From: Lepidodermella squamata
Lineage: Eukaryota > Animalia > Gastrotricha
DNA length: 64,000 nt
Assembly (NCBI GenBank): GCA_047495785.1
Contig: JBLDXI010000002.1
Span: 992,001 to 1,056,000 of the forward strand
Direction of reading: 5' to 3'
Part shown: positions 1 through 64,000 of the stretch, one piece after another
Layout of the letters: the number at the start of each line of letters is the position of its first letter
How positions within the stretch are numbered: the stretch's first letter is position 1
The notes under the pieces: model-generated
What the model saw: only the letters and a program-made list of their open reading frames with translations
Database searches by the model: none
Told to the model about the DNA's origin: nothing
Translations under genes and position numbers: made by a program

Positions 1-580
1 ATATGACTAGGTCGAGGATATTATCACCACGCGTTGGTTTATCAACATATTGGATTAGATTATTTCTCAGAAAGAACTCGGTAAAACATGAGTAAAGTAA
101 TTTGCTAGGATTTTTGAACGTTACCCAGTTGAACTCTGGCAAGTTGAAGTCACCAACCATTACGCAGGGTTCTGTAGTATCGACTTGCTTTTGCAAGTAA
201 CTCACGAGATCACGAATGGATTCCATTGGCGAATTAGGTGACCGATATACGATAACCAACCGTAGCGATGTTCTATCGAGCTGACAAAGACAAGTGACAC
301 ATTCTATATAGCCATCGAAAGAGAAGGTGCTAAGAAGGCGAGGATTGAGAGAGTGATGAATGAAGCCGGCTGACCCTCCACTTTTATGAGCGACTCTATT
401 TTGAGTAAACGAGATGTAGCCAAGGCTTTCTAGCTCATTAGCGCTTTTCTTATCCTCTTTGAAGCCGGATTCTACTACTATGATAACAAGCGGAGGAGCG
501 TCGCCAATTTTCATCAGCAAGTTGTCGATCTTATTGTTAAGAGAATTAGCATTACAATAAAGCACAGTTACGAACGACAT
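1..580 (-). mobile_element. CR1/L2-group LINE ORF2, N-terminal APE endonuclease domain (runs off window start)
   Basis: Manual translation from ATG at 580 is open over the part translated (580 to ~121): MSFVTVLYCNANSLNNK...VVESGF...KSGGSAGFI...VIVYRSPNS...MVGDFNLPEFNW, typical APE endonuclease motifs. Confidence 0.9.
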
Positions 581-619
581 CAGATTGCGAGAAGCATTGC
601 CTGTGGGGGCGCCAATTAC

Positions 620-1312
620 CTATTTGGTGAATAGTTCAGAGAAAGCGAGCGAATTGCATACATTCACGCCTTTGTCGAGAGTATCGAAGAAGTCTTTACC
701 GGACGGAGCTTTGTTTTTCACATGCAGTCCATATTTTCCCCATGAATCATGAAATAGGTAGTCAAAACGAGCAATAAACGCTTCATAACTTGGTGGAACA
801 GGTAGATCATCATTGCACACACCGCCGTTTGCATTACAAACCTGAGCGAAATCAGGAATATTTTTGAGAAGGTGATGGGAAAGTTCAGGAGGCTCTGGTA
901 GAGGCAGCAGCACATCATCCAGTTTATCACAACCACATAGGTAAGCCAAATTACTATCTTTTTGCATCACAATTTTAATTACAGATTTCGACAATTTGGA
1001 ACAGTCCTGATGAATTTCATTATCGCAAAGCCGGCATTTAATTCGAACGTCGCTATTGTTGAATTCCTTTCTGCATTTCCAACACGCATTCTTGATGCAT
1101 CCAACGTAGCCAGATCTATGTTCAAAGTCCTGAATTTTGATAGATGTTTCTCCCGGGTGTAGATTAAGTCGCTCGAGAAAAACGACTGGAGCCATTTTTT
1201 GCCCTAATTTTTCATCAATGACAGGCGGCATTTGGTGCTCGCGTGGAATCTTCTTGACTCTACTAGCGCGTGGCAGCGATTTAGCTTTTTGGCTGCTGTC
1301 ACGCTTCACCAT
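620..1312 (-). mobile_element. LINE ORF1 with PHD finger
   Basis: C4HC3-like motif CWKC...CRLC...HQDC...YLCGC. Lies 40 nt upstream of the APE ORF2 on the same strand. First in-frame ATG at 1312 (ORF track extends to 1510). Confidence 0.8.
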
Positions 1313-1669
1313 GTTGAGTTGTTTACGAGGAGAAAGCACAGAGTCCAAACGTAAGATATTTGAATGAATGAAAACTCGAACGATGGACTTTGACCTCGAC
1401 CAGGTTCGAGCTGCCTCTTGTCGATGCCTGGTTAACTTGGTATGAGCGAGTAGGGAGATGAATACCTTGCCTTTAGGTGAGCTGCAGTCGAAGCCGTATC
1501 CAATCAGCAAATCAGACCCGACGCCAAACAGCGGCTCACAGATGGATTGTGATGAGTGAATCGATTATAAACAGTATTTTAATCGTGCAAGCGCTGTCGA
1601 AACCAGGTGTTAGGAAACCTGGTACGCACTTCACGTCCCCTATCTTAGACACAAATCAAATTCGCAGAT

Positions 1670-2100
1670 CATCCTTTGCTTGTTGCAGAATGTAAACGGA
1701 ATGAGAAGATTGTGAAAAAATTCGCACTGTGAGAAAAGTTGCTTGTTGATTTGAATAGTTTTTCAGCTCCGTGTCGATGCTTCTATAGGCTGGCAGACGA
1801 CTTAATATCGACGTTGGGGATGAAACGTCGCCGCCCGGGTTACCCTATCTCACGTGTTTTCACCGATGGCTTCACTTAAAAATATTCAGCTGTGGTATAT
1901 GAAAACTTTCCATACGCCATTGATCATTTTTTAGTTTGATGTTTAATAACGCTTCTTTATTAGTTGATGTAAAGCTATTAGAAAATAGCTATTAAAAAAT
2001 GAGAAATGAGAAAAGCTATTAGAAATTACTCGAAGCAGTTGAATCAACCAACGTCCTAATCATCAATTGAGCGAGCAATATGGAAGATTTCTCGTCCTCT
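1670..2100 (-). promoter_or_regulatory. Paralogous copy of the peptide-precursor promoter/5' region
   Basis: Aligns by eye with 3130-3520 (e.g. tcgatgcttctataggctggcagacga vs tcgatgcttatataggctggcagacga; ctcacgtgtt...gatggcttcact; ctcgaagcagttga; taatcatcaa.tgagcga). Confidence 0.7.
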
Positions 2101-2619
2101 CATCCTATCATCATCAGAAGATCGTAAGCATTAAGCACAGAATATGGCACAGACAATACAATAAGTAAATCCTACTCCTTTACCAATGGGCCTTCTATAT
2201 TCAAAATATAGATTGTTCATGTCACCATATTCACATGAATCTATGTTTGTCTGATATTTTACGAGTGTATCATTCCTGTCTGAGTTCCGCCAGCATTCTC
2301 CATTGCTGCTGATGAAACAACATCTATACGCGCATAATTCGATTCATGTGGTTCCGTTCCAGCAAATAGCAAGGGCCCGAAGTGAAAAATTGTATCTTTT
2401 ATTGTTCGAACAAAGCATGAAAAGGCGCATTGCAGATAAACTTTGTAGAAATCATAAAAGAACTTAAAGCAAACTTAAAAGCTTGGAAGCATCAATTATA
2501 AAATAAGCGCTAGGTTGTCGCGGCACCGCTATTTGCGGATAATAACGGCGAGCGATTATAAAGTCTGAAGATGAAAGAGGTAAGTTTTATAGGTGTCTGT
2601 TCACGGGTGAGGTATTTAC

Positions 2620-3132
2620 TCAGGCCTCCTGGTAGTTCTCTTCACCGCGTTTGGCCTCCTGGTAGTTCTCTTCACCGCGTTTGGCCTCCTGGTAGTTCTC
2701 TTCACCACGTTTCGCTTCTTGGTAGTTCTCCTCACCACGCTTTGCCTCCTCGTAGGCGGCTTCACCACGCTTTGCCTCCTCGTAGGCGGCTTCACCACGC
2801 TTGGCTTCCTCGTAGGCAGCTTCACCGCGCTTTGCTTCCTCGTAGGCGGCTTCACCGCGCTTTGCCTCCTCGTAGGCGGCTTCACCGCGCTTTGCTTCCC
2901 TGTAGGCAGCTTCACCGCGCTTTGCTTCCTCGTAGGCGGCTTCACCACGCTTTGCTTCCTCGTAGGCGGCTTCACCGCGCTTTGCCTCCTCGTAGGCGGC
3001 TTCACCGCGCTTTGCCTCGAAAAGGGGATTTGCCGCGACTGTTGCGACCTAGGGTATAATAAAATGGTAAGTTTAGTAAAATGCTGGATTTCAGCTGGTT
3101 ACTAATAATGCAGTCAACGCCAGCTTGTACAT
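2620..3132 (-). CDS. Secreted multi-copy peptide (neuropeptide/prohormone-like) precursor, 152 aa
   Basis: Exons 3132-3103 and 3048-2620 with a 54-nt GT-AG phase-0 intron. Product MYKLALTALLVATVAA-NPLFEA-(KR-GEAAY[E/R]EA)x9-(KR-GEENYQEA)x4-stop. TATA-like TATATAAG on the minus strand near 3238-3245. Confidence 0.85.
2623..3012. repeat. 30-nt coding tandem repeat, 13 units, two subtypes
   Basis: Units ttcaccRcgcttRgcYtcctcgtaggcRgc and ttcaccgcgtttggcctcctggtagttctc. Within-subtype variation is mostly synonymous in the KR-GE frame. Confidence 0.95.
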
Positions 3133-3968
3133 CGTTTTTTGCTTGCAGAAAGTCGATCGTAAACCGATGAGAAAATATTCGCAATGTGAGATAATTCTGC
3201 TGTTTGATTCGAATGATTCTCCAGCTCATTATCGATGCTTATATAGGCTGGCAGACGAGTTCATTTCGACATTAGCGTTGAATAATAGCCGCCCAGGGTA
3301 CCTTCTCACGTGTTGTTTTGCTGATGGCTTCACTCCAAAAATGTTCAGCTGCGATGTATGTCAACTTTGCGTTCGCCGTTCGGCACCTTTTTTAGTTTTT
3401 AAAGATTAAACAAAGCTTGTTTATCAGCTGATGAGAAGCTAAAAAAGAAATTTCTCGAAGCAGTTGATTCAACAAAAGCATCTTAATCATCAACTGAGCG
3501 AACAATATTATGGAAGCTTCTTCGTGTTAGCATTGACAATCATGTTAATAATCCTGAATTAAAAAAATTGAAAATTCGATATTCAGCCGGGTACATAACA
3601 TAAAACATAAAATCTCTTATTACCGAGTAAATTACCAATTACCGATAATTACCAAACTAGTTGCCATCGGGTTTTCCGGGTTGTCTTGTAAACTGGTATT
3701 TTTGCTTAAATTATGAATGATGAAAAGCTTTAAAAAGCATCTCCCCACTCTTTTTTCTCGATTCCACCGAAGCTCGATGTTACCTAATTTTTGTTATTCT
3801 ATAATTGGACCATACACTTCTCCAAATATTTTATCGTACCATGCGCTGAAAATCGAAGGAGAGATACCGCATTTTTAAAATAACAAATACTATTGAGTTT
3901 CATTATTCGAGCTTTTATTCTCAAGTAAAAAGGCCTTAAAAAACTGAAAATACAGCTCAACTTTTCAG

Positions 3969-6521
3969 CTAAGCCCCCGAAGCAATCAAGATCCTCTCAG
4001 CCACAGGCTGCTTCATCCGCCTCGCCATACTAAGAGCCGTCTTGCCAGCTTTATTAACCGCGTTCAGATCTGCCCCGGCCGCAATCAAAGCACCTAGCGC
4101 TTTCGTCGCTCGATTTGCGACAGCATTCAGCAATGGGGTGTTACCCTCGGCAACATTTCTAACTCCATTGATATCAGCACCTTTCGCTACAAGTCGATTT
4201 ATTACTTCATCACGGTCTTTACCTGCCGCCTCCCATAACGGCGTAGTACCGTCCTTAGACAACGCATCGACCTTGGCGCCTTGCTCTAAAAGCAAATCGA
4301 CCAGTTTTACATTACCCTCAAAGGCAGCTAGCGTCAACACGGTTTGCTTATTGTCGTCAATAGCGTCGATTTTCGCGCCCTTGTCGATGAGCATCTTCGC
4401 GATTTCAATGCTGTAGGGTGTATCCTGGGCAGCGGCCATGAGTGCAGTTTGCCCGTACTGCTTATCGCGAGAATCTACATCTATTCCGTTATCGAGAAGG
4501 ATTCTGAAACACGTCATCATCTCGTCGTCCATGCTGTAGATAGCTGTGGTTAACGGCAGCTGACCAACGGCTTTCACAACTGTTTCGAGAACTATTTTCT
4601 TGGGGTTGAGAAGTGTCGGCAGTAGGTTGCAGTGTTTCCAAGCAACAGCAAGGGTGATGGCGTCGTAGTCAGACGCGTCTTGAATCGTTGGATCTGCGCC
4701 CTTGCCTAACAAGAAATCAACAGCGGCTTTGTTGTTGCAAAGAACAGCGTGATGAAGGGCGGTTGCATGGAAGAGTTCAGACACGTCACAGGAGGCGATA
4801 CTGTCCGGATGTTTCCAGTTGATTGAGCAGCCTTTTTCCAGAAGTCGTTGCACTACCTCGAGAGCGCCGCTGCCTGCGTTTCTTATCAATTCCCGTTGGT
4901 CTTTTTCTGCCTGTAAAGAAATAAGAGCTTTGATTTGATTAAGGACTATATAACCAGATTTCCCAACTTTTCGAGGTTTAATGGCTTCAGAAACAAATTA
5001 ATCCCAAAACACAGAACAAAAATTGGTACCTATGTCAAAACGTGCGAAAAGCACGATATTAATTGAGTCACTGGAACTTACACACGGTTCTGGAAGTTTT
5101 TCACAAGGCGCGGCGATGCTCCAACTGTTGGTTTTATCCGCAGGCTGAGTTTCGCACGTAACTGAGCCTCCGCCGGTGTAGCCCTCGTTGCATTCAAAAC
5201 TTCTCGTGGCTCCAATTTCATTCGAGCCATGGTGAAAGTAGCCATTTTCGATGTGGGGATCGCGGCACGTTGTTGATGTTGCTATAATTTCGCGAATAAA
5301 ATAAATGAATTAGAAAGCTTGCGTTAACTCACCTTTCGCAACGCAAATACCAGCAAGAACCCAATCTTGAACGGCATCGATATCCTTGCATTCAGCGGAG
5401 TTGCCACCTTCGACTTCGAAGCCATCATGGCAAGAAAAGTGGCGGACTGAATTCAAGTCTTTCGAACCGGCAATAAAGTCACCGTTCTCAATAAATGGAT
5501 CGGAACACTCAGCCCGAATGGGTAACTCATTAGCTACCTTCTCTGCATGCAAAAACTCGTATTAATACGAAAATGCTTTTTCTTTAGGTCGAATTTACCT
5601 TCGCAGTCCGCTAAAGGGTTAATTTTGACCCATTTATCGACCTGACACGTGACTCCAATATGGCCATGGTAACTGATGTAGCCATCTGTACAGTTCCCAG
5701 ATCGAGAAGCCCCGTCGTAAGAGCCACCTTTATTGTAAACAGCATTTGGAAAATTCGGCTCTTCCTTGCATTCGGCTACGAAAATACAGCGTAAAATTGC
5801 GAAGTTCAAGCAACTGTTACTCACTTTTACAGAATCTTCTTTCCGTGAAGTCGATGGACCACGTGCCATCTGAATTGCAAGTTGACGTCATACCATGGCC
5901 GTAGGTGTTGTTGCCATTACGGCATTCAAGCATCATAATCTTGTTCGCGGTGATTGGGCCTTTCAAACGCTGAACCCATTTCCCGCGATTGCCCATGAAT
6001 TTGATGTAGTGCCATCGGTGCTCTTCTGGGTTAAAGTTCGGCTCTGGACATGGTACAAAGGATCTCATCGATACTTCCTAAATTAGAAAAATATACAAAT
6101 AAAATTTCAAGTATGATTCACAGAAGATTACCATGGTATTCACGTCCTCGAAATTTGCATCCCACCGGCCGGTTTCTAAGCACGTGAAATGGCGGATTAA
6201 TTGAGCAGGCTTGTCAGCATCGTAGGAATCTTTCCGCTTGATACTGACAGAGCATTTGGCATTGACGAGTAGAAGGCGCCCATCCGGGTGTCTCAGGTAG
6301 TTTTGGACGCCTGGCTTGGCTGTTTCTTCATCGAACTCTACGATCAAGTCGCTAGAGACAGGTGGAACACGGCATCTTACAACCTTGGTTTCGATAAAAT
6401 CTCATCAACATGAGGTCAATGTGCTGATAAAACATACCTTCAGGTGATATCGTGATTTATCAATCGGGCGCGCATTCAAAACAATGAAACAAGTGAACAA
6501 GTTAAGTATAAGGAACCGCAT
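3969..6521 (-). CDS. Sushi-ankyrin gene A: signal peptide + 5 CCP-like modules + C-terminal ankyrin repeats
   Basis: ATG 6521 MRFLILNLFTCFIVLNA. Exons 6521-6438, 6383-6132, 6077-~5825, ~5776-5600, ~5544-5333, ~5282-5082, and ankyrin exon 4910-3969. Phase-compatible GT-AG introns. CCP pattern C-P-NG...C..GY...C...W...C. Confidence 0.85.
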
Positions 6522-6861
6522 CCTAAAGAGAGATTTACTTAGGAAAGGCGAACACAAGAAGGGAGGTCTTAATTTTATTTTACAGTGTAAATTTTAAAAT
6601 TAAAAAGATTATCCACATGAAATAACTCTGAGACTAATTTTGGTCTGAAAGCACAGAAATCAATGATTGATGAACATGTGGCGAAAATTATGTAAATTGG
6701 AATTGAGAACAACGCTACACAAGGTGACACGTTCATCTTGGTGAAGGGTGCCATAAGTCCAACACAGTGAGTAATGATAACTTTGATAATAACGCTAAGT
6801 AATATAGCTTTAGAATAAGACTAAACGAGCCGCGCATTTGTTTCAACGATAGAACGCCATC

Positions 6862-9800
6862 TTAACATTCTTCGTTCAAATCGACACCATGATCGAGAAG
6901 CATTTTGAGAAATTGCCTGCGTCTAGCTTTGATCGCAACTCTAGCCGCCGTCTCTCCACGGCCATTTCTGACAGACAAAGCTGCCCCATTTCGCAGCAAA
7001 ATATCGCCAATTGCAATGCCATCGATTCGAGCAGCTAGCGTTAAAGGCGTATCTAAACCGAACTCAACAGGGTTGAGGTCTGGGATTGAATCGAAACGCA
7101 TATTCAATTTCCTAGACACTGTAGTTCCGTTCAAATAAATTTCCACCATCTGCGAATCATTTGCGAGAATTGCGACATATAAGCCACGTTGAACAGTTAT
7201 CGCCGAAAGCGGCTGGTTCAACATGAGCTTCACAGTTGGATGTTTGCGATACTTGGTCGCTAGGGCCAGAGCTGAGATTCCATTTTCATGCTTCGGAATG
7301 TATTCAATGACTTCTTTATCCATGGTTAGAAGCTTCATAATATCAGGATCAGCACCGGTATAGATTGCCAACTGAAGCGCATCCGTGTCATCTTGAGCCC
7401 GGACGTCGATTCTAGCGCCTTTGTCTAGGAGAAATTGAACAACTTGACTCGTCGAATTTTGGCACGAAATTGCTCTAATCAGGGCGGTTTGGTTGATTCC
7501 GTGTAGGAAACAGTCCTTCGCGTACATTGGGTTTTGCCAGTTTATATCAAGGCCGTGCTTTACGAACAAGTTTTCGGCCTCAGTCAAATTATGGGCTACA
7601 ATCGCTTCGAAAAAATCCATTTCCGCATCGCCTAGGAAAAGAGAAAAGCTAATTTCATCAAAGCTAAATTTGTATTAAAAATTAACGAATTGGAAAAACG
7701 TTATTGAAAAAATTAACATTTAATAATATATTTGAAATTAAAATTCAAAATTATTAAAATTAATTTAATTTTTTTTGAAAAATCCTAGAAACAGGCGAAT
7801 ACCATAGTCTTACAGAAATTAAGCTTGGAAATAATTCATACTGATACTGATACTGTTTATTTTGCATTTTGTTTTACAACATTTAGCAATTTGGAATTAA
7901 CAATATGTTAGGTTATGGCGCCTCACCACAGAAATTGTGAATTTATCCAGGTCGGCAGTATATTTAATATATTTCAAGGGATTATACCCACTTGCGCATT
8001 ACCACTTGCGCATTCCCCTTTGCGCACGAAATTTCCCACTTGCGCATTCCCCTTTGCGCACGAGTAAATAATAATAATAATAAATAATAATGTAACAATA
8101 AGCGACTTATGTTCATCGCGCGCACGCGTCCATGCTAAGTCACCATGTTAACACGTGTACTGTTCGTATATGTGACACCTGCTTAATCCGGTTGGCGCGA
8201 ATTAAATTAACAGACTTAGCAGCACTGAAGTGTCATTACAGTTACGAATTATTGCTTACCTACATCCACCTTAATTCGCTCTAAGTCATGGATGAGAATT
8301 GCGAGCCTCCTCAAAAAAGAGGTAGAGGGCGACCTAAAGGTAGTAAGAACAAGACTACTGAAGCACCCGCGCCCCCAGTGTTACCGAGCGCTGTTGCTCA
8401 TCGAACTCGAAGAGCCAAGCCGACGGCGCCGCCGCCGCCGCCGCCGCTGCCGCCTGCTAATAGAACGTCACCCGCTTCATCGACGCCGCTTCAGGCCAGA
8501 ACTCTGTTCGCAATGCAACTCGACCCGTATCGCTCTAGCCCCCTTGGTGTCTCGCCGTTCCCCACGCTGGCTCAGCTGGCACCCTCTACACTTCCTCTGC
8601 CGCTTCCTGTGACACCGCTGCTAACCGAAGCTAATCCGCCTCAAGAGCCGGCTGCGGTAAATCCTGTGGTAAATCCGTTTGACCTGGATGTGCTGTCACC
8701 CAACAGCCGCGTTACACACCTGTTGCAGCTGCTGGAGACTGAGAAGAAGAAAAGCCTCGAGCTGCAAAAGCGACTGGAAAACCAGGCGACCGCGTCACAG
8801 TTCGCGGCTGAATGCAGCCTCGTCGTAGAAGAGGTGAAAGAGTGGGAGGAATGGGAGACGACAAAGCTGAAACCGGTACGATGTGCCGGTGGATACGAGT
8901 ATCGGCTGGAAATGCGCGATGATCGCGAGTTATGGCGCTGCCGTTATGACAAGCGGTGTAACGGCCGGGCAATTTTCGACGAAGAAACCGGAAAGTACAC
9001 CTTGAAAAGTACGAATAATCGACTTTAATTAAAGCTTGTAAAAATAGTTGTTCTGTTTGATAGCCCTCGAAGGATGGCACAATAAAATCAATCGCCTCGC
9101 CCATAATCTGCACTTGTCGTTCTGGGCTTTCATCGAGCTGATTCTTGGCGAGGAAACAGATGCTCGTGGCAAGCTGCTACAACAAATTTCGGGTGAAGAT
9201 CTTGCTTGCCCAAAGAAGAAGTATGAACATGTCAACAAAAATTTGGCAAAATTAGCGACCAAGTTGCTGGAAAAGAAGCTCACTGTTATTGAATACTTAG
9301 ATGGCGCTGCCATTAACCTAGCTTCATTCAACACTATTTACTAAATAAACTCATAATAATAGTGTGTGCGCTTTATTATTAATAATTTGGCTGTGCGCAA
9401 AGGGGAATGCGCAACTGGGACTACTTACCCTATCTGCTCGTGCGCAAAGGGGAATGCGCAAGTGGTAATGCGCAAGTGGGAATACACCATTTCAAGAATG
9501 AGGGATACGAATTATTATCACCCCTCTGAAATTATTTATGCCTTGGTCCTAAAATCAGTCGGCCACTGTGTTGACCATTGTTCGGATTAAAATCAGACCG
9601 GCGGATTTTATGAGCGAGCCGCCGGTCTGATTTGTCTTAACTCGAACGAAGGTCAACTCAGTAGCCGTCAGATGGCAGAGCAAAAATTAAGACAACCCAA
9701 AAAGAGACAGGACAAAAAAATAGGTTAAGGAAAAAATGGCGAAAAAGGCGAAAATACAACAAATTCCTGGCTTAGGTAAAGGTAAAATGCCACGTTGAAA

Positions 9801-12798
9801 ATAGCAAAAAATTAACTAAAATGGCTTGGCTAATAGAATATAGAGCTCAATATTGAATAAAGACAAAAATTCGTTCTAATTTGACTTATACAATTCACCC
9901 CGTTTTCTACGCAGAGATTCAGAATAATTCCAGAATTCAAGAGATTAGAACAGGTTTGAGGAAAAGATACCGTTCTCATTCATTTTAGATTAATTTGTTC
10001 AACGTTGTTATCAGTGATCAAAATTTTTGGATTTGCCAATTGCCAATTTTCGATCAGCTGGTGCTTTAATTTGAAATCAATAGCAATGCCATGAATATCG
10101 AATTGCAGGCCGGAAAGAGCAATAGGGTTAGATCCCTCTATAAATTTTAGGAGCAGTTTGATGGCAACTGAAATTTATCGCCTAAAAACTGTATTTAAAC
10201 AAAAAACGGAATTGTATTTACAGTAGATAATATAGAGCTAGGTCTGACAATCTACATCACCTGAAACCTCAATAATTACTGAAAATACCAGAACTTGAGC
10301 CGTTCTTGCCACCTTCGGTTAAAAAGAATCTATTCAAACCTCCAAATTTCATCTTAAAACATGCTAGTAGCTTTCGAATCAAAATTCGGAAAAATGAAGC
10401 CCGACTAATGTTTACGAAGTCCACGTGTCTTAGTCCAAAGGAAAAAAAAATCAGTCTCTTTTCCGTCGTGACGCGGATTACTACTAGGACAAGTCGCAGA
10501 TGGGTGATAATAAGTATATTGCCTTATTTGCAATTTTACAAAATTACTAAAATTACAACTAAGGCAATATATTATAATTAATGACGGAAGATGGTAGCCG
10601 GTTCCAAGCTGGACGCACTCGCCTCACAAATGAAAACTGAGAACTGGCATGACTGTACACTACAAAAAATAAGTCTGTTTTCACTGAGCACGAAAGTCCG
10701 TTATTACAAAATGTTGGTAAAAAACTCGGTGATTATCTGACGCCTGGTATTCACTTTTTCGGAAACTTGGTGAAAACTAAGCACTCGGTAATCACCTAAG
10801 TAAACTATTCGTAATAACCGAGTTCTTGGTAATCACCTCAGCAAAGTTATGGTAATAACCGATTTACCGAGTTCTAGGTAAATATCTCTGTTAATAATTT
10901 GTATTAACCGATTATTTACCGATTTTTTAGTTTTGACGTGGATGACATGGAGGAAAGCTAAATTGTGGAAAAAACGCTCAACTTAAAAGCCCGTAGAGCT
11001 GTGTTATGGAGCGCTGAGCCCTACGCTATCAACATGACAAATTAATTATAAAAGTCTCCCGAGAATAGGTTGGGTCAATTGTTTCGATCAATTGTCTACT
11101 CTGTAGTTTCCAGAGACTAATCGGCTTAGATTTCAAGATCGGCTTTTTATATGCATAGATTTCGATGGATTGAAATCTATAAGCATAGTAGAAGTCGGTA
11201 ATTATTACTAGGATAATAATAATTAGGAATAAAATATAAAAATGGAGTAAGTGAAAACACATTTTGACGTGCTCACTCGTGTACCTGATTATAGCTATGA
11301 ATCTTAGAGGAAAACCAATTGCACCAGGAGATTCCCCATGAAAAACTGCTTTAGAAAACATTTTCAAAATAAAAAAATAAAAAAGTAAAAATAAAAATAG
11401 ACTAAATATTCAAAATGAACAATAATGGGAACCAAGTACCAGCTCTGCCACGGGTGACCAGGTGTGATATGGGCCTCTCACCATCTGCCTTTACTCCTTA
11501 CGCGTGCGTCAAAAAAACGAAGAAAATCGATTTGAAACTTATATACCCCTATTAACCATCACTTAATATGAGCGGCAACGTGGTCTAGTGGTAGCGCGTC
11601 CACATCTTCGGCAAGGCGACCCGAGCTAGCCATCGTAACAGAATGATGCGGTAAGCGCGGATTAGTGGAAATATTAAAGAAGTTAGAGAAATTTAAGTCC
11701 ACAGCACGCTGGTACATTTTATGACATAACGCAAGATCGTGTTGGTAGCGTCTTAATTCGAGTGAACACAACCCAAGCTTTTTTAGTCGTTCTTCATAGG
11801 AGGAGCCTTCGATCGATGAGTAGTAGGTACTACGATATAGCAAACGTTTTGTGAAGCGGATTTGAATCGATTCGACCTTTTCAATATCTGTTATTAGGTA
11901 AGGCGAGTAAACAGACGGGCAAAAGTCAAGACGAGATAAAGTATACGTTTTATAGGCTTTGAGATGTAAGGATTTAGAGGCGAACGATTTACAAATAACA
12001 CCGTTAATTCTGTGGCATTTAGTTGCCAATGCGTTACAGTGCTCAGAGAAGGTGAGATTTTTATCAATAATTATTCCGAGGTCTTTCACCGAGTCCACAA
12101 CATCAAGCTCGACATCTTTAATTTTGAATTTGAACATAAATTTGTTTTGCCCGAGTATAAGCACGACGCATTTTTTCGAATTCACAGACAGGCCGTTAGC
12201 GTCAAACCAGTTGATGATTTCATCCAAGTCTTTCTGCAGTTCGATGCAATCGCTTAAAGAACGGATCGCCCGGTATAGCTTCGTATCGTCGGCGAAGAAT
12301 TTCGCAATCGATCTCTCGACCAACACATTTACTTCTGTCGTGAAAATCAAGAACAGCAGCGGCCCTAGAACAGAGCCCTGAGGTACTCCAGAAGTGACCG
12401 CCGACCATGATGACACACTGTTATTCACTGCTACCCTGAAAAATCGGTCGCTTAAGAAAGCCTTTATCCAGGCGTGCAAGTTTCATGTACTGAGAATTAA
12501 TTACTTTACCTGGTCCGTCACAGCTCCTCTCAAGGGATGCATTCCATAAGCCTGTTTCCCTCGAGCAATAAGCTTGGGCGACCGTGTAATTCGAGGGTGG
12601 GCAAATTACTCGTAGGTTAGCTCTGCCCAAAGCCAGCCAGTCATCAGGAACATTATACGTCATCCACACTAGATTTCTCGTCGTAAATTGCTCATAAACG
12701 CCGAATTTTAACTTCGGAATCGAGCAACCTTTAGCAGTCAATGAGGTAGGATAGAGGATAAAGAATATCAAACAAATCACAAAAATATGCCGAGTCAT
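6862..12798 (-). CDS. Sushi-ankyrin gene B: signal peptide + 1 CCP + ankyrin repeats, with a 4.9 kb TE-filled intron
   Basis: Exon 12798-12510 (MTRHIFVICLIFFILYPTSLTA, CSIP...C...C...W...CDGP) ends phase 1 at G|gtaaag. Acceptor cctag|GC at 7631 is phase 1 and in frame with ankyrin ORF 7620-6862. Confidence 0.72.
7979..9488 (+). mobile_element. MULE-like (FLYWCH-type) DNA transposon, internally deleted
   Basis: ~50-nt TIRs (GG..TA..CCCACTTGCGCATTACCACTTGCGCATTCCCCTTTGCGCACGA). 8-bp TSD ATTTCAAG at 7971-7978 and 9489-9496. Confidence 0.88.
8288..9344 (+). CDS. Transposon-encoded protein: AT-hook, Pro-rich region, FLYWCH-like finger, transposase C-terminal motif; no DDE core seen
   Basis: KRGRGRPKGS; YEY...WRC...RCNGRA; EGWHNKIN...SFWAFIELI. 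A candidate 55-nt intron at 9009-9063 joins the two ORFs in frame. Confidence 0.6.
11630..12480 (-). mobile_element. CR1-type LINE reverse transcriptase fragment (truncated at both ends)
   Basis: WIKAFLSDR, SGVPQGSVLGPLLFLIF, FFADDTKLY, VKDLGI, SYEERLKKLGLCSLELRR. Confidence 0.93.
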
Positions 12799-13091
12799 GA
12801 GTCTTGAATTATCTATAATTTTCATAGAAATCGAGAAATAGAAACCTCAAAAAATCTAAAATTTTTACTATAATATGGATTGAAATTATTAAATAATAAA
12901 TTCAGCTGTGAAAAATAGCTGATTAAGAATAATTTGAACTTGACCTGAGTTGCAGTGGCTGTAGTGATTGTACCTATTATTTATGCAGCTATTGGAATGT
13001 TTACCTTGGGAGGAGAACCTTCACAGATGTTTCAACCTGTTGCCATTTGCAGAAACATGATTAACGAATGTAATAGCAAACAGATGACTCA

Positions 13092-13622
13092 TAGAGCAGT
13101 AATCCCTAAATTCGGCCGCTGCGACCTATTTTCGGCCGCCGGCCGATATAATATGTACGCAAAGTGGTGTGCAGCAGTTTTTTTGCACGAAAATCAAGAA
13201 ATGTGCACTGTCTGTTTGAATATGTTCCACGCAAAAATGAGTATAAATGGGCGAGGGAGCTCATGCCGTTTCTGCAAGTTCATGCATCCCGTCAAGGAAA
13301 AGCTCCCAGGTACGGTAACACAGACGATTTCCACACTCAACTTTTTGAGGCGAATTTAAAGGAATCAAACTTACGGTATTAGCTGAAGCGGATGAGGTGG
13401 CGAAATTAAGGCACTTGGTTCCCTAATTTCGGCCAGGAGTCCAAGTTACTACTAAATTAGCTAAAAATCAAGGTAAAATCGTTCGGACTTGCGCAAACCG
13501 GCAATCGATAGCCCGAGAAATCCTCTATAATATTTCTGTTATTGCCAATTTTTCTTCCAAAATTCACCTGGGTGGCAAAGTAGGAAAGCCAAAAGCGGCC
13601 GAATTTAGGGCGCAGTGCTCTA
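13092..13622. mobile_element. MITE-like element
   Basis: Imperfect ~28-nt TIRs TAGAGCAGTAATCCCTAAATTCGGCCGC / GCGGCCGAATTTAGGGCGCAGTGCTCTA. No clear TSD. Confidence 0.6.
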
Positions 13623-14012
13623 TTTGTAATAAAACATGAAATTTCGTGCACTTCGTCGTCAGCTAACAGGGAGTTCGCATGAAAACGTTCTATTTTTCAG
13701 TTAGTTTAGCTTTGTTTGGCTATTCTGAGCTCAATCAGACTATCAATACGTTAACGCTACGTCTAATGCGCGAAAAACTCATAGTTGCTCAAGGCGTCTT
13801 ATTCATTTCTCATTTCAACTCGATGATATTTATAATTCTCCATGTAATTGAGTGAAATCTCCAAATCTGTTCAAAAGGGCTTCCTGATCCCTTAATCACA
13901 TATCATTAAATAAATGCAGTTCGAACACAACTTTTTTATTTAGGAATTGAAAACGAGAGAAAGAACATCTGCGGTGGTTAGTAATCCAGAGAGACAGAGA
14001 GCAGGCCTAAGT

Positions 14013-17000
14013 TTATCGGCTGAGTTTGGGTGACGTATTCGCAAGATTTTGACAAATCGGCATTGTCCGGCAACCTTCAGTTGATGCACCGTTGAGAGCA
14101 AGCAGTTGAACAATCCGAGGAAATCTCTTCTTCGCTGCAATCGTTAACGCCGTGTCACCGGCCTTGTTCACCGCGTTAACATCAGCGCCATTGGCCAACA
14201 GTACGGCTAACACCTTTACCGAACGATGGCTGACCGCATTCATCAACGCTGTATTGCCATCGACGACATTGGCAATCCCATTGACTTGGGCGCCTCTTTT
14301 GATCAGAGTTTTGATGATTTCATCGTTATCTTTAGCCGCAGCCTCCCACAACGCCGTAGTTCCGTTCATAGTTTTCGCATCGATCTCCGCCTTGTAGTCC
14401 AACAGGATCTCAACAGTTTCCAAATAGCCTGTGAAAGCCGCGAGTACCAGCGCGGTTTGATTCATTTTATCTCGATTGTTAACCTGGGCACCCTTCTCGA
14501 GAAGAAATCTAACGACTTCAGGGTAGTCAACGGCGAGTATCAGCGGGGTTTGGCCGTAATCAGCGTCTTTCGCTTCGATATCGCCACCGTACTGTATTAT
14601 ATTTTCTAGGCAAGATGTCATAGCTGGGCCGTAATTCTCAATCACAGTTTTTAGGGGCCACACTCCCAAAGATTTCATCAAGCTTTCTCGATTATCTTGG
14701 ATTTTTTCGTGATCCAAAACAGTAGAGATAATGCCGCAATTTCCATATGAAAGCCCGAGGGAAATCGCGTCGAAACCTAATGCTTCTTTGATTGCGGGGT
14801 CGGCATTTTGATCAAGTATGAAAGAGATAGCAGTTTCCTTCCCGCAAATGACGGCATGATGCAGTGCAGTGGCATTCAGTGCCTCGCTTGCGTTTTCGCA
14901 GTAAGTTGTGGAAGATGGGTCTCTCCAGTTGATGTCACACTGGGAATCTCCCAACAGCTTAAGAGCGGATTCCACCTCAACGCTTACAGCTGCTTTGATC
15001 AGCTTTCGTTGATCCTCAACAGACTGTTAAACTTTCAATATTGCAAGCTATAAAAATGGTGGTAAAAAACTCACGCAGGATGAGGGTTCGCAAGTTGGCG
15101 GAGGCGACCATTGTGAATCATCTCCGCAAGTTAAAGTGTCAGAGCCTTTCAGAGAGTATCCTTCGAAGCATTTGACAGCCGCAGTCAAAGCCTTTGAGTC
15201 TGAACCAGTCGTGACCTCGCTGTTCTCAATAACCGGGAGCTGCCCACATCGTGACAAGCCAGAATCTGCGGTGAAAAGGTACAAATACGATGTTAAGTTG
15301 GGACATCATAAAGGGGTGTGCATTTTCCTACCATCAATTTTAGGACTAAACCAGAATTTTTTGTATATTTCACCATTAACTTTGGGGTTTTCATCATCAA
15401 AGAACGGAAGCGGAAACAGCCATTAATTTAGATTCTTGCACCAACAAAATGAATTTTCTCTCCAGAGATTGGAGAATGGATTAGCAAAAGTACCTAAATT
15501 GAAGGCAATTTTCGTTTCGTTGGCGAAAGCCCCAATTTGATGGTAAAGACCCCCAAAATGTATGGTAGAAAGCATTTCCCCTTTGAAAAACAGCACCTAG
15601 CATTCTTCAATGCTATTTGGGCAAACGAACCTTGTTGGCATGTTCCAACTTGACTCCATTCAGGCTTGCCAGTTTCCAGCAATACTTCACAAACAGCTTC
15701 ACCTTCCCCTATGTAGCCGTCATCGCAAGTGAATTTTCGCTTCGAATCGATTGAGTTGGATCCTGCCTCAAAACGTCCGTTTTCAATTCTAGGCTCGCCG
15801 CCACAAGATTCTAGGAGTAACGCAACAGATAATTAACTTCAAGTTGTGGATAGTTGAAAACCTTACCTTTAGGTACACATTTGCCCCGGTAGACCCAATC
15901 AAGCGTGCCATCTGATTTCGTTATGCATTCCGCGAAGTTCTCTCCTTCGACGATAAATCCTTCATTGCAGCTGAAAAGTCTCTTAGCACTTTCTGCGTTC
16001 GGGCCGTCATAGAAAGCACCATTCACCATCTCCGGGTTCAAGCATAACGAGAGTTTAGTACTTCCAGTGCCATCTGCAAGCATTACGATATCATAAAAAG
16101 AAATCTCACAAATATCAAGGTTACTTACCTGATTCGCACGAAGCGAGTGGATGCTGCCTCACCCACTTTCCATCACGGCAGACCACATCCAAAGTTTCGC
16201 CATGGACGATATTGTAGCCAGTGACGCATTTCCCCATACTGATGTCTCCTTGAGCAATTCCAGCAATGGAATAAACAGCATTGGCAAGCTTCGGTTCATC
16301 TTTGCACGATGCTTGGGAAAGGAAACAAAAATTGTTGTAAAATCAACAACAAAATCGCATTACGTTTGCAAAACTGTGGGCCAAGCAAATTAACACTCCA
16401 GACGCCATCCGCACCGCAAACAGAAGTCACGTTATGGCCGTAGTTATCAACACCGTTCAGACATTCAAGCCTGGCCTTGTCGTTTTTCGTTGGTGTCTTC
16501 GCTTTCCATTTCAGCCAGAAGTTGTTGGCCCAGTATTTGATGATGTGGTTCGGATGTGTGTGCCGATTTACTTTTAACCACGGACAGAATGTGATAACAC
16601 CCCTCACTCGCTGCGAATAATTGAGCGAATAAACAATAAAAGCGACAAATTTAATTGTTAACTCACTGGATCGCATGTATAATTGAACGGGTGGTCCCAA
16701 CTGCCGGTTTCCATGCATTTCAAGTAAGGAATAGCTTCCTCTTCAGGTGATCCTGATTTCAAATCGGAGTCACTTGAACAAGTGACTTGAACGGAGCAAT
16801 TTGCCTTGACATGAGTGATTTGACCATCATTGTTACGGCTGAAACCGTCAGTACTGCATGACGTGTCGAAAGGCTCGATGATCAATGACTCGATTACAGG
16901 AACTTGGCACTGTACGGCCTGAATAATTGAGAGTATAAAATGTATAAAAATAAATATATTTATGTATATAATAAAGATTAAATTTGGAATAATTTTCATG

Positions 17001-17288
17001 GGGAAAGGCAAGCCAAAACCGTATGAAAATTGCTGGCCGCTAAAGCAAAGTTACATACAGTATTTGTTGAAATAGTAGCCAAGTCACTAATAGTCGCTAA
17101 TAGGGGTTGAAAATGTAATAGCCCGGGCTAATATTGGAACAAAAACCGTGCATTTCCACTTCGAATTTGGGTCTAATGGGTATAACTGAAAAATCAATAT
17201 ATTTTACCTTTTCCTCAGCCACAGCGCAGCGAATAAAGCAAAAACTCACCACACATAAAGCAACATGAAATGAAACTTTCAAACGCAT
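14013..17288 (-). CDS. Sushi-ankyrin gene C: signal peptide + 6 CCP-like modules + ankyrin repeats
   Basis: ATG 17288 MRLKVSFHVALCVVSFCFIRCAVA. Six single-CCP exons between 16918 and ~15075. Ankyrin exon 15023-14013 (SVEDQRKLIKAAVS...CDINWRDP). Confidence 0.87.
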
Positions 17289-18511
17289 CCTATTGTTGTG
17301 TGAAAACAGCAGAAATAGAAGGCTATTTCAAATAAAGGATAAAATTGCGATATTCGGCTTTTCTTTTCATTTTTGTAGGTAACGAATTAGTAGCCATAAA
17401 AAAGATTGGAAAAAGAGCTGAAACCTATCATCAATTAACTGGCTTGCAAAGTAGTGAATTAACTTCATGAAAGGTAAACACGACTGAGTAGAAGCAGGAC
17501 GCGATAAATTTTGAAACAGATTTCATACATTAACAAGTTAGACTTTGGCAGAAGGTGTCGAGTGTCATCTGGAGGGTCAATGGGACACTAAGTAAACATA
17601 CTGAAACGGAATGCTTACATAATTAAGAACTAGCCTTTCAAAAAATCTATTTCGATGGGCATTCATGTTGAAAAATAAAAATAATTCGAAATAGGCAAAA
17701 TTTGGTAAATGAACGGTTCTAATGGCTAATGAGCAGAAGTGGAACAGCCCAGATAAAAATCCGTCTGCCCAAATGCATGTTTTGGCCAAATTTCTTGTTG
17801 AAGGGGTTCAACAATTATAATGTGGAATTTTGGTGCTATTTTTCACAGGTTCTCGCGGTAAATTTTCATCTGGGTAGCTAGCTTTTTTCCAACCCAACCT
17901 TGCCAATGACCAGGCCTGTAATTTTAGGGAAAGTCCAGCCCAACCGGCCGGTAATAACCTGTTTCTAACGTTTGGTCGAAAAATTTCTGAAATGGTTATA
18001 ATATGCAGAATTGTAATATGTATGAAGAGGCAGTTTGTTTTACTGCTACAAACTTGGGCCTTGAGCCTAGCTCAGTGCACTAATCTCATTGGTGATCTTT
18101 CAAAAGCCCATCAGAGCTAACCCGTAACTCGCTGTTTTTAGCCAATGATCGTTGGAAAAGGTAGTACCACACACGCCTCATCGACAATGTAAGAAGCCAT
18201 ATGAATCGGTCATTTTCCATTCAAACCAAACCTGGCCTAAACTAGACGTATGCCGGTAATAACCTCATGTTCTACCGGCCGGTTTGCAAAACCTGTTTCA
18301 TCGTTGCTATTGAGATGGAAGCGTCACTATGAATAGAGCGTTAACTTCCTAAATTTCCAAGAATCAGTCCCTGAGGATATTCTGAATTCAACGATTTTCC
18401 GAAAACTCGTTTTAGAATAAAATACTGGCCTGAATGTCATCAGTTTTATTTGTGAAACAATGAAGGAAACAATCAATCGTAATGTAAACGTTAAAAAACA
18501 ACAACTTGTCA

Positions 18512-21500
18512 TTAAAATTCTGGGAGGACAAGCTCTGGCAGTTCCGTTGTAGTCGTCGTCGTAGTCTGCTTCTTACAAATGTCCATAGTCTTGCAGACTT
18601 CAAGAGAAGCCCCGTGCTCTGCCAATATGTCCACGATGCGAAACGAACCCATCTTTGCAGCCACAAGCATGGCAGTTTCGCCAGCTTTGTTCGTCGCCTC
18701 GAGGTCAGCTTTCGGAATCAACTTTTCAATAACCTTACGAGCTCTCTTTTCAACAGCGTTGATCAGCACGGTATTGCCGGTGAGAACATTGGCAACCCCA
18801 TTGACTTGCGCGCCGCTTTCGAGCAGAAACTCTACAACGTCGTCGTTGTTTTGGCCCGCAGCCTCCCAAAGCGCTGTCGTACCATTCGCAGTTCGCGCCT
18901 CAATGTCAGCGCCCTTTTCAACCAATTGCGTAACAACTTCATAATTGCCACGAAAAGCCGCGATGATCAGAGCTGTTTGGTTGAATTTGTCGACAGTATG
19001 AACCGACACGCCACGGGCGAGAAGTTTCTCCGCCACTGCCGGACCAGTTTCAACGTTGCTTGCTGCAAACATCAAAGGCGTTTGGCCGTAATTTTCTTCA
19101 GTCGATTCGACATCAGCTCCGTAGTCCAGTAACGAGTCCAGGCAGTCATAGTCGATTCTACCTTCGTCATCGGGTCTTTCCAAGACCGTGAAGATCGGCA
19201 ATGTTCCAAGAGCTCTCAAGTTGCTCCACCGCTTTTCAAAGTTGAAGTTCAAAATTGTTTTAGCGATGTCGCAGCGTCTCCAATACAGCGCGAGAGTGAC
19301 GACATCAAACTCGCTAGCATCCTTGATAAACATGTCGCCTCCTTTCGAGTTGACGTATTTGACGGCACCTTCGCGTTCGCAGTAAACAGCGTGATGGTAG
19401 GCGGTTGCATTGGCAGCCTCGCGGCCTTCGCAATAGGCAACTATTTCAGGATCTTGCCAGTTGATGTTACAATGTGCTGCCAGCAGTCTTTCAGCCTCAT
19501 CGAAATTAATTTCGTCCTGTCCTGCAATAGCCTTGATGAGTTTGCGTTGATCATCATCCGACTTCAAAAAAACAAAATGTTAAGTTGATTTTTGAATTTT
19601 AAATTCCAGAATAAGCTATAGACGCAGGAAAATACGCTGTACTTACACATCTTTCCTCGCATTTCGCGTCGAATTTCCATTTCAAATCTCGGCCACAGGT
19701 CGCCACGTTAGAACCTTTCAGCATGAAGCCAGCTTTGCACTCGAAGGTGGCGATCGACCCAGGAAAAAACGGTCCAATGTTTACATCTCCGGATACCAAA
19801 GAGCCGTTTTCGAGAACGGGTGGGGCCTCACAGGGTGGCAAATCTATAAGGCAAGATAAATCGACTAGAACATTGATCAGACAATGTTGCTTACCACCCA
19901 ATGCACAGTTGCCCGAAAACGTCCAATCAGCCATGTTATTGTAATCAAGGTCGCAGGTCGCGTAGCCTTGGCCATCTTGGAGTTGGTAGCCTGGGTTGCA
20001 TTTGAAGTCGCGTTTTGAGCCGATGCTGTTGCTTCCGTCTGAAAACTGTCCATTGTCTACTTCAGGATCAGCACAGTTTGTTGGAGGAACTGAAATAATA
20101 ACACGAATTAGCGGATGCTCTTCGATTACCAAAGAGAAATGACTCACTTGTTGATGCGCAACTGCCTAGGATATCCCAGTCGTAGGAGCCATCGCCAGAA
20201 TCCTTGCAAATTGCTGTGTTTTCTAACTCCAACTGGAATCCTTCGTTGCAAGTGAAGTTCAAGCTTGTAGAAACTTCATTGGTTCCTTCGCTAAAGACGC
20301 CATTCGGAATGAATGGTTCCGGGCAATACGCAGTTTGAAAACCTTGAATTGGATCTAAATATTCAATGTGGATAAAAACAGGAATAAAGTTTAAGAAAGC
20401 TATCTAGGAATCAAATCGGTCGATAGAAGCCGCCGATCACACGAAAAATATAAATAAAAAAGGATGACTTTTGGCATGGGTTTAGGACGAATTATGATTT
20501 TTCTGTCAACTGTATATGCCTGTTATCAAACGCTAAGGAGAAGAGTGTATAGATGCCTTTTCATTATGTATTTTTAGCGAATTTTTCGGCCCGTTCCTGA
20601 ATTTTCGCCCGCTCACTAAGACGTAGCCATAGAGAAAAAATGACCCCATTTTCATTTTTTCAAATTCTTGTCATTCCATATTCATGTGGTTCCTCGGTCT
20701 CATATTTTGACCATGAACAGTCAGAAGCCATTTCAGCAAGTTCACGCAATCTCATGAGCCAATTCCTCACCGTTAGCGAGCCATCGTTGCTCAGAGCTTT
20801 AAAAGGAAAAAATTGATAATCGCTCGAGGGCGCCCTAAATTTGCTCATAAAAGCCACGATAAAATCTTCACTTCTGAACCTGAACTGCACACTCGCTCAA
20901 TTTGTATCCTTTTGGGTTCAGGTTTGGTAGATTGATAAGTGCCAACACGTTGAGAATACTCTAATTTATCAATCTACCAAGCCTGAACCCAAAAGGATAC
21001 AAATTGAGCGAGTATGTCTCTTATGGTCTGCTTATGGTCAAAATATGAGCCTGGGTTATAGAATGGTTATGGGATGACAAGAACGTGAAATAAGTGGACA
21101 TTTTTTCTACATATTTAGGTAACCCTACCCACGGTGGGTAGGGTTACCTATACATGTAGAAAAAATGTAACCCACCTTATCCTAATTCTTGAGTAAATTA
21201 GTTCAACTTACTTGGTTCTGGTTCGCACGCAGCCAACAGCATGGTCTTGTGCCATATTTTGTCGCGACATTTCATTGCAATTTCGCCATGCACCTGCATA
21301 TATCGGCTCTTGCACCTGCCGTAACGAACAGCGCCCTCGTAGTTCGGGCCTTTCGGGAAAACCGCGTTCTCAAATTCAGGCTCGCCATCGCATCGGGCTA
21401 TAGGTAGCAAATACAGTAACAAGTTGCAGAAAAATAAGATGTCATGAGATTTACCTTTGCAAAAGCTTTCGTCAGCGAAATTGACCGACCAACTGAAGTC

Positions 21501-22175
21501 GCTTTGGCATACTGCTATCGTATTGTGGCCTATAAGATCATCGCCGTTGCCTTTGCACAATAGTCTCATCAAGGTGCCGACTCGCGGGACGGCGATAATC
21601 GGCAGCCATATATCACTTCCTGGCTTTGCGTATGAGACATTGTGGTTTGGATATTTGCTGGGTTGTAGCTTCGGCCGGCTACAAAATGATGATGAGAATC
21701 TTTCTGCCGCCTGGATCGGAACGAATAATATGAAAACTCGATAGAATAGCCATATCTTATTCTGAACCCTTACCACGCATTTGTAGTCGAAAGCGTCGTT
21801 CCATCTGCCGTTGGGCATGCAGGCACGAGTGGGCGTTATTACCATAGGATTTATGAATTCGTATTCAGCATCGCATTTCACTTTGACCGCACAATTCGCT
21901 GTGACGATTATGGGTCTATTGTCGGATTTTCTTGTCAGATAGTTTCGAGGTGACAGCTCGCAGGTTGTTGTGTCGGGTTCGACTATCAAGTTCACGACTT
22001 CGGGCACGCGGCATCTCGGCACCTGAATGAGTGAATGAATTATAAAAAATCACATCGAAAATTCGACAATGATGAAAAGCAAAACTGAGAAATTTACCTG
22101 ATAATGCTTTCGGCTTTTCGCTAGAACACTCGGAGCAGTCAAGCCGACGAGTATTATGAATGAGAAAAGTATCAT
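18512..22175 (-). CDS. Sushi-ankyrin gene D: signal peptide + 6 CCP-like modules + ankyrin repeats + Thr-rich tail
   Basis: ATG 22175 MILFSFIILVGLTAPSVLA. CCP exons from 22022 to ~19648. Ankyrin exon 19561-18512. Confidence 0.87.
20640..21170. repeat. Nested inverted repeats / foldback MITE-like sequence in gene D intron
   Basis: ~48-nt arms at 20891-20938 and 20966-21013. Looser outer arms ~20662-20720 and ~21027-21085. Near-perfect palindrome 21099-21169 centred on ctacccacggtgggtag. Confidence 0.8.
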
Positions 22176-23753
22176 GGCTATAACAAATAAGAAACCCTTT
22201 ATCACGGTAAATTGAAGATTTGGAAGTTAATCTGAGCTAAGATGATTGAATGTTGGAAAATTAAACGTAATGCATAAAAGTTCGACTGCAATTTGAAGTG
22301 GCCCGTAGCCCATTTTGGTAGCATTGAAAATTGAAATGTCACTGTAGCACATGTTTCATGTTTACCCAGTCGGATCGTGTGAAATTTAAAATCAGGTTGA
22401 CAGAGAACAGATGATGCCAAAAACAAACATGGTAATTAAACAAGCAACCAATTTGTGAGCAAATGAAGCTGGCACAGAAATCAGCCGGTTGGTCTGAAAT
22501 TCACCTGTTAAGAGTCGTGTTGAATACAGCACACATATCCAAATTAATTCATGTTTAAAATTGCTTAATTATTAAAAATTGATCAATTTGTGAATTTGTT
22601 GAGAGCAATGATTAATTTCTATGGCAGTCATTCTAACAAGGTCGCATACAATTACTGAAGGGTCTCGACATTTTTCTGGGTTCGTGGGTTCGGGGTTCGG
22701 GACGGCCACAAATGTCTTCATTTGCATATCCCAAAATATCTAAATATTTTAATATTGGAAATATTGGAAAAATTTAACACTGGAAACGGAAAGTCACCAA
22801 ATTTTGAATTCTTTGAATTCCATGATCTGCTGGGATTTCGAACAAATGCAACAAAAATGTAAGAAGCTATAGATTTCCTGGGTAATCTATACCGTAAGCT
22901 GGTCTTATTTCTGACAAAAACGTGTTTTTCGGGCTTCGTTTTTGGAGGTGAGCAAATTTCTACGCGATTTACGCCAAAAGATGCGCCTTGAAAAACTGCA
23001 CATTATCGGGGGAAAATTTGTCTAAACTTACCTAAACACAGGTATTCACAGGTAACTGACTCGGCTAATTTCGGACTTCTGACACAGCTGGGGTAATTTC
23101 GGACAGCTCAGCGTGAATATTTAGATTGGGGTCGAAGTTCACATTAAAGAAAAAACCTAAAAAAAAATATATGATGAGTGATTCGAACCCTCGATATAGT
23201 TAATTGTGCTCCCAACGCAGCTCGGTTGAAAAACAAGGCTCGGGGCTATCTTCTGCATTTAGAACGGTCTCTATGGGTTGAGGAGAAATTCGAGTTCGAA
23301 GTCAAAAATTTTCCGAAATTACCCCGTCCGAAATAGGACCAGCTTACGGTACTGAAACTAATTGGCTCAAAACTAATATTATGGGTGGCGAATGACCTTG
23401 ACCCCGTTGACTTTGCCCGGTCTGATCCTTCATGCAATCCTTATACTATTTTTGTATTTTAAAGATAGAGTTGGTTTGCTGATGATTTTACACAGGCTAG
23501 ACGCCACAGGCGCTTTTGTTTCAAGATGAAATCAGCACGCTGCCAAGACGAAACTCCCTTCCGAACGTAAGCAGGATTCTGCACACAACATAGTGTATCT
23601 ATATGTTTTACGCGAATTCCAATCACAGCAGCCCTAATTGCTGATAGCCATTTATTTAGCTTTATTTTTTTCGCAATATTGGCAACAAAATGCTATTTCA
23701 ATCGAACTTCATATCAAAAAGTCAGATAAGTCAAAGAGAAAACAATATAGTTC

Positions 23754-26700
23754 CTAGATCTCTTGGAGATCTGGCAATGTTGTTGTAGGAGCTGTCGTCA
23801 ACTTCACGCACGTTTTGCAACCTTTCGTCGAAGCATTTTTACCTATCAGCAAATCCCTCGCCTTTTTATAATTCTTCTTATCAGCTACTACCAAAGCAGT
23901 CTCGCCAGTAACTGAGTTGACAGCGTCAACATTGACGTCGGTATCGAGAAGATACGACCAAACTTTACGGGCTCGATTCCTAATGGCAGCCATCAGAATT
24001 GTATCGCCATCGACCACATTTGTGACGCCATTGACTTGAGCTTTGTTCTCGAGCAGCACGCTCACCACTTCATCTTGGTTAGCCGCAGCAGCTTCCCACA
24101 GCGCCGTCGTGCCATTAACACCCTTCGCCTCGATATCGGCACGATTTTCAAGCAACATCCGCACAACATCAGTATTGCCTCGAGCAGCAGCGATTATTAG
24201 GGCGGTTTGTTGGTAATTATCGCGAGCATCTACCTCAGCGCCTTTTTCCAACAGAAGTGCAGCGAAGTCGGGGCCGTTTTCAACATTGCCAGCTGCATGC
24301 ATCAGAGGCGTTTGACCGTAATCATCATCTTTAGCCTCCAGATTAGCGCCAATATCGAGCATCGATTCCAAGCAAGATTTCGCGCCGGTTTTTATGATAA
24401 TAGAAAACAAGTATGCGCCAGCTGATTTAACGATTTCGGCACTTTTCTCGTTGTGAAGGCGAAGAATTTGCTCAGCCAAATCGCACCTGGAATACTCAAG
24501 GGCCAGCGTGAAAGCGTCAAACTCGGCCAATTCGCTAATTTGAGGATCAGCGCCGTGATTTTTCAAGAATTTCATAGCTTCTGCATTTTCACAACTGACA
24601 GCTTGATGATAGGCAGTTGCATCGATGTGAACGCGACCTTTGCAGTACATCGCCGCCTCAGGATCCTGCCAATTGATATTGCATCCAAAGCCGATGAGCC
24701 GTTCCGCAATTTCAACATCAACGTCAGGGCCAAGGACAATCGCCTTAATCATTTGGCGCTGCTGCTCATCAGACTAAATACAATATAAATAAAATAAAGC
24801 GATAAGATCAACTTTTGAAATCAGCTTAAGCTATTTTTTCTCAAGGAATGACAATGAGCTATCTGGCAACCCAAATTTACTGGTACAACGAGAACCAGGT
24901 GTAATCTATTGACTCCCAAAACAACCAATTCGAAGAGGTCCTATGTCCGAAAAAACGGAACTCACGCATGGTTCGAGGCATTCGGCATCGACAATCCATT
25001 TAGAATCTGCATTGCAGGTGATCGAACCAGAACCCTTGATTTTGTAACCATCTTGGCATTGGATCGTCAATTTGAAACCAGGTAAGTAAGGACCCGAGGC
25101 TTCTTGAGGTTCAGCGTGTTCTACAAAAGGCAGCGGAGATTCCTAAAGCCGAATCGAACGGATAAAGATATTATTTAGACATGAATCAACTTACGCAAGG
25201 AGGGATCTCGCATTTCACGTCGTATTCCCACTTTCCATTTTTGCATTCCATTTTGGGTACACCATGTAGCTTGAAACCAGTTTTGCATGTAACGGTAACA
25301 GTTGGCGTGGAGGCGGAACCTGGTACTGTTTCAAAAATTGCGTTTTCAATCTTCGGTGGTTCGCCGCAACTTGGAGCTACAACAACGAAAACGAGCTTTT
25401 TAGCAATCAACAGAAGTCAAAGTAATCTCACCGCCATCGGAAGTTTTGAAGCCATCATCTGCTTCGGAACATTCCCCGTGGAACTCCCAGTCGTTCTCAT
25501 TAATGTCCATCATGTACACACAAATCGCATAGCCCCCGCCGATGTAGCCCTTGTTACACTTGAAATGACGCGTTGAGTTGAGGTCGTTCGAGCCATCGAG
25601 GAAATAGCCGTTGTCAGCATTAGGATCCTTACAATTTGGCGAAACGGCTAAAATTAATTAAATTGCTCACATGTTAGAGGAGTTGAAGTTAATCATTACA
25701 TACTGAGAGATCTGCAAAATCCTTTGATGTCCCAGGTAGGCCCGTCATCTTGAGAAACGCATTCAGCAGTGTCCAGGCCAGCAACTTCGAAGCCTTCGCT
25801 GCAAGCAAATGTTCTCGTTGAGCTTAGTTCGCTAGTGCCAGGCTGGAAGTAGCCATTTTCGATAAAAGGATCGGGACAAATTTGCATAGAAGTTTGGGAG
25901 TTGGCTGATGAAAAATAAAAATGTTGTGTTGTAAGTCAGCTTGTTCGTCTATACGCGCTAGGCTTTTGCTTTAAATCTTTAAATTGGGGTTGTAAGTTGA
26001 AAATTGAATTTAGACACCCTATACAAATTGGACTAGGTTTTCCATCATTTTGAGATTTTAAAGAAATAATGAATTATGATATTCAATTTGAAAGGGATTT
26101 TAATTTCGCATTAGAAATCTTAAATTTCGACTTTTGACTCAAAGATTCCGGAAAATGCTTACGTGACAAAGATTCGCATTCCGCCATTGGACTTGCTTTC
26201 AGCCATTTGCCATTATAGCACTTCATCTCGACAGATCCACGAATGCTCGAAAACCCATCGATGCATTTACCCTTGCGGTAGGCGCCATCGTGCGATTCAC
26301 CCTTAGATTCCATAACAGCGTTTTCGAACTTCGGTTCTTCCTTGCACATTTCTGAACAAGAGCTTGCTAGCAAAAAATTGATAATATCAAATTATACTTA
26401 CTTTTGCAATACCGAACATTCGTGAAATCGTCACTCCAAGCCCCGTTTTCGAAGCACTCTGACTCCAACCCGTGCCCGATGTTATCTGATGCGTTGAGGC
26501 AGGACAGTTGCATCCTAAAACCAACCTTTGGAAATTTCCGTGTTTGAGCGACCCAGTGCTTCGAAGTGGGGGCTTTGTACATCACCGAATGCAGCGGATA
26601 TTTCGCCTTGTCGTATGCCATCGGAGGGCATCCTATTACGGCTCTGACTCCGGGCTAGAAAAATCATTTAACCTAATGTTATCAGATAATAGCTGGAGGA

Positions 26701-27211
26701 GAAAGGCTCTTATAATTTCGAATACTGATGGTGTATTAAAGAAAATTTATTCAAATTTTCAGCATTTTGAAATTTTAGTTTTGTTAATTCAAAGCAAGAA
26801 ATTAGCCAAAGAATAATCTTACGTCGCAGTAACAATCAAATTTATCACTCCAATGGCCACTGTCCAAGCATGATCGATACGTCGAGCGTGTCGAATTGCC
26901 GCGAAATTCAAGCGTCTCATCATCCCTGCATTTGACTTTAACACCGCAACCAGCAGCCACATAGGTTAAACGATCGTCTTTGTCACGCAGGAAAGCACTG
27001 AGTTTTCGGGAGCAAGTGTCGGTATCGGGCTCGATTATCACACCGGGAGTTACTGGGACCACGCATCGTCTGATCTGTGTTACAAAACCAATTTTAACCC
27101 AGATTGTTGGTTAATTTATCCATTTATCCATACCTTTTTCGGCGGTTTTGAATTGATTGAATCGACTAATGCGATTGCACATAAAATTGAAATCAAAATA
27201 AATAATCGCAT
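23754..27211 (-). CDS. Sushi-ankyrin gene E: signal peptide + 7 CCP-like modules + ankyrin repeats
   Basis: ATG 27211 MRLFILISILCAIALVDS. CCP exons from ~27074 to ~24966. Ankyrin exon 24773-23754. Confidence 0.87.
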
Positions 27212-27894
27212 GCTGATTTGTCTATTTCAGTTATAGAAAAAGTTAAAATGGTAAGTTTCATAGAAAGAGAAAAATGGCCCGAAATTAAGCTGGCTGTAAT
27301 GTTTGAAAACAGTTTGCTACTAGCTGTATCTGACACTGGTGCCATTCGGGCACGTGCAAATGAAGCAGGTGTGTGACAGTTAATGTGTTAAAGCAGAACA
27401 GCAAATGTAAATAAACTGGAAATTCGTTCAACTTCAATTCATGGTTTTTGGAAATTGTGTGAATTTAAATGAAAATAAGGAATGAGCATATCGAAATGTT
27501 TTGATTTAAAAAAAGCGTGTAAACGGATTCTCCAACGCATTTTCAAATCTGAGTGTGTCGGAAACTCGGTTCTATCGGTTTAGAACATGAACACGCGAGT
27601 GGACTTCGTTCGTGTTGCGACGTAAGAGACCGCGTTAGGCAGTAATTCCACGCTGTTTGTAATAAAATACTTGGTACTGATATAAGCTACTTTTTATTTG
27701 CCGGTAATAGGATCATTATTTCGGCGCATCCGATACTGAACGGTTGCAACGCCTACCAGAATGCGAACTACGCACAAACGCTTCAGAAAATTTCTCCGTT
27801 ATCATGGCTAAATTCTTAAGATCAACCAAATTTATCCTCCTCTTCCTGATTTCACCTTCGTTCCCTTCGAGCGTAGTCTAGGATAATTCTATCA

Positions 27895-28022
27895 ATTATA
27901 TAATTATAATATATTATAATATAATATAATATAATATAATATAATATAATATAATATAATATAATATAATATATATAATATAATATAATATAATATAATA
28001 TAATATATATAATATAATATAA
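27895..28022. repeat. (ATAAT)n microsatellite
   Basis: Direct reading, about 20 pentamer units with a few interruptions. Confidence 0.95.
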
Positions 28023-28339
28023 TTTTTATTTTTCAATTCCATCAATTCTATCAATATCCATAGGGTAAACTCATAGGGTAACGTCTCTGTCTCTGTCTCT
28101 CTCACTCTCTCTGCATAGTCTTGTTGAACCATGACTATCACCACTTATTGTTCAAACATGACCAGAGTCTGCTTTCGAATGGGCAAAATTTTTAGTTTCC
28201 AATTCCCGGAGCATAATTTTATGTGACCCATGCAGTTATCATCACGAAAAGTGCATATTACGGAATTATGGACTATGAGCCAATTTTTATACTATCATGA
28301 AAATGCCAAGAGAGCACTCATTACGCTATTAATACTCCT

Positions 28340-29180
28340 GAAAACGCACATCAGCGAAGTTCGCGCTAAGGCGAACCGAGGTACCTACGCTCTTAAAATG
28401 GCTTCAAAACATTTGAACAGGAAATCTTTGGTCACGATGGCTAACGCAGTAGTATTGAGTCACTTGAACTACTGTGACACAGTTTTGGACCAGGCGTCTG
28501 ACAGCAATCTAAAAGCTATTCAATCCGTCCAAAACAGAGTCATGCGCATCATCCTACGAAAAGACCGAACGGCTGACCCTAGCGAAATGCAAAATCAACT
28601 GGGTTGGCTTGACATGGCGGGCAAGCGAAAAGTGCACATCATCACAATGGTTTGGAAATGCTTGAACCAAGAAGCGCCTACAACTTTGCGCGATATGTTC
28701 AAATCGAAAGAACAACCACGCAACCTACGCAGCTATTTCGACCAAGCTTTGGAAGTGCCATTTTTCACTTGCAAACGTGCTCAATCAACTCTCGCTTTCA
28801 AAGGTGCTGTAGCTTGGAATGCTTTGCCTCGCCACGTACAAGAATCGAAATCAGCGCATGAGTGTCGACAAAATGTATATCTTTACCTTCTCGGCGATGC
28901 GCCATTCCAGTTTTCAAACGCGTCCCAAAAATTGTAAATTTTAATAGAAACTATTTTTATATGAGCTTACCTTACATCTCATTCTCTCTAATTTTAACGT
29001 TAATGTGGAGCCAATTGTTGTTGTTGTTTTGTATTATCACTACCAAAATGAACAAATGGAATTTGAAACGGACTGAATATGACTCTGATTTTTCTGCCGG
29101 CTATGAGTGGATTGCCCGATTAACATTGTTGTGAGCGTTCGGCTACGGACTTAAGCTCTTAAATAAATAAAAATAAAAAA
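28340..29180 (+). mobile_element. 5'-truncated LINE 3' end (L2/Crack-like ORF2 C-terminus plus A-rich tail)
   Basis: HISEVRAKAN...VLSHLNYCDTV...IQSVQNRVMRII...LGWL...GAVAWNALP. Tail aaataaataaaaataaaaaa at 29161-29180. Confidence 0.8.
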
Positions 29181-29887
29181 TAGTTAAAAACTATTTTGTG
29201 GTTATCCTTCTCCATTATCTCGCAGCTCGCAGGCATTTCGATATACTTCTTAAATTGTATTGCATGAAAAAGCGATCAAGTATTTTTATAATCGCATTTC
29301 ATGTTTTATCAAATATGAGCCGTTGAGCTGTTGCGACAAACTGAACTACAACCTTGCGCGAAGCTCGCGGAATCGCTAAAGTAGATTCGCAGCCACATGA
29401 GGTCAATAGCGGAATCACCCTAAGTTTACAAAGTTGGTAGCATTCGAGAATTGCTAGGATGACTTTTATCCCTGCATCCTAAGAAAGATGCGGATTGTCT
29501 TGGTAATGTGATCTGGTTAGCGATTTAGCGATGATTGATGATTAGCAATTAGCAACGAAACCGCCGTATTCGAGGAATGCTTGACATGCAATTCGCTTGG
29601 CATGATTCGTATACGACAAAACGTGACCCACCATTTAAGTTAAGGTTTCACGATTTTTGCGCGGTCTTCTTAATGAAATAGTACGTCACATTTAGTCTGA
29701 TGGTGTTGAACCGACTGCAAAATGCCACGGACTAATAGTTATCAAAGAAAGCAATCATGCGCAGTATAATTTATAATTTACAATGCGCATCCACATGGTC
29801 ATTTTAGCTGGAATCTTAACTATCAATCAATCAGGAATGCCTACGGCACTTCAATCTAATGGCGAAAATGCAGAAATACTTTCAGGG

Positions 29888-30380
29888 CAGTGTGGTCCAA
29901 AGTGTGACTCCCAGTCATTTGACTCTTATGGGATTTTTTTACTCATGTGTGACTCCGACTTAATTATATACTAAGCCGAGCTTGACTCAGAAAAGAGTCA
30001 CAAATATTAACCTAGCTAAACTTGACTGCGGCTCTCAGTTTGACTCCAAAATGAGATGCTTTAACTCCACGCTCATCCAAAATGTCCAAAAAGTCGAAGA
30101 AATATCGTCAGCTAAAGCTCGCTTCGCTCACAGTTAGCTATTTTTTACAAGTTACAAAGGCGCAAAAATGACGAATTTTGTTAAAAACCAGTCGAACCCC
30201 GCGAAAAGTTGCAGCGACAGGTGAATATAGAGAGCAATTTTCGCGCTAGAACGGGAATTGGAGTGATATTTAGACGTAAAATTTATCGGTGTTTTTCGGC
30301 GTTTTAATGGTTTTGACTCTTTTTGGCCCAATTGTGACTCCGGTTTGTGACTCGCCAGTTTCCGGCAGTGGACCACACTG
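29888..30380. mobile_element. Non-autonomous hAT-like element
   Basis: 12-bp TIR CAGTGTGGTCCA/TGGACCACACTG. Perfect 8-bp TSD TTTCAGGG. Subterminal TGACTC motifs at both ends. Confidence 0.88.
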
Positions 30381-32717
30381 TTTCAGGGTTTCAGATGGAT
30401 TGAAGGCAAATAAGTGGCGCGTACTTCATGATGAGAACGGCTTACGGGTAGATTTCTGAAGCAATGGAGCAATTCGTTCTCCTTGTCAAGGCTAAATCCT
30501 AAATCAAAGCGCAGCTTTTTAGAGACAAATCTTATCTGCTCTAGGTATTGAAATTCAACACTTAATTGGTATCCAATAGATATAGACATTCTTTGCTTTC
30601 AAATTTTAAATGGAAGAAAAAAGCTAAAACAAAGCTGTCAAAGCAAAATGAACCGCTATCACTGCGCCGTAGTCGTACCGTAGTCGTTAGCGTCGTTGAA
30701 TACAACTCAGATTCGGGCTTGTTCACGTCAGTTACAGACAGTTGACGGGTGACAAGTTTGCTTCCCTCTTCGTTCACATAAAAACTCTGCTATCACCTTT
30801 TACTTGTCACTGACGTAACCTTGCCCAAATCAGAGTTATTCAACGACGCTAACGCTCCCATATCTGTGGCTTATCAATTTGGTTATCGTTAGTTAGTTAA
30901 TTAGTTAACCAATGGAGTATCACCGTCATCGATTCTTGAAAAGTATTAGTTCATTTCGGTTTTAAGTGATAAATTTTCAGAACACTTTAAAGACCTCTTG
31001 TTTCCTAATTCAAAGATTCAGCCGCCGAAATTTCCAAAGGGGAGTTCTACTTTCAATAACATTACATGTGCATGAATATCATTCTATAATTTTTCGTAGA
31101 AATCAGAGGACCTTTTAATTTAGAATGGCTCGTTTCTAAAATACGTAATAAGAATTCATTAAAATCTTATTGCACTTTCTCTCGCAGCTATTAAAGTAGC
31201 AAAGTACATCCTATTAGCTGCTGTATTAAATTCTAAATTCTGCATTGTTGATAGGGTTATTATACCTCAACTTTTACATGAATTCGGCACTCGAGTTATA
31301 GCTGATCGGATAAAGATTGGATATTGGATATTGATTGTGTATCGGAAAAGGAAAATTCCGGCATAAGGTCGCTACTAAACTATTGCAGAGTGCTGGCTCT
31401 TTCGATATATTCAACCTGTTATCGCCATTTCTGTTAAACAAAGTGTGATGAATTATTCTCTTAGTTTCATTTCCTTGATTCGTTTTCAATTATTTCGCTG
31501 CATTGAAAATAAAGATTTACGGCACCGAGTCACGGATAATAATAGTATTTCATTGGTCACGGCAGCTCGTTTTTCCTCCTGTAAAATCTGCAATCTAAGA
31601 ATTCCAGAAGAACGCGAGAAAACTTGGAAGAATTATAGGCGAAAAAGCTGAATTTCTCTTATCTCTTCAAGAGTCCAAGAACGCACTATAGCAATCGCAG
31701 CTAATGGCAATTTTATAGCCCTTGAACCAAAGATAGTAATTTGGGATGCAACCGCTCCGCAGTTGTAAACAACCGCAATATAGCGGTATAATGATGTATA
31801 GAAATATGCGCTAGTACTGGCGGTCCCTTACGTCGCAACACGAACGACTTGCCCGGATCTTCATTCGCTATGCTACGTCCAACCTGTTTTATAAAACTGT
31901 TTCCAATTGTATCCAGCACGAATTTCAGCACCTAACCAGCACTAATTTTTCGCACTATCCAGCACGCGTGCGATTTATCCAGCACCATTATCCAGCACTA
32001 GTCCCTAGCCATGACCGGCACGCATCCAGCACTGAATCCAGCACTAAAAGCACCAGTGCTGGACAGTGCAGGAAAAGGCCTAATTGAAAGGGAAAAACGA
32101 GGCGGCGGTTCCGTGACCCGATCTCGGCACCCATCCAGCACATGTGGCGGCAAACCCTGTACACCACCGGATTCACTGTATCAAATGTGACGGTTTTGAA
32201 TATAGGCCAAAATCGCGGTTTGCGAAGCCGATATCGACACGATCGGCGGCGAATTTGGGCAGCGGCCGCTGATAGTTTGTACAGAATTTTGAGGGCTATC
32301 CGCCGATATACGATTTATTGACCGGCGATACTTGGTTCGCGCTGAAATTGCGTGCAAAGTGAGTCAACTGGGCGTGCAAAATCCAAACGCCATTCGTATT
32401 TTTTGTGTGTCACACCTGATTCTCAGAAATGTTGACTCTGCCTGCTTTGAACTATCGTCCAGCACGCGCTCACGACTTTGTCAATTTTTGTTAGCTGTTT
32501 GAGTCCATTTTCAGGATCTTCATCCGGGCTTTCCCCAGCAAAAATGTACCTTCGTGATCTAAAGGAATCGAACCCTTCCACACCCTGGCTGAACCACTTC
32601 TTTCATGTTCTTCCCATTTGTGCTACGCATGCATTTTCAGTCGACATGGCAAGATATTGCCTTTGCGCGAAAATGAAGTTATTGACTCAGTTCACCAGCA
32701 CTGACTCTTGTTTAATA

Positions 32718-32813
32718 CCGTAGTTACCGAAATAGAAGCCTAGGCGGCAACCATTTGTCGGCACTTTGATGTTCTCTGTAGTGCCGCCCAGGCTTGTATT
32801 TCGGTAACTACGG
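32718..32813. mobile_element. 96-bp hairpin MITE (Tc1/mariner-type, TA flanks)
   Basis: ~32-nt TIR CCGTAGTTACCGAAATAgAAGCCTaGGCGGCA with TA on both sides. Confidence 0.8.
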
Positions 32814-32944
32814 TATTTGCAATAATTAAAAAGCTGCAAGATCAGAACCACTGAGAGATCTTTTTATTCAACTCATAATGTTAAATGGAGGACGCAGAGA
32901 GAATGCCTCTAAAACTTTACAACAAAGAAGAGATTCCCATGTGA

Positions 32945-35900
32945 TCAATGGGATGACGCGCGCCTACATAAACCTAGTGAGCAGTTTGCGGTGTTGGCGC
33001 CGTGTCTAATCAGCATTTTCACCATGTCACTAAATCCAAGCTTCGCAGCAAGAATCAGTGGTGTTTCGCCGTTTTTATCCGCAGCTTCAATATTGGCTCC
33101 ACTATCTAACAACACCTTCGCAACCTTAACGTGATTCCCAAGAACGGCTTTAGCTAAGGCTGTGAAGCCATTGACATCCTTCACATCGACCGTCGCTCCG
33201 TTTTCCAGCAATAACTTGACGACATCGACGTGACCATTCTCACTGGCTAGCATTAGAGGCGTCAAATTTTCCAGTTTGCTCCTAACGTTAGTTGACACGC
33301 GTTCGACGAAGAAACTGACGCTATCCTCATCTCCCTGCATTGCAGCGATCGCAATCGGTGGTAGGCCACGGCCTGTTTCGACCTTCTCAAGCGGGGCTCC
33401 GGCGTCAACCAAAGTTTCGATGACTTTGGCACTGCTCTTGCAAGCCAGAGCTTGGTGTAAGGCGTTTGATCCTTTCAAAACCAACCCATTACACGTGAAT
33501 TCTTCGTCATCGAGCCACTCGGGATCGAAATGAAGCCCGCCCTCCCTCGCCATCAGCAGGTTTTTCAGCTTACCAATGTTGTCAGTATACGCAGCTTCAG
33601 CAATTTCACGTTGATATTCAAAGTTGGCCTGAAATGGGAGTCAATAATAAAAAACACGAGTTGAGACCAAGTGATAGTACCTTTGATCGGTGAATGCATT
33701 TCGCATCGATAGTAACGCTGCCGTTTTGACAGAATACAAGGCCGCTGCCGAAGAGAACGTGATGATCAAAGCAAGTGACTCTTCCTGGCTGATTAGGACC
33801 CAAAAGCGTCACAGTGCCATTTTCGACTTCAACTATGCTTAATTCGCAACCAGATGTCGTTTCGAAAACTGGCGATCTGTCATCTAAAAACAATATCCAA
33901 TCAATCACGATCAAATGATCCAGAACATTTGTTGGGCATATCAAATTCGGCAATGAGGAATTACCTAAATGCTAAGTGGAAATAGGATCCTCGAGGTGGG
34001 GGTACGCTTGGGTATTTTCAGGACCGGAATCATAAGTCCAAAGAGTCCCCCCGTGGTTTTTTGGGTTTTCTTGCCTGGACCTCTCGAATTGGGGGTACGG
34101 TACACCCCCCTACCCACTTACTTCGCTCAATGTTAATGCTTACCTTTTGCTACACAGCTACCCGAAACCTGCCAAGTCAACTTGTTTCTATGTCGAACAC
34201 AAACAGCACTGCCTTCCCCTTCCAGTTCGAAGCCTTCAAGGCAAGAAAATGTCCGATTTGACGACACATTGTTGGAACCCTCGCTGAAGAACCCATCAGC
34301 AACAGAAGGCTCGGGACATTCTTCTATTTGAAAAAAAAACGCAGTCTTAAAGTTATAATTGATAGAAAAACATAGATTCAGTGCCTGGGAGAGCCTCGCA
34401 AGTGGCCATAGGGTAGGTCTTTATCCAAGCCCCGTTATGGCACGTCATTTCGACATGGCCGCGGAGAGACGCAAATCCAGGCTTGCACTTGCCAAATCTT
34501 CGCGCCTGGTCGTTACTGGGACCCTTCCTAATCACAGCATTTTCGAAAATCGGCTCATCCTTGCATTCAATTATAGGGGCTGCAACTAAACATTTAAAGA
34601 ATACTAAACTGAAACAAGCGAAGTTACCTTTTTCGCGTTTCAGCCTCGTACAGTAACCATTAACCTGCCAGCGGCCTTTCTTGCTACATCTGACAAAACT
34701 GGAGCCAAAAAGCTTGAAACCGCGGTGACAGACAAGCTTAGCTAGTCGATTCGCATCGACCTTCGCAACCACGAAGTCCGCATTCGGCAGCTCCGGCAAT
34801 GACCCGCAGTTAACAGGCCTCGCATCGATACAAACGGTGTGAGAGCAATTGCTGGCATCGGCACCGTGTATGATCAAAACCCGAAGTATCGCCCCGTAAC
34901 TGCCTCGTTCGGCCTTGGTCACAGCTGTTTCGCCCAAGTTATCGACATCGCTAACATTCGCGACCTTCTTCAACAGAAATTCGACGATTTCGAAATTTCC
35001 ACGGCCAGCAGCTTGCATCAGAGCTGTCTCGCCAAATTTCGTTCGAATGTTCAAATCAGCGCCTCGATTTATCAATTCCTTAACCACAGGAAGGTTCTTC
35101 GACTTCGCTGCAGCTTCGAACAGAGGCGTTGTACCGTTCTCCGTCAACAAATTGACATTCGCCCCTTTACTAAGCAGGTACTTCACTATGTCAAGTTCGC
35201 CTTGGTAAGCCGCGATAGTCAAGGCAGATTGGCCGAAGTTATCGACTTGGTCAACTTTGATTGTCTTGGTCGACAGAATCTTTTTGACAATGTCGAGATT
35301 GCCGAACAGGGCTGCCATCATCAGAGCACTTTGGCCGTAGTAAGGGTCTTTTAGGTCCGGGTCAGCCTTGGAGAACAGCAAGTTGAAGGCGTTTATATTC
35401 TCGGTTTCAATAGCTGCCAAAATCGCTGGCCAAGATACAGACACGTTGTGGTTAAGCAATTGAGCTGCTATGCCGAGCTTGTTGAAGTAGACAGCTGCCG
35501 ACAGCGGGTCGAAGCCCTGGACGTCTGTGATTGTTGCATCGGCGCCTTTTTCTAGCAGGTATTTGATGTCTTTCGGCTGCTGATGGCAGACTACGGCCCG
35601 CATTAAAGCTGTTCCTCCGATGAGGGACCATGGGCATTTGCTGGTTGATGGAATTTCGTCGATATCTCTCCAGTTGATGTCGACGGCGTTGGTGGCCAGA
35701 ATGCGGTCGATTTCGGTTAGATTTGCAGTAGCAGCGGCTGTTCCGAGAGCTCGATGTAGTAGCAAACAGTTTTCAACGTCCTTTTGGCATTCGGGGTAAT
35801 CTAAGGGATTTTAGAAAATAGAGAAAAGAGGAACTTAAGATTCAGCGTCAATTATAAGCCATTTAAAAACCCTCGGACAAACCGAATTTCGGAAATTTCA

Positions 35901-38900
35901 ATCGGTAAAACCAAATTGGTTAAAAAGACTAGGCGAAATCGTCAATAATTGAAATAAATGGCGTTTTAATTTTCATTTTAAGGCCTAATCATCGAGTTGA
36001 AAGCGAAGTTCATTCATGATTAGAATTTAAAATTTAAAATTATTGCCTTATCGAATTTGCTGGCAAAAACATGAAACAAGGGTTCGAAAGCTCAGGAAAC
36101 CTTGTAAGTCCTTAACCTTAAATCGAGCTAATAAAAATAGGGAAAGACTCAAATTCGAAGCAGCAAATTCGATAAGGCAAACTAATCTCAGCCTTCTAGA
36201 TGAGATATGATTCTTACTCAGATTTATGGCAGAATATTATGATCAAAATATATGCCGAATAGCATTCCTTCCGAATGTTTCTCTTAATTAATATGATAAT
36301 TAGCCAATTGAATTTTCCGGTTGCAGTGGAACGGAGCTTTTAGGTCCCATTTTGGGTAGAAATTTCGAGTTCGGAGGTTGGAACCCTTCAAGGTTTCAAG
36401 GTTTATACAAATGGGCTTGGATTCGAGATTCTGAGAGTTTTTATAATTACAGCCCGGAAAGCCTCTCGGCTAAAGGCATAAATTCGGGCGAAATCTAGTA
36501 GCGAAATACAGTGTGTCCGTCAAATAATATGAGCCTATATATAGCATTTTAATTGCGCCTGTTCACGAGTCGTGCACGAGGCAAAAAAACGAAGCACTGA
36601 ATGATAGTACAGCTATTGTTGTTCATTGCTGGAAAAATATCAATTATTGCTCCGCCAAAATTTGTATTATTTAATCAAGATAAAGAACATTCTTCGGAAC
36701 GAAAGCATTAGCTTCGGGATTTTCACCTGCAAGGTTTGTACATTGCTAAAGTTTTGGGGACAACGAGTTGCCCTGAATATTCATGCAATAAGATCAAACG
36801 CGCAACAATGTCAACCTAATATCTGGAAAAAATATAACCATTTAAATAGCAAATTTTCTTATCCAATTCAGTTAAAACTGTTTGTACTAGCCATTGGACG
36901 TATTCTTGCGGGTATGTGAAATTCACGTATATAACGGTTAGCCGATAGCGCCCCGGATGCTACACAAATTGGCGAAAGCGACATTACCCCTTTATTTCAA
37001 AACGCGGAACTCATTTCAAACAGATTACCAGGTCGTAATGGAAACTGCTTTAGTTGCTTTCATTGCATTTGTTGCATTTGTTGCTTTTGTTGCATTTTAT
37101 GCTTCAACGGCAGTTATTAAATTAGACATGTAAGATTACGAAAAAATTTAGAAAATGTCCCGCGGCTGTTGAAGACCCAAGTCGATGGGCAAGTCGATGT
37201 ACGCGAAAAAGGGGAAACCCGATTCCAAAAAAGCGGTTTGTAAAACTGGCCATGGCCGAATTCAAAATGGCCCTTGCAAAACAAAAAACTGAAACGGCTC
37301 AGGGAGAAGATGGTGATGACGGAGATGAACCTGATAATTAAGATAATTTTTAAAGGCGCGGCTCGTTAAGAGGAAAATATTAGCATTCCTGATGGTCAGA
37401 ACATCACCTTCTCTATCACCTGAAAGAATTAAGACGAAGAAAGTTTAATCATCAACACTAGCTGATGCATACAAATTTTAACTAGCAGTAGTAAATAAAG
37501 CTTTCGATTTCATTGACGTATTATTTTTTGCATCTCATGAAAAAAATGAGACGCCAGATCTGGCACGCGCCACGCTTGCTGTTGCTTTTGGACTATAAAT
37601 AGCCTCATATTATTTGACGGACACACTGTAGTAAAATCAATCTTTCCAGTGACCAACTTTAGAAAACTTATTGCCCAAATCATAACAAAATCTTCCTACC
37701 TGGCAGGGTGTCAGTAGGCTGCAATTTTTCTTTATTCGAGCAGATAGCTAAACATTCGGCTTTGGAATTAAATCGATTAATCACGTTGGCACAGCCACCG
37801 TAAGTGAACGGCAAACATTCCTTGGTATCAGAGTTGTAGTAGTAACTGGAAAAAATACGTCAAATAATCAGTATGTATTATTTATAAAATGGATACCTTG
37901 GAATGCTTTGGCCGCAATCGAATATGTTTGCTTTGTCTGGATACCGGAATCCCAAGCATTTTTCTGTCAATTATCAGCCTTAATAAAAATTCCCTGTAAT
38001 TTAGCGAAAATTCTCACCCGCGTCTGATTTGAGGTTCGGATAGCAAAGAATGTGATAGCAGCCGCTGTGATCGGCACCAGCTTCCAACAACACTTTCATA
38101 ACATCTTCATCGCCAAGATTATCTGCAGCCATCAATGGCGTATTCCCATTTTGATCAGTAACATTAGGATTAGCACCTTTTTCGAGCAGAAACGACACAG
38201 CCTCGCTTTGATTGCACAGAACCGCCGACATTAGGGCCGTAATGTTGTAAACACCCTGGAGGCAGGTCAGTGTATCCTCGCCAGATTCACCCTGCCAGTT
38301 GATGTCAAGATAGCCGAGGTTAAGCAGCTCTTTCAGGTCGCTTATTGAACCTTCTGCAGCGTTTTTGATCAAGCTTTGTTGGAACAATTTAATCTGGATC
38401 GATTACAAAAATCATTTAAAATATTTTAATTTTCGAAAGTTTACGTTTTCTAGGCTAATGCATTGAGCATTGTTATAGTTCCAGGTTCGATCTGTCCCAC
38501 ACGTAGCGGTGTCGGATCCGATCAATTTGAACCCATCCATGCATGAAATAGTTCGGTTTGACCCGATTTCGGACAAGCCAGAGGCAAAAACAGCATTTTC
38601 CAGCACAGGTTCAGACAGGCAGGCATGAGTTACTAATTGAAAAAAATTATTTTTGGGGGGTTTTATCGAGAATTATTAAAATTACTCAGAGCCTTTCCGA
38701 CGCAAAATCCGGCGATTTTCCACTGTTTCTCCTCTGAACAAACGATTTCCTTGGAACCAACAAGCTCGAAGTCCTTGTCACAAATAATCTCGCCAATTGA
38801 ATTTTCGAATTGGATTTTCGCATTTTGAAGGACAGGAGCCGTACCACATCGAAATTCGACTACAACAAAAAATCCCGAAATTTTCAAAAGAAATATTGAA

Positions 38901-39745
38901 ATTAATCAATTACTCATCCTGTCTTCTCCAGCCGTAGTTTGAGGAATTGAAGGTTGTTGGGTTGAAGAAATTTCCCAAACTTTTTCGGTCGAGACTTCGG
39001 GCTTTTCAGTAGTAGAAGACTGTTCCGTGGTCGATTCATAAGAAATCGCCTCGGCTGTAACGGTAAAACCAGCCGTTGAAGTCCAAGCCGGAGTTTCCGA
39101 CCAACCTTGACAGACCATAGGCGAGAAAATTTGCGACCAATTTCCGTCAGGTTGGCAGGTAGCAACGAGCAAATCAGCAGGGATTGAAGCTCCTTGTTTG
39201 CAGACAACTCTGATTTGAACACCGGTTCGAACCTGGTCCAAAGAATCTCCAATCGGTTGCCATTGATCCGTATCGGGGGGTTTGAGTTCTATCGAAGCGC
39301 TGTCCAGGTGAGGAAGATGACACGCCAATTCTTCAGTTATCAAATTTTCTGCGATCTGAATAAATTAGTCATGTTATTCAAATGTCTAATAAAATATTTT
39401 TAATTAATTCAATTAATTCAATTAAATCCCAGAATGTTTCAAAATTTAAAATTCGATTAGCTAGTTCATCCTAATAATTTCCAATATTTTTAGAAAAATT
39501 TTGAACCTCCATCCTTGGGGATGAATTCTCCTTGGGACCTCGTGGTTTTAAATTTTAAATTACCTCCAATTCTGTCCCATCTCCGCTTCCTCGATTCTGC
39601 TCCAGGATTTTCACATTTATTAGCTGCAAAACGGAAAGAAGATAGGTTCCAAGTCCTTTCTGCATGTTTTTACCTGATCTTCAGCTTCAACGATAACGAA
39701 TAGCAACAAGGAAAGTGGTAAAAATGTAATTAGAAAATTTGTCAT
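32945..39745 (-). CDS. Sushi-ankyrin gene F: SP-CCP-S/T-rich-CCP-CCP-ANK-Kunitz-ANK-CCPx4-ANK mosaic
   Basis: ATG 39745 MTNFLITFLPLSLLLFVIVEA. Junctions are phase-compatible, one needing a GC donor at 34384. Ankyrin blocks at ~38394-38018, 35800-~34830 and 33628-32945. Ankyrin-to-CCP fusion is visible inside a single ORF (34353-35765). Confidence 0.78.
36509..37628. mobile_element. Non-autonomous Tc1/mariner-type element in gene F intron
   Basis: 25-bp perfect TIR CAGTGTGTCCGTCAAATAATATGAG with TA on both flanks. Confidence 0.9.
37700..37963 (-). other. Kunitz/BPTI domain exons of gene F (not in ORF track)
   Basis: Two exons give KCLGFRYPDKANIFDCGQSIPSYYYNSDTKECLPFTYGGCANVINRFNSKAECLAIC, with six Cys and FxYGGC / NRF motifs. 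Confidence 0.9.
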
Positions 39746-40088
39746 GATTTAAAAGCATGTGTCTTATAATTTTGAAACAAGAAAAATAATGACTAATTCT
39801 GAAATTTCATTTTCATTAGGGCTAATACGAGTCAGATGTCGGATGAAAGTCGCGTGCTCACCTTGAAGGCTGTATACACAACGTGATTCAACCTAGTCCC
39901 AACTGGCCTCGAAACAAATACGCCGTAATTCAATTAAAAAATTATTACACCACTCCTTATTTTATTAGGAGTTCAAAATAATCGCAAGGCAGCTGTTTAC
40001 ATAAGGCAATTAAAATTTCTTAATAGATTATCACAGCATAATAACATGGAAAAAAATGATAAAATCAAACGCGGAACAAGTTCAAAAT

Positions 40089-43000
40089 TCAAAAGTGCAG
40101 CTCGGCATCGTGCTCTTCCAGCAACTCATCGTCAGCCCAACTAACTGTAGCCGGGTCCACAATGGCCGCTGAACTGCTAGGTCGAGATGAGGATGCATTT
40201 TGAGGCAGAGAGCCACTTGTGGCGGTCGGAACTTGAGTCCCATGGGCAAGATGTAGAAATACCTAAAACAAAAAAGGAGTAAAAATGTTTGAAATTATGA
40301 AAAGTTTAAAATTTAAATTTTAAAAGTTGAAATTTTCAAATTTCAAAAAAATAATCTTCAAAATTAAATTCAAATTCAAAATTCAAAATTCAAAAAATAA
40401 TTCTCAATTTATGAAATTTTAAAAATTTTAATTCAAAAATTGAAAAATTTAAAAACAAACCGTGTCAAGCGTGTTTTGAGAGACTGAAAAATCATCGATT
40501 TGATGCAATAATCGGAGTCCAGAAAGCATGTCAAAAATGCGAGCCAAGTCCGGCCGCGTTTCCGTCAGCGCCAGCTCAACAATTTGATGCCGCTGCGCTA
40601 CGAAACGCCACGACCCCGGCTCAAAACCCGCCTTAACAAAGGCCTGATTCAGCATTTCAACCGGCGAAGATGATGGCGTTGAATGCCGTGACGGGAGTCG
40701 AACTGTTACCATGTAGCCATTGCCGTATTTATCCTTCAGTTGTTGGGTACTACCCAGGCAGCGTAGTTTCCCAGCTACCATAACGGCTAATCTCGAACAC
40801 AACACCTCACATTCCTCCATGCTGTGGGAGGTAAGGACGACTAATCGATTCTCGGCACGTAGCTCTAGGATCAAATTCCATAAAAACCGCCTGGAACCTG
40901 GGTCCATACCGGTTGTAGGCTCGTCGAGTAACACCACGCTAGGGTCGCCTAGCAACGCCAAAGCGGCCGATAATTTCCGCTTCGTTCCACCCGAGTAGGT
41001 CCGGCTAGGTTTATCGGCATGTAGTTCCAATCCCATCCTTTCAATCAGCCAAGCTACAATACCTGGTTCCAACTCGGGTTTTATACCCCGGATTCTAGCG
41101 AAAAATTCCAGATGCTCCCGCGCGGTTAATTCCTCGAGTAATGGGTCAGTTTGCGGGCAGAATCCGACGTGTTGGAAAATTCCTCTCGTCGGACCGCCAA
41201 CGCCACATAACTGGCCATTGCCCATCCTCGCCTCGCCAGCGGTTGAGTTGAAAATTCCGGAGAGCATGGAAAAAGTTGTCGATTTTCCAGCCCCATTCAG
41301 GCCTAATAGCCCGAAACATTCGCCGGGTGGAAGGCCGAGGCTTAGCCTATCAACAGCGAGGAGAGGGCCGTTTTTCGTCGAATACTGCTTAGTCAAACCG
41401 TCGAGAACCAGCAGATCGTTTTCAGTGTTGGCTGTCATGACGCGGTGGCGCTCTGCGATAACGTCTGGGTCTTCGTTTTCCGAGTTTCGAAGGCTGGGTG
41501 GCGTCCAGGATCGCCGCTTTTTCGCGTCGTTTTTGCATGTGATTTCGATGCGGGTCAGCCATTCGATGAGAAGAGTTAGGCCGAAAAATAGGAAGCCGGC
41601 GATGAACATTGAGAGGTAGTTTCGCAGTGTTGTTTCCCAAGTGAAAGGCGACGTGATTTTCTCGTTTTGACCTAAAATTGGAAACCATTGAAAATTAAAC
41701 CAAAATTCCAATTTTAAAATTGTATTGAAATTCAAAATTTTGAAATTTTGAAATTTTAATTTTAAAATTTTAATTTAAAATTGAGTGCATTTCAAGAGTT
41801 CATTTTTTTATTTTAATCTTAATTTTAAAAATTTAAAATTCATTTGAATTTTTTTTCAATTTTTTTTTAATTTTTCCAATTTACCTGATAAAGCGAAGAA
41901 TTCATTTTTGTAATGATTAATGGCAATATCCATAATTCCACGGCCGAGGCAGTAGGGCGGAAAGACGAGGAAAGCATTTTTCAGGAAAGAATTGGCTGTT
42001 TTTAAGGCATCTGTTGAACTGAACATGTCGAGTAGGAAGCTTGATATGAGGCAGGTCGTTCCTATGAATAAGTTGAACACAACAAGGAAAACATAGGCTT
42101 TGCTTGGATCGGTGAATTTCCACGACAGCGGGTACATCATCGGCGTCATAGACCAGCCGTACAACAGGAAAAGCAGGGTGATTGCTGCCAGGTTGTAGCC
42201 AGCAATATAAGCTGGAACTTGGAACATGGCTAAAACAACCTTAAATTTCGAGAAAAAAATAGAAAACAAATATTTAAAAAAAATACTGAAAAATTACGAT
42301 GCAAGATGCAGCTGGAACAAAATAATTAAGCAGGTCCCAGCAAAAATTAGCGATCCAATAAACAATAGGATTGAGCCCAGCCATTATCTGTGGGAAAATT
42401 CCGAAATTATGAAAATTTTATTTATTTATTTTTAAAATTTTTTTACCTGAGTTTGCTTGACTAATAGCGATCGCTCGTAGACCAAAAACACGACGAATGA
42501 AGCCGGGACAAAGGCCATAGCCGTAATAATGAAAATTGCGATAATCATATCGGTACCTTGCAAGCTGAAAATATTGAAACAATTCGATTGAATTTTCAAT
42601 TTTCAAATTTCAAATTTTTTAAAATTTTAATAATTTTTTTTTTCAACTTACGCCATATCTTGAACTTCGCCTCGGTCCGTACTGTTGATAGGATGATTGT
42701 AGGTGGTGATGCCATACGCCGCCGGATTTCCAAACCGCGGATTTTTCCCAACATTAGCCCGTAAAATCGCGTTATTCACCGAGTTGAGAAAAGCCGGCAA
42801 TGAGTGATAGCCGCGATGTTCTATGAAGTAATTAGCAACGTTTCGCGTTGCCAAGCGGCGCAGGTCATTCGTCGCGCCTCGGCCGAAATCAGCCGGCACT
42901 TGGTGGAGTTCGGAACCGAAGGCAATTGCGCCGTAGCGATGGCGCTTGAACTCGGAGCCGGTATTTAGCAGGTATTCAGTCAAATTTTGATTGCCGAGAT

Positions 43001-46000
43001 CGATTATGTAGTCACCGGTTACCAAGTTTAAACTATTTTAAAATTAGAAAAATTCAAAATATTTAAAATGAAATTCAAAAAAATTCGACAGAAAATGTTG
43101 GAAAATTTCAGCGGGATTTCAAAATCAAATTTAAAATTAAAATTTAATCAATGAAGCATTTTTTAATTTTTCAAAAATCCATTTAAAAAAATCACCGATT
43201 TTTAGAATAATTTTAAATATTTTCCATTTCAATATTAAAAATTTTCGATTTTTCAATTTTTTATTAGAATTTTACTAAATTTAAGAGAATTGTTTTAAGA
43301 GCAATCGTGATAATTTTTTACCTGGGTGGTCGCTGATAGTCATCGTCACACTCCACTCCGGAGCTATCTCGCGAACAGTGGCAATTGGGATAGAATTGCA
43401 AAGTCGAATTATCGAAAGCCGTATAACGCGATCTGCCAATAAATTCCTGCCCCATCTCCGAAATCTGACACTCTTCATTGAAGTAACGACTATCGTTCTC
43501 TTTCGATTTAAGCACACACCGAGCCGAAATGCCACTGGGCAGGTACAACGTAGCCGCCAACTCATTGGCACCAGCGTCGGGAGACTCAACTCCGGCTAAA
43601 TTAAGCTGGTAATTAACTATCGGCGTGAAAAGGCCGCGCGGTTGCGTTGCGTCGTAGTACTGCGCCGGCGACATGTCCAACGGTTCCGGGTCATCGAACA
43701 TCGGCGCCGACAGCGCCATGGACATGGCAATCGCCGCAAACAGCGCCGGTAGCACAATTTGCGAAATCAACACCGGAATATTTCGCCGCACAAAAAGCAG
43801 CCGCTTGATGAAAAGTGCGCGAAAATGTTTAAGGTGGGTGAAGCGTGTCCGCTCGCCACGCTGCGAGCCGATGCCATACACCAGCGCCTCCTTAATTTTT
43901 TGATAATTAATCTGCTCTTCACTAGCCGGCGGCTTTTCCGGCTGAGGTTTCGGCGAAATTCCGGCGAGTAAAATCGCGGCTGAGTCGTTTGAAGATTGAC
44001 GGTTGTGGCGGGAGGTTAAATTGATGATATCTGAGGTGTTACTGGCCTGCCGCGAGTGACCCCGCCGCGTGACAAAAGTTCGACCCTCCTCACATTGAGC
44101 TGTTCTCGTAATTCGCAAAAACGCCTCCTCCAGCGACGAGTCGAACACGCCGAAGGATGAAAATCCAACCGTGTCCAATGAAGCGTTAAGTTGCTTGAAA
44201 AATTCGGCAAATTTCGCCTGATCGGCATACGGCAAAATGAAATGTAGCTCCAATTTTGACTCAGAGTACAAAAATGCTGATGGCAAGAATTTTTTCATAA
44301 AATCAATCGCTTGACCTAAGGAGCGCCTCGTCACGCTTGACCTAACACCGACTAAATGATACCCGTCGCAAAATGTGTTTTTCAAAAAAATCGACGATCC
44401 GCAACATTTGAGCCGCCCGTTTGAAATAACGGCAATACGATCGGATAACACGTCAGCTTCGTCCATGTGATGCGTGGATAATAGGATGGTCCGACCCTGT
44501 TTATACCGGACGATCAAGTCCCAAATAGCCCGGCGTGAATATGGGTCAACCCCGGCTGTAGGTTCGTCGAGAATCACCAACCGTGACCGGCCGATAAAGG
44601 CTAGGGCTATCGATAATTTTCGCTTCATCCCACCCGATAGCTGGTTAACCGGGGTCGAAGCCTTCGCAAAGAGGCCGACATCTTTCAGCATGGAATCAAT
44701 GTCCTGTTTCGAGTAGGATCGCTTTAGCCCTGAGTAGAATTGAAGGTGTTCTTCTGGCGTTAAATGGTCGAATAAAACGTCATGCTGCGGGCAAAATCCG
44801 ACTGAATTTCGGATCAAATCGAGATTTTTCGCTAAATCGAGGCCGTAGACTCGGACTGAGCCGCTTGTAGGGGGTAGAATTCCAGTTAGAATGGACATGG
44901 TTGACGTCTTCCCAGCCCCGTTATGGCCGAGTAACCCGGTTATTTGCGACTCGTAAAGCTTGAGAGATAACGAATTAACAGCGACTTTTCCGGTTTTTCG
45001 GTAAATTTTCGTCAAATTATCGATTTCAACTCCAAGAGGGAGTGTTGTCGGATCGCGTTCGAAATGTCGAGCTGGGTTGACTTCATCGCCGGGTATCAAA
45101 CTGGGTTGGTCTAGGTTAGGAGGTTGAAATCGCTGTTTCGTGAAATTTCGGATGATTTGAACGAGTTTGGCGAAGAAATTCGGCATTTCGTACTCGTCAT
45201 CACCAGGCAGGCCAGTCCAGAAAGTTTTCGTGAACGGGAAATACCACGGTTTTGGGACACCGAACGAGCCAGGGTGAACCTAAAAATTGAAAAAATCCTC
45301 CTTAAATTGTTATAGAATTAACAAAAATTAAACACAAAATAAATCCTCAAATCTGGCTCTCCAAATCCCGATTTAAAATAATTCTGTCAAAGTTAGGTTC
45401 AATTTTACAATAAAAATAAATAATGTTACAGTAATTCTAGAATTTTTATAATATTATTGAATTTTTTCCTAATTATTCAGATTTAGTAAAATTTTAAAAA
45501 ATCATAGCCTTAACAATCCGAAATTTCAAACCAATCTACAACGTGTCCCAGGGGAAAGCAATAGGAATGAATTTAAATAAAGGAGTCGGAAATTTTTCAA
45601 ATGATTTTCGGAAAAAATCAATTCTATCAGATTGGGATCAACTTAAATTTGAAAAATAAAAAATCCGGCGAAATTCGGGTAAAATACCGAAAATTACCAT
45701 ACGTGTTACCAAACGGGTTTTTCGGGATTATTTACCATTTCCTCGGTAAAATATCAGACAATAAATAGGAAATGCCCTGTGGATACCCAATTTAACAATA
45801 GATAAATCATTTTTTTTCGCAAAAAATGGCGAGCTCGAAAATTGGTAAGGGGCACGCAACAAATATTCTAAATTATTTCAATAAATCCCTATTTCAGAAT
45901 ATTACGATCCAGGTCAAGGTAGGTATTATAGGATTTTACCAAAATTTTACGATTTGTGTTACCTGTTCGATGTACCAAGCGAGAACAGCATACAACAGCG

Positions 46001-48873
46001 AATCCGCGGCCAAGTAGGCGAATGAATGTAGCAGCGTGAATGAGTCATGCTCAATAGGCGATAGGGCTAGATTGTCCCATTGAACTCCAATACCCTCAGC
46101 TTCCCGCAACGAGATATACTTGCAACTCAAGCCAAAGGCAGATGTTGAAAATAGGCTAGCAAAGTGTTTCAACCAAACTGAAATATCCCCACCCGAGACA
46201 TCTTCTCGAATTCCGATGCACATCGATGGTACGTAGGATAGCAAATACAGCATTCCCGCAGTTGCTGAGGCGATTTTCGCCTTTGAAAACAGCGAGCTGA
46301 TTAAAAATGCGAAGGTAATCGTCGCGACAGCGTAGGATTCGAGCATTAGCCAAATGATGAGAGAATTGCTGTGAACGAGAACTTGCGAGTAGCGAAGGAC
46401 CAGGGTGACTACGGTCATTGAAACGGTTAGCTGAGCAAAGGCCGTTATGAACCAAGCCAGGCCGTGCATGGCGTTGCTGAGGCCCATGATTTTCATAAAT
46501 TCTTTAAGGCGGCGTTCTTTTTCAGACACGATATTCTGGGCAAGAATTGCGGCTGGATAGACGAAGCTGATCGTCATACAGAGTGGCAAGATCAAGCTAA
46601 AAAAATTCGAAATTGCAAATTATAAAAAAAATGAAAAATTGAAAAAATCAACATTAGATTAAAAACCATTGAAAATTCGAAAAATCCAATTTTTTTAATT
46701 TCAAAAATTATTGCAACCAAAAATATTTCTAAATTAAATTTTCAACTTCAATTTTCAACTGAAAATTTTCATTTTGAAAATTTCCGAATAATAATTACCT
46801 GTTCGTGAAAAGAAAAATATCGTAGAGGTAGCACGGGTGCGGAAAAGTCGTGGAATAAGTCCCAGGTTCGATCACATCACGGCCCATTATTACATCGATA
46901 ATTGATCGATCAATTAACTCTTGAAGGAAGCTGAAACCAGTACTAAAAAAATATTGAATTTACGGATATTTTCCATTATTGTTTTAAAAATTACAAGTAG
47001 TAGTAATAGTCCCAATTTCTCGGCAACGGTGTCCAATAAATCGGCCGAATGCGGCGAACACTTGGCAAGAAGGACGAATTCATGCGAATTTTGTACGTCA
47101 CATGAGGCGGCAAATCGGCGTAATTTTCAGATTCGTTCAATTTGAAGGCAACTATCGCTAAGACGCTGACATTTTCACGAGTAGCCTGGCCTAATAGCGA
47201 ATATTTAACGGCTTCATCTTCGCTGCGGAATGGCATGAATATCGACAGGTTGGCTGAGGCAGTGAGGTCGGCAATTGAACACGCGACTTGATCAACTCGG
47301 TCGAGTTGCGTGAGCAGCTCCGGGGCAGTTGGAATTTTCATCTTCAAAAACGGTTCAAGGACCTTTCGACTAACATTGAGAGACGATGATAGATTCGAGT
47401 CATTTTTCAGATAATCTCGGAGCCAAAGTTGGGTCTGCATAAAATTTAAAAAATTTAAAAAAAAATCGAAATTTTTTCAAATTTAAATTCAAATTTAAAA
47501 AATTTCAAATCATGAATTTTCAATTTTTAAATTTCAGAAATATTTACCTGATTTATGGCTACCAATTTTTCCGCAGTTTCAGGCCTCGAAAAAATTCTGC
47601 GCAGTTCAACGCTGGTGTTGGCCAGCCAAAATCGCGAAAGATCCGCAATTTTCTCAATCGCTTCAAACGTTCTATTCGCCTTTTTCATGACCAACTCAGC
47701 GCTGCTGTTCGATGGGCTGAATAGGATTCTCGGCTTCGATCGCAAAATCTTCTCCCAAAACGGGCGATATTGATCGCCGAAATCATTGCCACTTTTCACT
47801 GTTCCATTTGTATCGGTGAATAGGACAGCGTCGTTATATTGGGACGCGTTGGCGAGAAGCTGGGTTGGGCATAAAACCGGTTGTAAAGCGCCGAAAATTC
47901 GCATTAATTTAGCTGGTAAATCAGGCTTATTAGCGGTACTATTTTCCGATGTGGCATTATTCAAGTGCGGATGGTGGCATTGTCCAAGATTAAAAAATTT
48001 AGACAATGCTGATAGTTCGTCCAACGCAGCGTGAAAAGCCGCAAATTCAGCCAGCTTAAAAAAATTCAAAAAATTCAATAAAAACATCCGATGGATCCGA
48101 ATTACCTTTGCGAATGCAGCTTGGCCGTTATTCGAAAAATTAAACCCAAGATTCGAAAGCTCCTGAGCAAGTTGGAAATCTCGATCCGGAATTGTCCCAT
48201 TATTTGGAAGTAGATGCTCGAAATCTTCGAGGTCTCTTACCCCGATTGAAAAATCGCGACCAGCTTGACGTTTAATCCGTCGTTTTTCCACCGTTAAATT
48301 TGTTAATATTTGATTGAAATTCGGCGTGGCTGCTGCTTGGGAAAGAAAGTCCAAGTTGCTATCGTATTTTTCACCGAGGTTTTTCAAATCTAACGACGAT
48401 TGAGCTGGGTAATACGTGAGAAAGTCCCGATAGGCAGTATCAAGCCGGCTCAGCCATAAATGAAGCCTGAAAAATTGACAGGTGCACTCGGGCAGGGCGT
48501 GCTCAAATTACCCCGCACTTACGTTGAATTTTCGTCGAGCTGAGGCAAACCATCGTCGCCCAACGGGAAACCGGGTAGGCCGCTGCACATGCCTTGTAAA
48601 AATTGTACAACTCCGGCAGATGGCATGGCTAGTGATCGGGATGTATGAGCCGCTGTCGCTTGTGGAAGATTGTTGTGGCGAAGTAGGGCGAGAACAGCAA
48701 ATAGTACGAAAGGCAGAAAAGTCTCCAACAACAATATCACCTTTTAAAATTTTTAATAAATTTTTAAAAATAAATTTTAAATTTTGGGAATTGAAAGAAA
48801 TATTTACAGGAAGTCGCCGTTTCACCAGGAAATTTTTCCATAGCAGCAACTTGAGCTGGTGAAGATTTTTCAT
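40089..48873 (-). CDS. ABCA2: ABCA-subfamily full transporter, ABCA2-like
   Basis: Start [14 protein letters not shown]. Two NBDs ([23 protein letters not shown] and [23 protein letters not shown]). [29 protein letters not shown] resembles ABCA2. Last exon 40262-40089. Confidence 0.88.
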
Positions 48874-50472
48874 GTTCCAGCAATTGTTTTTTATCAGCTA
48901 CATCGATGGCGGTAAATTCAGGCTTTAAAATCTATTTCTAAATAATTGTATTAGATAACAAAAGAATTTAAGTATATTATTTTATCGGCTGTATTAGAGG
49001 GCGTTTATCGTCTTGCCAGGTATTATATATACTCGTGTAACTAAATTGAGATTTCACTTGCGCTCAAGTGCATTGATGAAGAAGATGGGGGTTGCGATCA
49101 TGGATAAGAGCCAACAGCGTGCACGAATTGTAAATGCAAACACCACGACGACGGTTGGTTATATGAAAAAAAAATCGAGGTCCTGCGTGATAACTGGTGT
49201 AGAAGTGAAGAAAAACGCGTCGCGCAAGTCGGTGCACATTATATATTATTATTATTGCTATGCCTTTTTTCTGCGCGCACATAAAATAAGCCGCTTCTCA
49301 TCTCTGCGCCATCAGGTGATAATATTTTATTTTCGCACTTTCATTAAAAATACCTAAGTGAAACTGACTAGGCGTGAAGACACTCATATACCCTAGAAGC
49401 TTTAATGAGTGGCCCCACTGGCGTCCTGGACAAGAAACAGAAATGCTAAAATAGAAAAAAATTCCTAGTTTTGGTCAATTTTGTAGTTTAAATGAAAAAT
49501 TCGTCTAAATTTGGGACACTTCGGTGACTGTTTGGATTTATGATTCGTGCTTGGATTATAGGTCTAACGGAATAAAAAAAATTCCGAACAGATAGATTAG
49601 GAACTAATAAAGGCTAATTAGCGCAAAACTCGTCGTAATTACATTTTGATCAAGGAAGAATTGCAACCCTGGAAGATCTATTATGGGAATCCTCAATCAC
49701 AAAGCATAATTAAGAAATGTTAATTTGTGGCTTGAATACAGCTATATAAATCTGAGAATTTCGGCGAAATATGCTGCAATCGATGTGAAAAAATTTCTAA
49801 GGTTGTGTGAGTCGAAGCGTGGTAAATTTTTAATGTCGGAAAAATATACCCAATCGCTTTAAGGTCCAATATACACTCGTCTATATAGGTATAGCTTCTG
49901 TGTGCACCTACATAAATTTTTTCTATATATTCGCAAATATATATAACGCGCTCGTGACATCACACGGCAAAAGCCGCGCGCGCACAATCGCATTCGTATT
50001 ATTTATATAAAAGCGAAACATCCGCAATATTTTTTTTTACGAGTACCTAGTATAATTATATTATATAAAAAATGCCACACATTGTAGAAATGCATTACGC
50101 CTGTGTATTTAGACACATCGTACAAAGGTAAAGGCGAATACCTATATACTATGCGCGTGCGCTTTGTTGTGATAAAAACTTGCACCTGTAGCAATAATTT
50201 CATATTATTTCATGTGTAATAATGAAGTAAGGGGGAGGGTCGAGCAAAAAATGCTAGGTATTTTATACGTGCCATTTTTCGCATATAAAAGGGCGTCGCG
50301 TTTTGGCAGACTAATTATCGATTCTTGATGTTATCATCGAGCCGCTGCTTCCGGTAAAGCAAAAAGACCAATTAAATAGAATTTATACTCAAATTTCAAA
50401 TAAATTGCAAAAAATATTCCCAATAATTTTTTATTTTATTTTTCGGGTGTAAAATATGGAAACTAATTTTTT

Positions 50473-51884
50473 TCATTGCAAATCAGGGCAGTTTTCAAAG
50501 TCATGACCAGGTTGATTGCAGTTCCAGCACAGTGTTTGACTCGATAATTGCCGATCAAATCGTTTTCGCTCTTCAATAGCCGCCGATAATTCGGCATCAG
50601 TGTTAACAACAGGCCTGCTGTAGTGATCACCCATAGCCGGTCTTATATCAAACGGCGAATAATTGTTATCGTGATCTCCATCGTCATAAACAGCCATTTC
50701 GAGTTTACGCAGGTACTCGGGTTCGATAGTTGACGGTTCCAGGTTGGTACTGCTGTTACCGATTTCTGACTCTGATCTCGCTGATTGGATCCTTTGAAGT
50801 CGGCTGGAACCCCGCGAGGCTGTTGCAGATCGCGGCCGAGGTGGCGGTGGTTCTCGTCGTATTTCAACCTCGGGTTCCACCGCTGGTACCAGCTTATGAA
50901 ACTTCCGAAACCGAACATATTCCCGCATTAAAAATCGTAACATTCGATGGCTGTTGAATTTCCGCGCTAGATCCAGCGCTGTCTCGCCGTGTGCCCGGGA
51001 TTTTTGGACAAAAAATTGATATTTTTCAGAATCACCCTTAACAGCATTAAGGAGGATTTTCGCAATATCAGCGTGGTTGTGCCTCGCCGCTGTATGAAGC
51101 GCTGTTTCGCCATTTGAATTCAAAATATAAACAGCTTGGCCGCGAGTTGCTTCAATGATAAATTTCGCAGCTTTCAGACACACATTCCCGGTTTCAGCGG
51201 TTAAATGAAGCGCAGTTTGACCTGAACTCCCCACTTTTTCATGAGCCAATATATCCACGCCGCGTTTTGCCAGTAAATAAAGCGCGTCGATATTGCCTGA
51301 TTTCGCGGCGCAGTGAAATGGATTACGGCCGTATTTATGGTCGATCGATTGGATTTCGGCTCCATTTTCCAGCAAAAGTTGAATTAAGCGAGGTTTGTTG
51401 CTCGGGAATTCTTGGCTACACGCCCAATGTAGTAGGGTGAAACCGGTTTCATCACAGGTATTTGGGTCTAAGTTCTCGTGTTTCAACAAAATTTCGAGCA
51501 GATTAAGACCGTTTTCTCCACCTCGTTCAACCGCTTTTACGATGTTTTCGAAGGCCTGAAAAATATTTATTAAAATTCAGGCTAATTAAAATAATTTAAC
51601 TCGCTAATTTCGGCTTTATTGCTGTTTGATAGCGATCGTCCAAGAGCTGTTCAATTAAAATTGAATTTATTTTTTAATTTTTCAATTTATTTTACCTTCA
51701 CACGAACAGCTGCTTGAGCCTCAATTTGCCACGACGTATATTTCGGCAATTTGAACTGTGGATTATCCGGGTCATTCAAGGTCTCGAAGATCATTATAGA
51801 CGACCTGTCGCCTCGAGGCCGATATTTTCGGGGGGTCGATGATCTCGAAGTGTTCGGCGCGCTCATAGATTCGCTAATTTCCAT
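50473..51884 (-). CDS. Cytosolic ankyrin-repeat protein with C-terminal CCHC zinc knuckle
   Basis: Ankyrin motifs (GFTLLHWA, GRNPFHCAA, GQTALH, GETALHTAA). CWNCNQPGHDFENC = CX2CX4HX4C. No signal peptide. First exon from 51884. Confidence 0.8.
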
Positions 51885-52534
51885 ATTTTATTCGGCGAGA
51901 GTATCCTGACTCTTTTTATGAGCAATTTTCGAGTGTTTTAATAGCGATTTTGCGTGCAGCTATATTATTCGTCATTCATGTTTCGTAGCGATTACCTGTT
52001 CACGCAGTTTAGATCTTATCGATTATGTACGCTTTTTTGACACCTTAACAACCATGCCTACACAACGCTTCAATTAATGGATATTTATTGATGTTACGCT
52101 TATAGCCGATGTTAATTTATTCATGGCAATGTAAATTGATTTTCTTTATTATTATTATTATTATGTTTATTTCGAAAAATATACTTTCGTATAAAAATTT
52201 GGTACAAAAAGAAATTCGTGGTTTCAAAAGGGCACGCAGGCCGCTAACTTTGAACCAATTATCATTAAAAATTAATTAATCTCTAAAAATATAAAAATAA
52301 TTTGTAAATAAATCTAAAATTTTTTCGGTTATTTTTGTGAATTTCCGCAAAAATCAAGGTGCAATAATCACAAAGTCATAAAATTTTCATAATGCGTCGA
52401 ATTATAAGGCTAATTAAATGCAAGAAGATGCGTCAAACTATCGCGATTTTAGCTTCCATCACGCTAACTTCTAACATGCCGCCGCCGAAATTAGCCGTGA
52501 AAAGTTATAACACAAAATCTCAATTCTAAATATA

Positions 52535-53381
52535 ATGCGTAATTTTTGGATTTTCGTTAATTTTTTGGCAATGATTCGCCAAATTTCCGCAAGCGAAGTT
52601 CAAGCGCGACCTCGCCACCTTAATGTCTCGACATCCGTGTCCTCCAACTGGGTCACCTATGCGATTCATTCTCAATCAACCGAATCGCCGGCCTGTCTCG
52701 GCGTGCAATTATGGACCGGTTACAGCCTGTTTCAAACATCCGATTCGGGTCGCGCACGTGTGTCTCAAAATCTAGGTCAAGCCGGGTCGTGCATGCGTCA
52801 ATTCAACGCTATGCCTTTCGTTTATTGCGGATCGAATGAGGCATGTGTTGCCGATTCGAGGTCGACAACTACCCATTGGCTGTCCAGCGGCGATTCACGG
52901 GGTCGTTATTTGAATTTATTCGGGTTTGACGAGGGTCGAGAAGTGCCGCTAACGTCGAGCGGGGATATTATGACGCAAATCTCTCGCTGTAGTGTCTGCT
53001 TGAGCTCAGGACCTGTTTTCGCGATCCACTCCGGGTCCTCAACCCTCCCAACCTGTCCGGGAAGTAATTTCCAATCTCTATGGACTGGTTACAGCTTTTT
53101 AATGGTAATAAATCTTGTTTTGAATTTGAATTTTTAAGGCGGCTGATATTTTTCAGCATTCAGCAGGTGGCCAGCAGCTGGACTCGCCTGGCAGTTGCTT
53201 GATTGATTTTCAGCACCATCCTTTCATCGAATGTACGGCTTCAGGGCAATGCTCCTACCCGTCAGATATGGCTTCTTATTGGTTGGTAGCAAGCGATGCC
53301 TATTACGGCAATGGCGTGAAACGCCGCGATGAAGCTGCCTCTGGAATAAGCCGATGCAGGGTGTGCACCCTACGCAATTGA
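52535..53381 (+). CDS. Secreted stand-alone collagen IV NC1 (C4)-domain protein, copy 1
   Basis: Signal peptide MRNFWIFVNFLAMIRQISA. HSQ..C...LWTGYSL...QNLGQAGSCMRQF..MPF..C...ISRCSVC...LWTGYSFLM|H...SPGSCL..F...PFIEC...ISRCRVC. Intron 53105-53156. No Gly-X-Y repeats. Confidence 0.9.
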
Positions 53382-54153
53382 AACATTTGAAAAAACTTGA
53401 AACCGAATCAAAGTCTGCATGATTCTTGATGTCTTTACTTAGCTTAATCAACTTATCCTCATTCAACTCATTCAGATTCTTTGCAATCCAATCACACGTA
53501 GCTATTATTATTGAATAAATATATTTATTCGACGGAGGACTGAGTTTTCATTTGAAAAATCCGCAATTAAATGCGAGATACCACAATAACCTTTTATTTG
53601 TAAGCGTTAACGTTATTAATCATATCATTATTGCCTGATGATAAGCTATAGCCGATGATGAAGTTTCTGAGAAATACAGGAAATATAGATAAAAGAGAAG
53701 CAGCTTTTTCCGAATTAATTGGAATTTTTTGGAATTTCCCACAAAAAGAATCAAAAGACTTGGTTTTAACTTGGTTCTCTATCGAACTCAAGGAGACTCT
53801 CGGCCACGGTGCAATTATATTAATATCCTGAATCCGATAGACCGAACTTTCGATCGCCTTTACCGAAGAAATAAAACCTTCCTGAATTTTTCTGTGAGCC
53901 GCTTGTCAAGAATCAAGAATTAAGAGGTAACGGTAACTAAAATTGAAGGCTTTGCGATAAGATGCGGCTTAAATCAGCATTTTAATTTAATTTAAATGTC
54001 ATCAAGAAGATAATTAAATGCAAAATATGCGTCACAAAGTAGCGCCATGGCCTCGATCACAGAATCGTCTCATACCTTCGCCGCTCGAAATGACAATAAA
54101 GTAGAGATAAAGCAAAAATTTTAAAATAAGTGAAAGAACAATTTTCTAATAAA

Positions 54154-55024
54154 ATGAAAATTCCTCTACGCTTGATTTCTGTTCATTTTTACACATTTTT
54201 GCACCTCTTCGCAACTGTCAATAATCAGCAATCACCACCTCGCCAACTCGTAACCGCCAACCCGCCAACCACGAACAGGCTGGCAAGTGGGGCGATTTAT
54301 GCGATTCATTCTCAAGCAACCGATGTGCCTCCCTGTCCAAGTTGTGCTCTTAATCTGTGGAGCGGATACAGCCTGTTTCAAACTTCCGACTCGGGTCGCG
54401 CAAGTGTGACCCAAAATCTAGGCCAAGCTGGGTCGTGCATGCGCCAATTTAACGCTACGCCTTTCGTTTATTGCGGATCAAATGAGGCGTGTGTAGCCAA
54501 TTCGAGGTCGACAACTACCCATTGGCTGTCTAGCGATTCACGGGCTCAGTATATAAATCTATATGGGTTTGACGAGGGTCGAGAGGTGCCGCTAACGTCG
54601 AGCGGCGATATTATGACTCAGATTTCTCGGTGTAGTGTCTGCTTGAGCTCAGGGCCTGTTTTCGCGATCCACTCCGGATCCTCAACCCTCCCGACCTGTC
54701 CGGGAAGTAATTTCCAATCTCTATGGACTGGTTACAGCTTTTTAATGGTAATCTAAATATTTTCACATTCGAATTTTTAAGGTAGCTGATTTTTTTCAGC
54801 ATTCAGCTGGTGGCCAGCAGTTGGACTCGCCTGGCAGTTGCTTGATTCATTTTCGGCACCATCCTTTCATCGAATGTACGGCATCAGGGCAATGCTCCTA
54901 TCCGTCAGATATGGCGTCTTATTGGTTGGTTGCAAGCGATGCCTATTACGGCAATGGCGTGAAACGCCGCGACGAAGCTGCCTCTGGAATAAGCCGATGC
55001 AGGGTGTGCACTCTACGCAATTGA
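54154..55024 (+). CDS. Secreted stand-alone collagen IV NC1-domain protein, copy 2
   Basis: ATG 54154 with hydrophobic N-terminus. Same NC1 motifs. Intron 54748-54799. No Gly-X-Y. Confidence 0.9.
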
Positions 55025-55933
55025 AAAAATTGAAAAAACTTGAAATTGAACTAATTCTCGATCTCTTTTCTTATCAAAACGCATTGTTCACCTTAATCAA
55101 CTCATGAAGATTTTTCTCAAAACCTAATCACATGTAGCTACAATTATTCGAACATTTTCAAAATATTGATTTGAATATTAGGGTTATTATTTGAAAAACT
55201 GGCAATAAAATGAGAAATACTGTACTAACCTAGTTTTTATGCATTTATATTAGGTATAATATTTTGTCATAATAAGCTACTGCTCGAGGGTAAATTCCTG
55301 AATAACACTTTCTGTTTTTTATGCTTTTGATTTTGAAAAATCTCTGAAATTCAAAAAATATTTTGAAATATTCATGAGCTTATTGTAGATATCAAAATTC
55401 CGAATTTTCCGAATTATTTACTGTCTAAAACCGAAGTGGATTATTTGAAAAATTCTGGAAAATTGATAAAAAATAATTGGATTATATCGCTTATTTTTCC
55501 GAATTAATATGAATTTTTTTCTGGAATTTTCTGGAGGAAGCATTGAGAGAATTGAGAGACTTTGGACCGAAATAGGCTGGAAGATTCAAGAAAAATCCAT
55601 GTTTTACAGTGAAAATCAAAAGTTACGCACGGTCAGGAATTTGTTGAGTTGAAACTAAAAATATCTCACACGCGCCCGAACTATTTTTAGCTCCAAGCTT
55701 GGGTTAAGCTCAGCTAAAAACAAAAAGTGTAACTCGGACACACCAAGAAGTTTTAATAGTTTTAAAAATATGAATATTCATATGGTGCTAATTAATATTC
55801 CGAAGCCCTCAAAGTTGATAATTATGTCAGAAAAATTATGGAAAAATTATTTTTGATTTGTTATAACCTTACTCTAATTGCTCAAATTTTTCTGCAATTT
55901 TTGGCTCTTATCTAAGAATGTCCTAGTTTCATG

Positions 55934-57451
55934 GGTGAATAGTAAGTTCGTACCCGCAAATTTGTAACGTGATCTTTTCGTAACAAACAGGTATCTTTTC
56001 GTACAACATTTAGTGATCTTTTCGTAACACATTTTCGTATCAAAATCAAATTTTTCAAATTAATTTGGTGATCTTTTCATAACAAATTAAGACGAAGTTG
56101 TGATCGATTCGTAACGCTTTTAATATTGTTTAATAATAGCATCCCAGAGCTCTGTTGTTCCTGGTTGTAGTGTAGAACCTATCGGGAATTAACAGGGATT
56201 GGGCAGATTTGGTCTCGGGAGTTGAACTAAGGCTGCTTGGGGCGCGATTTCGGCTGTCGAGTTTGAGGAGGCTGGCGGAAGCGGAACTGGCTGAACAAAT
56301 GGTTGAACTTGAGGTTGAGTAGTAGCGTTGCTAAGGGTTACACTTGCTGCCGAGGATGAAGCGGTGTTATCAGAAGGATTATCAGTAGTATCTATAGGGC
56401 GACTTCGCTCCCTCGTTCGCTCCCGCCCAACTCAGGGAGCGAACGAGGGCGAACGAGAGCGAACGCAGGTGTAAACGCGTGCGCGCGCACCAAGTAGATC
56501 GATCTAACGCAATTTCATTAAAAATCACCGATTTATGTCATTTTGCGCTCTAAATTTGCGGAATTCATATGCACAATGAATGTTTTTTAGCCAAGATTTT
56601 CGAAATTCTATCGAATGGTGTCAAATTGAGCAAATTTCACGAAAATGAGCAACATTTCAAGTTAGCTAAAATTTTTAGCCAATCGATAAATGCCATTACT
56701 TAGAAAATAACTGTGAAAAAAACTTATTGTAAAAATGAAACCCACAAGGAATTATTCAAAAAATAAATTATTCGCTCTCGCTCGCTCCCGCAATGTAAAC
56801 GCGGGGCGCGATTACGCTATGTTCGCTCCAGTTCGCTCTCGCTCCCAGTGCTGGTGTAAACGCGCCTTATATCAGCCTTGTTCTCCACTCGTCTACGACT
56901 CGTTCCGATTCGTAAATCTCGGCCGGCTCCGTTCAGATATGAACTTTTTACTCATGTCATACCATACAAATATAGGATTGTCCTCAAAGGTAGCTTGGCC
57001 AATTCGATATTTTACGGTATAACATTCGTAAATCGTTCATATCTTAACTCGCCGCACTCGATTTACTCCGGCTCGTTCCGATTCGTAAATCTCGGTCGGC
57101 TGCGTTCAGATATAAACTTTCCACTCTTGTTATATCATACAAATATGACAACGCATCTTCCAGAATAACAGATGACTGAGGGCTTAGACTAGTGATTTCA
57201 TGGTATTTAAATGCCAGAAGGCTACGTCATATCACGCGTCCGCATCGAAAAGACCACCTTTATGTGTTTTTATTTACGCCTGGTTACGAAAAGATCACCA
57301 CTTTCGAATCAAAATCATGATATTTTTCTGGTTACGAAAAGTTCACTACTTTAAATCCGAGAATGTATTGGTACGAATTTACTCTGGATGAAAATGATTT
57401 GTTACGAATATATCACTGTACGAATTTACGGTTACGAACTTACTATGAATC
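55934..57451. mobile_element. Non-autonomous TIR DNA transposon (MULE/hAT-like)
   Basis: TIR core ATAGTAAGTTCGTA.CCG.AAATT.GTA. 8-bp TSD GTTTCATG (55926-55933, 57452-57459). Subterminal GTGATCTTTTCGTAAC repeats at both ends. Confidence 0.85.
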
Positions 57452-57802
57452 GTTTCATGACATCTCATGAATATATTCATATTATTGAAACTATCCCCAT
57501 TTCCTTGGAGCTATTTTTGGAGATCGTGAAAAAGGCGTCATTTTGGTCCGTTTTGCTTGGAATAAACAGCCTCATTTCGCACGTGCGAAAAATTTCAACT
57601 AGCATCGCCTCAATTCCACCGTGCGGATCTTTTGACTGTCACTGTAGTATTGAGCAAACCGCAAGACATTATTCTTGCCAATTTTGCCACATTTTTATTT
57701 ATGCGAAAGCTGAAAATTACGAAGGAAAACCAATCGCAAATGGACAACAAAAGGCGGTTAAATCAACATTAAAACCGGCAAAAAATTACGAAAATTCGCG
57801 AC

Positions 57803-59203
57803 TCAGATTTCTTCAAGAGGAAATTCCTGTTTACGAAGGCAGATTTCGAGCTGGCATCCAGTAACATCGGCATCGTATGTCACTAGATGTTCAACAAGAT
57901 CAGCATAGCCATTCTTCGCGGCAATTTGAATCGCCGTCTCGCCATCACTATTCGTCGCATTAACCCTGGCATTATCCGCCTCGAGCAGTTTCAACATGCC
58001 GAATTCCCGCCCAGCCAGAGCAGCGCGATGAAAGGCAGTCTCGCCCCAGCTATTAACAGCACTGACCGTGGTATTGTCTTTCTCTGTTATGTATATGATA
58101 ACTAGATCGATGGCGTTATCAACTGCGAACATCAAGGCCGTATTGCCATCCTTGTCGGCTGCATGAACATCGGCACCGGCTTCGATTAATTTTATCGCGA
58201 TTTCTGAGTTATTAGACGCGATGGCGGCAATTAAGGGCGTCCAGCCTGAGGTTTCATCTTTCTCGTCAAGATCGGCGCCTTCTTTTATATATTTATTAAC
58301 AACAATATCCAGGTCGCCTTTCTTTGCCGTTTCAAACAAGGTCTATAGGAATAAAAATTGTTTGTATGATTTTCAAAAAAATTCAAATTAGGAAAACTTA
58401 ATGTTTTCTGAATTTTTCAATTTTTCAAAAAAAATAAAAAATAATAGAGAAATTAGAAATTTTCCAGCGATTGATACCGAATTAAACCGAAAAAAAACCC
58501 GAGAAATGGTTCGGTAATTATCGGTATTTTTTCCTCGTAGGACCAACTTCTTCCAAATTTTTATTTTATATTCCCTTATCCCTTTAAAAGGCAGAACGTC
58601 ATATCAGCAAATAGTCAAAATAGCAAACGCGACGAAACAGAAACTTTTCAACTGTAGCCATAACAGCAGAAACACAATGAATCTTTGACATTCTGAAATG
58701 TTGCTGTTTTGTCGCATTCACTGTTGCTATTTTGTCGCCGTACCCATTATCCAATTCTTTACTTAATTTTAGTCATTCTCATGGCTTAGGAGTTCATTCA
58801 GAATGACTGGCTCACCTGTGATGTACAGCTGAGGGTGAGATGCGGATGCCAAGTTCCGTCTTTCTGGCAGGTGCTCATCGGAGGGGGATTGCCGCCATGT
58901 GGGCAGGAAACTTGCACAACGTAGCCTGCTGTGAACGATCTTCGAGGAGTTGAATGGAAAGGCTCGGTCTCAGTTGACGATCGCCACTTCAATGTAATTT
59001 GGCCTGGTTTATAGTGAGCAGGCAGCTTGCAAGGAATCGTTGATCTAGGTCCCAATTCACCCTGTTCAAGACCCTGTTAAAACAGAACAAAAGGGGATGA
59101 ACAACGCTGTCGGATTTTCGGCTGCTTTTCTTACATCGGTTGCGTCCTCAGATGATGCACAGATTCCTATTAATGCGATAATTATTCCTATTTTCGCGAT
59201 CAT
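57803..59203 (-). CDS. Sushi-ankyrin gene G: signal peptide + 1 CCP + ~5 ankyrin repeats
   Basis: ATG 59203 MIAKIGIIIALIGICASS. CCP exon ~59073-58816 ends SQ|gtgagc. Ankyrin exon 58342-57803 in phase 0. Confidence 0.82.
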
Positions 59204-59583
59204 TTTTGAAAATTGATTATAAGTAGTGAAGTAGTAATGAGTTGTAGACTTATAGGAATCGTGATTCTAGTCCAGGAAAAATCGCACGAGGTAACCGTTT
59301 GTCTTATATTAACAGCTGTAAAGCAACATGTTTTAGTTGTTTACTCGGCGTTCTAATTAATTGAAATATTTGCCCAAAACTGAAATAAAGTTCAAACATA
59401 GAACAGTAAGACGGCATACAGTTTCTTGTAATTCCAGTGTATTCCAGTGCATCCAATTCGAAGGAGTCTAGGAGAAACTCAACTGATTAGTTATAGCAGT
59501 TTACAGTGCACAACGATATAAAGAACAATTATTCACGAGTATGACAGCCAATCCAAGCTGGAATAAAATGTGTTAGGAAGTTT

Positions 59584-61885
59584 TTAATAATCTCCTTCTT
59601 CGGGATCAGCTCGTGGCTTAGAAGACTTCTTCGCAGGTTTTGATTTCATCACGGGCTCTTCCTCAGGCTGCTGAACCATTTCCATCAGCTTCCGGCTAAC
59701 TGGAGCTCGCGTCACTGGCTTGAACGATTGGTCATTCATTTTGAAAATCTTCTCGCGAGCCAGCGTGAATTTGGAGATGACGGATTCAAGCTCGAGACGT
59801 CGAGCAATGCTTGCCTCATCCTCCATGAACAGACGGTCCCTTTCATCCGCGTCAACGATACGCTCGGTCCACAGTTTCAGAAGGCGGGGCATCAACGTGT
59901 CACAAACTGCTTCGATCATGTGCCGGGTTACTGATTTCACCATAGCTGAGACCATGGGATCACGAACTCGATCCGTATACCGAACAGCAATATTGCCTGG
60001 ATTGGAAATTTCGTAAGGTTGTTGGAAAATGTTTTCAAAATAACTTACGGTATGATGCGACCATCGCTGGGGTAATACGGCTGATGCCGTCCTTCATCAA
60101 AGAATTCTCCTCGAAATCATCGCCAGCATCTTGAACAGTTTCGACCTCGTTTTCACTACTGGAGTCGTCAATATCCTGGTCCTTGTCATCGCCTGCTTCA
60201 CCAGCGACGGGTCGGGGTTTTGTCAACGCTGCAGGTCGTGCTGGCTTTAAAAATGGATTTAGAGCTCGGCTTGCAGATGGGGATATATCTGCTTTGTTAT
60301 CGATGACATCGTCTTCCTTGCGCAATTCGTCAAGATTGATGTGCGCCTGTTGCACCTCTGCCAGTTCTTTCGTGGCCTTCAAAGCCTTGGCCTGCTCCTC
60401 GTCCAAAATATCCCGAGTCATTTTCATAATCTCGCCAGACAGAACCGGCAGACGGTGCATGTTTTGCTCCAGTTCCTCGTGAAGATCGATGCATTGACTG
60501 ACTTCGTTCAACATGGACTGGTGAACAGCCCGAACACACTCACGGCCGACTGATACGAAATTTTCCAGCATGAGTTGGACGATCCGTTTGCAGGCTTCGT
60601 CTTTGAACGTTGCTTCGCCAACAACACCGCTAGCGTTGGCGATGATTGTTTGAATCTGTTCTTCAGTCAACTCGAGGGCAAGTTGTCGAATCCTGGCTGG
60701 GAGGGCGTTATTGAAGAGCTCACGAATTGGCGTTGAAGCCGTGACTCTTTTAGACACTTTCACTTGATTACCACTGGTTCGAGCTGTTTTGCCAGTTATC
60801 GCGTATTGGTAGGCCTCGGCGTAATCTAGGGTAACATCTACAGCTGAGTGAAGGTAGTCTGCAACATCACGAGTTTCGCCCAACTCTTCTCGCTCCTCTC
60901 GATAGGCAGACAGGCGTAGATTGATTTCTTGGATGGTTTTCGGGGTTGCCTTAGCGATTTCCGTGCGCAGAATCTTCACCAGAGTTTCAGCAAGGACCTT
61001 AGATCCATGTTTCTTGGCCAGCGCCGGGTTATGGCCGAGGGCTTTTTTCAGCTTAGTTTCCTCAGCCGACCTTGCTTTATCGAGTGGCACGGCTTCGTCC
61101 AAGTCTTCTTGCGATCGATTGATAACCCCGACAATACCGCGTTTCGCGACCAAATTCTTCTCTTGCAGCATCTTTTCCAGAGTTTTCGGGTCGACCTTAT
61201 CCAGGTGAGTCAGAACCATGAGAGTCCTTTCGCCGGTGGGGTCGACACTTCGAGCGATTTGAATGGCTTTATTGGCCTTGTAGTCATCATGGGCCGCATG
61301 GACTAGCACGATTATCGTCTCCGGGCTGCTGATATACTTCTTCCACATCTTTTCGACGAAGCTCGACACATCGCGATGAGAAGCGTCGTCGAAAATCAGA
61401 CCGGGCAGATCGACGAAGGCTAGCGGCACTGTGTTTCTGATGTGAAGCTCCATTGAGATTGGATTATCGGACAAGCCTCCCTTCGTTGCTGGCGCTAACT
61501 GGGCTGATATTTCCATGAGCCTTTCAGCAGTTTCAACTGCTGGAACTTGCTCGGCCTGTTTAGAGGCGACCCCTCGCTTATCGACCACTGAATACTCGAT
61601 TTTCGCCCAGTCTTGATCGCTGAATGGGCCTTTTTGCTTGCCGCGTTCGAAGATTTTGATTTCCAACGGACTTTTCGTAGAGGTTTCTCTTCCCTTGGGC
61701 AGAATTTCGAGGCCGATGAGAGTTTCGACGGTTGAAGATTTGCCATGGCTCTGCAGACCAATGAAGACGAGTCGAGGTGTTTTGATGGCCTTGAAATCCT
61801 TCTGGAAATGGTCGTCGCCCAGCTCGTCCAATATGGCTTGGGCTTCTGTGAAGGCACTCAAACTTGCGCTACTAAGTTGAAGCAT
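59584..61885 (-). CDS. Divergent dynamin-superfamily GTPase
   Basis: G1 GLQSHGKSS, G2 Thr (TSTKSPLEI), G3 DLPG, DPTGERT, G4 THLD, GVINRSQ. Middle domain, acidic insert and GED-like C-terminus joined by a 52-nt phase-1 intron at 60048-59997. Confidence 0.9.
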
Positions 61886-62807
61886 TGTGGTGAATTATGT
61901 TGATATTTCGGCAGACTAAGAACGTCGATGTTAAGCGAGGGTACATAGAACGGCCTTATATAGGCGCATCCTTATCCGAAATCGTGGTGGTGAAACATCT
62001 TACAAAAGGACGTGAATCGCCGTATAGCCTTGACGTTGTGCTCACCTTGATATTGTCATCATACGCAAAAACACGTAATAATGAGCAGCTTTTATGAAAA
62101 CTTACTATGGTCACTATAAATATATCTAATATAATTCGTCATTAGTCATATTATATTATTAATCATATGCACGTTTTTTAGCCTCTTCATTCTTTGTTGT
62201 AAATTCCCCCAGGCCTTGTGAAAAAGAGCAGCTAGAAGATCGGCGTCTTCTATGGAGAATAAAAATAAAGCGGAAAATTCAATGAAAACTGGTTCTCACA
62301 ATATAATGAATCTTCGACAAAATTATTCCTGTTCTTCCTCTAAGTCGCCTCCAATATATCATAGATCTTAAAATCATAAATCTCAAATGTCTCGTTCATA
62401 GAATTAGTAAGCCTTGGGCGAAAAAGGCGAATGCCATTTCTCCCGGTAAGGTTCAAAAGTCCTTCAAAAGTCAAAATGAAGCTGTGGTATTAATGAAAAA
62501 GCAAGAAAAACATTTTTGGTAAGGTTTCCTTGAGGTGGTCATCAAATTCCCGAGCTTCGTCTGGCGTCGCTTCATTCGGGAAGTGGCCGAAAGTGCAAAT
62601 CAAGTGAGCCCTGTCTCCAATTATTGTCCTTTGATTCAAACTGAGCGTATTGTTCGCAAGAGCTAGGAGCGTTTCATATTGTTTGAAACAGTTAGTACTT
62701 CGTCATAATATTTAAGAATGCCACAATTCGAGCAAAATTTGTATAATTTCCAAAACTCTGCTCATCTAGGCAAGGATAGCACAAGGCTTTTAATTTCCGA
62801 TTTATGT

Positions 62808-64000
62808 CCGATTCCCCGAAATAACTTCCCCGAAAACTTGTTGCCCGAAAAGTGCGTCGCCGAAATAATTTTCCCGAAATAACTTCCCCGAAACGATTAG
62901 TCGCTGTAGTAGCGACGAGAAAGACGCTTGTTAGGCTCAAGGAATTTCCCCGAAAACACACACATGCATAAACTGCAAGAAGATGAATAAACAAATATTA
63001 GTAGGTATCTAAAATTAATACACAGCTATACAGGTGGTTTCCCCGAAAACACGCGGACGCACACAACCACTTCCGCATGAGCTGTTGGCATAAACAAAGA
63101 GAATCGACATGCATTGACATAAAAAGACGCCCGTCCGAAGGAGGTTAATCCTCTTAGGTCTTAGGCTGGACGCACTGATTAAAACCGGAAAGAACACGGG
63201 TGCTATATGAAACATGTATTATCACAGCTGCATAGAAAACGCGCGTAAATCAACATCAATGATTGGAGTGCAATTTGACCAGCATTTGCTTTAATAAACT
63301 CTGGAACTTTCAAACTGTAATCAGTAAAATATGCTGACGGCTATAAGATTTCTCCCATTGCAGTCACTTTATATTTATATTTTTTTATTTATTCCAATGT
63401 AAGCTTGGTCCATGATCTGGCTGAACTTCATTTGCTGCTGTTTTCAATTAAATTTCAAATTTCAAATTCATTAAATATTGCGGAATTAAGATGTTAATGT
63501 TTGAATTAGATTCTGACCAGCTACAATAAAAGTCGCTTATGTTATGTCTAAAACAACAAGATCGAAGAGAGTGTCACCCCTGATCAGCCTAACTATGATT
63601 AAAAAGGGGCGCGGAAGACCGAGGAAGACTCAGCCTCAGCCTCAGCCGAATCCTGTCACGCCTCGCTTACCTGGTAATTTAAAAATTCTCGAACTCCTGA
63701 AATGCATTCATGAATTTGTTTGTGAAAGCGCCATCTCAAACCTCAACTCAGGTAAAGCCGCTGAAGGCTAAGAAGCGTGTCGCTCCGGTGACTGTTGACA
63801 GCCTAGTCTCTCTGATTTCGCCCATCGCAGTAGATACTCGACTCGACTCGCCGGACGTCTTGGACTCGCCCCCATCTCTCGAACCGCAATCGCCTCCTCG
63901 GTCGCCGTTGGCTGTCGAAAACAGCATGCCGTCAGGCTCCCCGGATTCACCCCCGCCGGAAAGACCGCCGCTGGGAGCCCCGGAAGCCGATTATCTCCGC
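62808..64000 (+). mobile_element. Possible left end of a TIR transposon with AT-hook ORF
   Basis: Clustered TTCCCCGAAA repeats at 62812-63050, followed by ORF 63544 with KKGRGRPRK. Layout resembles the 7979-9488 element. Other end not visible. Confidence 0.4.

What the first reader, a model, noticed from the sequence alone, without database searches (positions are those of the whole stretch)
3969..58342. Cysteines in the ankyrin blocks co-vary in pairs, suggesting disulfide-stabilised ankyrin repeats
Seen: A, C, D and E share six Cys (exon-junction C; C before xINW; C after the W..P loop; HxAVxC; C in repeat 2; xC[L/F]). C, D and E add a C-terminal C-x2-5-C pair that A lacks entirely. B and all three F blocks keep the loop-C/helix-C pair but lack the others. 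F blocks and G keep the C-terminal pair (CYHILC, CSHTVC, CSLGLC, CQLEIC). Inference: paired gain and loss is the signature of disulfides and independently supports an extracellular location.
Basis: partly seen in the sequence, partly recalled or inferred. Interest (0 to 1): 0.82.

Follow-up and report, generated by a model that had tools for sequence, protein, structure and literature searches.

The report
Secreted sushi-ankyrin proteins with conserved cysteines
A cluster of animal genes encodes secreted proteins in which ankyrin repeats, normally found inside cells, follow extracellular sushi modules and carry a fixed, even-numbered set of cysteines that most likely form disulfide bridges, though the bridges themselves could not be checked here.

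Summary
All 45 Cys in the nine ankyrin blocks (2,455 residues) fall in nine alignment columns, and none is stray. In A/C/D/E all five Cys columns are invariant, against 25% of columns overall. An extracellular location is well supported without using the cysteines. Each gene has a signal-peptide-like start and Sushi exons, and F also has a Kunitz exon. No transmembrane segment is present. F2 carries ANK and Sushi in one ORF. An RNA contig splices D's last Sushi exon, which ends in a Cys codon, onto its ankyrin exon.

A parity rule holds. Ankyrin exons with an odd Cys count (A, C, D, E) are exactly those preceded by a junction Cys. Exons with an even count (F1, F2, F3, G) have none.

"Co-variation in pairs" is over-read. 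The pairs never vary independently: they are lost by truncation or belong to one subfamily. B keeps a lone C-terminal Cys.

An AlphaFold2 model (pLDDT 94.7) shows a regular ankyrin solenoid, but the tool returns no coordinates, so Cys-Cys distances were not measured.

No orthologues were found. First-reader notes report the same idea (s1-374062) and similar sushi-ankyrin clusters on other DNA of this genome.

Verdict: probably real disulfide-stapled extracellular ankyrin domains; the pairings are inferred.

The parts
3972..4910 (-). Gene A ankyrin exon (313 aa; stop codon at 3969-3971). Five Cys at residues 28, 41, 58, 94 and 134. No C-terminal Cys pair; the protein ends ...IASGA.
5082..5084 (-). 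Gene A junction Cys codon. It is the last codon of the final Sushi exon (...EPC|GTAAGT) and lies 7 residues after the Pfam Sushi match ends.
6865..7632 (-). Block B ankyrin ORF. Its repeats are degenerate and it has three Cys: the loop Cys, the helix Cys and one Cys as the last codon before the stop. The acceptor appears to be phase 1. A 4.7 kb gap filled with transposon sequence separates it from the signal-peptide/sushi-like exon at 12424-12798.
14016..15023 (-). Gene C ankyrin exon (336 aa). Seven Cys at residues 29, 42, 60, 96, 138, 318 and 324. This block was modelled with AlphaFold2.
15075..15077 (-). Gene C junction Cys codon (...SSC|GTGAGT). The Pfam Sushi match ends 5 residues earlier.
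18515..19561 (-). Gene D ankyrin exon (349 aa). Seven Cys at residues 31, 44, 61, 97, 140, 323 and 329. A poly-Thr tail follows. The RNA contig ends near 18431, about 80 nt past the stop codon.
19562..19646 (-). Gene D 85-nt GT..AG intron between the last Sushi exon and the ankyrin exon. An RNA contig spans it, so the protein reads ...KCEERC|SDDDQRKLIKA. The junction Cys codon is 19647-19649.
   Evidence: joint 19561/19647, run X1
23757..24773 (-). Gene E ankyrin exon (339 aa). Seven Cys, with a C-terminal CKTC. The junction Cys codon is at 24966-24968 (...EPC|GTGAGT).
38004..38393 (-). Block F1: a short ankyrin block with four Cys (loop, helix, CYHILC). No junction Cys; the upstream Sushi exon ends ...QCISLEN|GT.
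37683..37859 (-). Kunitz/BPTI exon between F1 and F2. It is a further disulfide-rich extracellular module in gene F.
   Evidence: PF00014, 47.4 bits
34356..35798 (-). Block F2: one uninterrupted ORF holding an N-terminal C-x6-C, an ankyrin block (loop Cys, helix Cys, CSHTVC) and then Sushi domains. ANK and Sushi therefore sit in the same polypeptide without any splicing.
   Evidence: (Ank plus PF00084 in protein 7)
32948..33628 (-). Block F3: an ankyrin block with four Cys (loop, helix, CSLGLC). No junction Cys.
57806..58342 (-). Block G: an ankyrin block without the Cys-bearing N-cap. It has only the C-terminal CQLEIC pair.
22099..22175 (-). Gene D predicted first exon: MILFSFIILVGLTAPSVLA|KSRKHYQ, signal-peptide-like, followed by a predicted 75-nt intron to 22022. 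Analogous signal-peptide-like starts lie at 6521 (A), 12798 (B), 16999 (C), 27211 (E), 39745 (F) and 59203 (G).
   Evidence: heuristic, no dedicated predictor
50476..51576 (-). Control: an unrelated ankyrin gene with a C-terminal CCHC zinc knuckle. The ORF carries no signal-peptide-like start, so it is presumed cytosolic. Its Cys sit at positions typical of generic ankyrin repeats (for example TLLHWAC, repeat position 11).

Best explanation
The nine ankyrin blocks are luminal or extracellular domains of a tandemly duplicated family of secreted proteins. The architecture is a signal peptide, several Sushi/CCP modules (plus Kunitz and mucin-like stretches in gene F) and an ankyrin solenoid.

Because they fold in the oxidising secretory pathway, their few invariant cysteines most likely form intradomain disulfides that staple non-canonical parts of the solenoid.

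Inferred pairing, none of it shown:
1. A Cys near the tip of an elongated first beta-hairpin finger bonds to the Cys that ends the inner helix of the next repeat. That residue lies just before the G-H turn, on the concave face. This pair is present in all eight blocks that have the N-cap.
2. A short C-x2-5-C loop closes the segment after the last repeat.
3. In A/C/D/E only, the Cys at the Sushi/ANK exon junction ties the linker to the Cys of CxINW, in the loop after the cap's outer helix.
4. In A/C/D/E only, the Cys at the start of the outer helix of repeat 3 pairs with the Cys in the following long helix.

Shown: the Cys positions, their conservation and parity, the gene architecture, one splice junction, and the ankyrin fold of the model.
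Inferred: that the cysteines are oxidised, and which pairs with which.
For: Architecture:
- Ank Pfam hits in all nine blocks, and Ank plus Sushi in one ORF, F2.
- Sushi exons directly upstream of the A, C, D and E ankyrin exons, and a Kunitz exon in F.
- Signal-peptide-like first exons for all seven genes.
- No transmembrane-like segment.
- An RNA contig joins D's Sushi exon to its ANK exon across an 85-nt GT..AG intron. RNA coverage is zero across the region between genes C and D (about 17000-18400).

Cysteines:
- All 45 fall in 9 columns, with none stray.
- Five of five Cys columns are invariant in A/C/D/E against 25% overall. Cys is the only residue type that is 100% conserved.
- The loop Cys and helix Cys are two of five invariant columns across eight blocks that share 25-41% identity.
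- The family positions are rare for Cys in 4,494 generic repeats (2.0%, 1.0% and 0.4%). The commonest generic position (15.5%) is never used.
- Parity: ANK-exon counts are odd (5, 7, 7, 7) exactly where a junction Cys exists, and even (4, 6, 4, 2) where it does not.

Fold:
- The AlphaFold2 model of block C has pLDDT 94.7 and pTM 0.89, and is confident across the Cys-bearing N-terminal region.
- It superposes on generic ankyrin solenoids at TM 0.72-0.83.
- The register is confirmed by PDB alignments: the helix Cys aligns with the residue just before G-H. From my own recollection of DARPin library design (Binz et al. 2003), that is one of the randomised concave-face positions. It would be reachable by a finger that folds back.
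Against: - No Cys-Cys distance was measured, because the tools return no coordinates.
- The junction Cys could not be included in the model.
- Co-variation has no statistical power.
- B has an odd count and ends right after one C-terminal Cys.
- No orthologues were found, so there is no independent evolutionary replication.
- Signal peptides were called by a simple hydrophobicity heuristic.
- Only one Sushi-to-ANK junction is RNA-verified.
- DSSP shows an unusual 23-residue helix around the fifth Cys, so canonical geometry cannot be assumed there.
Confidence: 0.7

Rival explanations
1. The cysteines are shared simply because the blocks are recent paralogues. Their pattern reflects descent and carries no structural role.
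For: The A/C/D/E quartet is confined to one subfamily. The tree cannot separate independent events. The family has no outside relatives against which to test it.
Against: At 25-46% pairwise identity only 25% of columns are invariant in A/C/D/E, yet 5 of 5 Cys columns are. The loop Cys and helix Cys are invariant across eight very divergent blocks. There is no stray Cys in 2,455 residues, although generic ankyrins carry 1.7% Cys, mostly at a position this family never uses.
Confidence: 0.1
2. The cysteines are functional but not intradomain disulfides. They could be metal ligands, intermolecular disulfides that build oligomers or matrix links, or redox-active or lipidated sites.
For: C-x2-C and C-x4-C motifs resemble metal or redox motifs. 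Two of the C-terminal motifs contain His (CYHILC, CSHTVC). B's lone Cys and the junction Cys could make intermolecular bonds.
Against: Spacing varies (x2, x4, x5) and His is absent from most copies. There are never four clustered ligands. Even totals in eight of nine blocks fit intramolecular pairing. The neighbouring Sushi and Kunitz modules are classical disulfide domains.
Confidence: 0.12
3. The ankyrin blocks are not extracellular. The signal peptides are mispredicted, or the Sushi and ANK exons belong to different transcripts, so the Cys are ordinary cytosolic thiols.
For: Signal peptides were called heuristically. Only gene D's junction has RNA support. Ankyrin repeats are overwhelmingly intracellular (general knowledge).
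Against: F2 encodes ANK and Sushi in one ORF with no splicing needed. Conserved phase-0 'Cys|GT[AG]AGT' donors pair with acceptors directly before the conserved QRxLI start in four genes. An RNA contig spans D's junction. No internal start or signal peptide lies between the F blocks. Sushi and Kunitz domains need an oxidising compartment.
Confidence: 0.05

Closest known systems
Toxoplasma gondii RON9 and its apicomplexan orthologues (rhoptry neck protein; PMC3299665)
   Same: A secretory-pathway protein with a signal peptide that combines ankyrin repeats (5-6) with a Sushi/CCP domain. It shows that ANK can fold in the secretory lumen next to a Sushi module.
   Different: [quoted passage not shown] No Cys-stapled ANK cap is described for it, and no sequence relationship was found here. 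The window genes are animal-type: short GT..AG introns and 5-7 Sushi modules, plus a Kunitz module in gene F and a collagen IV C4 gene nearby. They have no transmembrane segment.
Latrotoxins (black widow venom; PDB 7ptx, 9goa, 7pty)
   Same: Natural ankyrin-repeat proteins that act outside the producing cell. Their ANK repeats are among the PDB sequence hits of block C.
   Different: From general knowledge, not tested here: latrotoxins lack a classical signal peptide, have a distinct N-terminal pore-forming region and about 20 repeats, and have no Sushi modules. The similarity here is limited to generic repeats 140-316 of block C.
Designed ankyrin repeat proteins (DARPins) and ankyrin-R/B solenoids
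   Same: Same fold. The block C model superposes at TM 0.72 on DARPin fusions and AnkB. The helix Cys aligns with the residue just before the G-H turn, which is a DARPin randomised concave-face position as I recall it from Binz et al. 2003.
   Different: These are cytosolic or engineered, cysteine-poor and stable without disulfides. They have no elongated Cys-bearing first finger, no C-terminal C-x-C loop and no Sushi fusion.
Multi-CCP secreted proteins (complement regulators, CSMD/SVEP-type proteins)
   Same: N-terminal signal peptide followed by strings of Sushi modules, roughly one per exon, arranged as tandem gene clusters.
   Different: To my knowledge, known CCP proteins end in other extracellular modules or a transmembrane segment, not in an ankyrin solenoid.

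Membership tests
Ankyrin repeat domain (Pfam Ank / Ank_2) | Sequence match to the 33-residue repeat above Pfam thresholds | tested here: met
   All nine blocks score far above the gathering cut-offs.
Ankyrin repeat domain (Pfam Ank / Ank_2) | Stacked helix-turn-helix plus beta-hairpin solenoid fold | tested here: met
   AlphaFold2 model of block C: pLDDT 94.7. TM 0.72-0.83 to solved and predicted ankyrin solenoids.
Sushi/CCP module-containing secreted protein | Pfam Sushi domains in the same polypeptide | tested here: met
   F2 ORF holds Ank plus Sushi. Exons upstream of the A, C, D and E ankyrin exons are Sushi. D's junction is RNA-verified.
Sushi/CCP module-containing secreted protein | N-terminal signal peptide and no transmembrane segment | tested here: inconclusive
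   Hydrophobic signal-peptide-like starts precede all seven genes. No transmembrane-like window occurs in the ANK blocks. No dedicated predictor was available, and full cDNAs are lacking.
Disulfide-bonded cysteine pairs | Partner sulfurs within bonding distance in a structure | not testable with these tools
   Structure prediction returns pLDDT and DSSP only. No coordinate files appear in /data.
Disulfide-bonded cysteine pairs | Even Cys count and strict conservation of each Cys | tested here: met
   Eight of nine blocks are even once the junction Cys is counted. Five of five Cys columns are invariant in A/C/D/E. There are no stray Cys. B is the exception.
Disulfide-bonded cysteine pairs | Independent, repeated co-gain or co-loss of the two partners on a phylogeny | tested here: inconclusive
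   Zero changes for the loop/helix and C-terminal pairs. The quartet tracks one subfamily and the tree is unresolved.
RON9-like apicomplexan ANK-Sushi proteins | Sequence homology and the architecture signal peptide - repeats - ANK - Sushi - C-terminal transmembrane segment | tested here: not met
   Homology to RON9 was not tested directly; no RON9 sequence was fetched. The general searches found no related N-cap or family member. Domain order differs and there is no transmembrane segment. The RON9 description comes from PMC3299665.
Latrotoxin family | Latrotoxin N-terminal domain plus about 20 ANK repeats | tested here: not met
   Only generic ANK repeats align to the latrotoxin chains 7ptx, 9goa and 7pty. 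The N-terminal modules here are Sushi.

The most novel reading that the evidence does not exclude
This genome has evolved a lineage-specific extracellular ankyrin scaffold. It is a solenoid adapted to the oxidising secretory pathway by a disulfide-stapled N-cap finger, a linker-to-cap disulfide inherited from the first Cys of a displaced Sushi module, and a C-terminal Cys loop. The scaffold is fused to CCP modules and amplified into a large secreted family used for extracellular recognition in immunity, adhesion or symbiont handling. That would make it a natural counterpart of engineered DARPins working outside the cell.
Probability: 0.3. Interest if true: 0.85.

Novelty: new variant of a known kind. 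Interest (0 to 1): 0.62.

Why it matters
Ankyrin repeats are the textbook intracellular recognition scaffold. To my knowledge, natural examples that fold in the secretory pathway are very rare, and none of the papers my searches returned describes conserved disulfides in one.

If confirmed, this family would show how a cytosolic repeat fold is adapted for extracellular life. It keeps few cysteines, all at non-canonical places, removes every unpaired Cys and adds sequons at finger tips. It would also provide natural design rules for disulfide-stabilised ankyrin binders.

The exon-level detail matters as well. The junction Cys sits where the first Cys of a following Sushi module sits elsewhere in the family. 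That suggests a concrete exon-shuffling route by which the fusion arose and then had to recruit a partner Cys.

Tried and rejected
- **Homologue hunts.** All were blank or swamped by generic ankyrins:
  - full block C against 5.8 billion proteins (best hit 29% identity);
  - a profile of the eight N-caps against 1.8 billion representatives (only giant multi-repeat proteins, none with the DINW...C...C motif);
  - D's N-cap alone (nothing);
  - ESM Atlas by features and by shape;
  - AFDB clusters;
  - exact look-ups of two window ORFs.
- **Taxon identification.** The dynamin-like ORF gave only unnamed Logan hits, 62% identity at best. The organism stays unknown: an animal-type compact genome with 51-85 nt introns.
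- **Single-sequence AlphaFold2 of block D.** Too poor to use (pLDDT 55.6).
- **Phylogenetic co-variation test.** The tree is unresolved, with long branches, so the test has no power.
- **Hypervariable concave binding face, as in an immune-receptor repertoire.** Not supported. Concave and finger positions are more conserved among paralogues (0.40) than back-face positions (0.19).
- **N-glycosylation sequon enrichment.** Only mild, 1.14 against 0.72 per 100 aa, so not used as evidence.
- **Missing second C-terminal Cys downstream of B, or a lost pair downstream of A.** Neither was found.
- **Literature.** No paper in the held library describes animal secreted Sushi-ankyrin families or disulfide-bonded ankyrin repeats. 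RON9 is the nearest precedent.
Full report
**What is in the window.**
The window is from a eukaryote with a compact, animal-type genome. GC content is about 42%. Introns are short, GT..AG, 51-85 nt, and two were seen directly in RNA contigs.

Nine ankyrin-repeat blocks lie on the minus strand between 3.9 and 59.2 kb. All score far above Pfam Ank thresholds. Their stop-to-stop ORFs are:

| Block | ORF |
|---|---|
| A | 3972-4997 |
| B | 6865-7674 |
| C | 14016-15026 |
| D | 18515-19579 |
| E | 23757-24773 |
| F1 | 38004-38402 |
| F2 | 34356-35810 |
| F3 | 32948-33640 |
| G | 57806-58342 |

**The blocks are the last or internal exons of secreted multi-Sushi genes.**
- The exons immediately upstream of the A, C, D and E ankyrin exons are Pfam Sushi domains. 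More Sushi-pattern exons lie further upstream.
- A Kunitz/BPTI exon lies between F1 and F2 (47.4 bits).
- F2 is a single uninterrupted ORF holding Ank repeats followed by a Sushi domain (protein 7). ANK and Sushi are therefore in one polypeptide there with no splicing assumption.
- Each of the seven genes has a Met followed by a hydrophobic core upstream of its first Sushi exon. Examples are D, MILFSFIILVGLTAPSVLA, and E, MRLFILISILCAIALVDS (heuristic).
- No such start lies between F1, F2 and F3.
- No ANK block contains a transmembrane-like window.

In an RNA run (X1), coverage follows the exons and is zero across the region between genes C and D (about 17000-18400). One contig joins 19647 to 19561, skipping 85 nt with GT..AG on the minus strand. 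D's protein therefore reads ...KCEERC|SDDDQRKLIKA. The same run shows D's transcript ending about 80 nt after the stop codon, so the ANK exon is terminal.

In a related organism's DNA run (X2), the small insertions and deletions listed fit this exon/intron map. Seven indels of 1-5 nt cluster at 19580-19614, inside the 19562-19646 intron. A one-base and a two-base insertion at 19157 and 19160, together 3 nt, preserve the frame of D's ankyrin exon.

**Checking the observation.**
In exon numbering for block C the Cys are:

| Residue | Motif or position |
|---|---|
| C29 | CxINW |
| C42 | loop |
| C60 | HxAVxC |
| C96 | third helix pair |
| C138 | xC[L/F] |
| C318, C324 | C-terminal pair |

- A, D and E have the first five at homologous columns.
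- C and D have C-x5-C at the end and E has C-x2-C. F1, F2, F3 and G have C-x4-C.
- A stops (..IASGA*) before that motif.
- The 'exon-junction Cys' is real. In A, C, D and E the last Sushi exon ends in a Cys codon followed by GT[AG]AGT. The acceptor lies directly before the conserved [SA]x[ED]DQR start. D's junction is RNA-verified.
- The Pfam Sushi match ends 5-7 residues before that Cys in C and A. It is therefore a fifth Cys, outside the four of the Sushi module.

B ends one codon after a single C-terminal Cys and so has three Cys. F2 has an additional N-terminal C-x6-C. No block has any Cys outside these columns.

**Is it more than chance?**
- All 45 Cys in 2,455 residues fall in nine alignment columns.
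- In A/C/D/E, 76 of 305 ungapped columns are invariant (25%), yet all five Cys columns are (P about 1e-3). Cys is the only residue type that is 100% conserved; Trp is next at 33%.
- Across the eight N-cap-bearing blocks (25-41% identity), only five columns are invariant. Two of them are the loop Cys and the helix Cys.
- As background I built a repeat HMM from generic ankyrin hits and aligned 4,494 repeats.
  - Generic repeats place Cys mostly at repeat position 11 (15.5%). The family never does.
  - The family's positions are rare for Cys in generic repeats: position 13, just before the G-H turn, 2.0%; position 27, the Ala of GADVN, 1.0%; position 16, first after G-H, 0.4%.
- An unrelated ankyrin-CCHC gene in the same window (50476-51576), presumed cytosolic because its ORF shows no signal-peptide-like start, has its Cys at typical positions such as TLLHWAC.

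**A parity rule.**
ANK-exon Cys counts are odd (5, 7, 7, 7) in exactly the four genes that carry a junction Cys. They are even (4, 6, 4, 2) in the four blocks whose upstream exon ends without one. Eight of nine blocks, and five of five distinct patterns, are even overall.

This implies that in A/C/D/E one disulfide links the Sushi-ANK linker to the ankyrin domain.

In gene E a Sushi-to-Sushi exon boundary has the same form (...KCEIPPC|GT), where the terminal Cys is the first Cys of the next Sushi module. The junction Cys before the ANK exon therefore looks like the retained first Cys of a Sushi module whose remainder was replaced by the ANK exon. This is inference.

**Why 'co-variation in pairs' is over-read.**
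On a tree built without the Cys columns, the loop/helix pair and the C-terminal pair show zero state changes wherever the segment exists. A pair that never varies says nothing about coupling.

The losses are losses of whole segments. A is truncated before the C-terminal motif, and G lacks the N-cap. The four A/C/D/E-only Cys track one subfamily, and the tree is unresolved, with long branches for B, F3 and G.

B breaks the rule by keeping one Cys of the C-terminal pair. B also looks degenerate: its repeats are weak, a gap of 4.7 kb filled with a LINE fragment and another ORF separates it from its signal-peptide/Sushi exon, and its acceptor is phase 1.

The correct description is 'three conserved, even-sized cysteine modules'. 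It is not demonstrated pairwise co-evolution.

**Structure.**
- A single-sequence model of D was unusable (pLDDT 55.6).
- With a 51-row alignment of nine paralogues plus 42 trimmed generic ankyrins, block C modelled at pLDDT 94.7 and pTM 0.89. Confidence was 89-97 across the Cys-bearing first 150 residues.
- The model is a regular solenoid. It gives TM 0.72 to DARPin fusions and AnkB and TM 0.79-0.83, rmsd 2.1-2.9 A over about 300 residues, to ESM Atlas ankyrins.

DSSP places the Cys as follows:

| Residue | Location in the model |
|---|---|
| C29 | loop just after the cap's second helix |
| C42 | near the tip of a long beta-hairpin (bridges at residues 35, 39, 48, 51) |
| C60 | last residue of the next inner helix |
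| C96 | first residue of an outer helix |
| C138 | within an unusually long helix (122-144) |
| C318, C324 | flanking the start of a short terminal helix |

PDB alignments confirm the register. C60 aligns with the residue just before G-H, and C96 with the residue just after it. As I recall from the DARPin library design of Binz et al. 2003, the pre-G-H residue is a randomised concave-face position that lies next to the beta-turn residues. A Cys in an 11-residue finger insertion folding back onto it is therefore geometrically reasonable.

The tool returns no coordinates, so the decisive distance measurement was not possible and the pairing scheme remains inference.

**Relatives and literature.**
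- No orthologue or N-cap relative was found by any route.
- PDB sequence hits cover only the canonical repeats 140-316 and include latrotoxins.
- The organism could not be named.
- In the held literature the only secretory protein combining ANK and Sushi is apicomplexan RON9, with a signal peptide, 5-6 ANK repeats, one Sushi and a C-terminal transmembrane domain (PMC3299665). No animal family and no disulfide-bonded ankyrin repeat turned up.
- Unchecked first-reader notes report many more secreted Sushi-ANK clusters in this genome, and the same 'co-varying cysteine pairs' idea on another piece of it. I could not read those sequences.

**Function.**
The concave and finger positions of the canonical repeats are more conserved among paralogues than the back face (0.40 against 0.19 mean pairwise identity). 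An NGT sequon at one finger tip is kept in C, D, E, F2 and B. This argues against a hypervariable concave binding surface in this small sample. It fits a shared ligand or a structural or glycan role. The function remains open.

**Verdict.**
The sequence facts are right and non-random. The extracellular location is well supported by independent evidence. Disulfides are the best reading, with confidence of about 0.7 that the Cys are oxidised in intramolecular pairs and lower confidence for the specific pairing. The co-variation argument itself is weak, and the structural test is still outstanding.

I file it as a new variant of known kinds, an ankyrin solenoid fused to a CCP-module secreted protein, and not as a new category.

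Noticed in passing
window 24966-25416 (gene E) and the junction codons 5082-5084, 15075-15077, 19647-19649, 24966-24968: In gene E a Sushi-to-Sushi exon boundary ends '...KCEIPPC|GT', where the last Cys is the first Cys of the next Sushi module. The Sushi-to-ANK boundaries have the same form. The junction Cys therefore looks like the retained first Cys of a displaced Sushi module, which would be an exon-shuffling footprint.
   Followed up: partly
window 18515-18600 (D tail), 23757-23830 (E tail), 34780-34850 (F2): After the C-terminal Cys pair, D and E carry poly-Thr (mucin-like) stretches ending ..ELPELVLPEF and ..TLPDLQEI. In F2 the same place reads ..CGSLPELPNADF, the start of a Sushi domain. 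The D and E tails may be vestiges of a lost downstream Sushi.
   Followed up: no
window 52535-53137 and 54130-54756 (+): Two tandem ORFs encode collagen IV C-terminal (C4/NC1) domains (Pfam PF01413, E = 7.8e-33 for the first), each behind a signal-peptide-like start. They resemble short-chain collagen genes.
   Followed up: partly
window 40449-48873 (-): A multi-exon ABCA-type ABC transporter gene, with two nucleotide-binding-domain ORFs and membrane-domain ORFs, lies between gene F and the ankyrin-CCHC gene.
   Followed up: no
window 50476-51576 (-): An ankyrin-repeat gene with a C-terminal CCHC zinc knuckle, unrelated to the Sushi-ANK family. The ORF shows no signal-peptide-like start, so it is presumed cytosolic. 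Its Cys sit at positions typical of generic ankyrin repeats, which made it a useful internal control.
   Followed up: partly
window 60038-61885 (-): A single-exon dynamin-family ORF of 616 aa. Its best database relative is only 62% identical (an unnamed Logan protein) and the next best is 26%. This indicates a poorly sampled lineage or a fast-evolving paralogue.
   Followed up: partly
window 11562-12482 (-), 28230-28937 (+), 8288-9028 (+): Reverse-transcriptase fragments (LINE-like) and a proline-rich ORF with a Cys/His-rich C-terminal segment that looks FLYWCH-like to me. They sit in the gaps of the cluster. One set fills the 4.7 kb between B's signal-peptide/Sushi exon and its ankyrin exon.
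   Followed up: no
window 2571-3105 (both strands): A tandem repeat that gives long ORFs in several frames (PPRRRLHHALPPRRRLH...). It is probably a low-complexity minisatellite and not a gene.
   Followed up: no
window 14016-15023, 18515-19561, 23757-24773, 34830-35798, 6865-7632: An N-G-T sequon at the tip of one beta-hairpin finger (NGTTALWEAA) is kept in C, D, E, F2 and B. An N-Q-T sequon in the preceding finger is kept in C and D. Conserved N-glycosylation at finger tips is possible.
   Followed up: partly

Follow-up and report, generated by a model that had tools for sequence, protein, structure and literature searches.

Ankyrin repeats are usually regarded as a module that works inside cells. 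To our knowledge, the textbook exceptions are rare, and none of them follows the classical secretory pathway together with partner domains rich in disulfides. The latrotoxins of widow spiders are animal ankyrin-repeat proteins that act outside the producing cell; their ~20 repeats follow a large helical N-terminal domain, and they are not known to have CCP modules or a classical signal peptide. Notch combines disulfide-rich extracellular modules with ankyrin repeats; a membrane span separates these parts and places the ankyrin repeats in the cytoplasm. Two other kinds of solenoid repeat binder work outside cells: DARPins, which are engineered, and lamprey VLRs, which consist of LRRs and are assembled somatically.

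We analyzed a cluster of genes (A-G) that pair CCP (Sushi) modules with ankyrin repeats, located in a window of 64,000 nucleotides (the whole stretch of DNA under study) from Lepidodermella squamata. In contrast to latrotoxins, the proteins have CCP N-terminal parts and ankyrin blocks of ~2-9 repeats, so they do not fit the latrotoxin family; the only similarity seen was that of generic ankyrin repeats. Notch and the genes here both pair disulfide-rich modules with ankyrin repeats, but here there is no span, and an ankyrin block of gene F has CCP modules on either side. VLRs and the ankyrin domains here both have cysteine-containing caps; what sets the latter apart from DARPins and VLRs is that the paralogs show no hypervariability on the binding face. 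In factor H, C4BP, DAF/CD55, MCP/CD46, and beta2-glycoprotein I, as predicted for the proteins here, a signal peptide precedes a row of CCP modules, each encoded by one exon and having four cysteines and a conserved tryptophan, and judging from predicted models, complement-regulator CCP proteins appear to be the best structural matches of the divergent N-terminal modules described below. However, these five are without ankyrin repeats, and no sequence orthology to them was detected. In MASP, C1r, and C1s, CCP pairs likewise serve as spacers beside a functional head; these proteins have a protease domain, whereas the seven genes here do not, and gene F has a Kunitz-type inhibitor domain.

In searches that were either swamped by generic ankyrin matches or blank, no relative or described family with the same architecture turned up. 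A word-indexed protein search with the ankyrin and Sushi exon of gene F returned generic ankyrin proteins at ~30-40% identity, none with Sushi, and the same kind of search with only the CCP part of that exon gave no matches; a length window and the word index narrow the scope of both. An exhaustive HMMER search with the gene D ankyrin exon was dominated by giant ankyrin proteins with many repeats. A feature search of the ESM Atlas gave only generic ankyrin clusters, and a full-text literature search for secreted or extracellular ankyrin proteins with Sushi/CCP found nothing relevant.

Seven genes on the minus strand

The cluster comprises seven genes, all on the minus strand within positions 3969-59203, and each assembles into one open frame (Table 1). 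Gene models were made of exons spliced at GT..AG sites; each reads in frame to one terminal stop, and no frame is interrupted (given as across 3-12 exons; the gene B model lists two). Splice-site scoring ranked at the top both gene D introns that were later seen to be removed in cDNA. AATAAA lies 49-103 nt downstream of every terminal ankyrin exon, the shortest distance being that past the stop of gene A. A dynamin-like gene is found in the neighborhood of the cluster; a search with this gene matched only unnamed Logan proteins, the best of them at 62% identity (run ERR10802333). Secreted collagen-IV NC1-only genes also lie nearby.

Table 1. Positions of the genes and of selected features within the window.
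Feature	Positions	Strand	Description
Gene A	3969..6521	minus	7 exons, 705 aa; predicted signal peptide, 5 CCP, ankyrin domain of ~310 aa
Gene B	12825-12510 + 7631-6862	minus	362 aa; 1 CCP-like module and ankyrin exon
Gene B first exon	12510..12825	minus	predicted signal peptide and CCP-like module, pattern C..C..C..W..C
Gene B ankyrin exon	6862..7631	minus	Ank_2 E 5.6e-18; C-terminus ...NEEC
Gene C	14013..16999	minus	7 exons, 783 aa; predicted signal peptide, 6 CCP, ankyrin domain
Gene D	18512..22175	minus	8 exons, 805 aa; predicted signal peptide, 6 CCP, ankyrin domain, Thr-rich tail
Gene D intron, last CCP exon to ankyrin exon	19562..19646	minus	85 nt, GT..AG, removed in cDNA
Gene D 3' UTR	18431..18511	minus	AATAAA 61 nt past stop; poly(A) site ~18431, ~81 nt past stop
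Gene E	23754..27211	minus	9 exons, 855 aa; predicted signal peptide, 7 CCP, ankyrin domain, Thr-rich tail
Gene F	32945..39745	minus	12 exons, 1301 aa; 7 CCP, 3 ankyrin blocks, mucin-like stretch, Kunitz domain
Gene F fusion exon	34628..35800	minus	ankyrin block then Sushi module, one uninterrupted frame
Gene F Kunitz/BPTI	37700..37963 (exons 37963-37897, 37845-37700)	minus	between two ankyrin blocks
Gene G	57803..59203	minus	3 exons, 288 aa; predicted signal peptide, 1 CCP-like module, ankyrin of ~5 repeats

The predicted proteins were examined by hydropathy. Every model opens with a methionine and a core that is hydrophobic, with Kyte-Doolittle values of 1.5-2.7; small residues precede a plausible cleavage site in most of the models. 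After this signal-like segment, no 19-residue window exceeded a Kyte-Doolittle value of 1.63 in any of the seven models, and the peaks sit in ankyrin helices. The C-termini are polar, with neither KDEL/HDEL nor a GPI signal. The sequence-only reading had described seven minus-strand genes, each encoding a signal peptide, 1-7 CCP modules, and ankyrin repeats without a span between them, and this description was borne out by the in-frame models, the Pfam matches, and hydropathy, which shows a signal-like hydrophobic segment at each N-terminus.

CCP modules, ankyrin domains, and the gene F mosaic

The N-terminal parts contain recognizable CCP modules and more divergent ones. Fourteen modules reached the curated cut-off for Sushi (PF00084, 20.7 bits), with scores of 20.8-39.5 bits: exons 5 and 6 of gene A, exon 6 of gene C, exons 5-7 of gene D, exons 5, 7, and 8 of gene E, and five modules in gene F. 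The others were below the cut-off, such as the CCP-like module of gene G (16.2 bits), or unmatched, such as that of gene B, which Pfam did not recognize. In an alignment of 15 modules, C37, C51, W60, and C66 were invariant and C12 nearly so. A third module type is conserved, has the same Cys/Trp pattern, and was linked to canonical modules by hhalign (96.6% probability, E 6.8e-10). Module types 1 and 2, which are N-terminal, had no Pfam match and no hhalign link to canonical CCPs. Their AF2 models had pLDDT values of 84.7 and 85.5. Among the Foldseek PDB matches listed, 50/50 for type 2 were CCP proteins (two of them titled differently), as were most for type 1; E values were weak (0.03-0.09) with probabilities of up to 1.0, and the rmsd for type 2 was 2.7 A over 69 columns.

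Ankyrin repeats were found by Pfam in every minus-strand exon named beforehand, with Ank_2 E values of 1e-12 to 9e-62 (7.5e-37 in gene A). All nine ankyrin blocks (9/9) match PF00023 / PF12796, with Ank_2 scores of 48-206 bits, and five canonical repeats of gene D could be set in register. Each of the eight domains with an N-cap has two cysteines there, and 7/9 domains have a C-x3-4-C motif in the C-cap; gene G, for example, ends in GCQLEIC. The cap cysteines and the Thr-rich tails of some ankyrin domains fit with life in the secretory pathway. Some surface residues are kept across paralogs, including a W-E pair in repeat 3. The mean pairwise identity among paralogs was 0.37 at binding-face positions and 0.49 in the framework, a difference that was not significant (permutation p = 0.22), and DARPin-style diversification of the ankyrin face was dropped as a candidate on this result.

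Gene F is modelled as a mosaic of these modules. It encodes a predicted signal peptide, one CCP, a Ser/Thr-rich stretch, two CCP, a short ankyrin block, the Kunitz domain, a long ankyrin block, four CCP, and a further ankyrin block, so that an ankyrin block has CCP modules before and after it. Its model appears to include one 1.9 kb intron and one GC-AG intron. Neither a signal-peptide candidate nor a poly(A) signal was found between its parts. With every junction in phase and the frame open, the mosaic proposed from sequence holds. The second Kunitz exon matched Kunitz_BPTI (PF00014) above the cut-off (44.8 bits, E 1.4e-11). The domain has six cysteines, the first two of which are in the preceding exon, and its Cys1-Cys2 loop is unusually long. 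The introns in the Kunitz region are 54 and 51 nt and in phase.

Joining of the CCP and ankyrin parts

The CCP modules and the ankyrin repeats are parts of a single polypeptide, as supported by cDNA (gene D) and by fusions within one exon (gene F and two paralogs). We compared 6000 letters of the window with a public cDNA run (X1) and a run from a close relative (X2). The X1 contigs were restricted to the exons of genes C and D; for gene C, they lay on exons and were absent from the 365-nt intron and the flanks. In gene D, one contig linked position 19561 to position 19647, the shorter arm of the joint being 34 letters long, and joined ...KCEERC in frame to SDDDQRKLIK.... Joints in cDNA were seen in gene D only and for its last two introns only, the second having 26 letters on its shorter side, under the bar of 31. 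This result confirmed for gene D the CCP-to-ankyrin splicing put forward by the sequence-only reading, and it argues against ankyrin exons that are expressed apart from CCP exons.

Gene D ends with its ankyrin exon. An X1 contig has a loose end at position 18431, made up of the oligo-dT cDNA primer and then a run of T, 14 nt beyond AATAAA. Polyadenylation of the transcript this close to the stop indicates that no exon with a membrane span follows the ankyrin exon.

The fusion exon of gene F carries both modules in the same open reading frame (Ank_2 E 9.2e-62; Sushi E 5.5e-9, 36.7 bits). A single-exon fusion of ankyrin and Sushi is also present in two paralogs elsewhere in the genome (L002:4175-5062 and L003:6258-7304). 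In genes A, C, D, and E, the CCP-to-ankyrin junction has an identical position, is in phase 0, and has the motif C-x2-5-C before the junction and S/A-x-D/E-x-Q-R-x-L/M-I after it. At the CCP-to-ankyrin junction, gene C has an intron of 51 nt, D of 85 nt, A of 171 nt, E of 192 nt, G of 473 nt, and B of 4.9 kb. The exons of gene B are phase-compatible (a phase-1 donor at 12510 and a phase-1 acceptor at 7631), and a gene B paralog (L002:5963-7364) has the same two exons separated by only ~135 nt.

Topology, role, and alternative explanations

We think it probable that these are seven real tandem paralogous genes encoding secretory-pathway proteins, for which a soluble extracellular binder or adaptor is the likeliest role. 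The predicted signal peptide, once cleaved, would bring the chain into the ER, and entry by this route would place the ankyrin domain, usually a protein-binding solenoid, in the lumen or outside the cell. The string of CCP modules, presumably disulfide-bonded, would form a stalk, the N- and C-cap cysteines probably staple the ankyrin domain, and the Thr-rich tails are probably O-glycosylated. The ankyrin domain would then be the ligand-binding part, with the CCP string as a spacer or a second binding surface. Such a secreted binding scaffold could act in immune recognition, in adhesion or mucus, or in a toxin-like manner; no link of these genes to immunity or venom was found. That the cluster is part of a large lineage-specific repertoire of disulfide-capped extracellular ankyrin binders on CCP stalks, a DARPin-like humoral recognition or adaptor system coupled in one case here to a protease inhibitor domain, seems unlikely to us. 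If true, it would give animals a third repeat-based scaffold for extracellular recognition, besides those of the immunoglobulin and LRR systems.

Two alternatives would break the link between secretion and the ankyrin domain. A membrane-span exon might have been missed, leaving the CCP modules outside the cell and the ankyrin repeats in the cytoplasm as in Notch. The long CCP-to-ankyrin introns of genes G and B leave space for such an exon, and that of G contains a hydrophobic open stretch; however, the stretch lacks phase-compatible splice sites, and no phase-compatible hydrophobic exon exists in this 473-nt intron. The introns of A, C, and E contain no hydrophobic frame. The cDNA join leaves no room for an extra exon and refutes a missed span for gene D; for gene F, it is refuted by the presence of CCP and ankyrin in one exon, as in the two paralogs, and by the CCP modules on both sides of an ankyrin block. 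A missed span, which the sequence-only reading had named among the findings that would overturn it, is therefore excluded for D and F, and for the cluster as a whole we regard it as highly improbable. The models might instead be mis-joined, with the ankyrin exons forming cytosolic transcripts of their own (trans-spliced, for example, at the acceptor of the ankyrin exon) beside CCP-only genes. The cDNA joint is indeed from one gene only, but that joint, the conserved motif and phase of the junction, and the single-exon fusions all argue against mis-joining. In addition, in A, C, D, and E the ankyrin exon has no in-frame ATG near its 5' end, and CCP and ankyrin exons are not separated by a poly(A) signal. 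Mis-joining thus has very little to recommend it.

Two further alternatives accept the gene models. With the same secretory topology, the proteins might be structural or material components (such as mucus, adhesive, cuticle, or egg coat) or proteins that reside in secretory granules, and not specific binders. This is possible, if doubtful: the Ser/Thr-rich, mucin-like stretches of F, D, and E, the absence of hypervariability on the ankyrin face, the conserved surface residues such as the W-E pair, and the nearby NC1-only genes are all in its favor, whereas ankyrin solenoids are binding modules and not known matrix formers, and the proteins are modest in size and without low-complexity bulk. 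Alternatively, the cluster could be the largely non-functional, decaying product of a lineage-specific burst of duplication, which we consider quite improbable. Between this genome and that of the close relative, gene C has 8 synonymous and 19 non-synonymous variants in a partial list, with a pN/pS of ~0.7 that indicates weak constraint on the protein. Gene A is without a C-terminal Cys motif and has lost 3/6 cysteines from its first module; gene B has no C-cap Cys motif, and its large intron contains a LINE reverse-transcriptase fragment. Against decay, every gene has an open frame, both C and D give rise to transcripts, and the D transcript is spliced and polyadenylated. Moreover, the cysteine codons of gene C were kept, with synonymous changes only, and the lengths of exonic indels are divisible by three.

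If the proposed topology is right, evolution would have adapted an ankyrin scaffold to the oxidising extracellular milieu, as engineers did with DARPins. The family is a source of natural ankyrin caps, putatively disulfide-stabilised, for study, and it raises the question of why a small invertebrate has so many such proteins. The contribution of the window is direct cDNA evidence of the CCP-to-ankyrin join.

The close relative keeps the reading frames of the genes compared. Within exons, it differs in length by a deletion of 3 nt and by an insertion with a net length of 3 nt, the exonic indel in gene C being 3 nt, and there was a 3-nt deletion in the 3' UTR. Indels in introns were mostly not multiples of 3. 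Within the cluster, some copies may be decaying: gene A no longer has certain cysteines of the cap and of a module, and the intron of gene B is laden with transposon sequence.

Gene models and module identity

The ankyrin repeats of the cluster lie in nine minus-strand open frames (Pfam; Ank_2 E 1e-12 to 9e-62), with short Cys-rich open frames upstream of each ankyrin block. We assembled seven models (genes A-G) from GT..AG pairs ranked by consensus, frame and length; once spliced, each gives a continuous open frame whose only stop is at its end. The module counts of these spliced models (see table) match the one to seven CCP-like modules per gene of the sequence-only reading. Every model opens with Met, followed by a hydrophobic segment resembling a signal peptide. 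Beyond that segment, no 19-residue window in the seven models exceeds a Kyte-Doolittle value of 1.63, bearing out the earlier claim that there is no hydrophobic membrane span; the highest later peaks are ankyrin helices.

Features of the Sushi-ankyrin cluster, its paralogs (L002, L003: loci elsewhere in the genome) and neighboring genes
Feature	Position	Strand	Details
Gene A	3969-6521	-	705 aa; 5 modules
Gene B	6862-12825	-	362 aa; 1 module
ORF in gene B intron	8288-9028	+	FLYWCH zinc-finger match, weak
LINE-type reverse-transcriptase fragment in gene B intron	11559-12479	-	RVT_1 E 4.9e-13
Gene C	14013-16999	-	783 aa; 6 modules
Gene D	18512-22175	-	805 aa; 6 modules
Gene E	23754-27211	-	855 aa; 7 modules
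Gene F	32945-39745	-	1301 aa; 7 modules; 3 ankyrin blocks
Kunitz/BPTI domain of gene F	37700-37963	-	E 1.4e-11; two small exons, between two ankyrin blocks
Large ABCA-type transporter gene	40449-48873	-	several long exons; between F and G
Ankyrin-repeat ORF	50473-51489	-	no signal peptide or CCP modules; CCHC-like motif near C-terminus
Tandem collagen-IV NC1 (C4) gene	52535-53137	+	Pfam C4 E 7.8e-33
Tandem collagen-IV NC1 (C4) gene	54130-54756	+	Pfam C4 E 5.5e-35
Gene G	57803-59203	-	288 aa; 1 module
Dynamin-like gene	60035-61885	-	sole close database relative 62% identity, 3.2-kb Logan contig, run ERR10802333
Paralog	L002:4175-5062		CCP and ankyrin in one ORF; Thr linker
Paralog	L003:6258-7304		CCP and ankyrin in one ORF

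Fourteen modules reached the Pfam Sushi cut-off, and in an alignment of 15 canonical modules the Trp and three of the four Cys are invariant, with the first Cys nearly invariant. Three further module types are common to the N-termini of A, C, D, and E. Type 3 matched the canonical CCP in a profile-profile comparison (96.6%, E 6.8e-10), and on that match is assigned as a CCP module. Types 1 and 2 were recognized by neither Pfam nor hhalign. Their AlphaFold2 models had a pLDDT of about 85, and nearly all of the best PDB matches were CCP proteins (DAF, beta2-glycoprotein I, MASP, CD46), with probabilities up to 1.0 and weak E-values (0.03-0.09). Because these fold matches are weak and the Pfam and hhalign results negative, we term types 1 and 2 CCP-like rather than proven CCP.

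Gene F is modeled from sequence with 12 exons, open across 1301 codons, in agreement with a separate sequence-only note on this gene. Its short ankyrin exon at 38393 runs to a stop at 38001, with no AATAAA within the next 260 nt; for all terminal ankyrin exons of the cluster, AATAAA lies 49-103 nt past the stop. A GTGAGA donor 16 nt ahead of the stop leads in phase, via two short introns, to a Kunitz domain in which the loop from the first Cys to the second is unusually long. In the model this domain connects in phase over 1.9 kb to the long ankyrin exon, which itself lacks both a start and a signal peptide. The 61-nt intron at 34324-34384 (minus strand) can be spliced in frame only with a GC donor (CAG/GCACTG), as a GC-AG intron; if it is retained, the frame meets a stop 30 nt further on, and the CCP and ankyrin exons beyond it are cut off from any signal peptide.

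Evidence that the CCP and ankyrin parts are one polypeptide

Three independent lines (RNA, junction conservation, and single-exon fusions) show that the CCP and ankyrin parts are one polypeptide. Over the 6000 nt compared, contigs from a public cDNA run (X1, 2015) fall exclusively on C and D exons; introns and intergenic DNA have none. In one contig 19561 is spliced to 19647, with 34 letters on its shorter side (the tool's bar was 31), so that gene D loses an 85-nt intron whose minus-strand ends are GT..AG. The join is in frame (...KCEERC/SDDDQRKLIK...) and takes the last CCP directly into the ankyrin domain, confirming for this gene the CCP-to-ankyrin splicing that had been proposed for checking against RNA. 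A second joint, 19843 to 19895 (51 nt), connects CCP5 to CCP6 with 26 letters on one side, below the bar. At 18431 an X1 contig shows the oligo-dT cDNA primer sequence and then a T run, placing the poly(A) site 14 nt beyond AATAAA and about 81 nt past the stop. The ankyrin exon is thus the last exon, with no membrane-span exon downstream.

The CCP-to-ankyrin junction is conserved among A, C, D, and E, with identical phase 0 and the same flanking motif on both sides, including an extra Cys immediately before the splice site. In gene F, an ankyrin block and the Sushi module after it (36.7 bits) are encoded without interruption by one exon (35800-34628), and in two paralogs elsewhere in the genome a single ORF holds both ankyrin repeats and a CCP module. 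Gene B has a transposon-filled intron of 4.9 kb, with donor and acceptor both phase 1; joining across it is supported by the gene B copy in L002, where only about 135 nt separate the signal-peptide/CCP exon from the ankyrin exon. Also in L002, adjoining the paralogous Sushi-ankyrin genes, is a 415-aa Cys-rich ORF (456-1700, minus strand) with 18 Cys, repeated CCG/CCN motifs and a signal-like start.

Gene D at least has a genuine architecture of signal peptide, CCP modules and ankyrin repeats, and the other genes very probably have it too. What the window adds is threefold: cDNA proves the join, the poly(A) site speaks against a membrane span after the ankyrin exon, and CCP and ankyrin parts are fused within single exons.

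Secretory features, constraint and possible function

The ankyrin domains have features that suggest adaptation to the secretory pathway. The N-terminal cap (INW...C...AV-C) has two Cys in all eight ankyrin domains that possess it, and seven of the nine ankyrin blocks terminate in C-x3-4-C. Three more Cys are common to A, C, D, and E and, with the extra Cys ending the preceding CCP exon, give an even total; the C-terminal tails of D and E are Thr-rich. Judged from these residues, the domains would form disulfides and the tails would be glycosylated.

The genes look intact yet fast-evolving or weakly constrained when compared with DNA of a close relative (run X2; 90-99% identical, covering all of the 6000 nt compared). 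Exonic indels were a 3-nt deletion in a C exon and a net 3-nt insertion in the D ankyrin exon; the 3' UTR of D has a 3-nt deletion, and intronic indels were of 1, 2, 5, and also 3 nt. Among the 40 of 147 variants listed, gene C had 8 synonymous and 19 non-synonymous changes (pN/pS about 0.7), and both of its Cys-codon changes were synonymous.

In A, C, D, and E, the putative binding face of the ankyrin domains, with positions defined by designed ankyrin proteins, showed no significant excess of variability over the framework (mean identity 0.37 vs 0.49, p = 0.22), and some ankyrin surface residues are conserved among these genes. A face that is not hypervariable, together with conserved surface residues, favors a ligand common to this subfamily over a repertoire that diversifies within it. 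The reading with the best support is that of soluble proteins, extracellular or luminal, whose putative ankyrin binding head sits on a CCP stalk. Candidate roles in recognition, protease regulation (given the Kunitz domain in F), and secreted materials cannot be told apart.

Comparisons and genomic setting

The way in which known domains are combined in the cluster is unusual and apparently undescribed. Complement regulators and MASP-type proteins have similar CCP strings but lack ankyrin repeats; latrotoxins are ankyrin proteins that act extracellularly, as proposed here, but are built differently; and in Notch-type receptors a membrane span, absent from A-G, separates the two kinds of module. 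Full-text literature searches found no account of a secreted Sushi-ankyrin architecture. Protein searches were blank or dominated by generic ankyrin matches, and hence uninformative on occurrence in other organisms.

Sushi abundance makes the genomic setting extreme. Scanning the assembly (121 Mb in 151 contigs) in six frames with the Pfam Sushi profile yielded 1734 first-look candidates, with 150 of 150 scored passing the cut-off, and many lie in dense arrays (contigs C15, C19, C33, C13, C3, C24, and C55). The subfamily with the N-terminal cap is small, comprising A, C, D, E, F, and two distant copies.

The window DNA is eukaryotic, with G+C of ~42% and very short introns (about 50-60 nt), and also contains transposon fragments. 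The ankyrin-repeat ORF between F and G is an ordinary cytosolic-type gene, a contrast to A-G within the same window. Both NC1 genes have a signal-like N-terminus followed directly by the C4 domain, with no collagen triple-helix part visible in the same ORF, and may encode stand-alone secreted NC1 proteins. A repetitive stretch at 2571-3105 has long open frames on both strands, with PPRRRLH-type repeats.

What the first reader, a model, noticed from the sequence alone, without database searches (positions are those of the whole stretch)
32945..39745. Mosaic gene F interleaves three ankyrin blocks with seven CCPs, a mucin-like linker and a Kunitz domain
Seen: order SP-CCP-S/T-CCP-CCP-ANK-Kunitz-ANK-CCPx4-ANK. 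One uninterrupted ORF (34353-35765) runs from ankyrin repeats straight into a CCP, so the fusion does not depend on my splicing. Ankyrin blocks flanked on both sides by extracellular modules cannot be cytosolic without TM spans. Inference: the gene arose by fusion of several family units.
Basis: partly seen in the sequence, partly recalled or inferred. Interest (0 to 1): 0.85.

Follow-up and report, generated by a model that had tools for sequence, protein, structure and literature searches.

The report
Secreted ankyrin–CCP–Kunitz mosaic gene
An animal gene locus encodes, behind one signal peptide and with no membrane span, three ankyrin-repeat blocks mixed with seven CCP modules and a Kunitz domain, so ankyrin repeats (normally cytoplasmic) appear to be exported; it is not yet shown that all the parts are spliced into one message.

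Summary

The strongest point also holds. Exon 9 (35800-34628) runs from a nine-repeat ankyrin solenoid directly into a CCP module. Only 7 residues separate the solenoid's C-x4-C cap from the first CCP cysteine.

I could build a 13-exon, 1319-aa in-frame model with these properties:
- The signal peptide is the only hydrophobic stretch.
- There is one canonical AATAAA, 79 nt after the last stop.
- No other start or signal-peptide exon was found.

The three joints that hold the mosaic together are the three weakest splice junctions:
- **ANK1 to Kunitz:** good donor, poor acceptor, and the intron bypasses a TAA retained from the ancestral gene end.
- **Kunitz to ANK2:** a 1.9-kb intron holding a Tc1/mariner-like insertion.
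- **CCP5 to CCP6:** a GC donor where all four paralogues have GT.

F belongs to a tandem family of secreted CCP-ankyrin genes that the scan has noted many times elsewhere in this genome.

Verdict: a real mosaic locus derived from family units. I put a single transcription unit at about 0.55 and the full 1319-aa product at about 0.35.

The parts
39674..39745 (-). Exon 1: ATG plus signal peptide (MTNFLITFLPLSLLLFVIVEA|ED), donor CAG|gtaaaa
   Evidence: It is the only strongly hydrophobic stretch in the model.
39564..39623 (-). Exon 2: 20-aa spacer, phase 0-0
   Evidence: Both splice sites score well. There is no homology support for this exon.
38914..39355 (-). Exon 3: CCP1 (the family-specific first module) plus a 65-aa S/T-rich linker
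   Evidence: Pfam Sushi 20.7 bits, equal to the cut-off. It resembles the first module of the mini gene at 59076-58801. The linker is 35% S+T.
38686..38859 (-). Exon 4: CCP2, phase 1-1
   Evidence: Pfam Sushi; family HMM.
38445..38632 (-). Exon 5: CCP3, phase 1-0
   Evidence: Pfam Sushi E 8.5e-8; family HMM E 7e-13.
38018..38393 (-). Exon 6: ANK1, a shortened block with the N-cap W and Cys pair, two repeats and a C-x4-C cap. The candidate donor CGG|gtgaga lies at 38017. If it is not used, the ORF ends at TAA 38003-38001.
   Evidence: Pfam Ank E 3.5e-14; alignment A1; donor 6.5 bits, equal to the family median.
37897..37963 (-). Exon 7: first third of the Kunitz domain (Cys1, Cys2). It has no ATG or signal peptide of its own. 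The acceptor gacag|AA is weak.
   Evidence: Acceptor -1.1 bits, 46th percentile of all AG sites.
37700..37845 (-). Exon 8: rest of the Kunitz domain (Cys3-Cys6), donor CAG|gtagga, phase 1. If unspliced, the frame stops at TGA 37685-37683.
   Evidence: Pfam Kunitz_BPTI E 2.2e-12; PDB SmCI, TFPI and boophilin.
36507..37630 (.). Tc1/mariner-like non-autonomous element inside intron 8, with 38-nt terminal inverted repeats (TA-CAGTGTGTCC...)
34628..35800 (-). Exon 9: ANK2 (about 9 repeats, with an extra N-terminal Cys pair) running directly into CCP4. The acceptor is phase 1.
   Evidence: Pfam Ank_2 E 4e-60 plus Sushi. AF2 pLDDT 91.2, a solenoid followed by a beta module.
34385..34579 (-). Exon 10: CCP5. 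It is followed by the non-canonical donor CAG|gcactg. If unspliced, the frame stops at TAA 34355-34353.
   Evidence: It is 54% identical to the unit-4 CCP at 26391-26167.
34144..34323 (-). Exon 11: CCP6
   Evidence: Pfam Sushi; family HMM E 6e-22.
33681..33883 (-). Exon 12: CCP7, a divergent module (Trp replaced by Val), phase 1-0
   Evidence: No Pfam hit. The four Cys are in register. The AF2 model matches CCP structures in the PDB.
32945..33628 (-). Exon 13: ANK3 with a C-x4-C cap, ending at TGA 32947-32945
   Evidence: Pfam Ank_2 E 7e-43; alignment A1.
32863..32868 (-). AATAAA poly(A) signal 79 nt after the ANK3 stop
   Evidence: The same spacing (52-106 nt) is seen in 6 family genes, against a background of 4%.

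Best explanation
Locus F is a lineage-specific mosaic built from units of the local secreted CCP-ankyrin family. A canonical unit is signal peptide, several CCP exons, then one terminal ankyrin exon with a Cys-capped end.

The most likely account is that F is one transcription unit with one promoter and signal-peptide exon at 39745 and one poly(A) site after 32945. Its primary transcript can be spliced into a 13-exon message for a 1319-aa secreted, disulfide-rich, N-glycosylated protein: SP, CCP1, mucin-like linker, CCP2-3, short ANK1, Kunitz, long ANK2 fused in-exon to CCP4, CCP5-7, ANK3.

Inferred function: a soluble multivalent binder. The three ankyrin solenoids offer binding surfaces and are stabilised for the oxidising secretory pathway by conserved Cys pairs at both caps. 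The CCP modules act as spacers and ligand-binding units. The Kunitz module is a protease-binding or purely structural unit, because its P1 residue is Gly and its first loop is 5 residues longer than usual.

Shown: the domains, their order, the in-exon ANK2-CCP4 fusion, the absence of a TM span, frame compatibility of every junction, and the single signal peptide and single canonical poly(A) signal.

Inferred: that the three weak inter-unit junctions are actually used, secretion, disulfide bonding and the binding function. Shorter products may co-exist, ending at TAA 38001, TGA 37683 or TAA 34353.
For: - All domains are confirmed.
- A 13-exon model is fully in frame, and 9 of its 12 introns are 48-61 nt, matching the family mode of about 52 nt.
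- The Kunitz exons are intact: six Cys and their own 51-nt GT-AG intron. They have no ATG or signal peptide and begin 38 nt after the ANK1 stop, so they can only be expressed by splicing from exon 6.
- The exon 6 donor CGG|GTGAGA scores at the family median, and the same hexamer serves as donor of the modelled 55-nt intron at 25431 in paralogue unit 4.
- Exons 9-13 (about 810 aa of open frame, Pfam E down to 4e-60) have no start or signal-peptide exon. The 1.9-kb gap holds no signal-peptide candidate and no family-exon remnant.
- AATAAA lies 52-106 nt after the stop in 6 family genes, including ANK3 of F, against a 4% background. None lies within 267 nt of the ANK1 TAA, and no AATAAA or ATTAAA lies within 233 nt of the Kunitz read-through stop.
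- The exon 9 acceptor is phase 1, matching the Kunitz donor, whereas family ANK exons are entered in phase 0. The 7-aa extension this creates carries one Cys of an extra Cys pair.
- W and two Cys at the N-cap are invariant in all 8 ANK blocks, and C-x3-5-C follows the last repeat in 6 of 8.
- Every module carries an even number of Cys, and the model has 16 N-x-S/T sequons.
Against:
- The three junctions that fuse the units are the three weakest of the 12. The intron 6 acceptor scores -1.1 bits. Intron 8 scores 3.7 (donor) and 2.6 (acceptor) bits over 1899 nt. The intron 10 donor is GC and scores -1.0 bits, below every training donor.
- All four paralogues have GTAA at the site homologous to the GC donor, and no GT-AG alternative preserves both CCPs. 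This looks like a recent donor mutation.
- ANK1 keeps a canonical gene-end tail and an in-frame TAA.
- A short independent SP-CCP-ANK gene exists at 59200-57806.
- A gap of 1.9 kb is also the size of the spacers between genes in this cluster.
Confidence: 0.55

Rival explanations
1. There are two or more separate entities. Exons 1-6 form an ordinary short family gene (SP-CCP x3-ANK1) ending at TAA 38001, possibly with the Kunitz exons as an optional 3' extension ending at TGA 37683. Exons 9-13 are a 5'-truncated partial duplicate with no promoter or signal peptide: a young, still open pseudogene whose GT-to-GC donor change is the first visible lesion.
For: - ANK1 has the canonical tail and stop.
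- The mini gene at 59200-57806 shows that short independent genes of this type exist.
- The inter-unit splice sites are weak, and one donor is GC where the paralogues have GT.
- The 1.9-kb gap matches the spacing between genes and carries a transposon with ATTAAA and AATAAA motifs.
Against: - Exons 9-13 are only 25-54% identical to any paralogue in the window, yet keep about 810 aa of uninterrupted frame, four good GT-AG introns and a canonical poly(A) signal. This is hard to reconcile with long neutral decay, so truncation would have to be very recent.
- No AATAAA follows the ANK1 stop at the family's usual distance.
- The Kunitz exons are intact but cannot be translated on their own.
Confidence: 0.3
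2. F is one transcription unit, but its main product is truncated. Intron 10 is not removed because of the GC donor, so translation ends at TAA 34353 after CCP5. The product is SP-CCP1-3-ANK1-Kunitz-ANK2-CCP4-5, about 975 aa, and CCP6-7 and ANK3 become 3' UTR.
For: - The GC donor scores -1.0 bits, below all 22 training donors.
- The paralogues all have GT at this site.
- The retained intron reads on for only 10 codons to a TAA.
Against: - Exons 11-13 are intact with good splice sites.
- Apart from the T-to-C change, the donor (GCACT) matches the GTACT donor used by intron 12 of the same gene.
- GC-AG introns are a known minor class (general knowledge).
- A stop so far from the poly(A) site would normally trigger nonsense-mediated decay (general knowledge).
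Confidence: 0.12

Closest known systems
The window's own tandem family of secreted CCP-ankyrin genes (units at 6520-3972, 17290-14016, about 22049-18515, about 27110-23757 and 59200-57806)
   Same: - A signal peptide, phase-1 CCP exons and no TM span.
- An ANK exon with an invariant W and Cys pair at the N-cap, and a C-x3-5-C cap.
- AATAAA 52-106 nt after the stop.
- CCP5 and CCP6 of F are 42-54% identical to the corresponding CCPs of these units.
   Different: - Canonical members have one terminal ANK exon followed by a stop. F has three ANK blocks, two of them internal.
- F has a Kunitz domain found nowhere else in the window.
- F has an in-exon ANK-to-CCP junction.
- ANK1 and ANK3 are shortened.
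Toxoplasma gondii rhoptry neck protein RON9 (PMC3299665)
   Same: It is a secretory-pathway protein with an N-terminal signal peptide, six ankyrin repeats and one Sushi/CCP domain in the same polypeptide.
   Different: - RON9 is apicomplexan and has PEST repeats, a single Sushi and a C-terminal TM domain.
- No sequence relationship was found or tested beyond the shared domain types.
- F is from an animal-type genome (metazoan-type domains, about 50-nt introns), has no TM span, and carries many CCPs plus a Kunitz domain.
Complement-regulator type CCP strings (factor H, DAF/CD55, beta2-glycoprotein I)
   Same: They have tandem CCP modules of about 60 aa with four Cys, encoded by phase 1-1 exons. 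The CCP7 model superposes on factor H CCP19-20 and DAF at TM 0.55-0.69.
   Different: They contain no ankyrin repeats or Kunitz domain. The CCPs of F are short runs of 1-4 modules between ANK blocks. No function in complement is implied.
Multi-domain Kunitz proteins (TFPI, bikunin, boophilin, SmCI)
   Same: The six-Cys Kunitz/BPTI domain is shared. The best PDB match is SmCI at E 3.9e-19.
   Different: - F has a single Kunitz domain embedded between ankyrin blocks.
- The P1 residue is Gly rather than Lys or Arg.
- The Cys1-Cys2 loop is 13 residues rather than 8, so canonical trypsin-type inhibition is doubtful.
Latrotoxins (spider venom proteins rich in ankyrin repeats)
   Same: They are among the few animal ankyrin-repeat proteins that act outside the producing cell (general knowledge; PMC4058007 was listed but not read).
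   Different: Latrotoxins lack a classical signal peptide and CCP modules, and form pores. No sequence relationship was tested.

Membership tests
Sushi/CCP/SCR (PF00084) | Pfam score at or above the gathering cut-off | tested here: met
   Six segments scored at or above 20.7 bits, with CCP1 exactly at the cut-off. CCP7 has no hit.
Sushi/CCP/SCR (PF00084) | Four Cys in register plus the conserved Trp | tested here: inconclusive
   The four Cys are in register in all the aligned modules, including CCP7. The Trp is present in CCP2-6 and CCP1 but replaced by Val in CCP7.
Sushi/CCP/SCR (PF00084) | CCP beta-sandwich fold (tested for the doubtful module CCP7) | tested here: met
   The AF2 model has pLDDT 80. 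The top 50 PDB matches are almost all CCP modules, at TM 0.55-0.69, although E is never below 3e-3. The model was built from an alignment of CCPs, so it leans that way.
Ankyrin repeat (PF00023/PF12796) | Pfam hits and a helical solenoid fold | tested here: met
   Ank_2 scored E 1.5e-12 (ANK1), 4e-60 (ANK2) and 7e-43 (ANK3). The AF2 model of exon 9 shows paired helices over residues 64-310 at pLDDT above 90. AFDB matches are ankyrin proteins.
Kunitz/BPTI (PF00014) | Six Cys with spacing C-x8-C-x15-C-x7-C-x12-C-x3-C | tested here: inconclusive
   After removal of the 51-nt intron, Cys2 to Cys6 have exactly the canonical spacing. Cys1-Cys2 is x13 rather than x8. Pfam scores E 2.2e-12 on exon 8 alone.
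Kunitz/BPTI (PF00014) | Basic P1 residue (needed for trypsin-type inhibition, not for membership) | tested here: not met
   The residue after Cys2 is Gly (FDC-G-Q).
Local secreted CCP-ankyrin family | N-terminal signal peptide, CCP modules upstream of ANK, and no TM span | tested here: met
Local secreted CCP-ankyrin family | ANK block with the invariant W and two N-cap Cys, and a C-x3-5-C cap after the last repeat | tested here: met
   Alignment A1. All three ANK blocks of F have both features.
Local secreted CCP-ankyrin family | A single terminal ANK exon followed by a stop and AATAAA 52-106 nt downstream | tested here: not met
   Only ANK3 meets this. ANK1 has a stop but no AATAAA within 267 nt, and ANK2 runs on into a CCP.
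Single transcription unit (one gene) | Transcripts spanning all 13 exons | not testable with these tools
No cDNA-derived protein was found in the databases.
RON9-like (Apicomplexa) | C-terminal TM domain and PEST repeats alongside ANK and Sushi | tested here: not met
   No hydrophobic stretch other than the signal peptide. PMC3299665 describes the RON9 architecture.

The most novel reading that the evidence does not exclude
F is translated as the full 1319-aa secreted protein. It is one member of a large, undescribed animal repertoire in which ankyrin solenoids have been adapted to the extracellular space by disulfide caps and glycosylation, and shuffled with CCP, Kunitz and other extracellular modules. 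This would be an ankyrin-based extracellular recognition system, functionally comparable to LRR-based variable lymphocyte receptors or to designed DARPins.
Probability: 0.3. Interest if true: 0.8.

Novelty: new variant of a known kind. Interest (0 to 1): 0.6.

Why it matters
Ankyrin repeats are textbook cytoplasmic and nuclear modules in eukaryotes. At this locus one exon encodes an ankyrin solenoid fused directly to a CCP module, in a gene with a signal peptide and no membrane span. The ankyrin blocks carry conserved Cys pairs at both caps. This is sequence-level evidence that an animal lineage exports ankyrin repeats.

F is the most extreme member in this window, with three ankyrin blocks and a captured Kunitz domain. 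It shows how the family diversifies, by fusion of neighbouring units and recruitment of new splice sites. If confirmed by cDNA, it would be a clear case of exon and unit shuffling caught in progress, and a natural disulfide-stabilised ankyrin scaffold of interest for protein engineering.

Tried and rejected
- **Homology searches for orthologues or a gene model.**
  - The search for homologous proteins with the 485-aa ORF returned only generic ankyrin proteins at or below 42% identity, with no self hit among proteins of 267-849 aa.
  - Restricting the search to the CCP part gave nothing.
  - The exhaustive representative search was swamped by giant ankyrin proteins that scored through many repeats. 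No near-identical protein appeared.
  - The ESM Atlas returned generic ankyrin clusters.
- **Organism.** It could not be identified.
  - The dynamin-like ORF at 60035-61885 has a best hit of 62% identity to an unnamed Logan contig from ERR10802333.
  - The window's own protein is not on record.
  - An Atlas search with the ABCA ORF gave no taxon.
- **Hidden first exon.** I looked in the 1.9-kb gap for a signal-peptide exon or family-exon remnants that would make exons 9-13 a separate gene. None was found.
- **Rescuing intron 10.** I looked for a GT-AG alternative. None keeps both CCPs.
- **Trans-splicing.** I considered trans-splicing to the exon 9 acceptor. The first in-frame ATG would then lie after the conserved N-cap and would give a protein with CCPs but no signal peptide, so I rejected it.
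- **Non-coding RNAs.** Rfam and tRNA scans of 32000-40500 were empty.
- **Literature.** Searches for extracellular or secreted ankyrin families in animals found no description of such a family.
Full report
**What the window is.** The window is eukaryotic, from an animal-type genome with metazoan-type domains and introns of about 50 nt. G+C is 38-49%. tblastn of the F segments against the window shows a minus-strand tandem family.

Stop-to-stop translations give the canonical unit:
- a signal-peptide exon;
- six to nine CCP-like exons;
- one terminal ankyrin exon of about 340 aa, ending in C-x3-5-C, a short S/T/P tail with a PxL motif, and a stop.

Units lie at about 6520-3972, 17290-14016, 22049-18515 and 27110-23757. 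A mini gene (SP-CCP-ANK of 179 aa) lies at 59200-57806. None has a TM segment. The scan has noted the same kind of family many times elsewhere in this genome. Those notes are unchecked leads.

**Check of the observation.** Pfam confirms Sushi, Ank and Kunitz_BPTI in the stated order on the minus strand.
- The Kunitz domain is split by a 51-nt GT-AG intron. After its removal Cys2 to Cys6 have exactly the canonical spacing, Cys1-Cys2 is x13, and the P1 residue is Gly. Its best solved relatives are SmCI, TFPI and boophilin.
- An HMM built from the paralogues' CCPs finds CCP2-6.
- CCP1 is only at the Pfam cut-off, but it resembles the first module of other family genes.
- CCP7 has no Pfam hit. Its four Cys align in register, with Trp replaced by Val. 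Its AF2 model (pLDDT 80) matches factor H, DAF and C6 CCPs at TM 0.55-0.69. The alignment used to build that model was made of CCPs, so the result leans that way.
- The only hydrophobic stretch in the assembled model is the N-terminal signal peptide.

**The robust core.** In exon 9 (35800-34628) the ankyrin block ends ...HGADASNCSHTVC and is followed after seven residues by the first Cys of CCP4. No intron can fit there. AF2 models the 390-aa product at mean pLDDT 91.2, as a solenoid of about nine repeats followed by a beta module. AFDB cluster matches cover only the ankyrin part. That intron does not touch the fusion.

**Gene model.** I could join 13 exons into one 3960-nt frame of 1319 aa. 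The introns are 50, 208, 54, 53, 51, 54, 51, 1899, 48, 61, 260 and 52 nt. The family mode is about 52 nt.

I built a splice-site matrix from 22 family introns and scored all 12 F junctions with it. The three junctions that join the units are the three weakest:

| Intron | Join | Donor | Acceptor |
|---|---|---|---|
| 6 | ANK1 to Kunitz | CGG\|GTGAGA, 6.5 bits (family median; the same hexamer is the modelled donor at 25431 in unit 4) | gacag, -1.1 bits, no better than a random AG |
| 8 | Kunitz to ANK2 | 3.7 bits | 2.6 bits |
| 10 | CCP5 to CCP6 | CAG\|GCACTG, -1.0 bits | 4.9 bits |

- Intron 8 is 1899 nt, of which 1124 nt is a Tc1/mariner-like element with 38-nt inverted repeats.
- At the site homologous to the intron 10 donor, all four paralogues have GTAA. 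No GT-AG pair keeps both CCPs.
- Apart from the T-to-C change, that donor resembles the GTACT donor of intron 12.

**Evidence for one transcription unit.**
1. There is one signal peptide and ATG. The Kunitz exons begin 38 nt after the ANK1 TAA and have no start. Exons 9-13 have no start before the conserved N-cap. The gap holds neither a signal-peptide candidate nor family-exon remnants.
2. AATAAA lies 52-106 nt after the stop in six family genes, including ANK3 of F, against 4% expected at random. None lies within 267 nt of the ANK1 stop, and no AATAAA or ATTAAA lies within 233 nt of the Kunitz read-through stop.
3. All phases fit. Family ankyrin exons are entered in phase 0 (exons 6 and 13 here). 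Exon 9 uses a phase-1 acceptor 21 nt upstream of a phase-0 AG, which matches the Kunitz donor. This adds seven residues carrying one Cys of an extra pair.
4. Exons 9-13 are only 25-54% identical to any paralogue in the window, yet remain open over about 810 aa. That argues against long decay as a decapitated copy.

**Evidence against.**
- The three inter-unit junctions are weak, and one needs a GC donor.
- ANK1 retains a canonical gene-end tail and a TAA.
- Short independent genes of the exon 1-6 type exist.
- The gap is the size of an intergenic spacer.
- No transcript evidence could be obtained.

**Origin.**
- ANK1 is a family ankyrin exon with an internal deletion: it keeps the N-cap and the last repeats.
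- ANK2 is full length.
- CCP5 and CCP6 correspond to the second and third of the last CCPs of canonical units.
- ANK3 is shortened.
- The Kunitz domain has no relative in the window.

**Mechanism (inferred).** The protein would be a secreted, glycosylated, disulfide-rich multivalent binder.
- W and two Cys at the N-cap are invariant in all eight ankyrin blocks.
- A C-x3-5-C cap is present in six of eight blocks.
- Every module has an even number of Cys.

These features fit a life in the secretory pathway. The divergent tandem paralogues suggest a recognition repertoire, but its ligand is unknown.

**Comparison with known proteins.** The nearest published ANK-plus-Sushi secretory protein I found is Toxoplasma RON9, which has a signal peptide, six ANK repeats, one Sushi domain and a TM domain (PMC3299665). 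F is not a member of that family. Literature searches found no description of an animal family of secreted CCP-ankyrin proteins. The library is incomplete and the species is unknown, so prior description cannot be excluded.

**Verdict.**
- One transcription unit: about 0.55.
- Full 1319-aa product as a main isoform: about 0.35.
- Separate gene plus young truncated copy: about 0.3.

Noticed in passing
window 36507-37630: A 1124-nt element bounded by 38-nt inverted repeats that begin TA-CAGTGTGTCC (95% complementary). It looks like a non-autonomous Tc1/mariner transposon inserted in intron 8 of F. No other copy is in the window.
   Followed up: partly
window 57806-59200 (minus strand): A mini member of the family: signal peptide (MIAKIGIIIALIGICASS), one CCP-like module, a 179-aa ankyrin block ending in C-x4-C, a stop, and AATAAA 106 nt downstream.
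   Followed up: partly
window 6865-7674 (minus strand): An ankyrin exon of the family type, with the invariant W and Cys pair, ending ...NEEC-stop. I could find no signal-peptide or CCP exon upstream. It may be another truncated or rearranged unit next to unit 1, which has its own signal peptide at about 6520.
   Followed up: no
window 3972-4000 (minus strand): The ankyrin ORF of unit 1 stops at ...IASGA without the family's C-x4-C cap. An overlapping frame reads on (...GGLAEKLSC...), so there may be a frameshift or a further small intron at this gene end.
   Followed up: no
window 50476-51576 (minus strand): A different kind of ankyrin gene: no Cys caps, a long low-complexity tail and a CCHC zinc-knuckle-like motif (CWNCNQPGHDFENC). 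It is presumably cytoplasmic.
   Followed up: no
window 40449-48400 (minus strand): An ABCA-type transporter gene directly upstream of F. Pfam hits are ABC_tran twice, ABC2_membrane_3 and the ABCA1 R1 domain. It ends about 700 nt before the start of F.
   Followed up: no
window 60035-61885 (minus strand): A single-exon 616-aa dynamin-family (Mx-like) ORF. Its best database relative is only 62% identical (Logan ERR10802333), which shows how poorly this lineage is sampled.
   Followed up: partly
window 11559-12479 (minus strand): A 306-aa ORF with a reverse-transcriptase domain (RVT_1, E 5e-13), probably a retroelement fragment between family units.
   Followed up: no
window 33884-34143 (intron 11 of F): This intron is 260 nt rather than about 52 nt and is unusually G+C-rich (45%), with G and C runs. 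It is probably a small insertion. It was not matched to anything.
   Followed up: no
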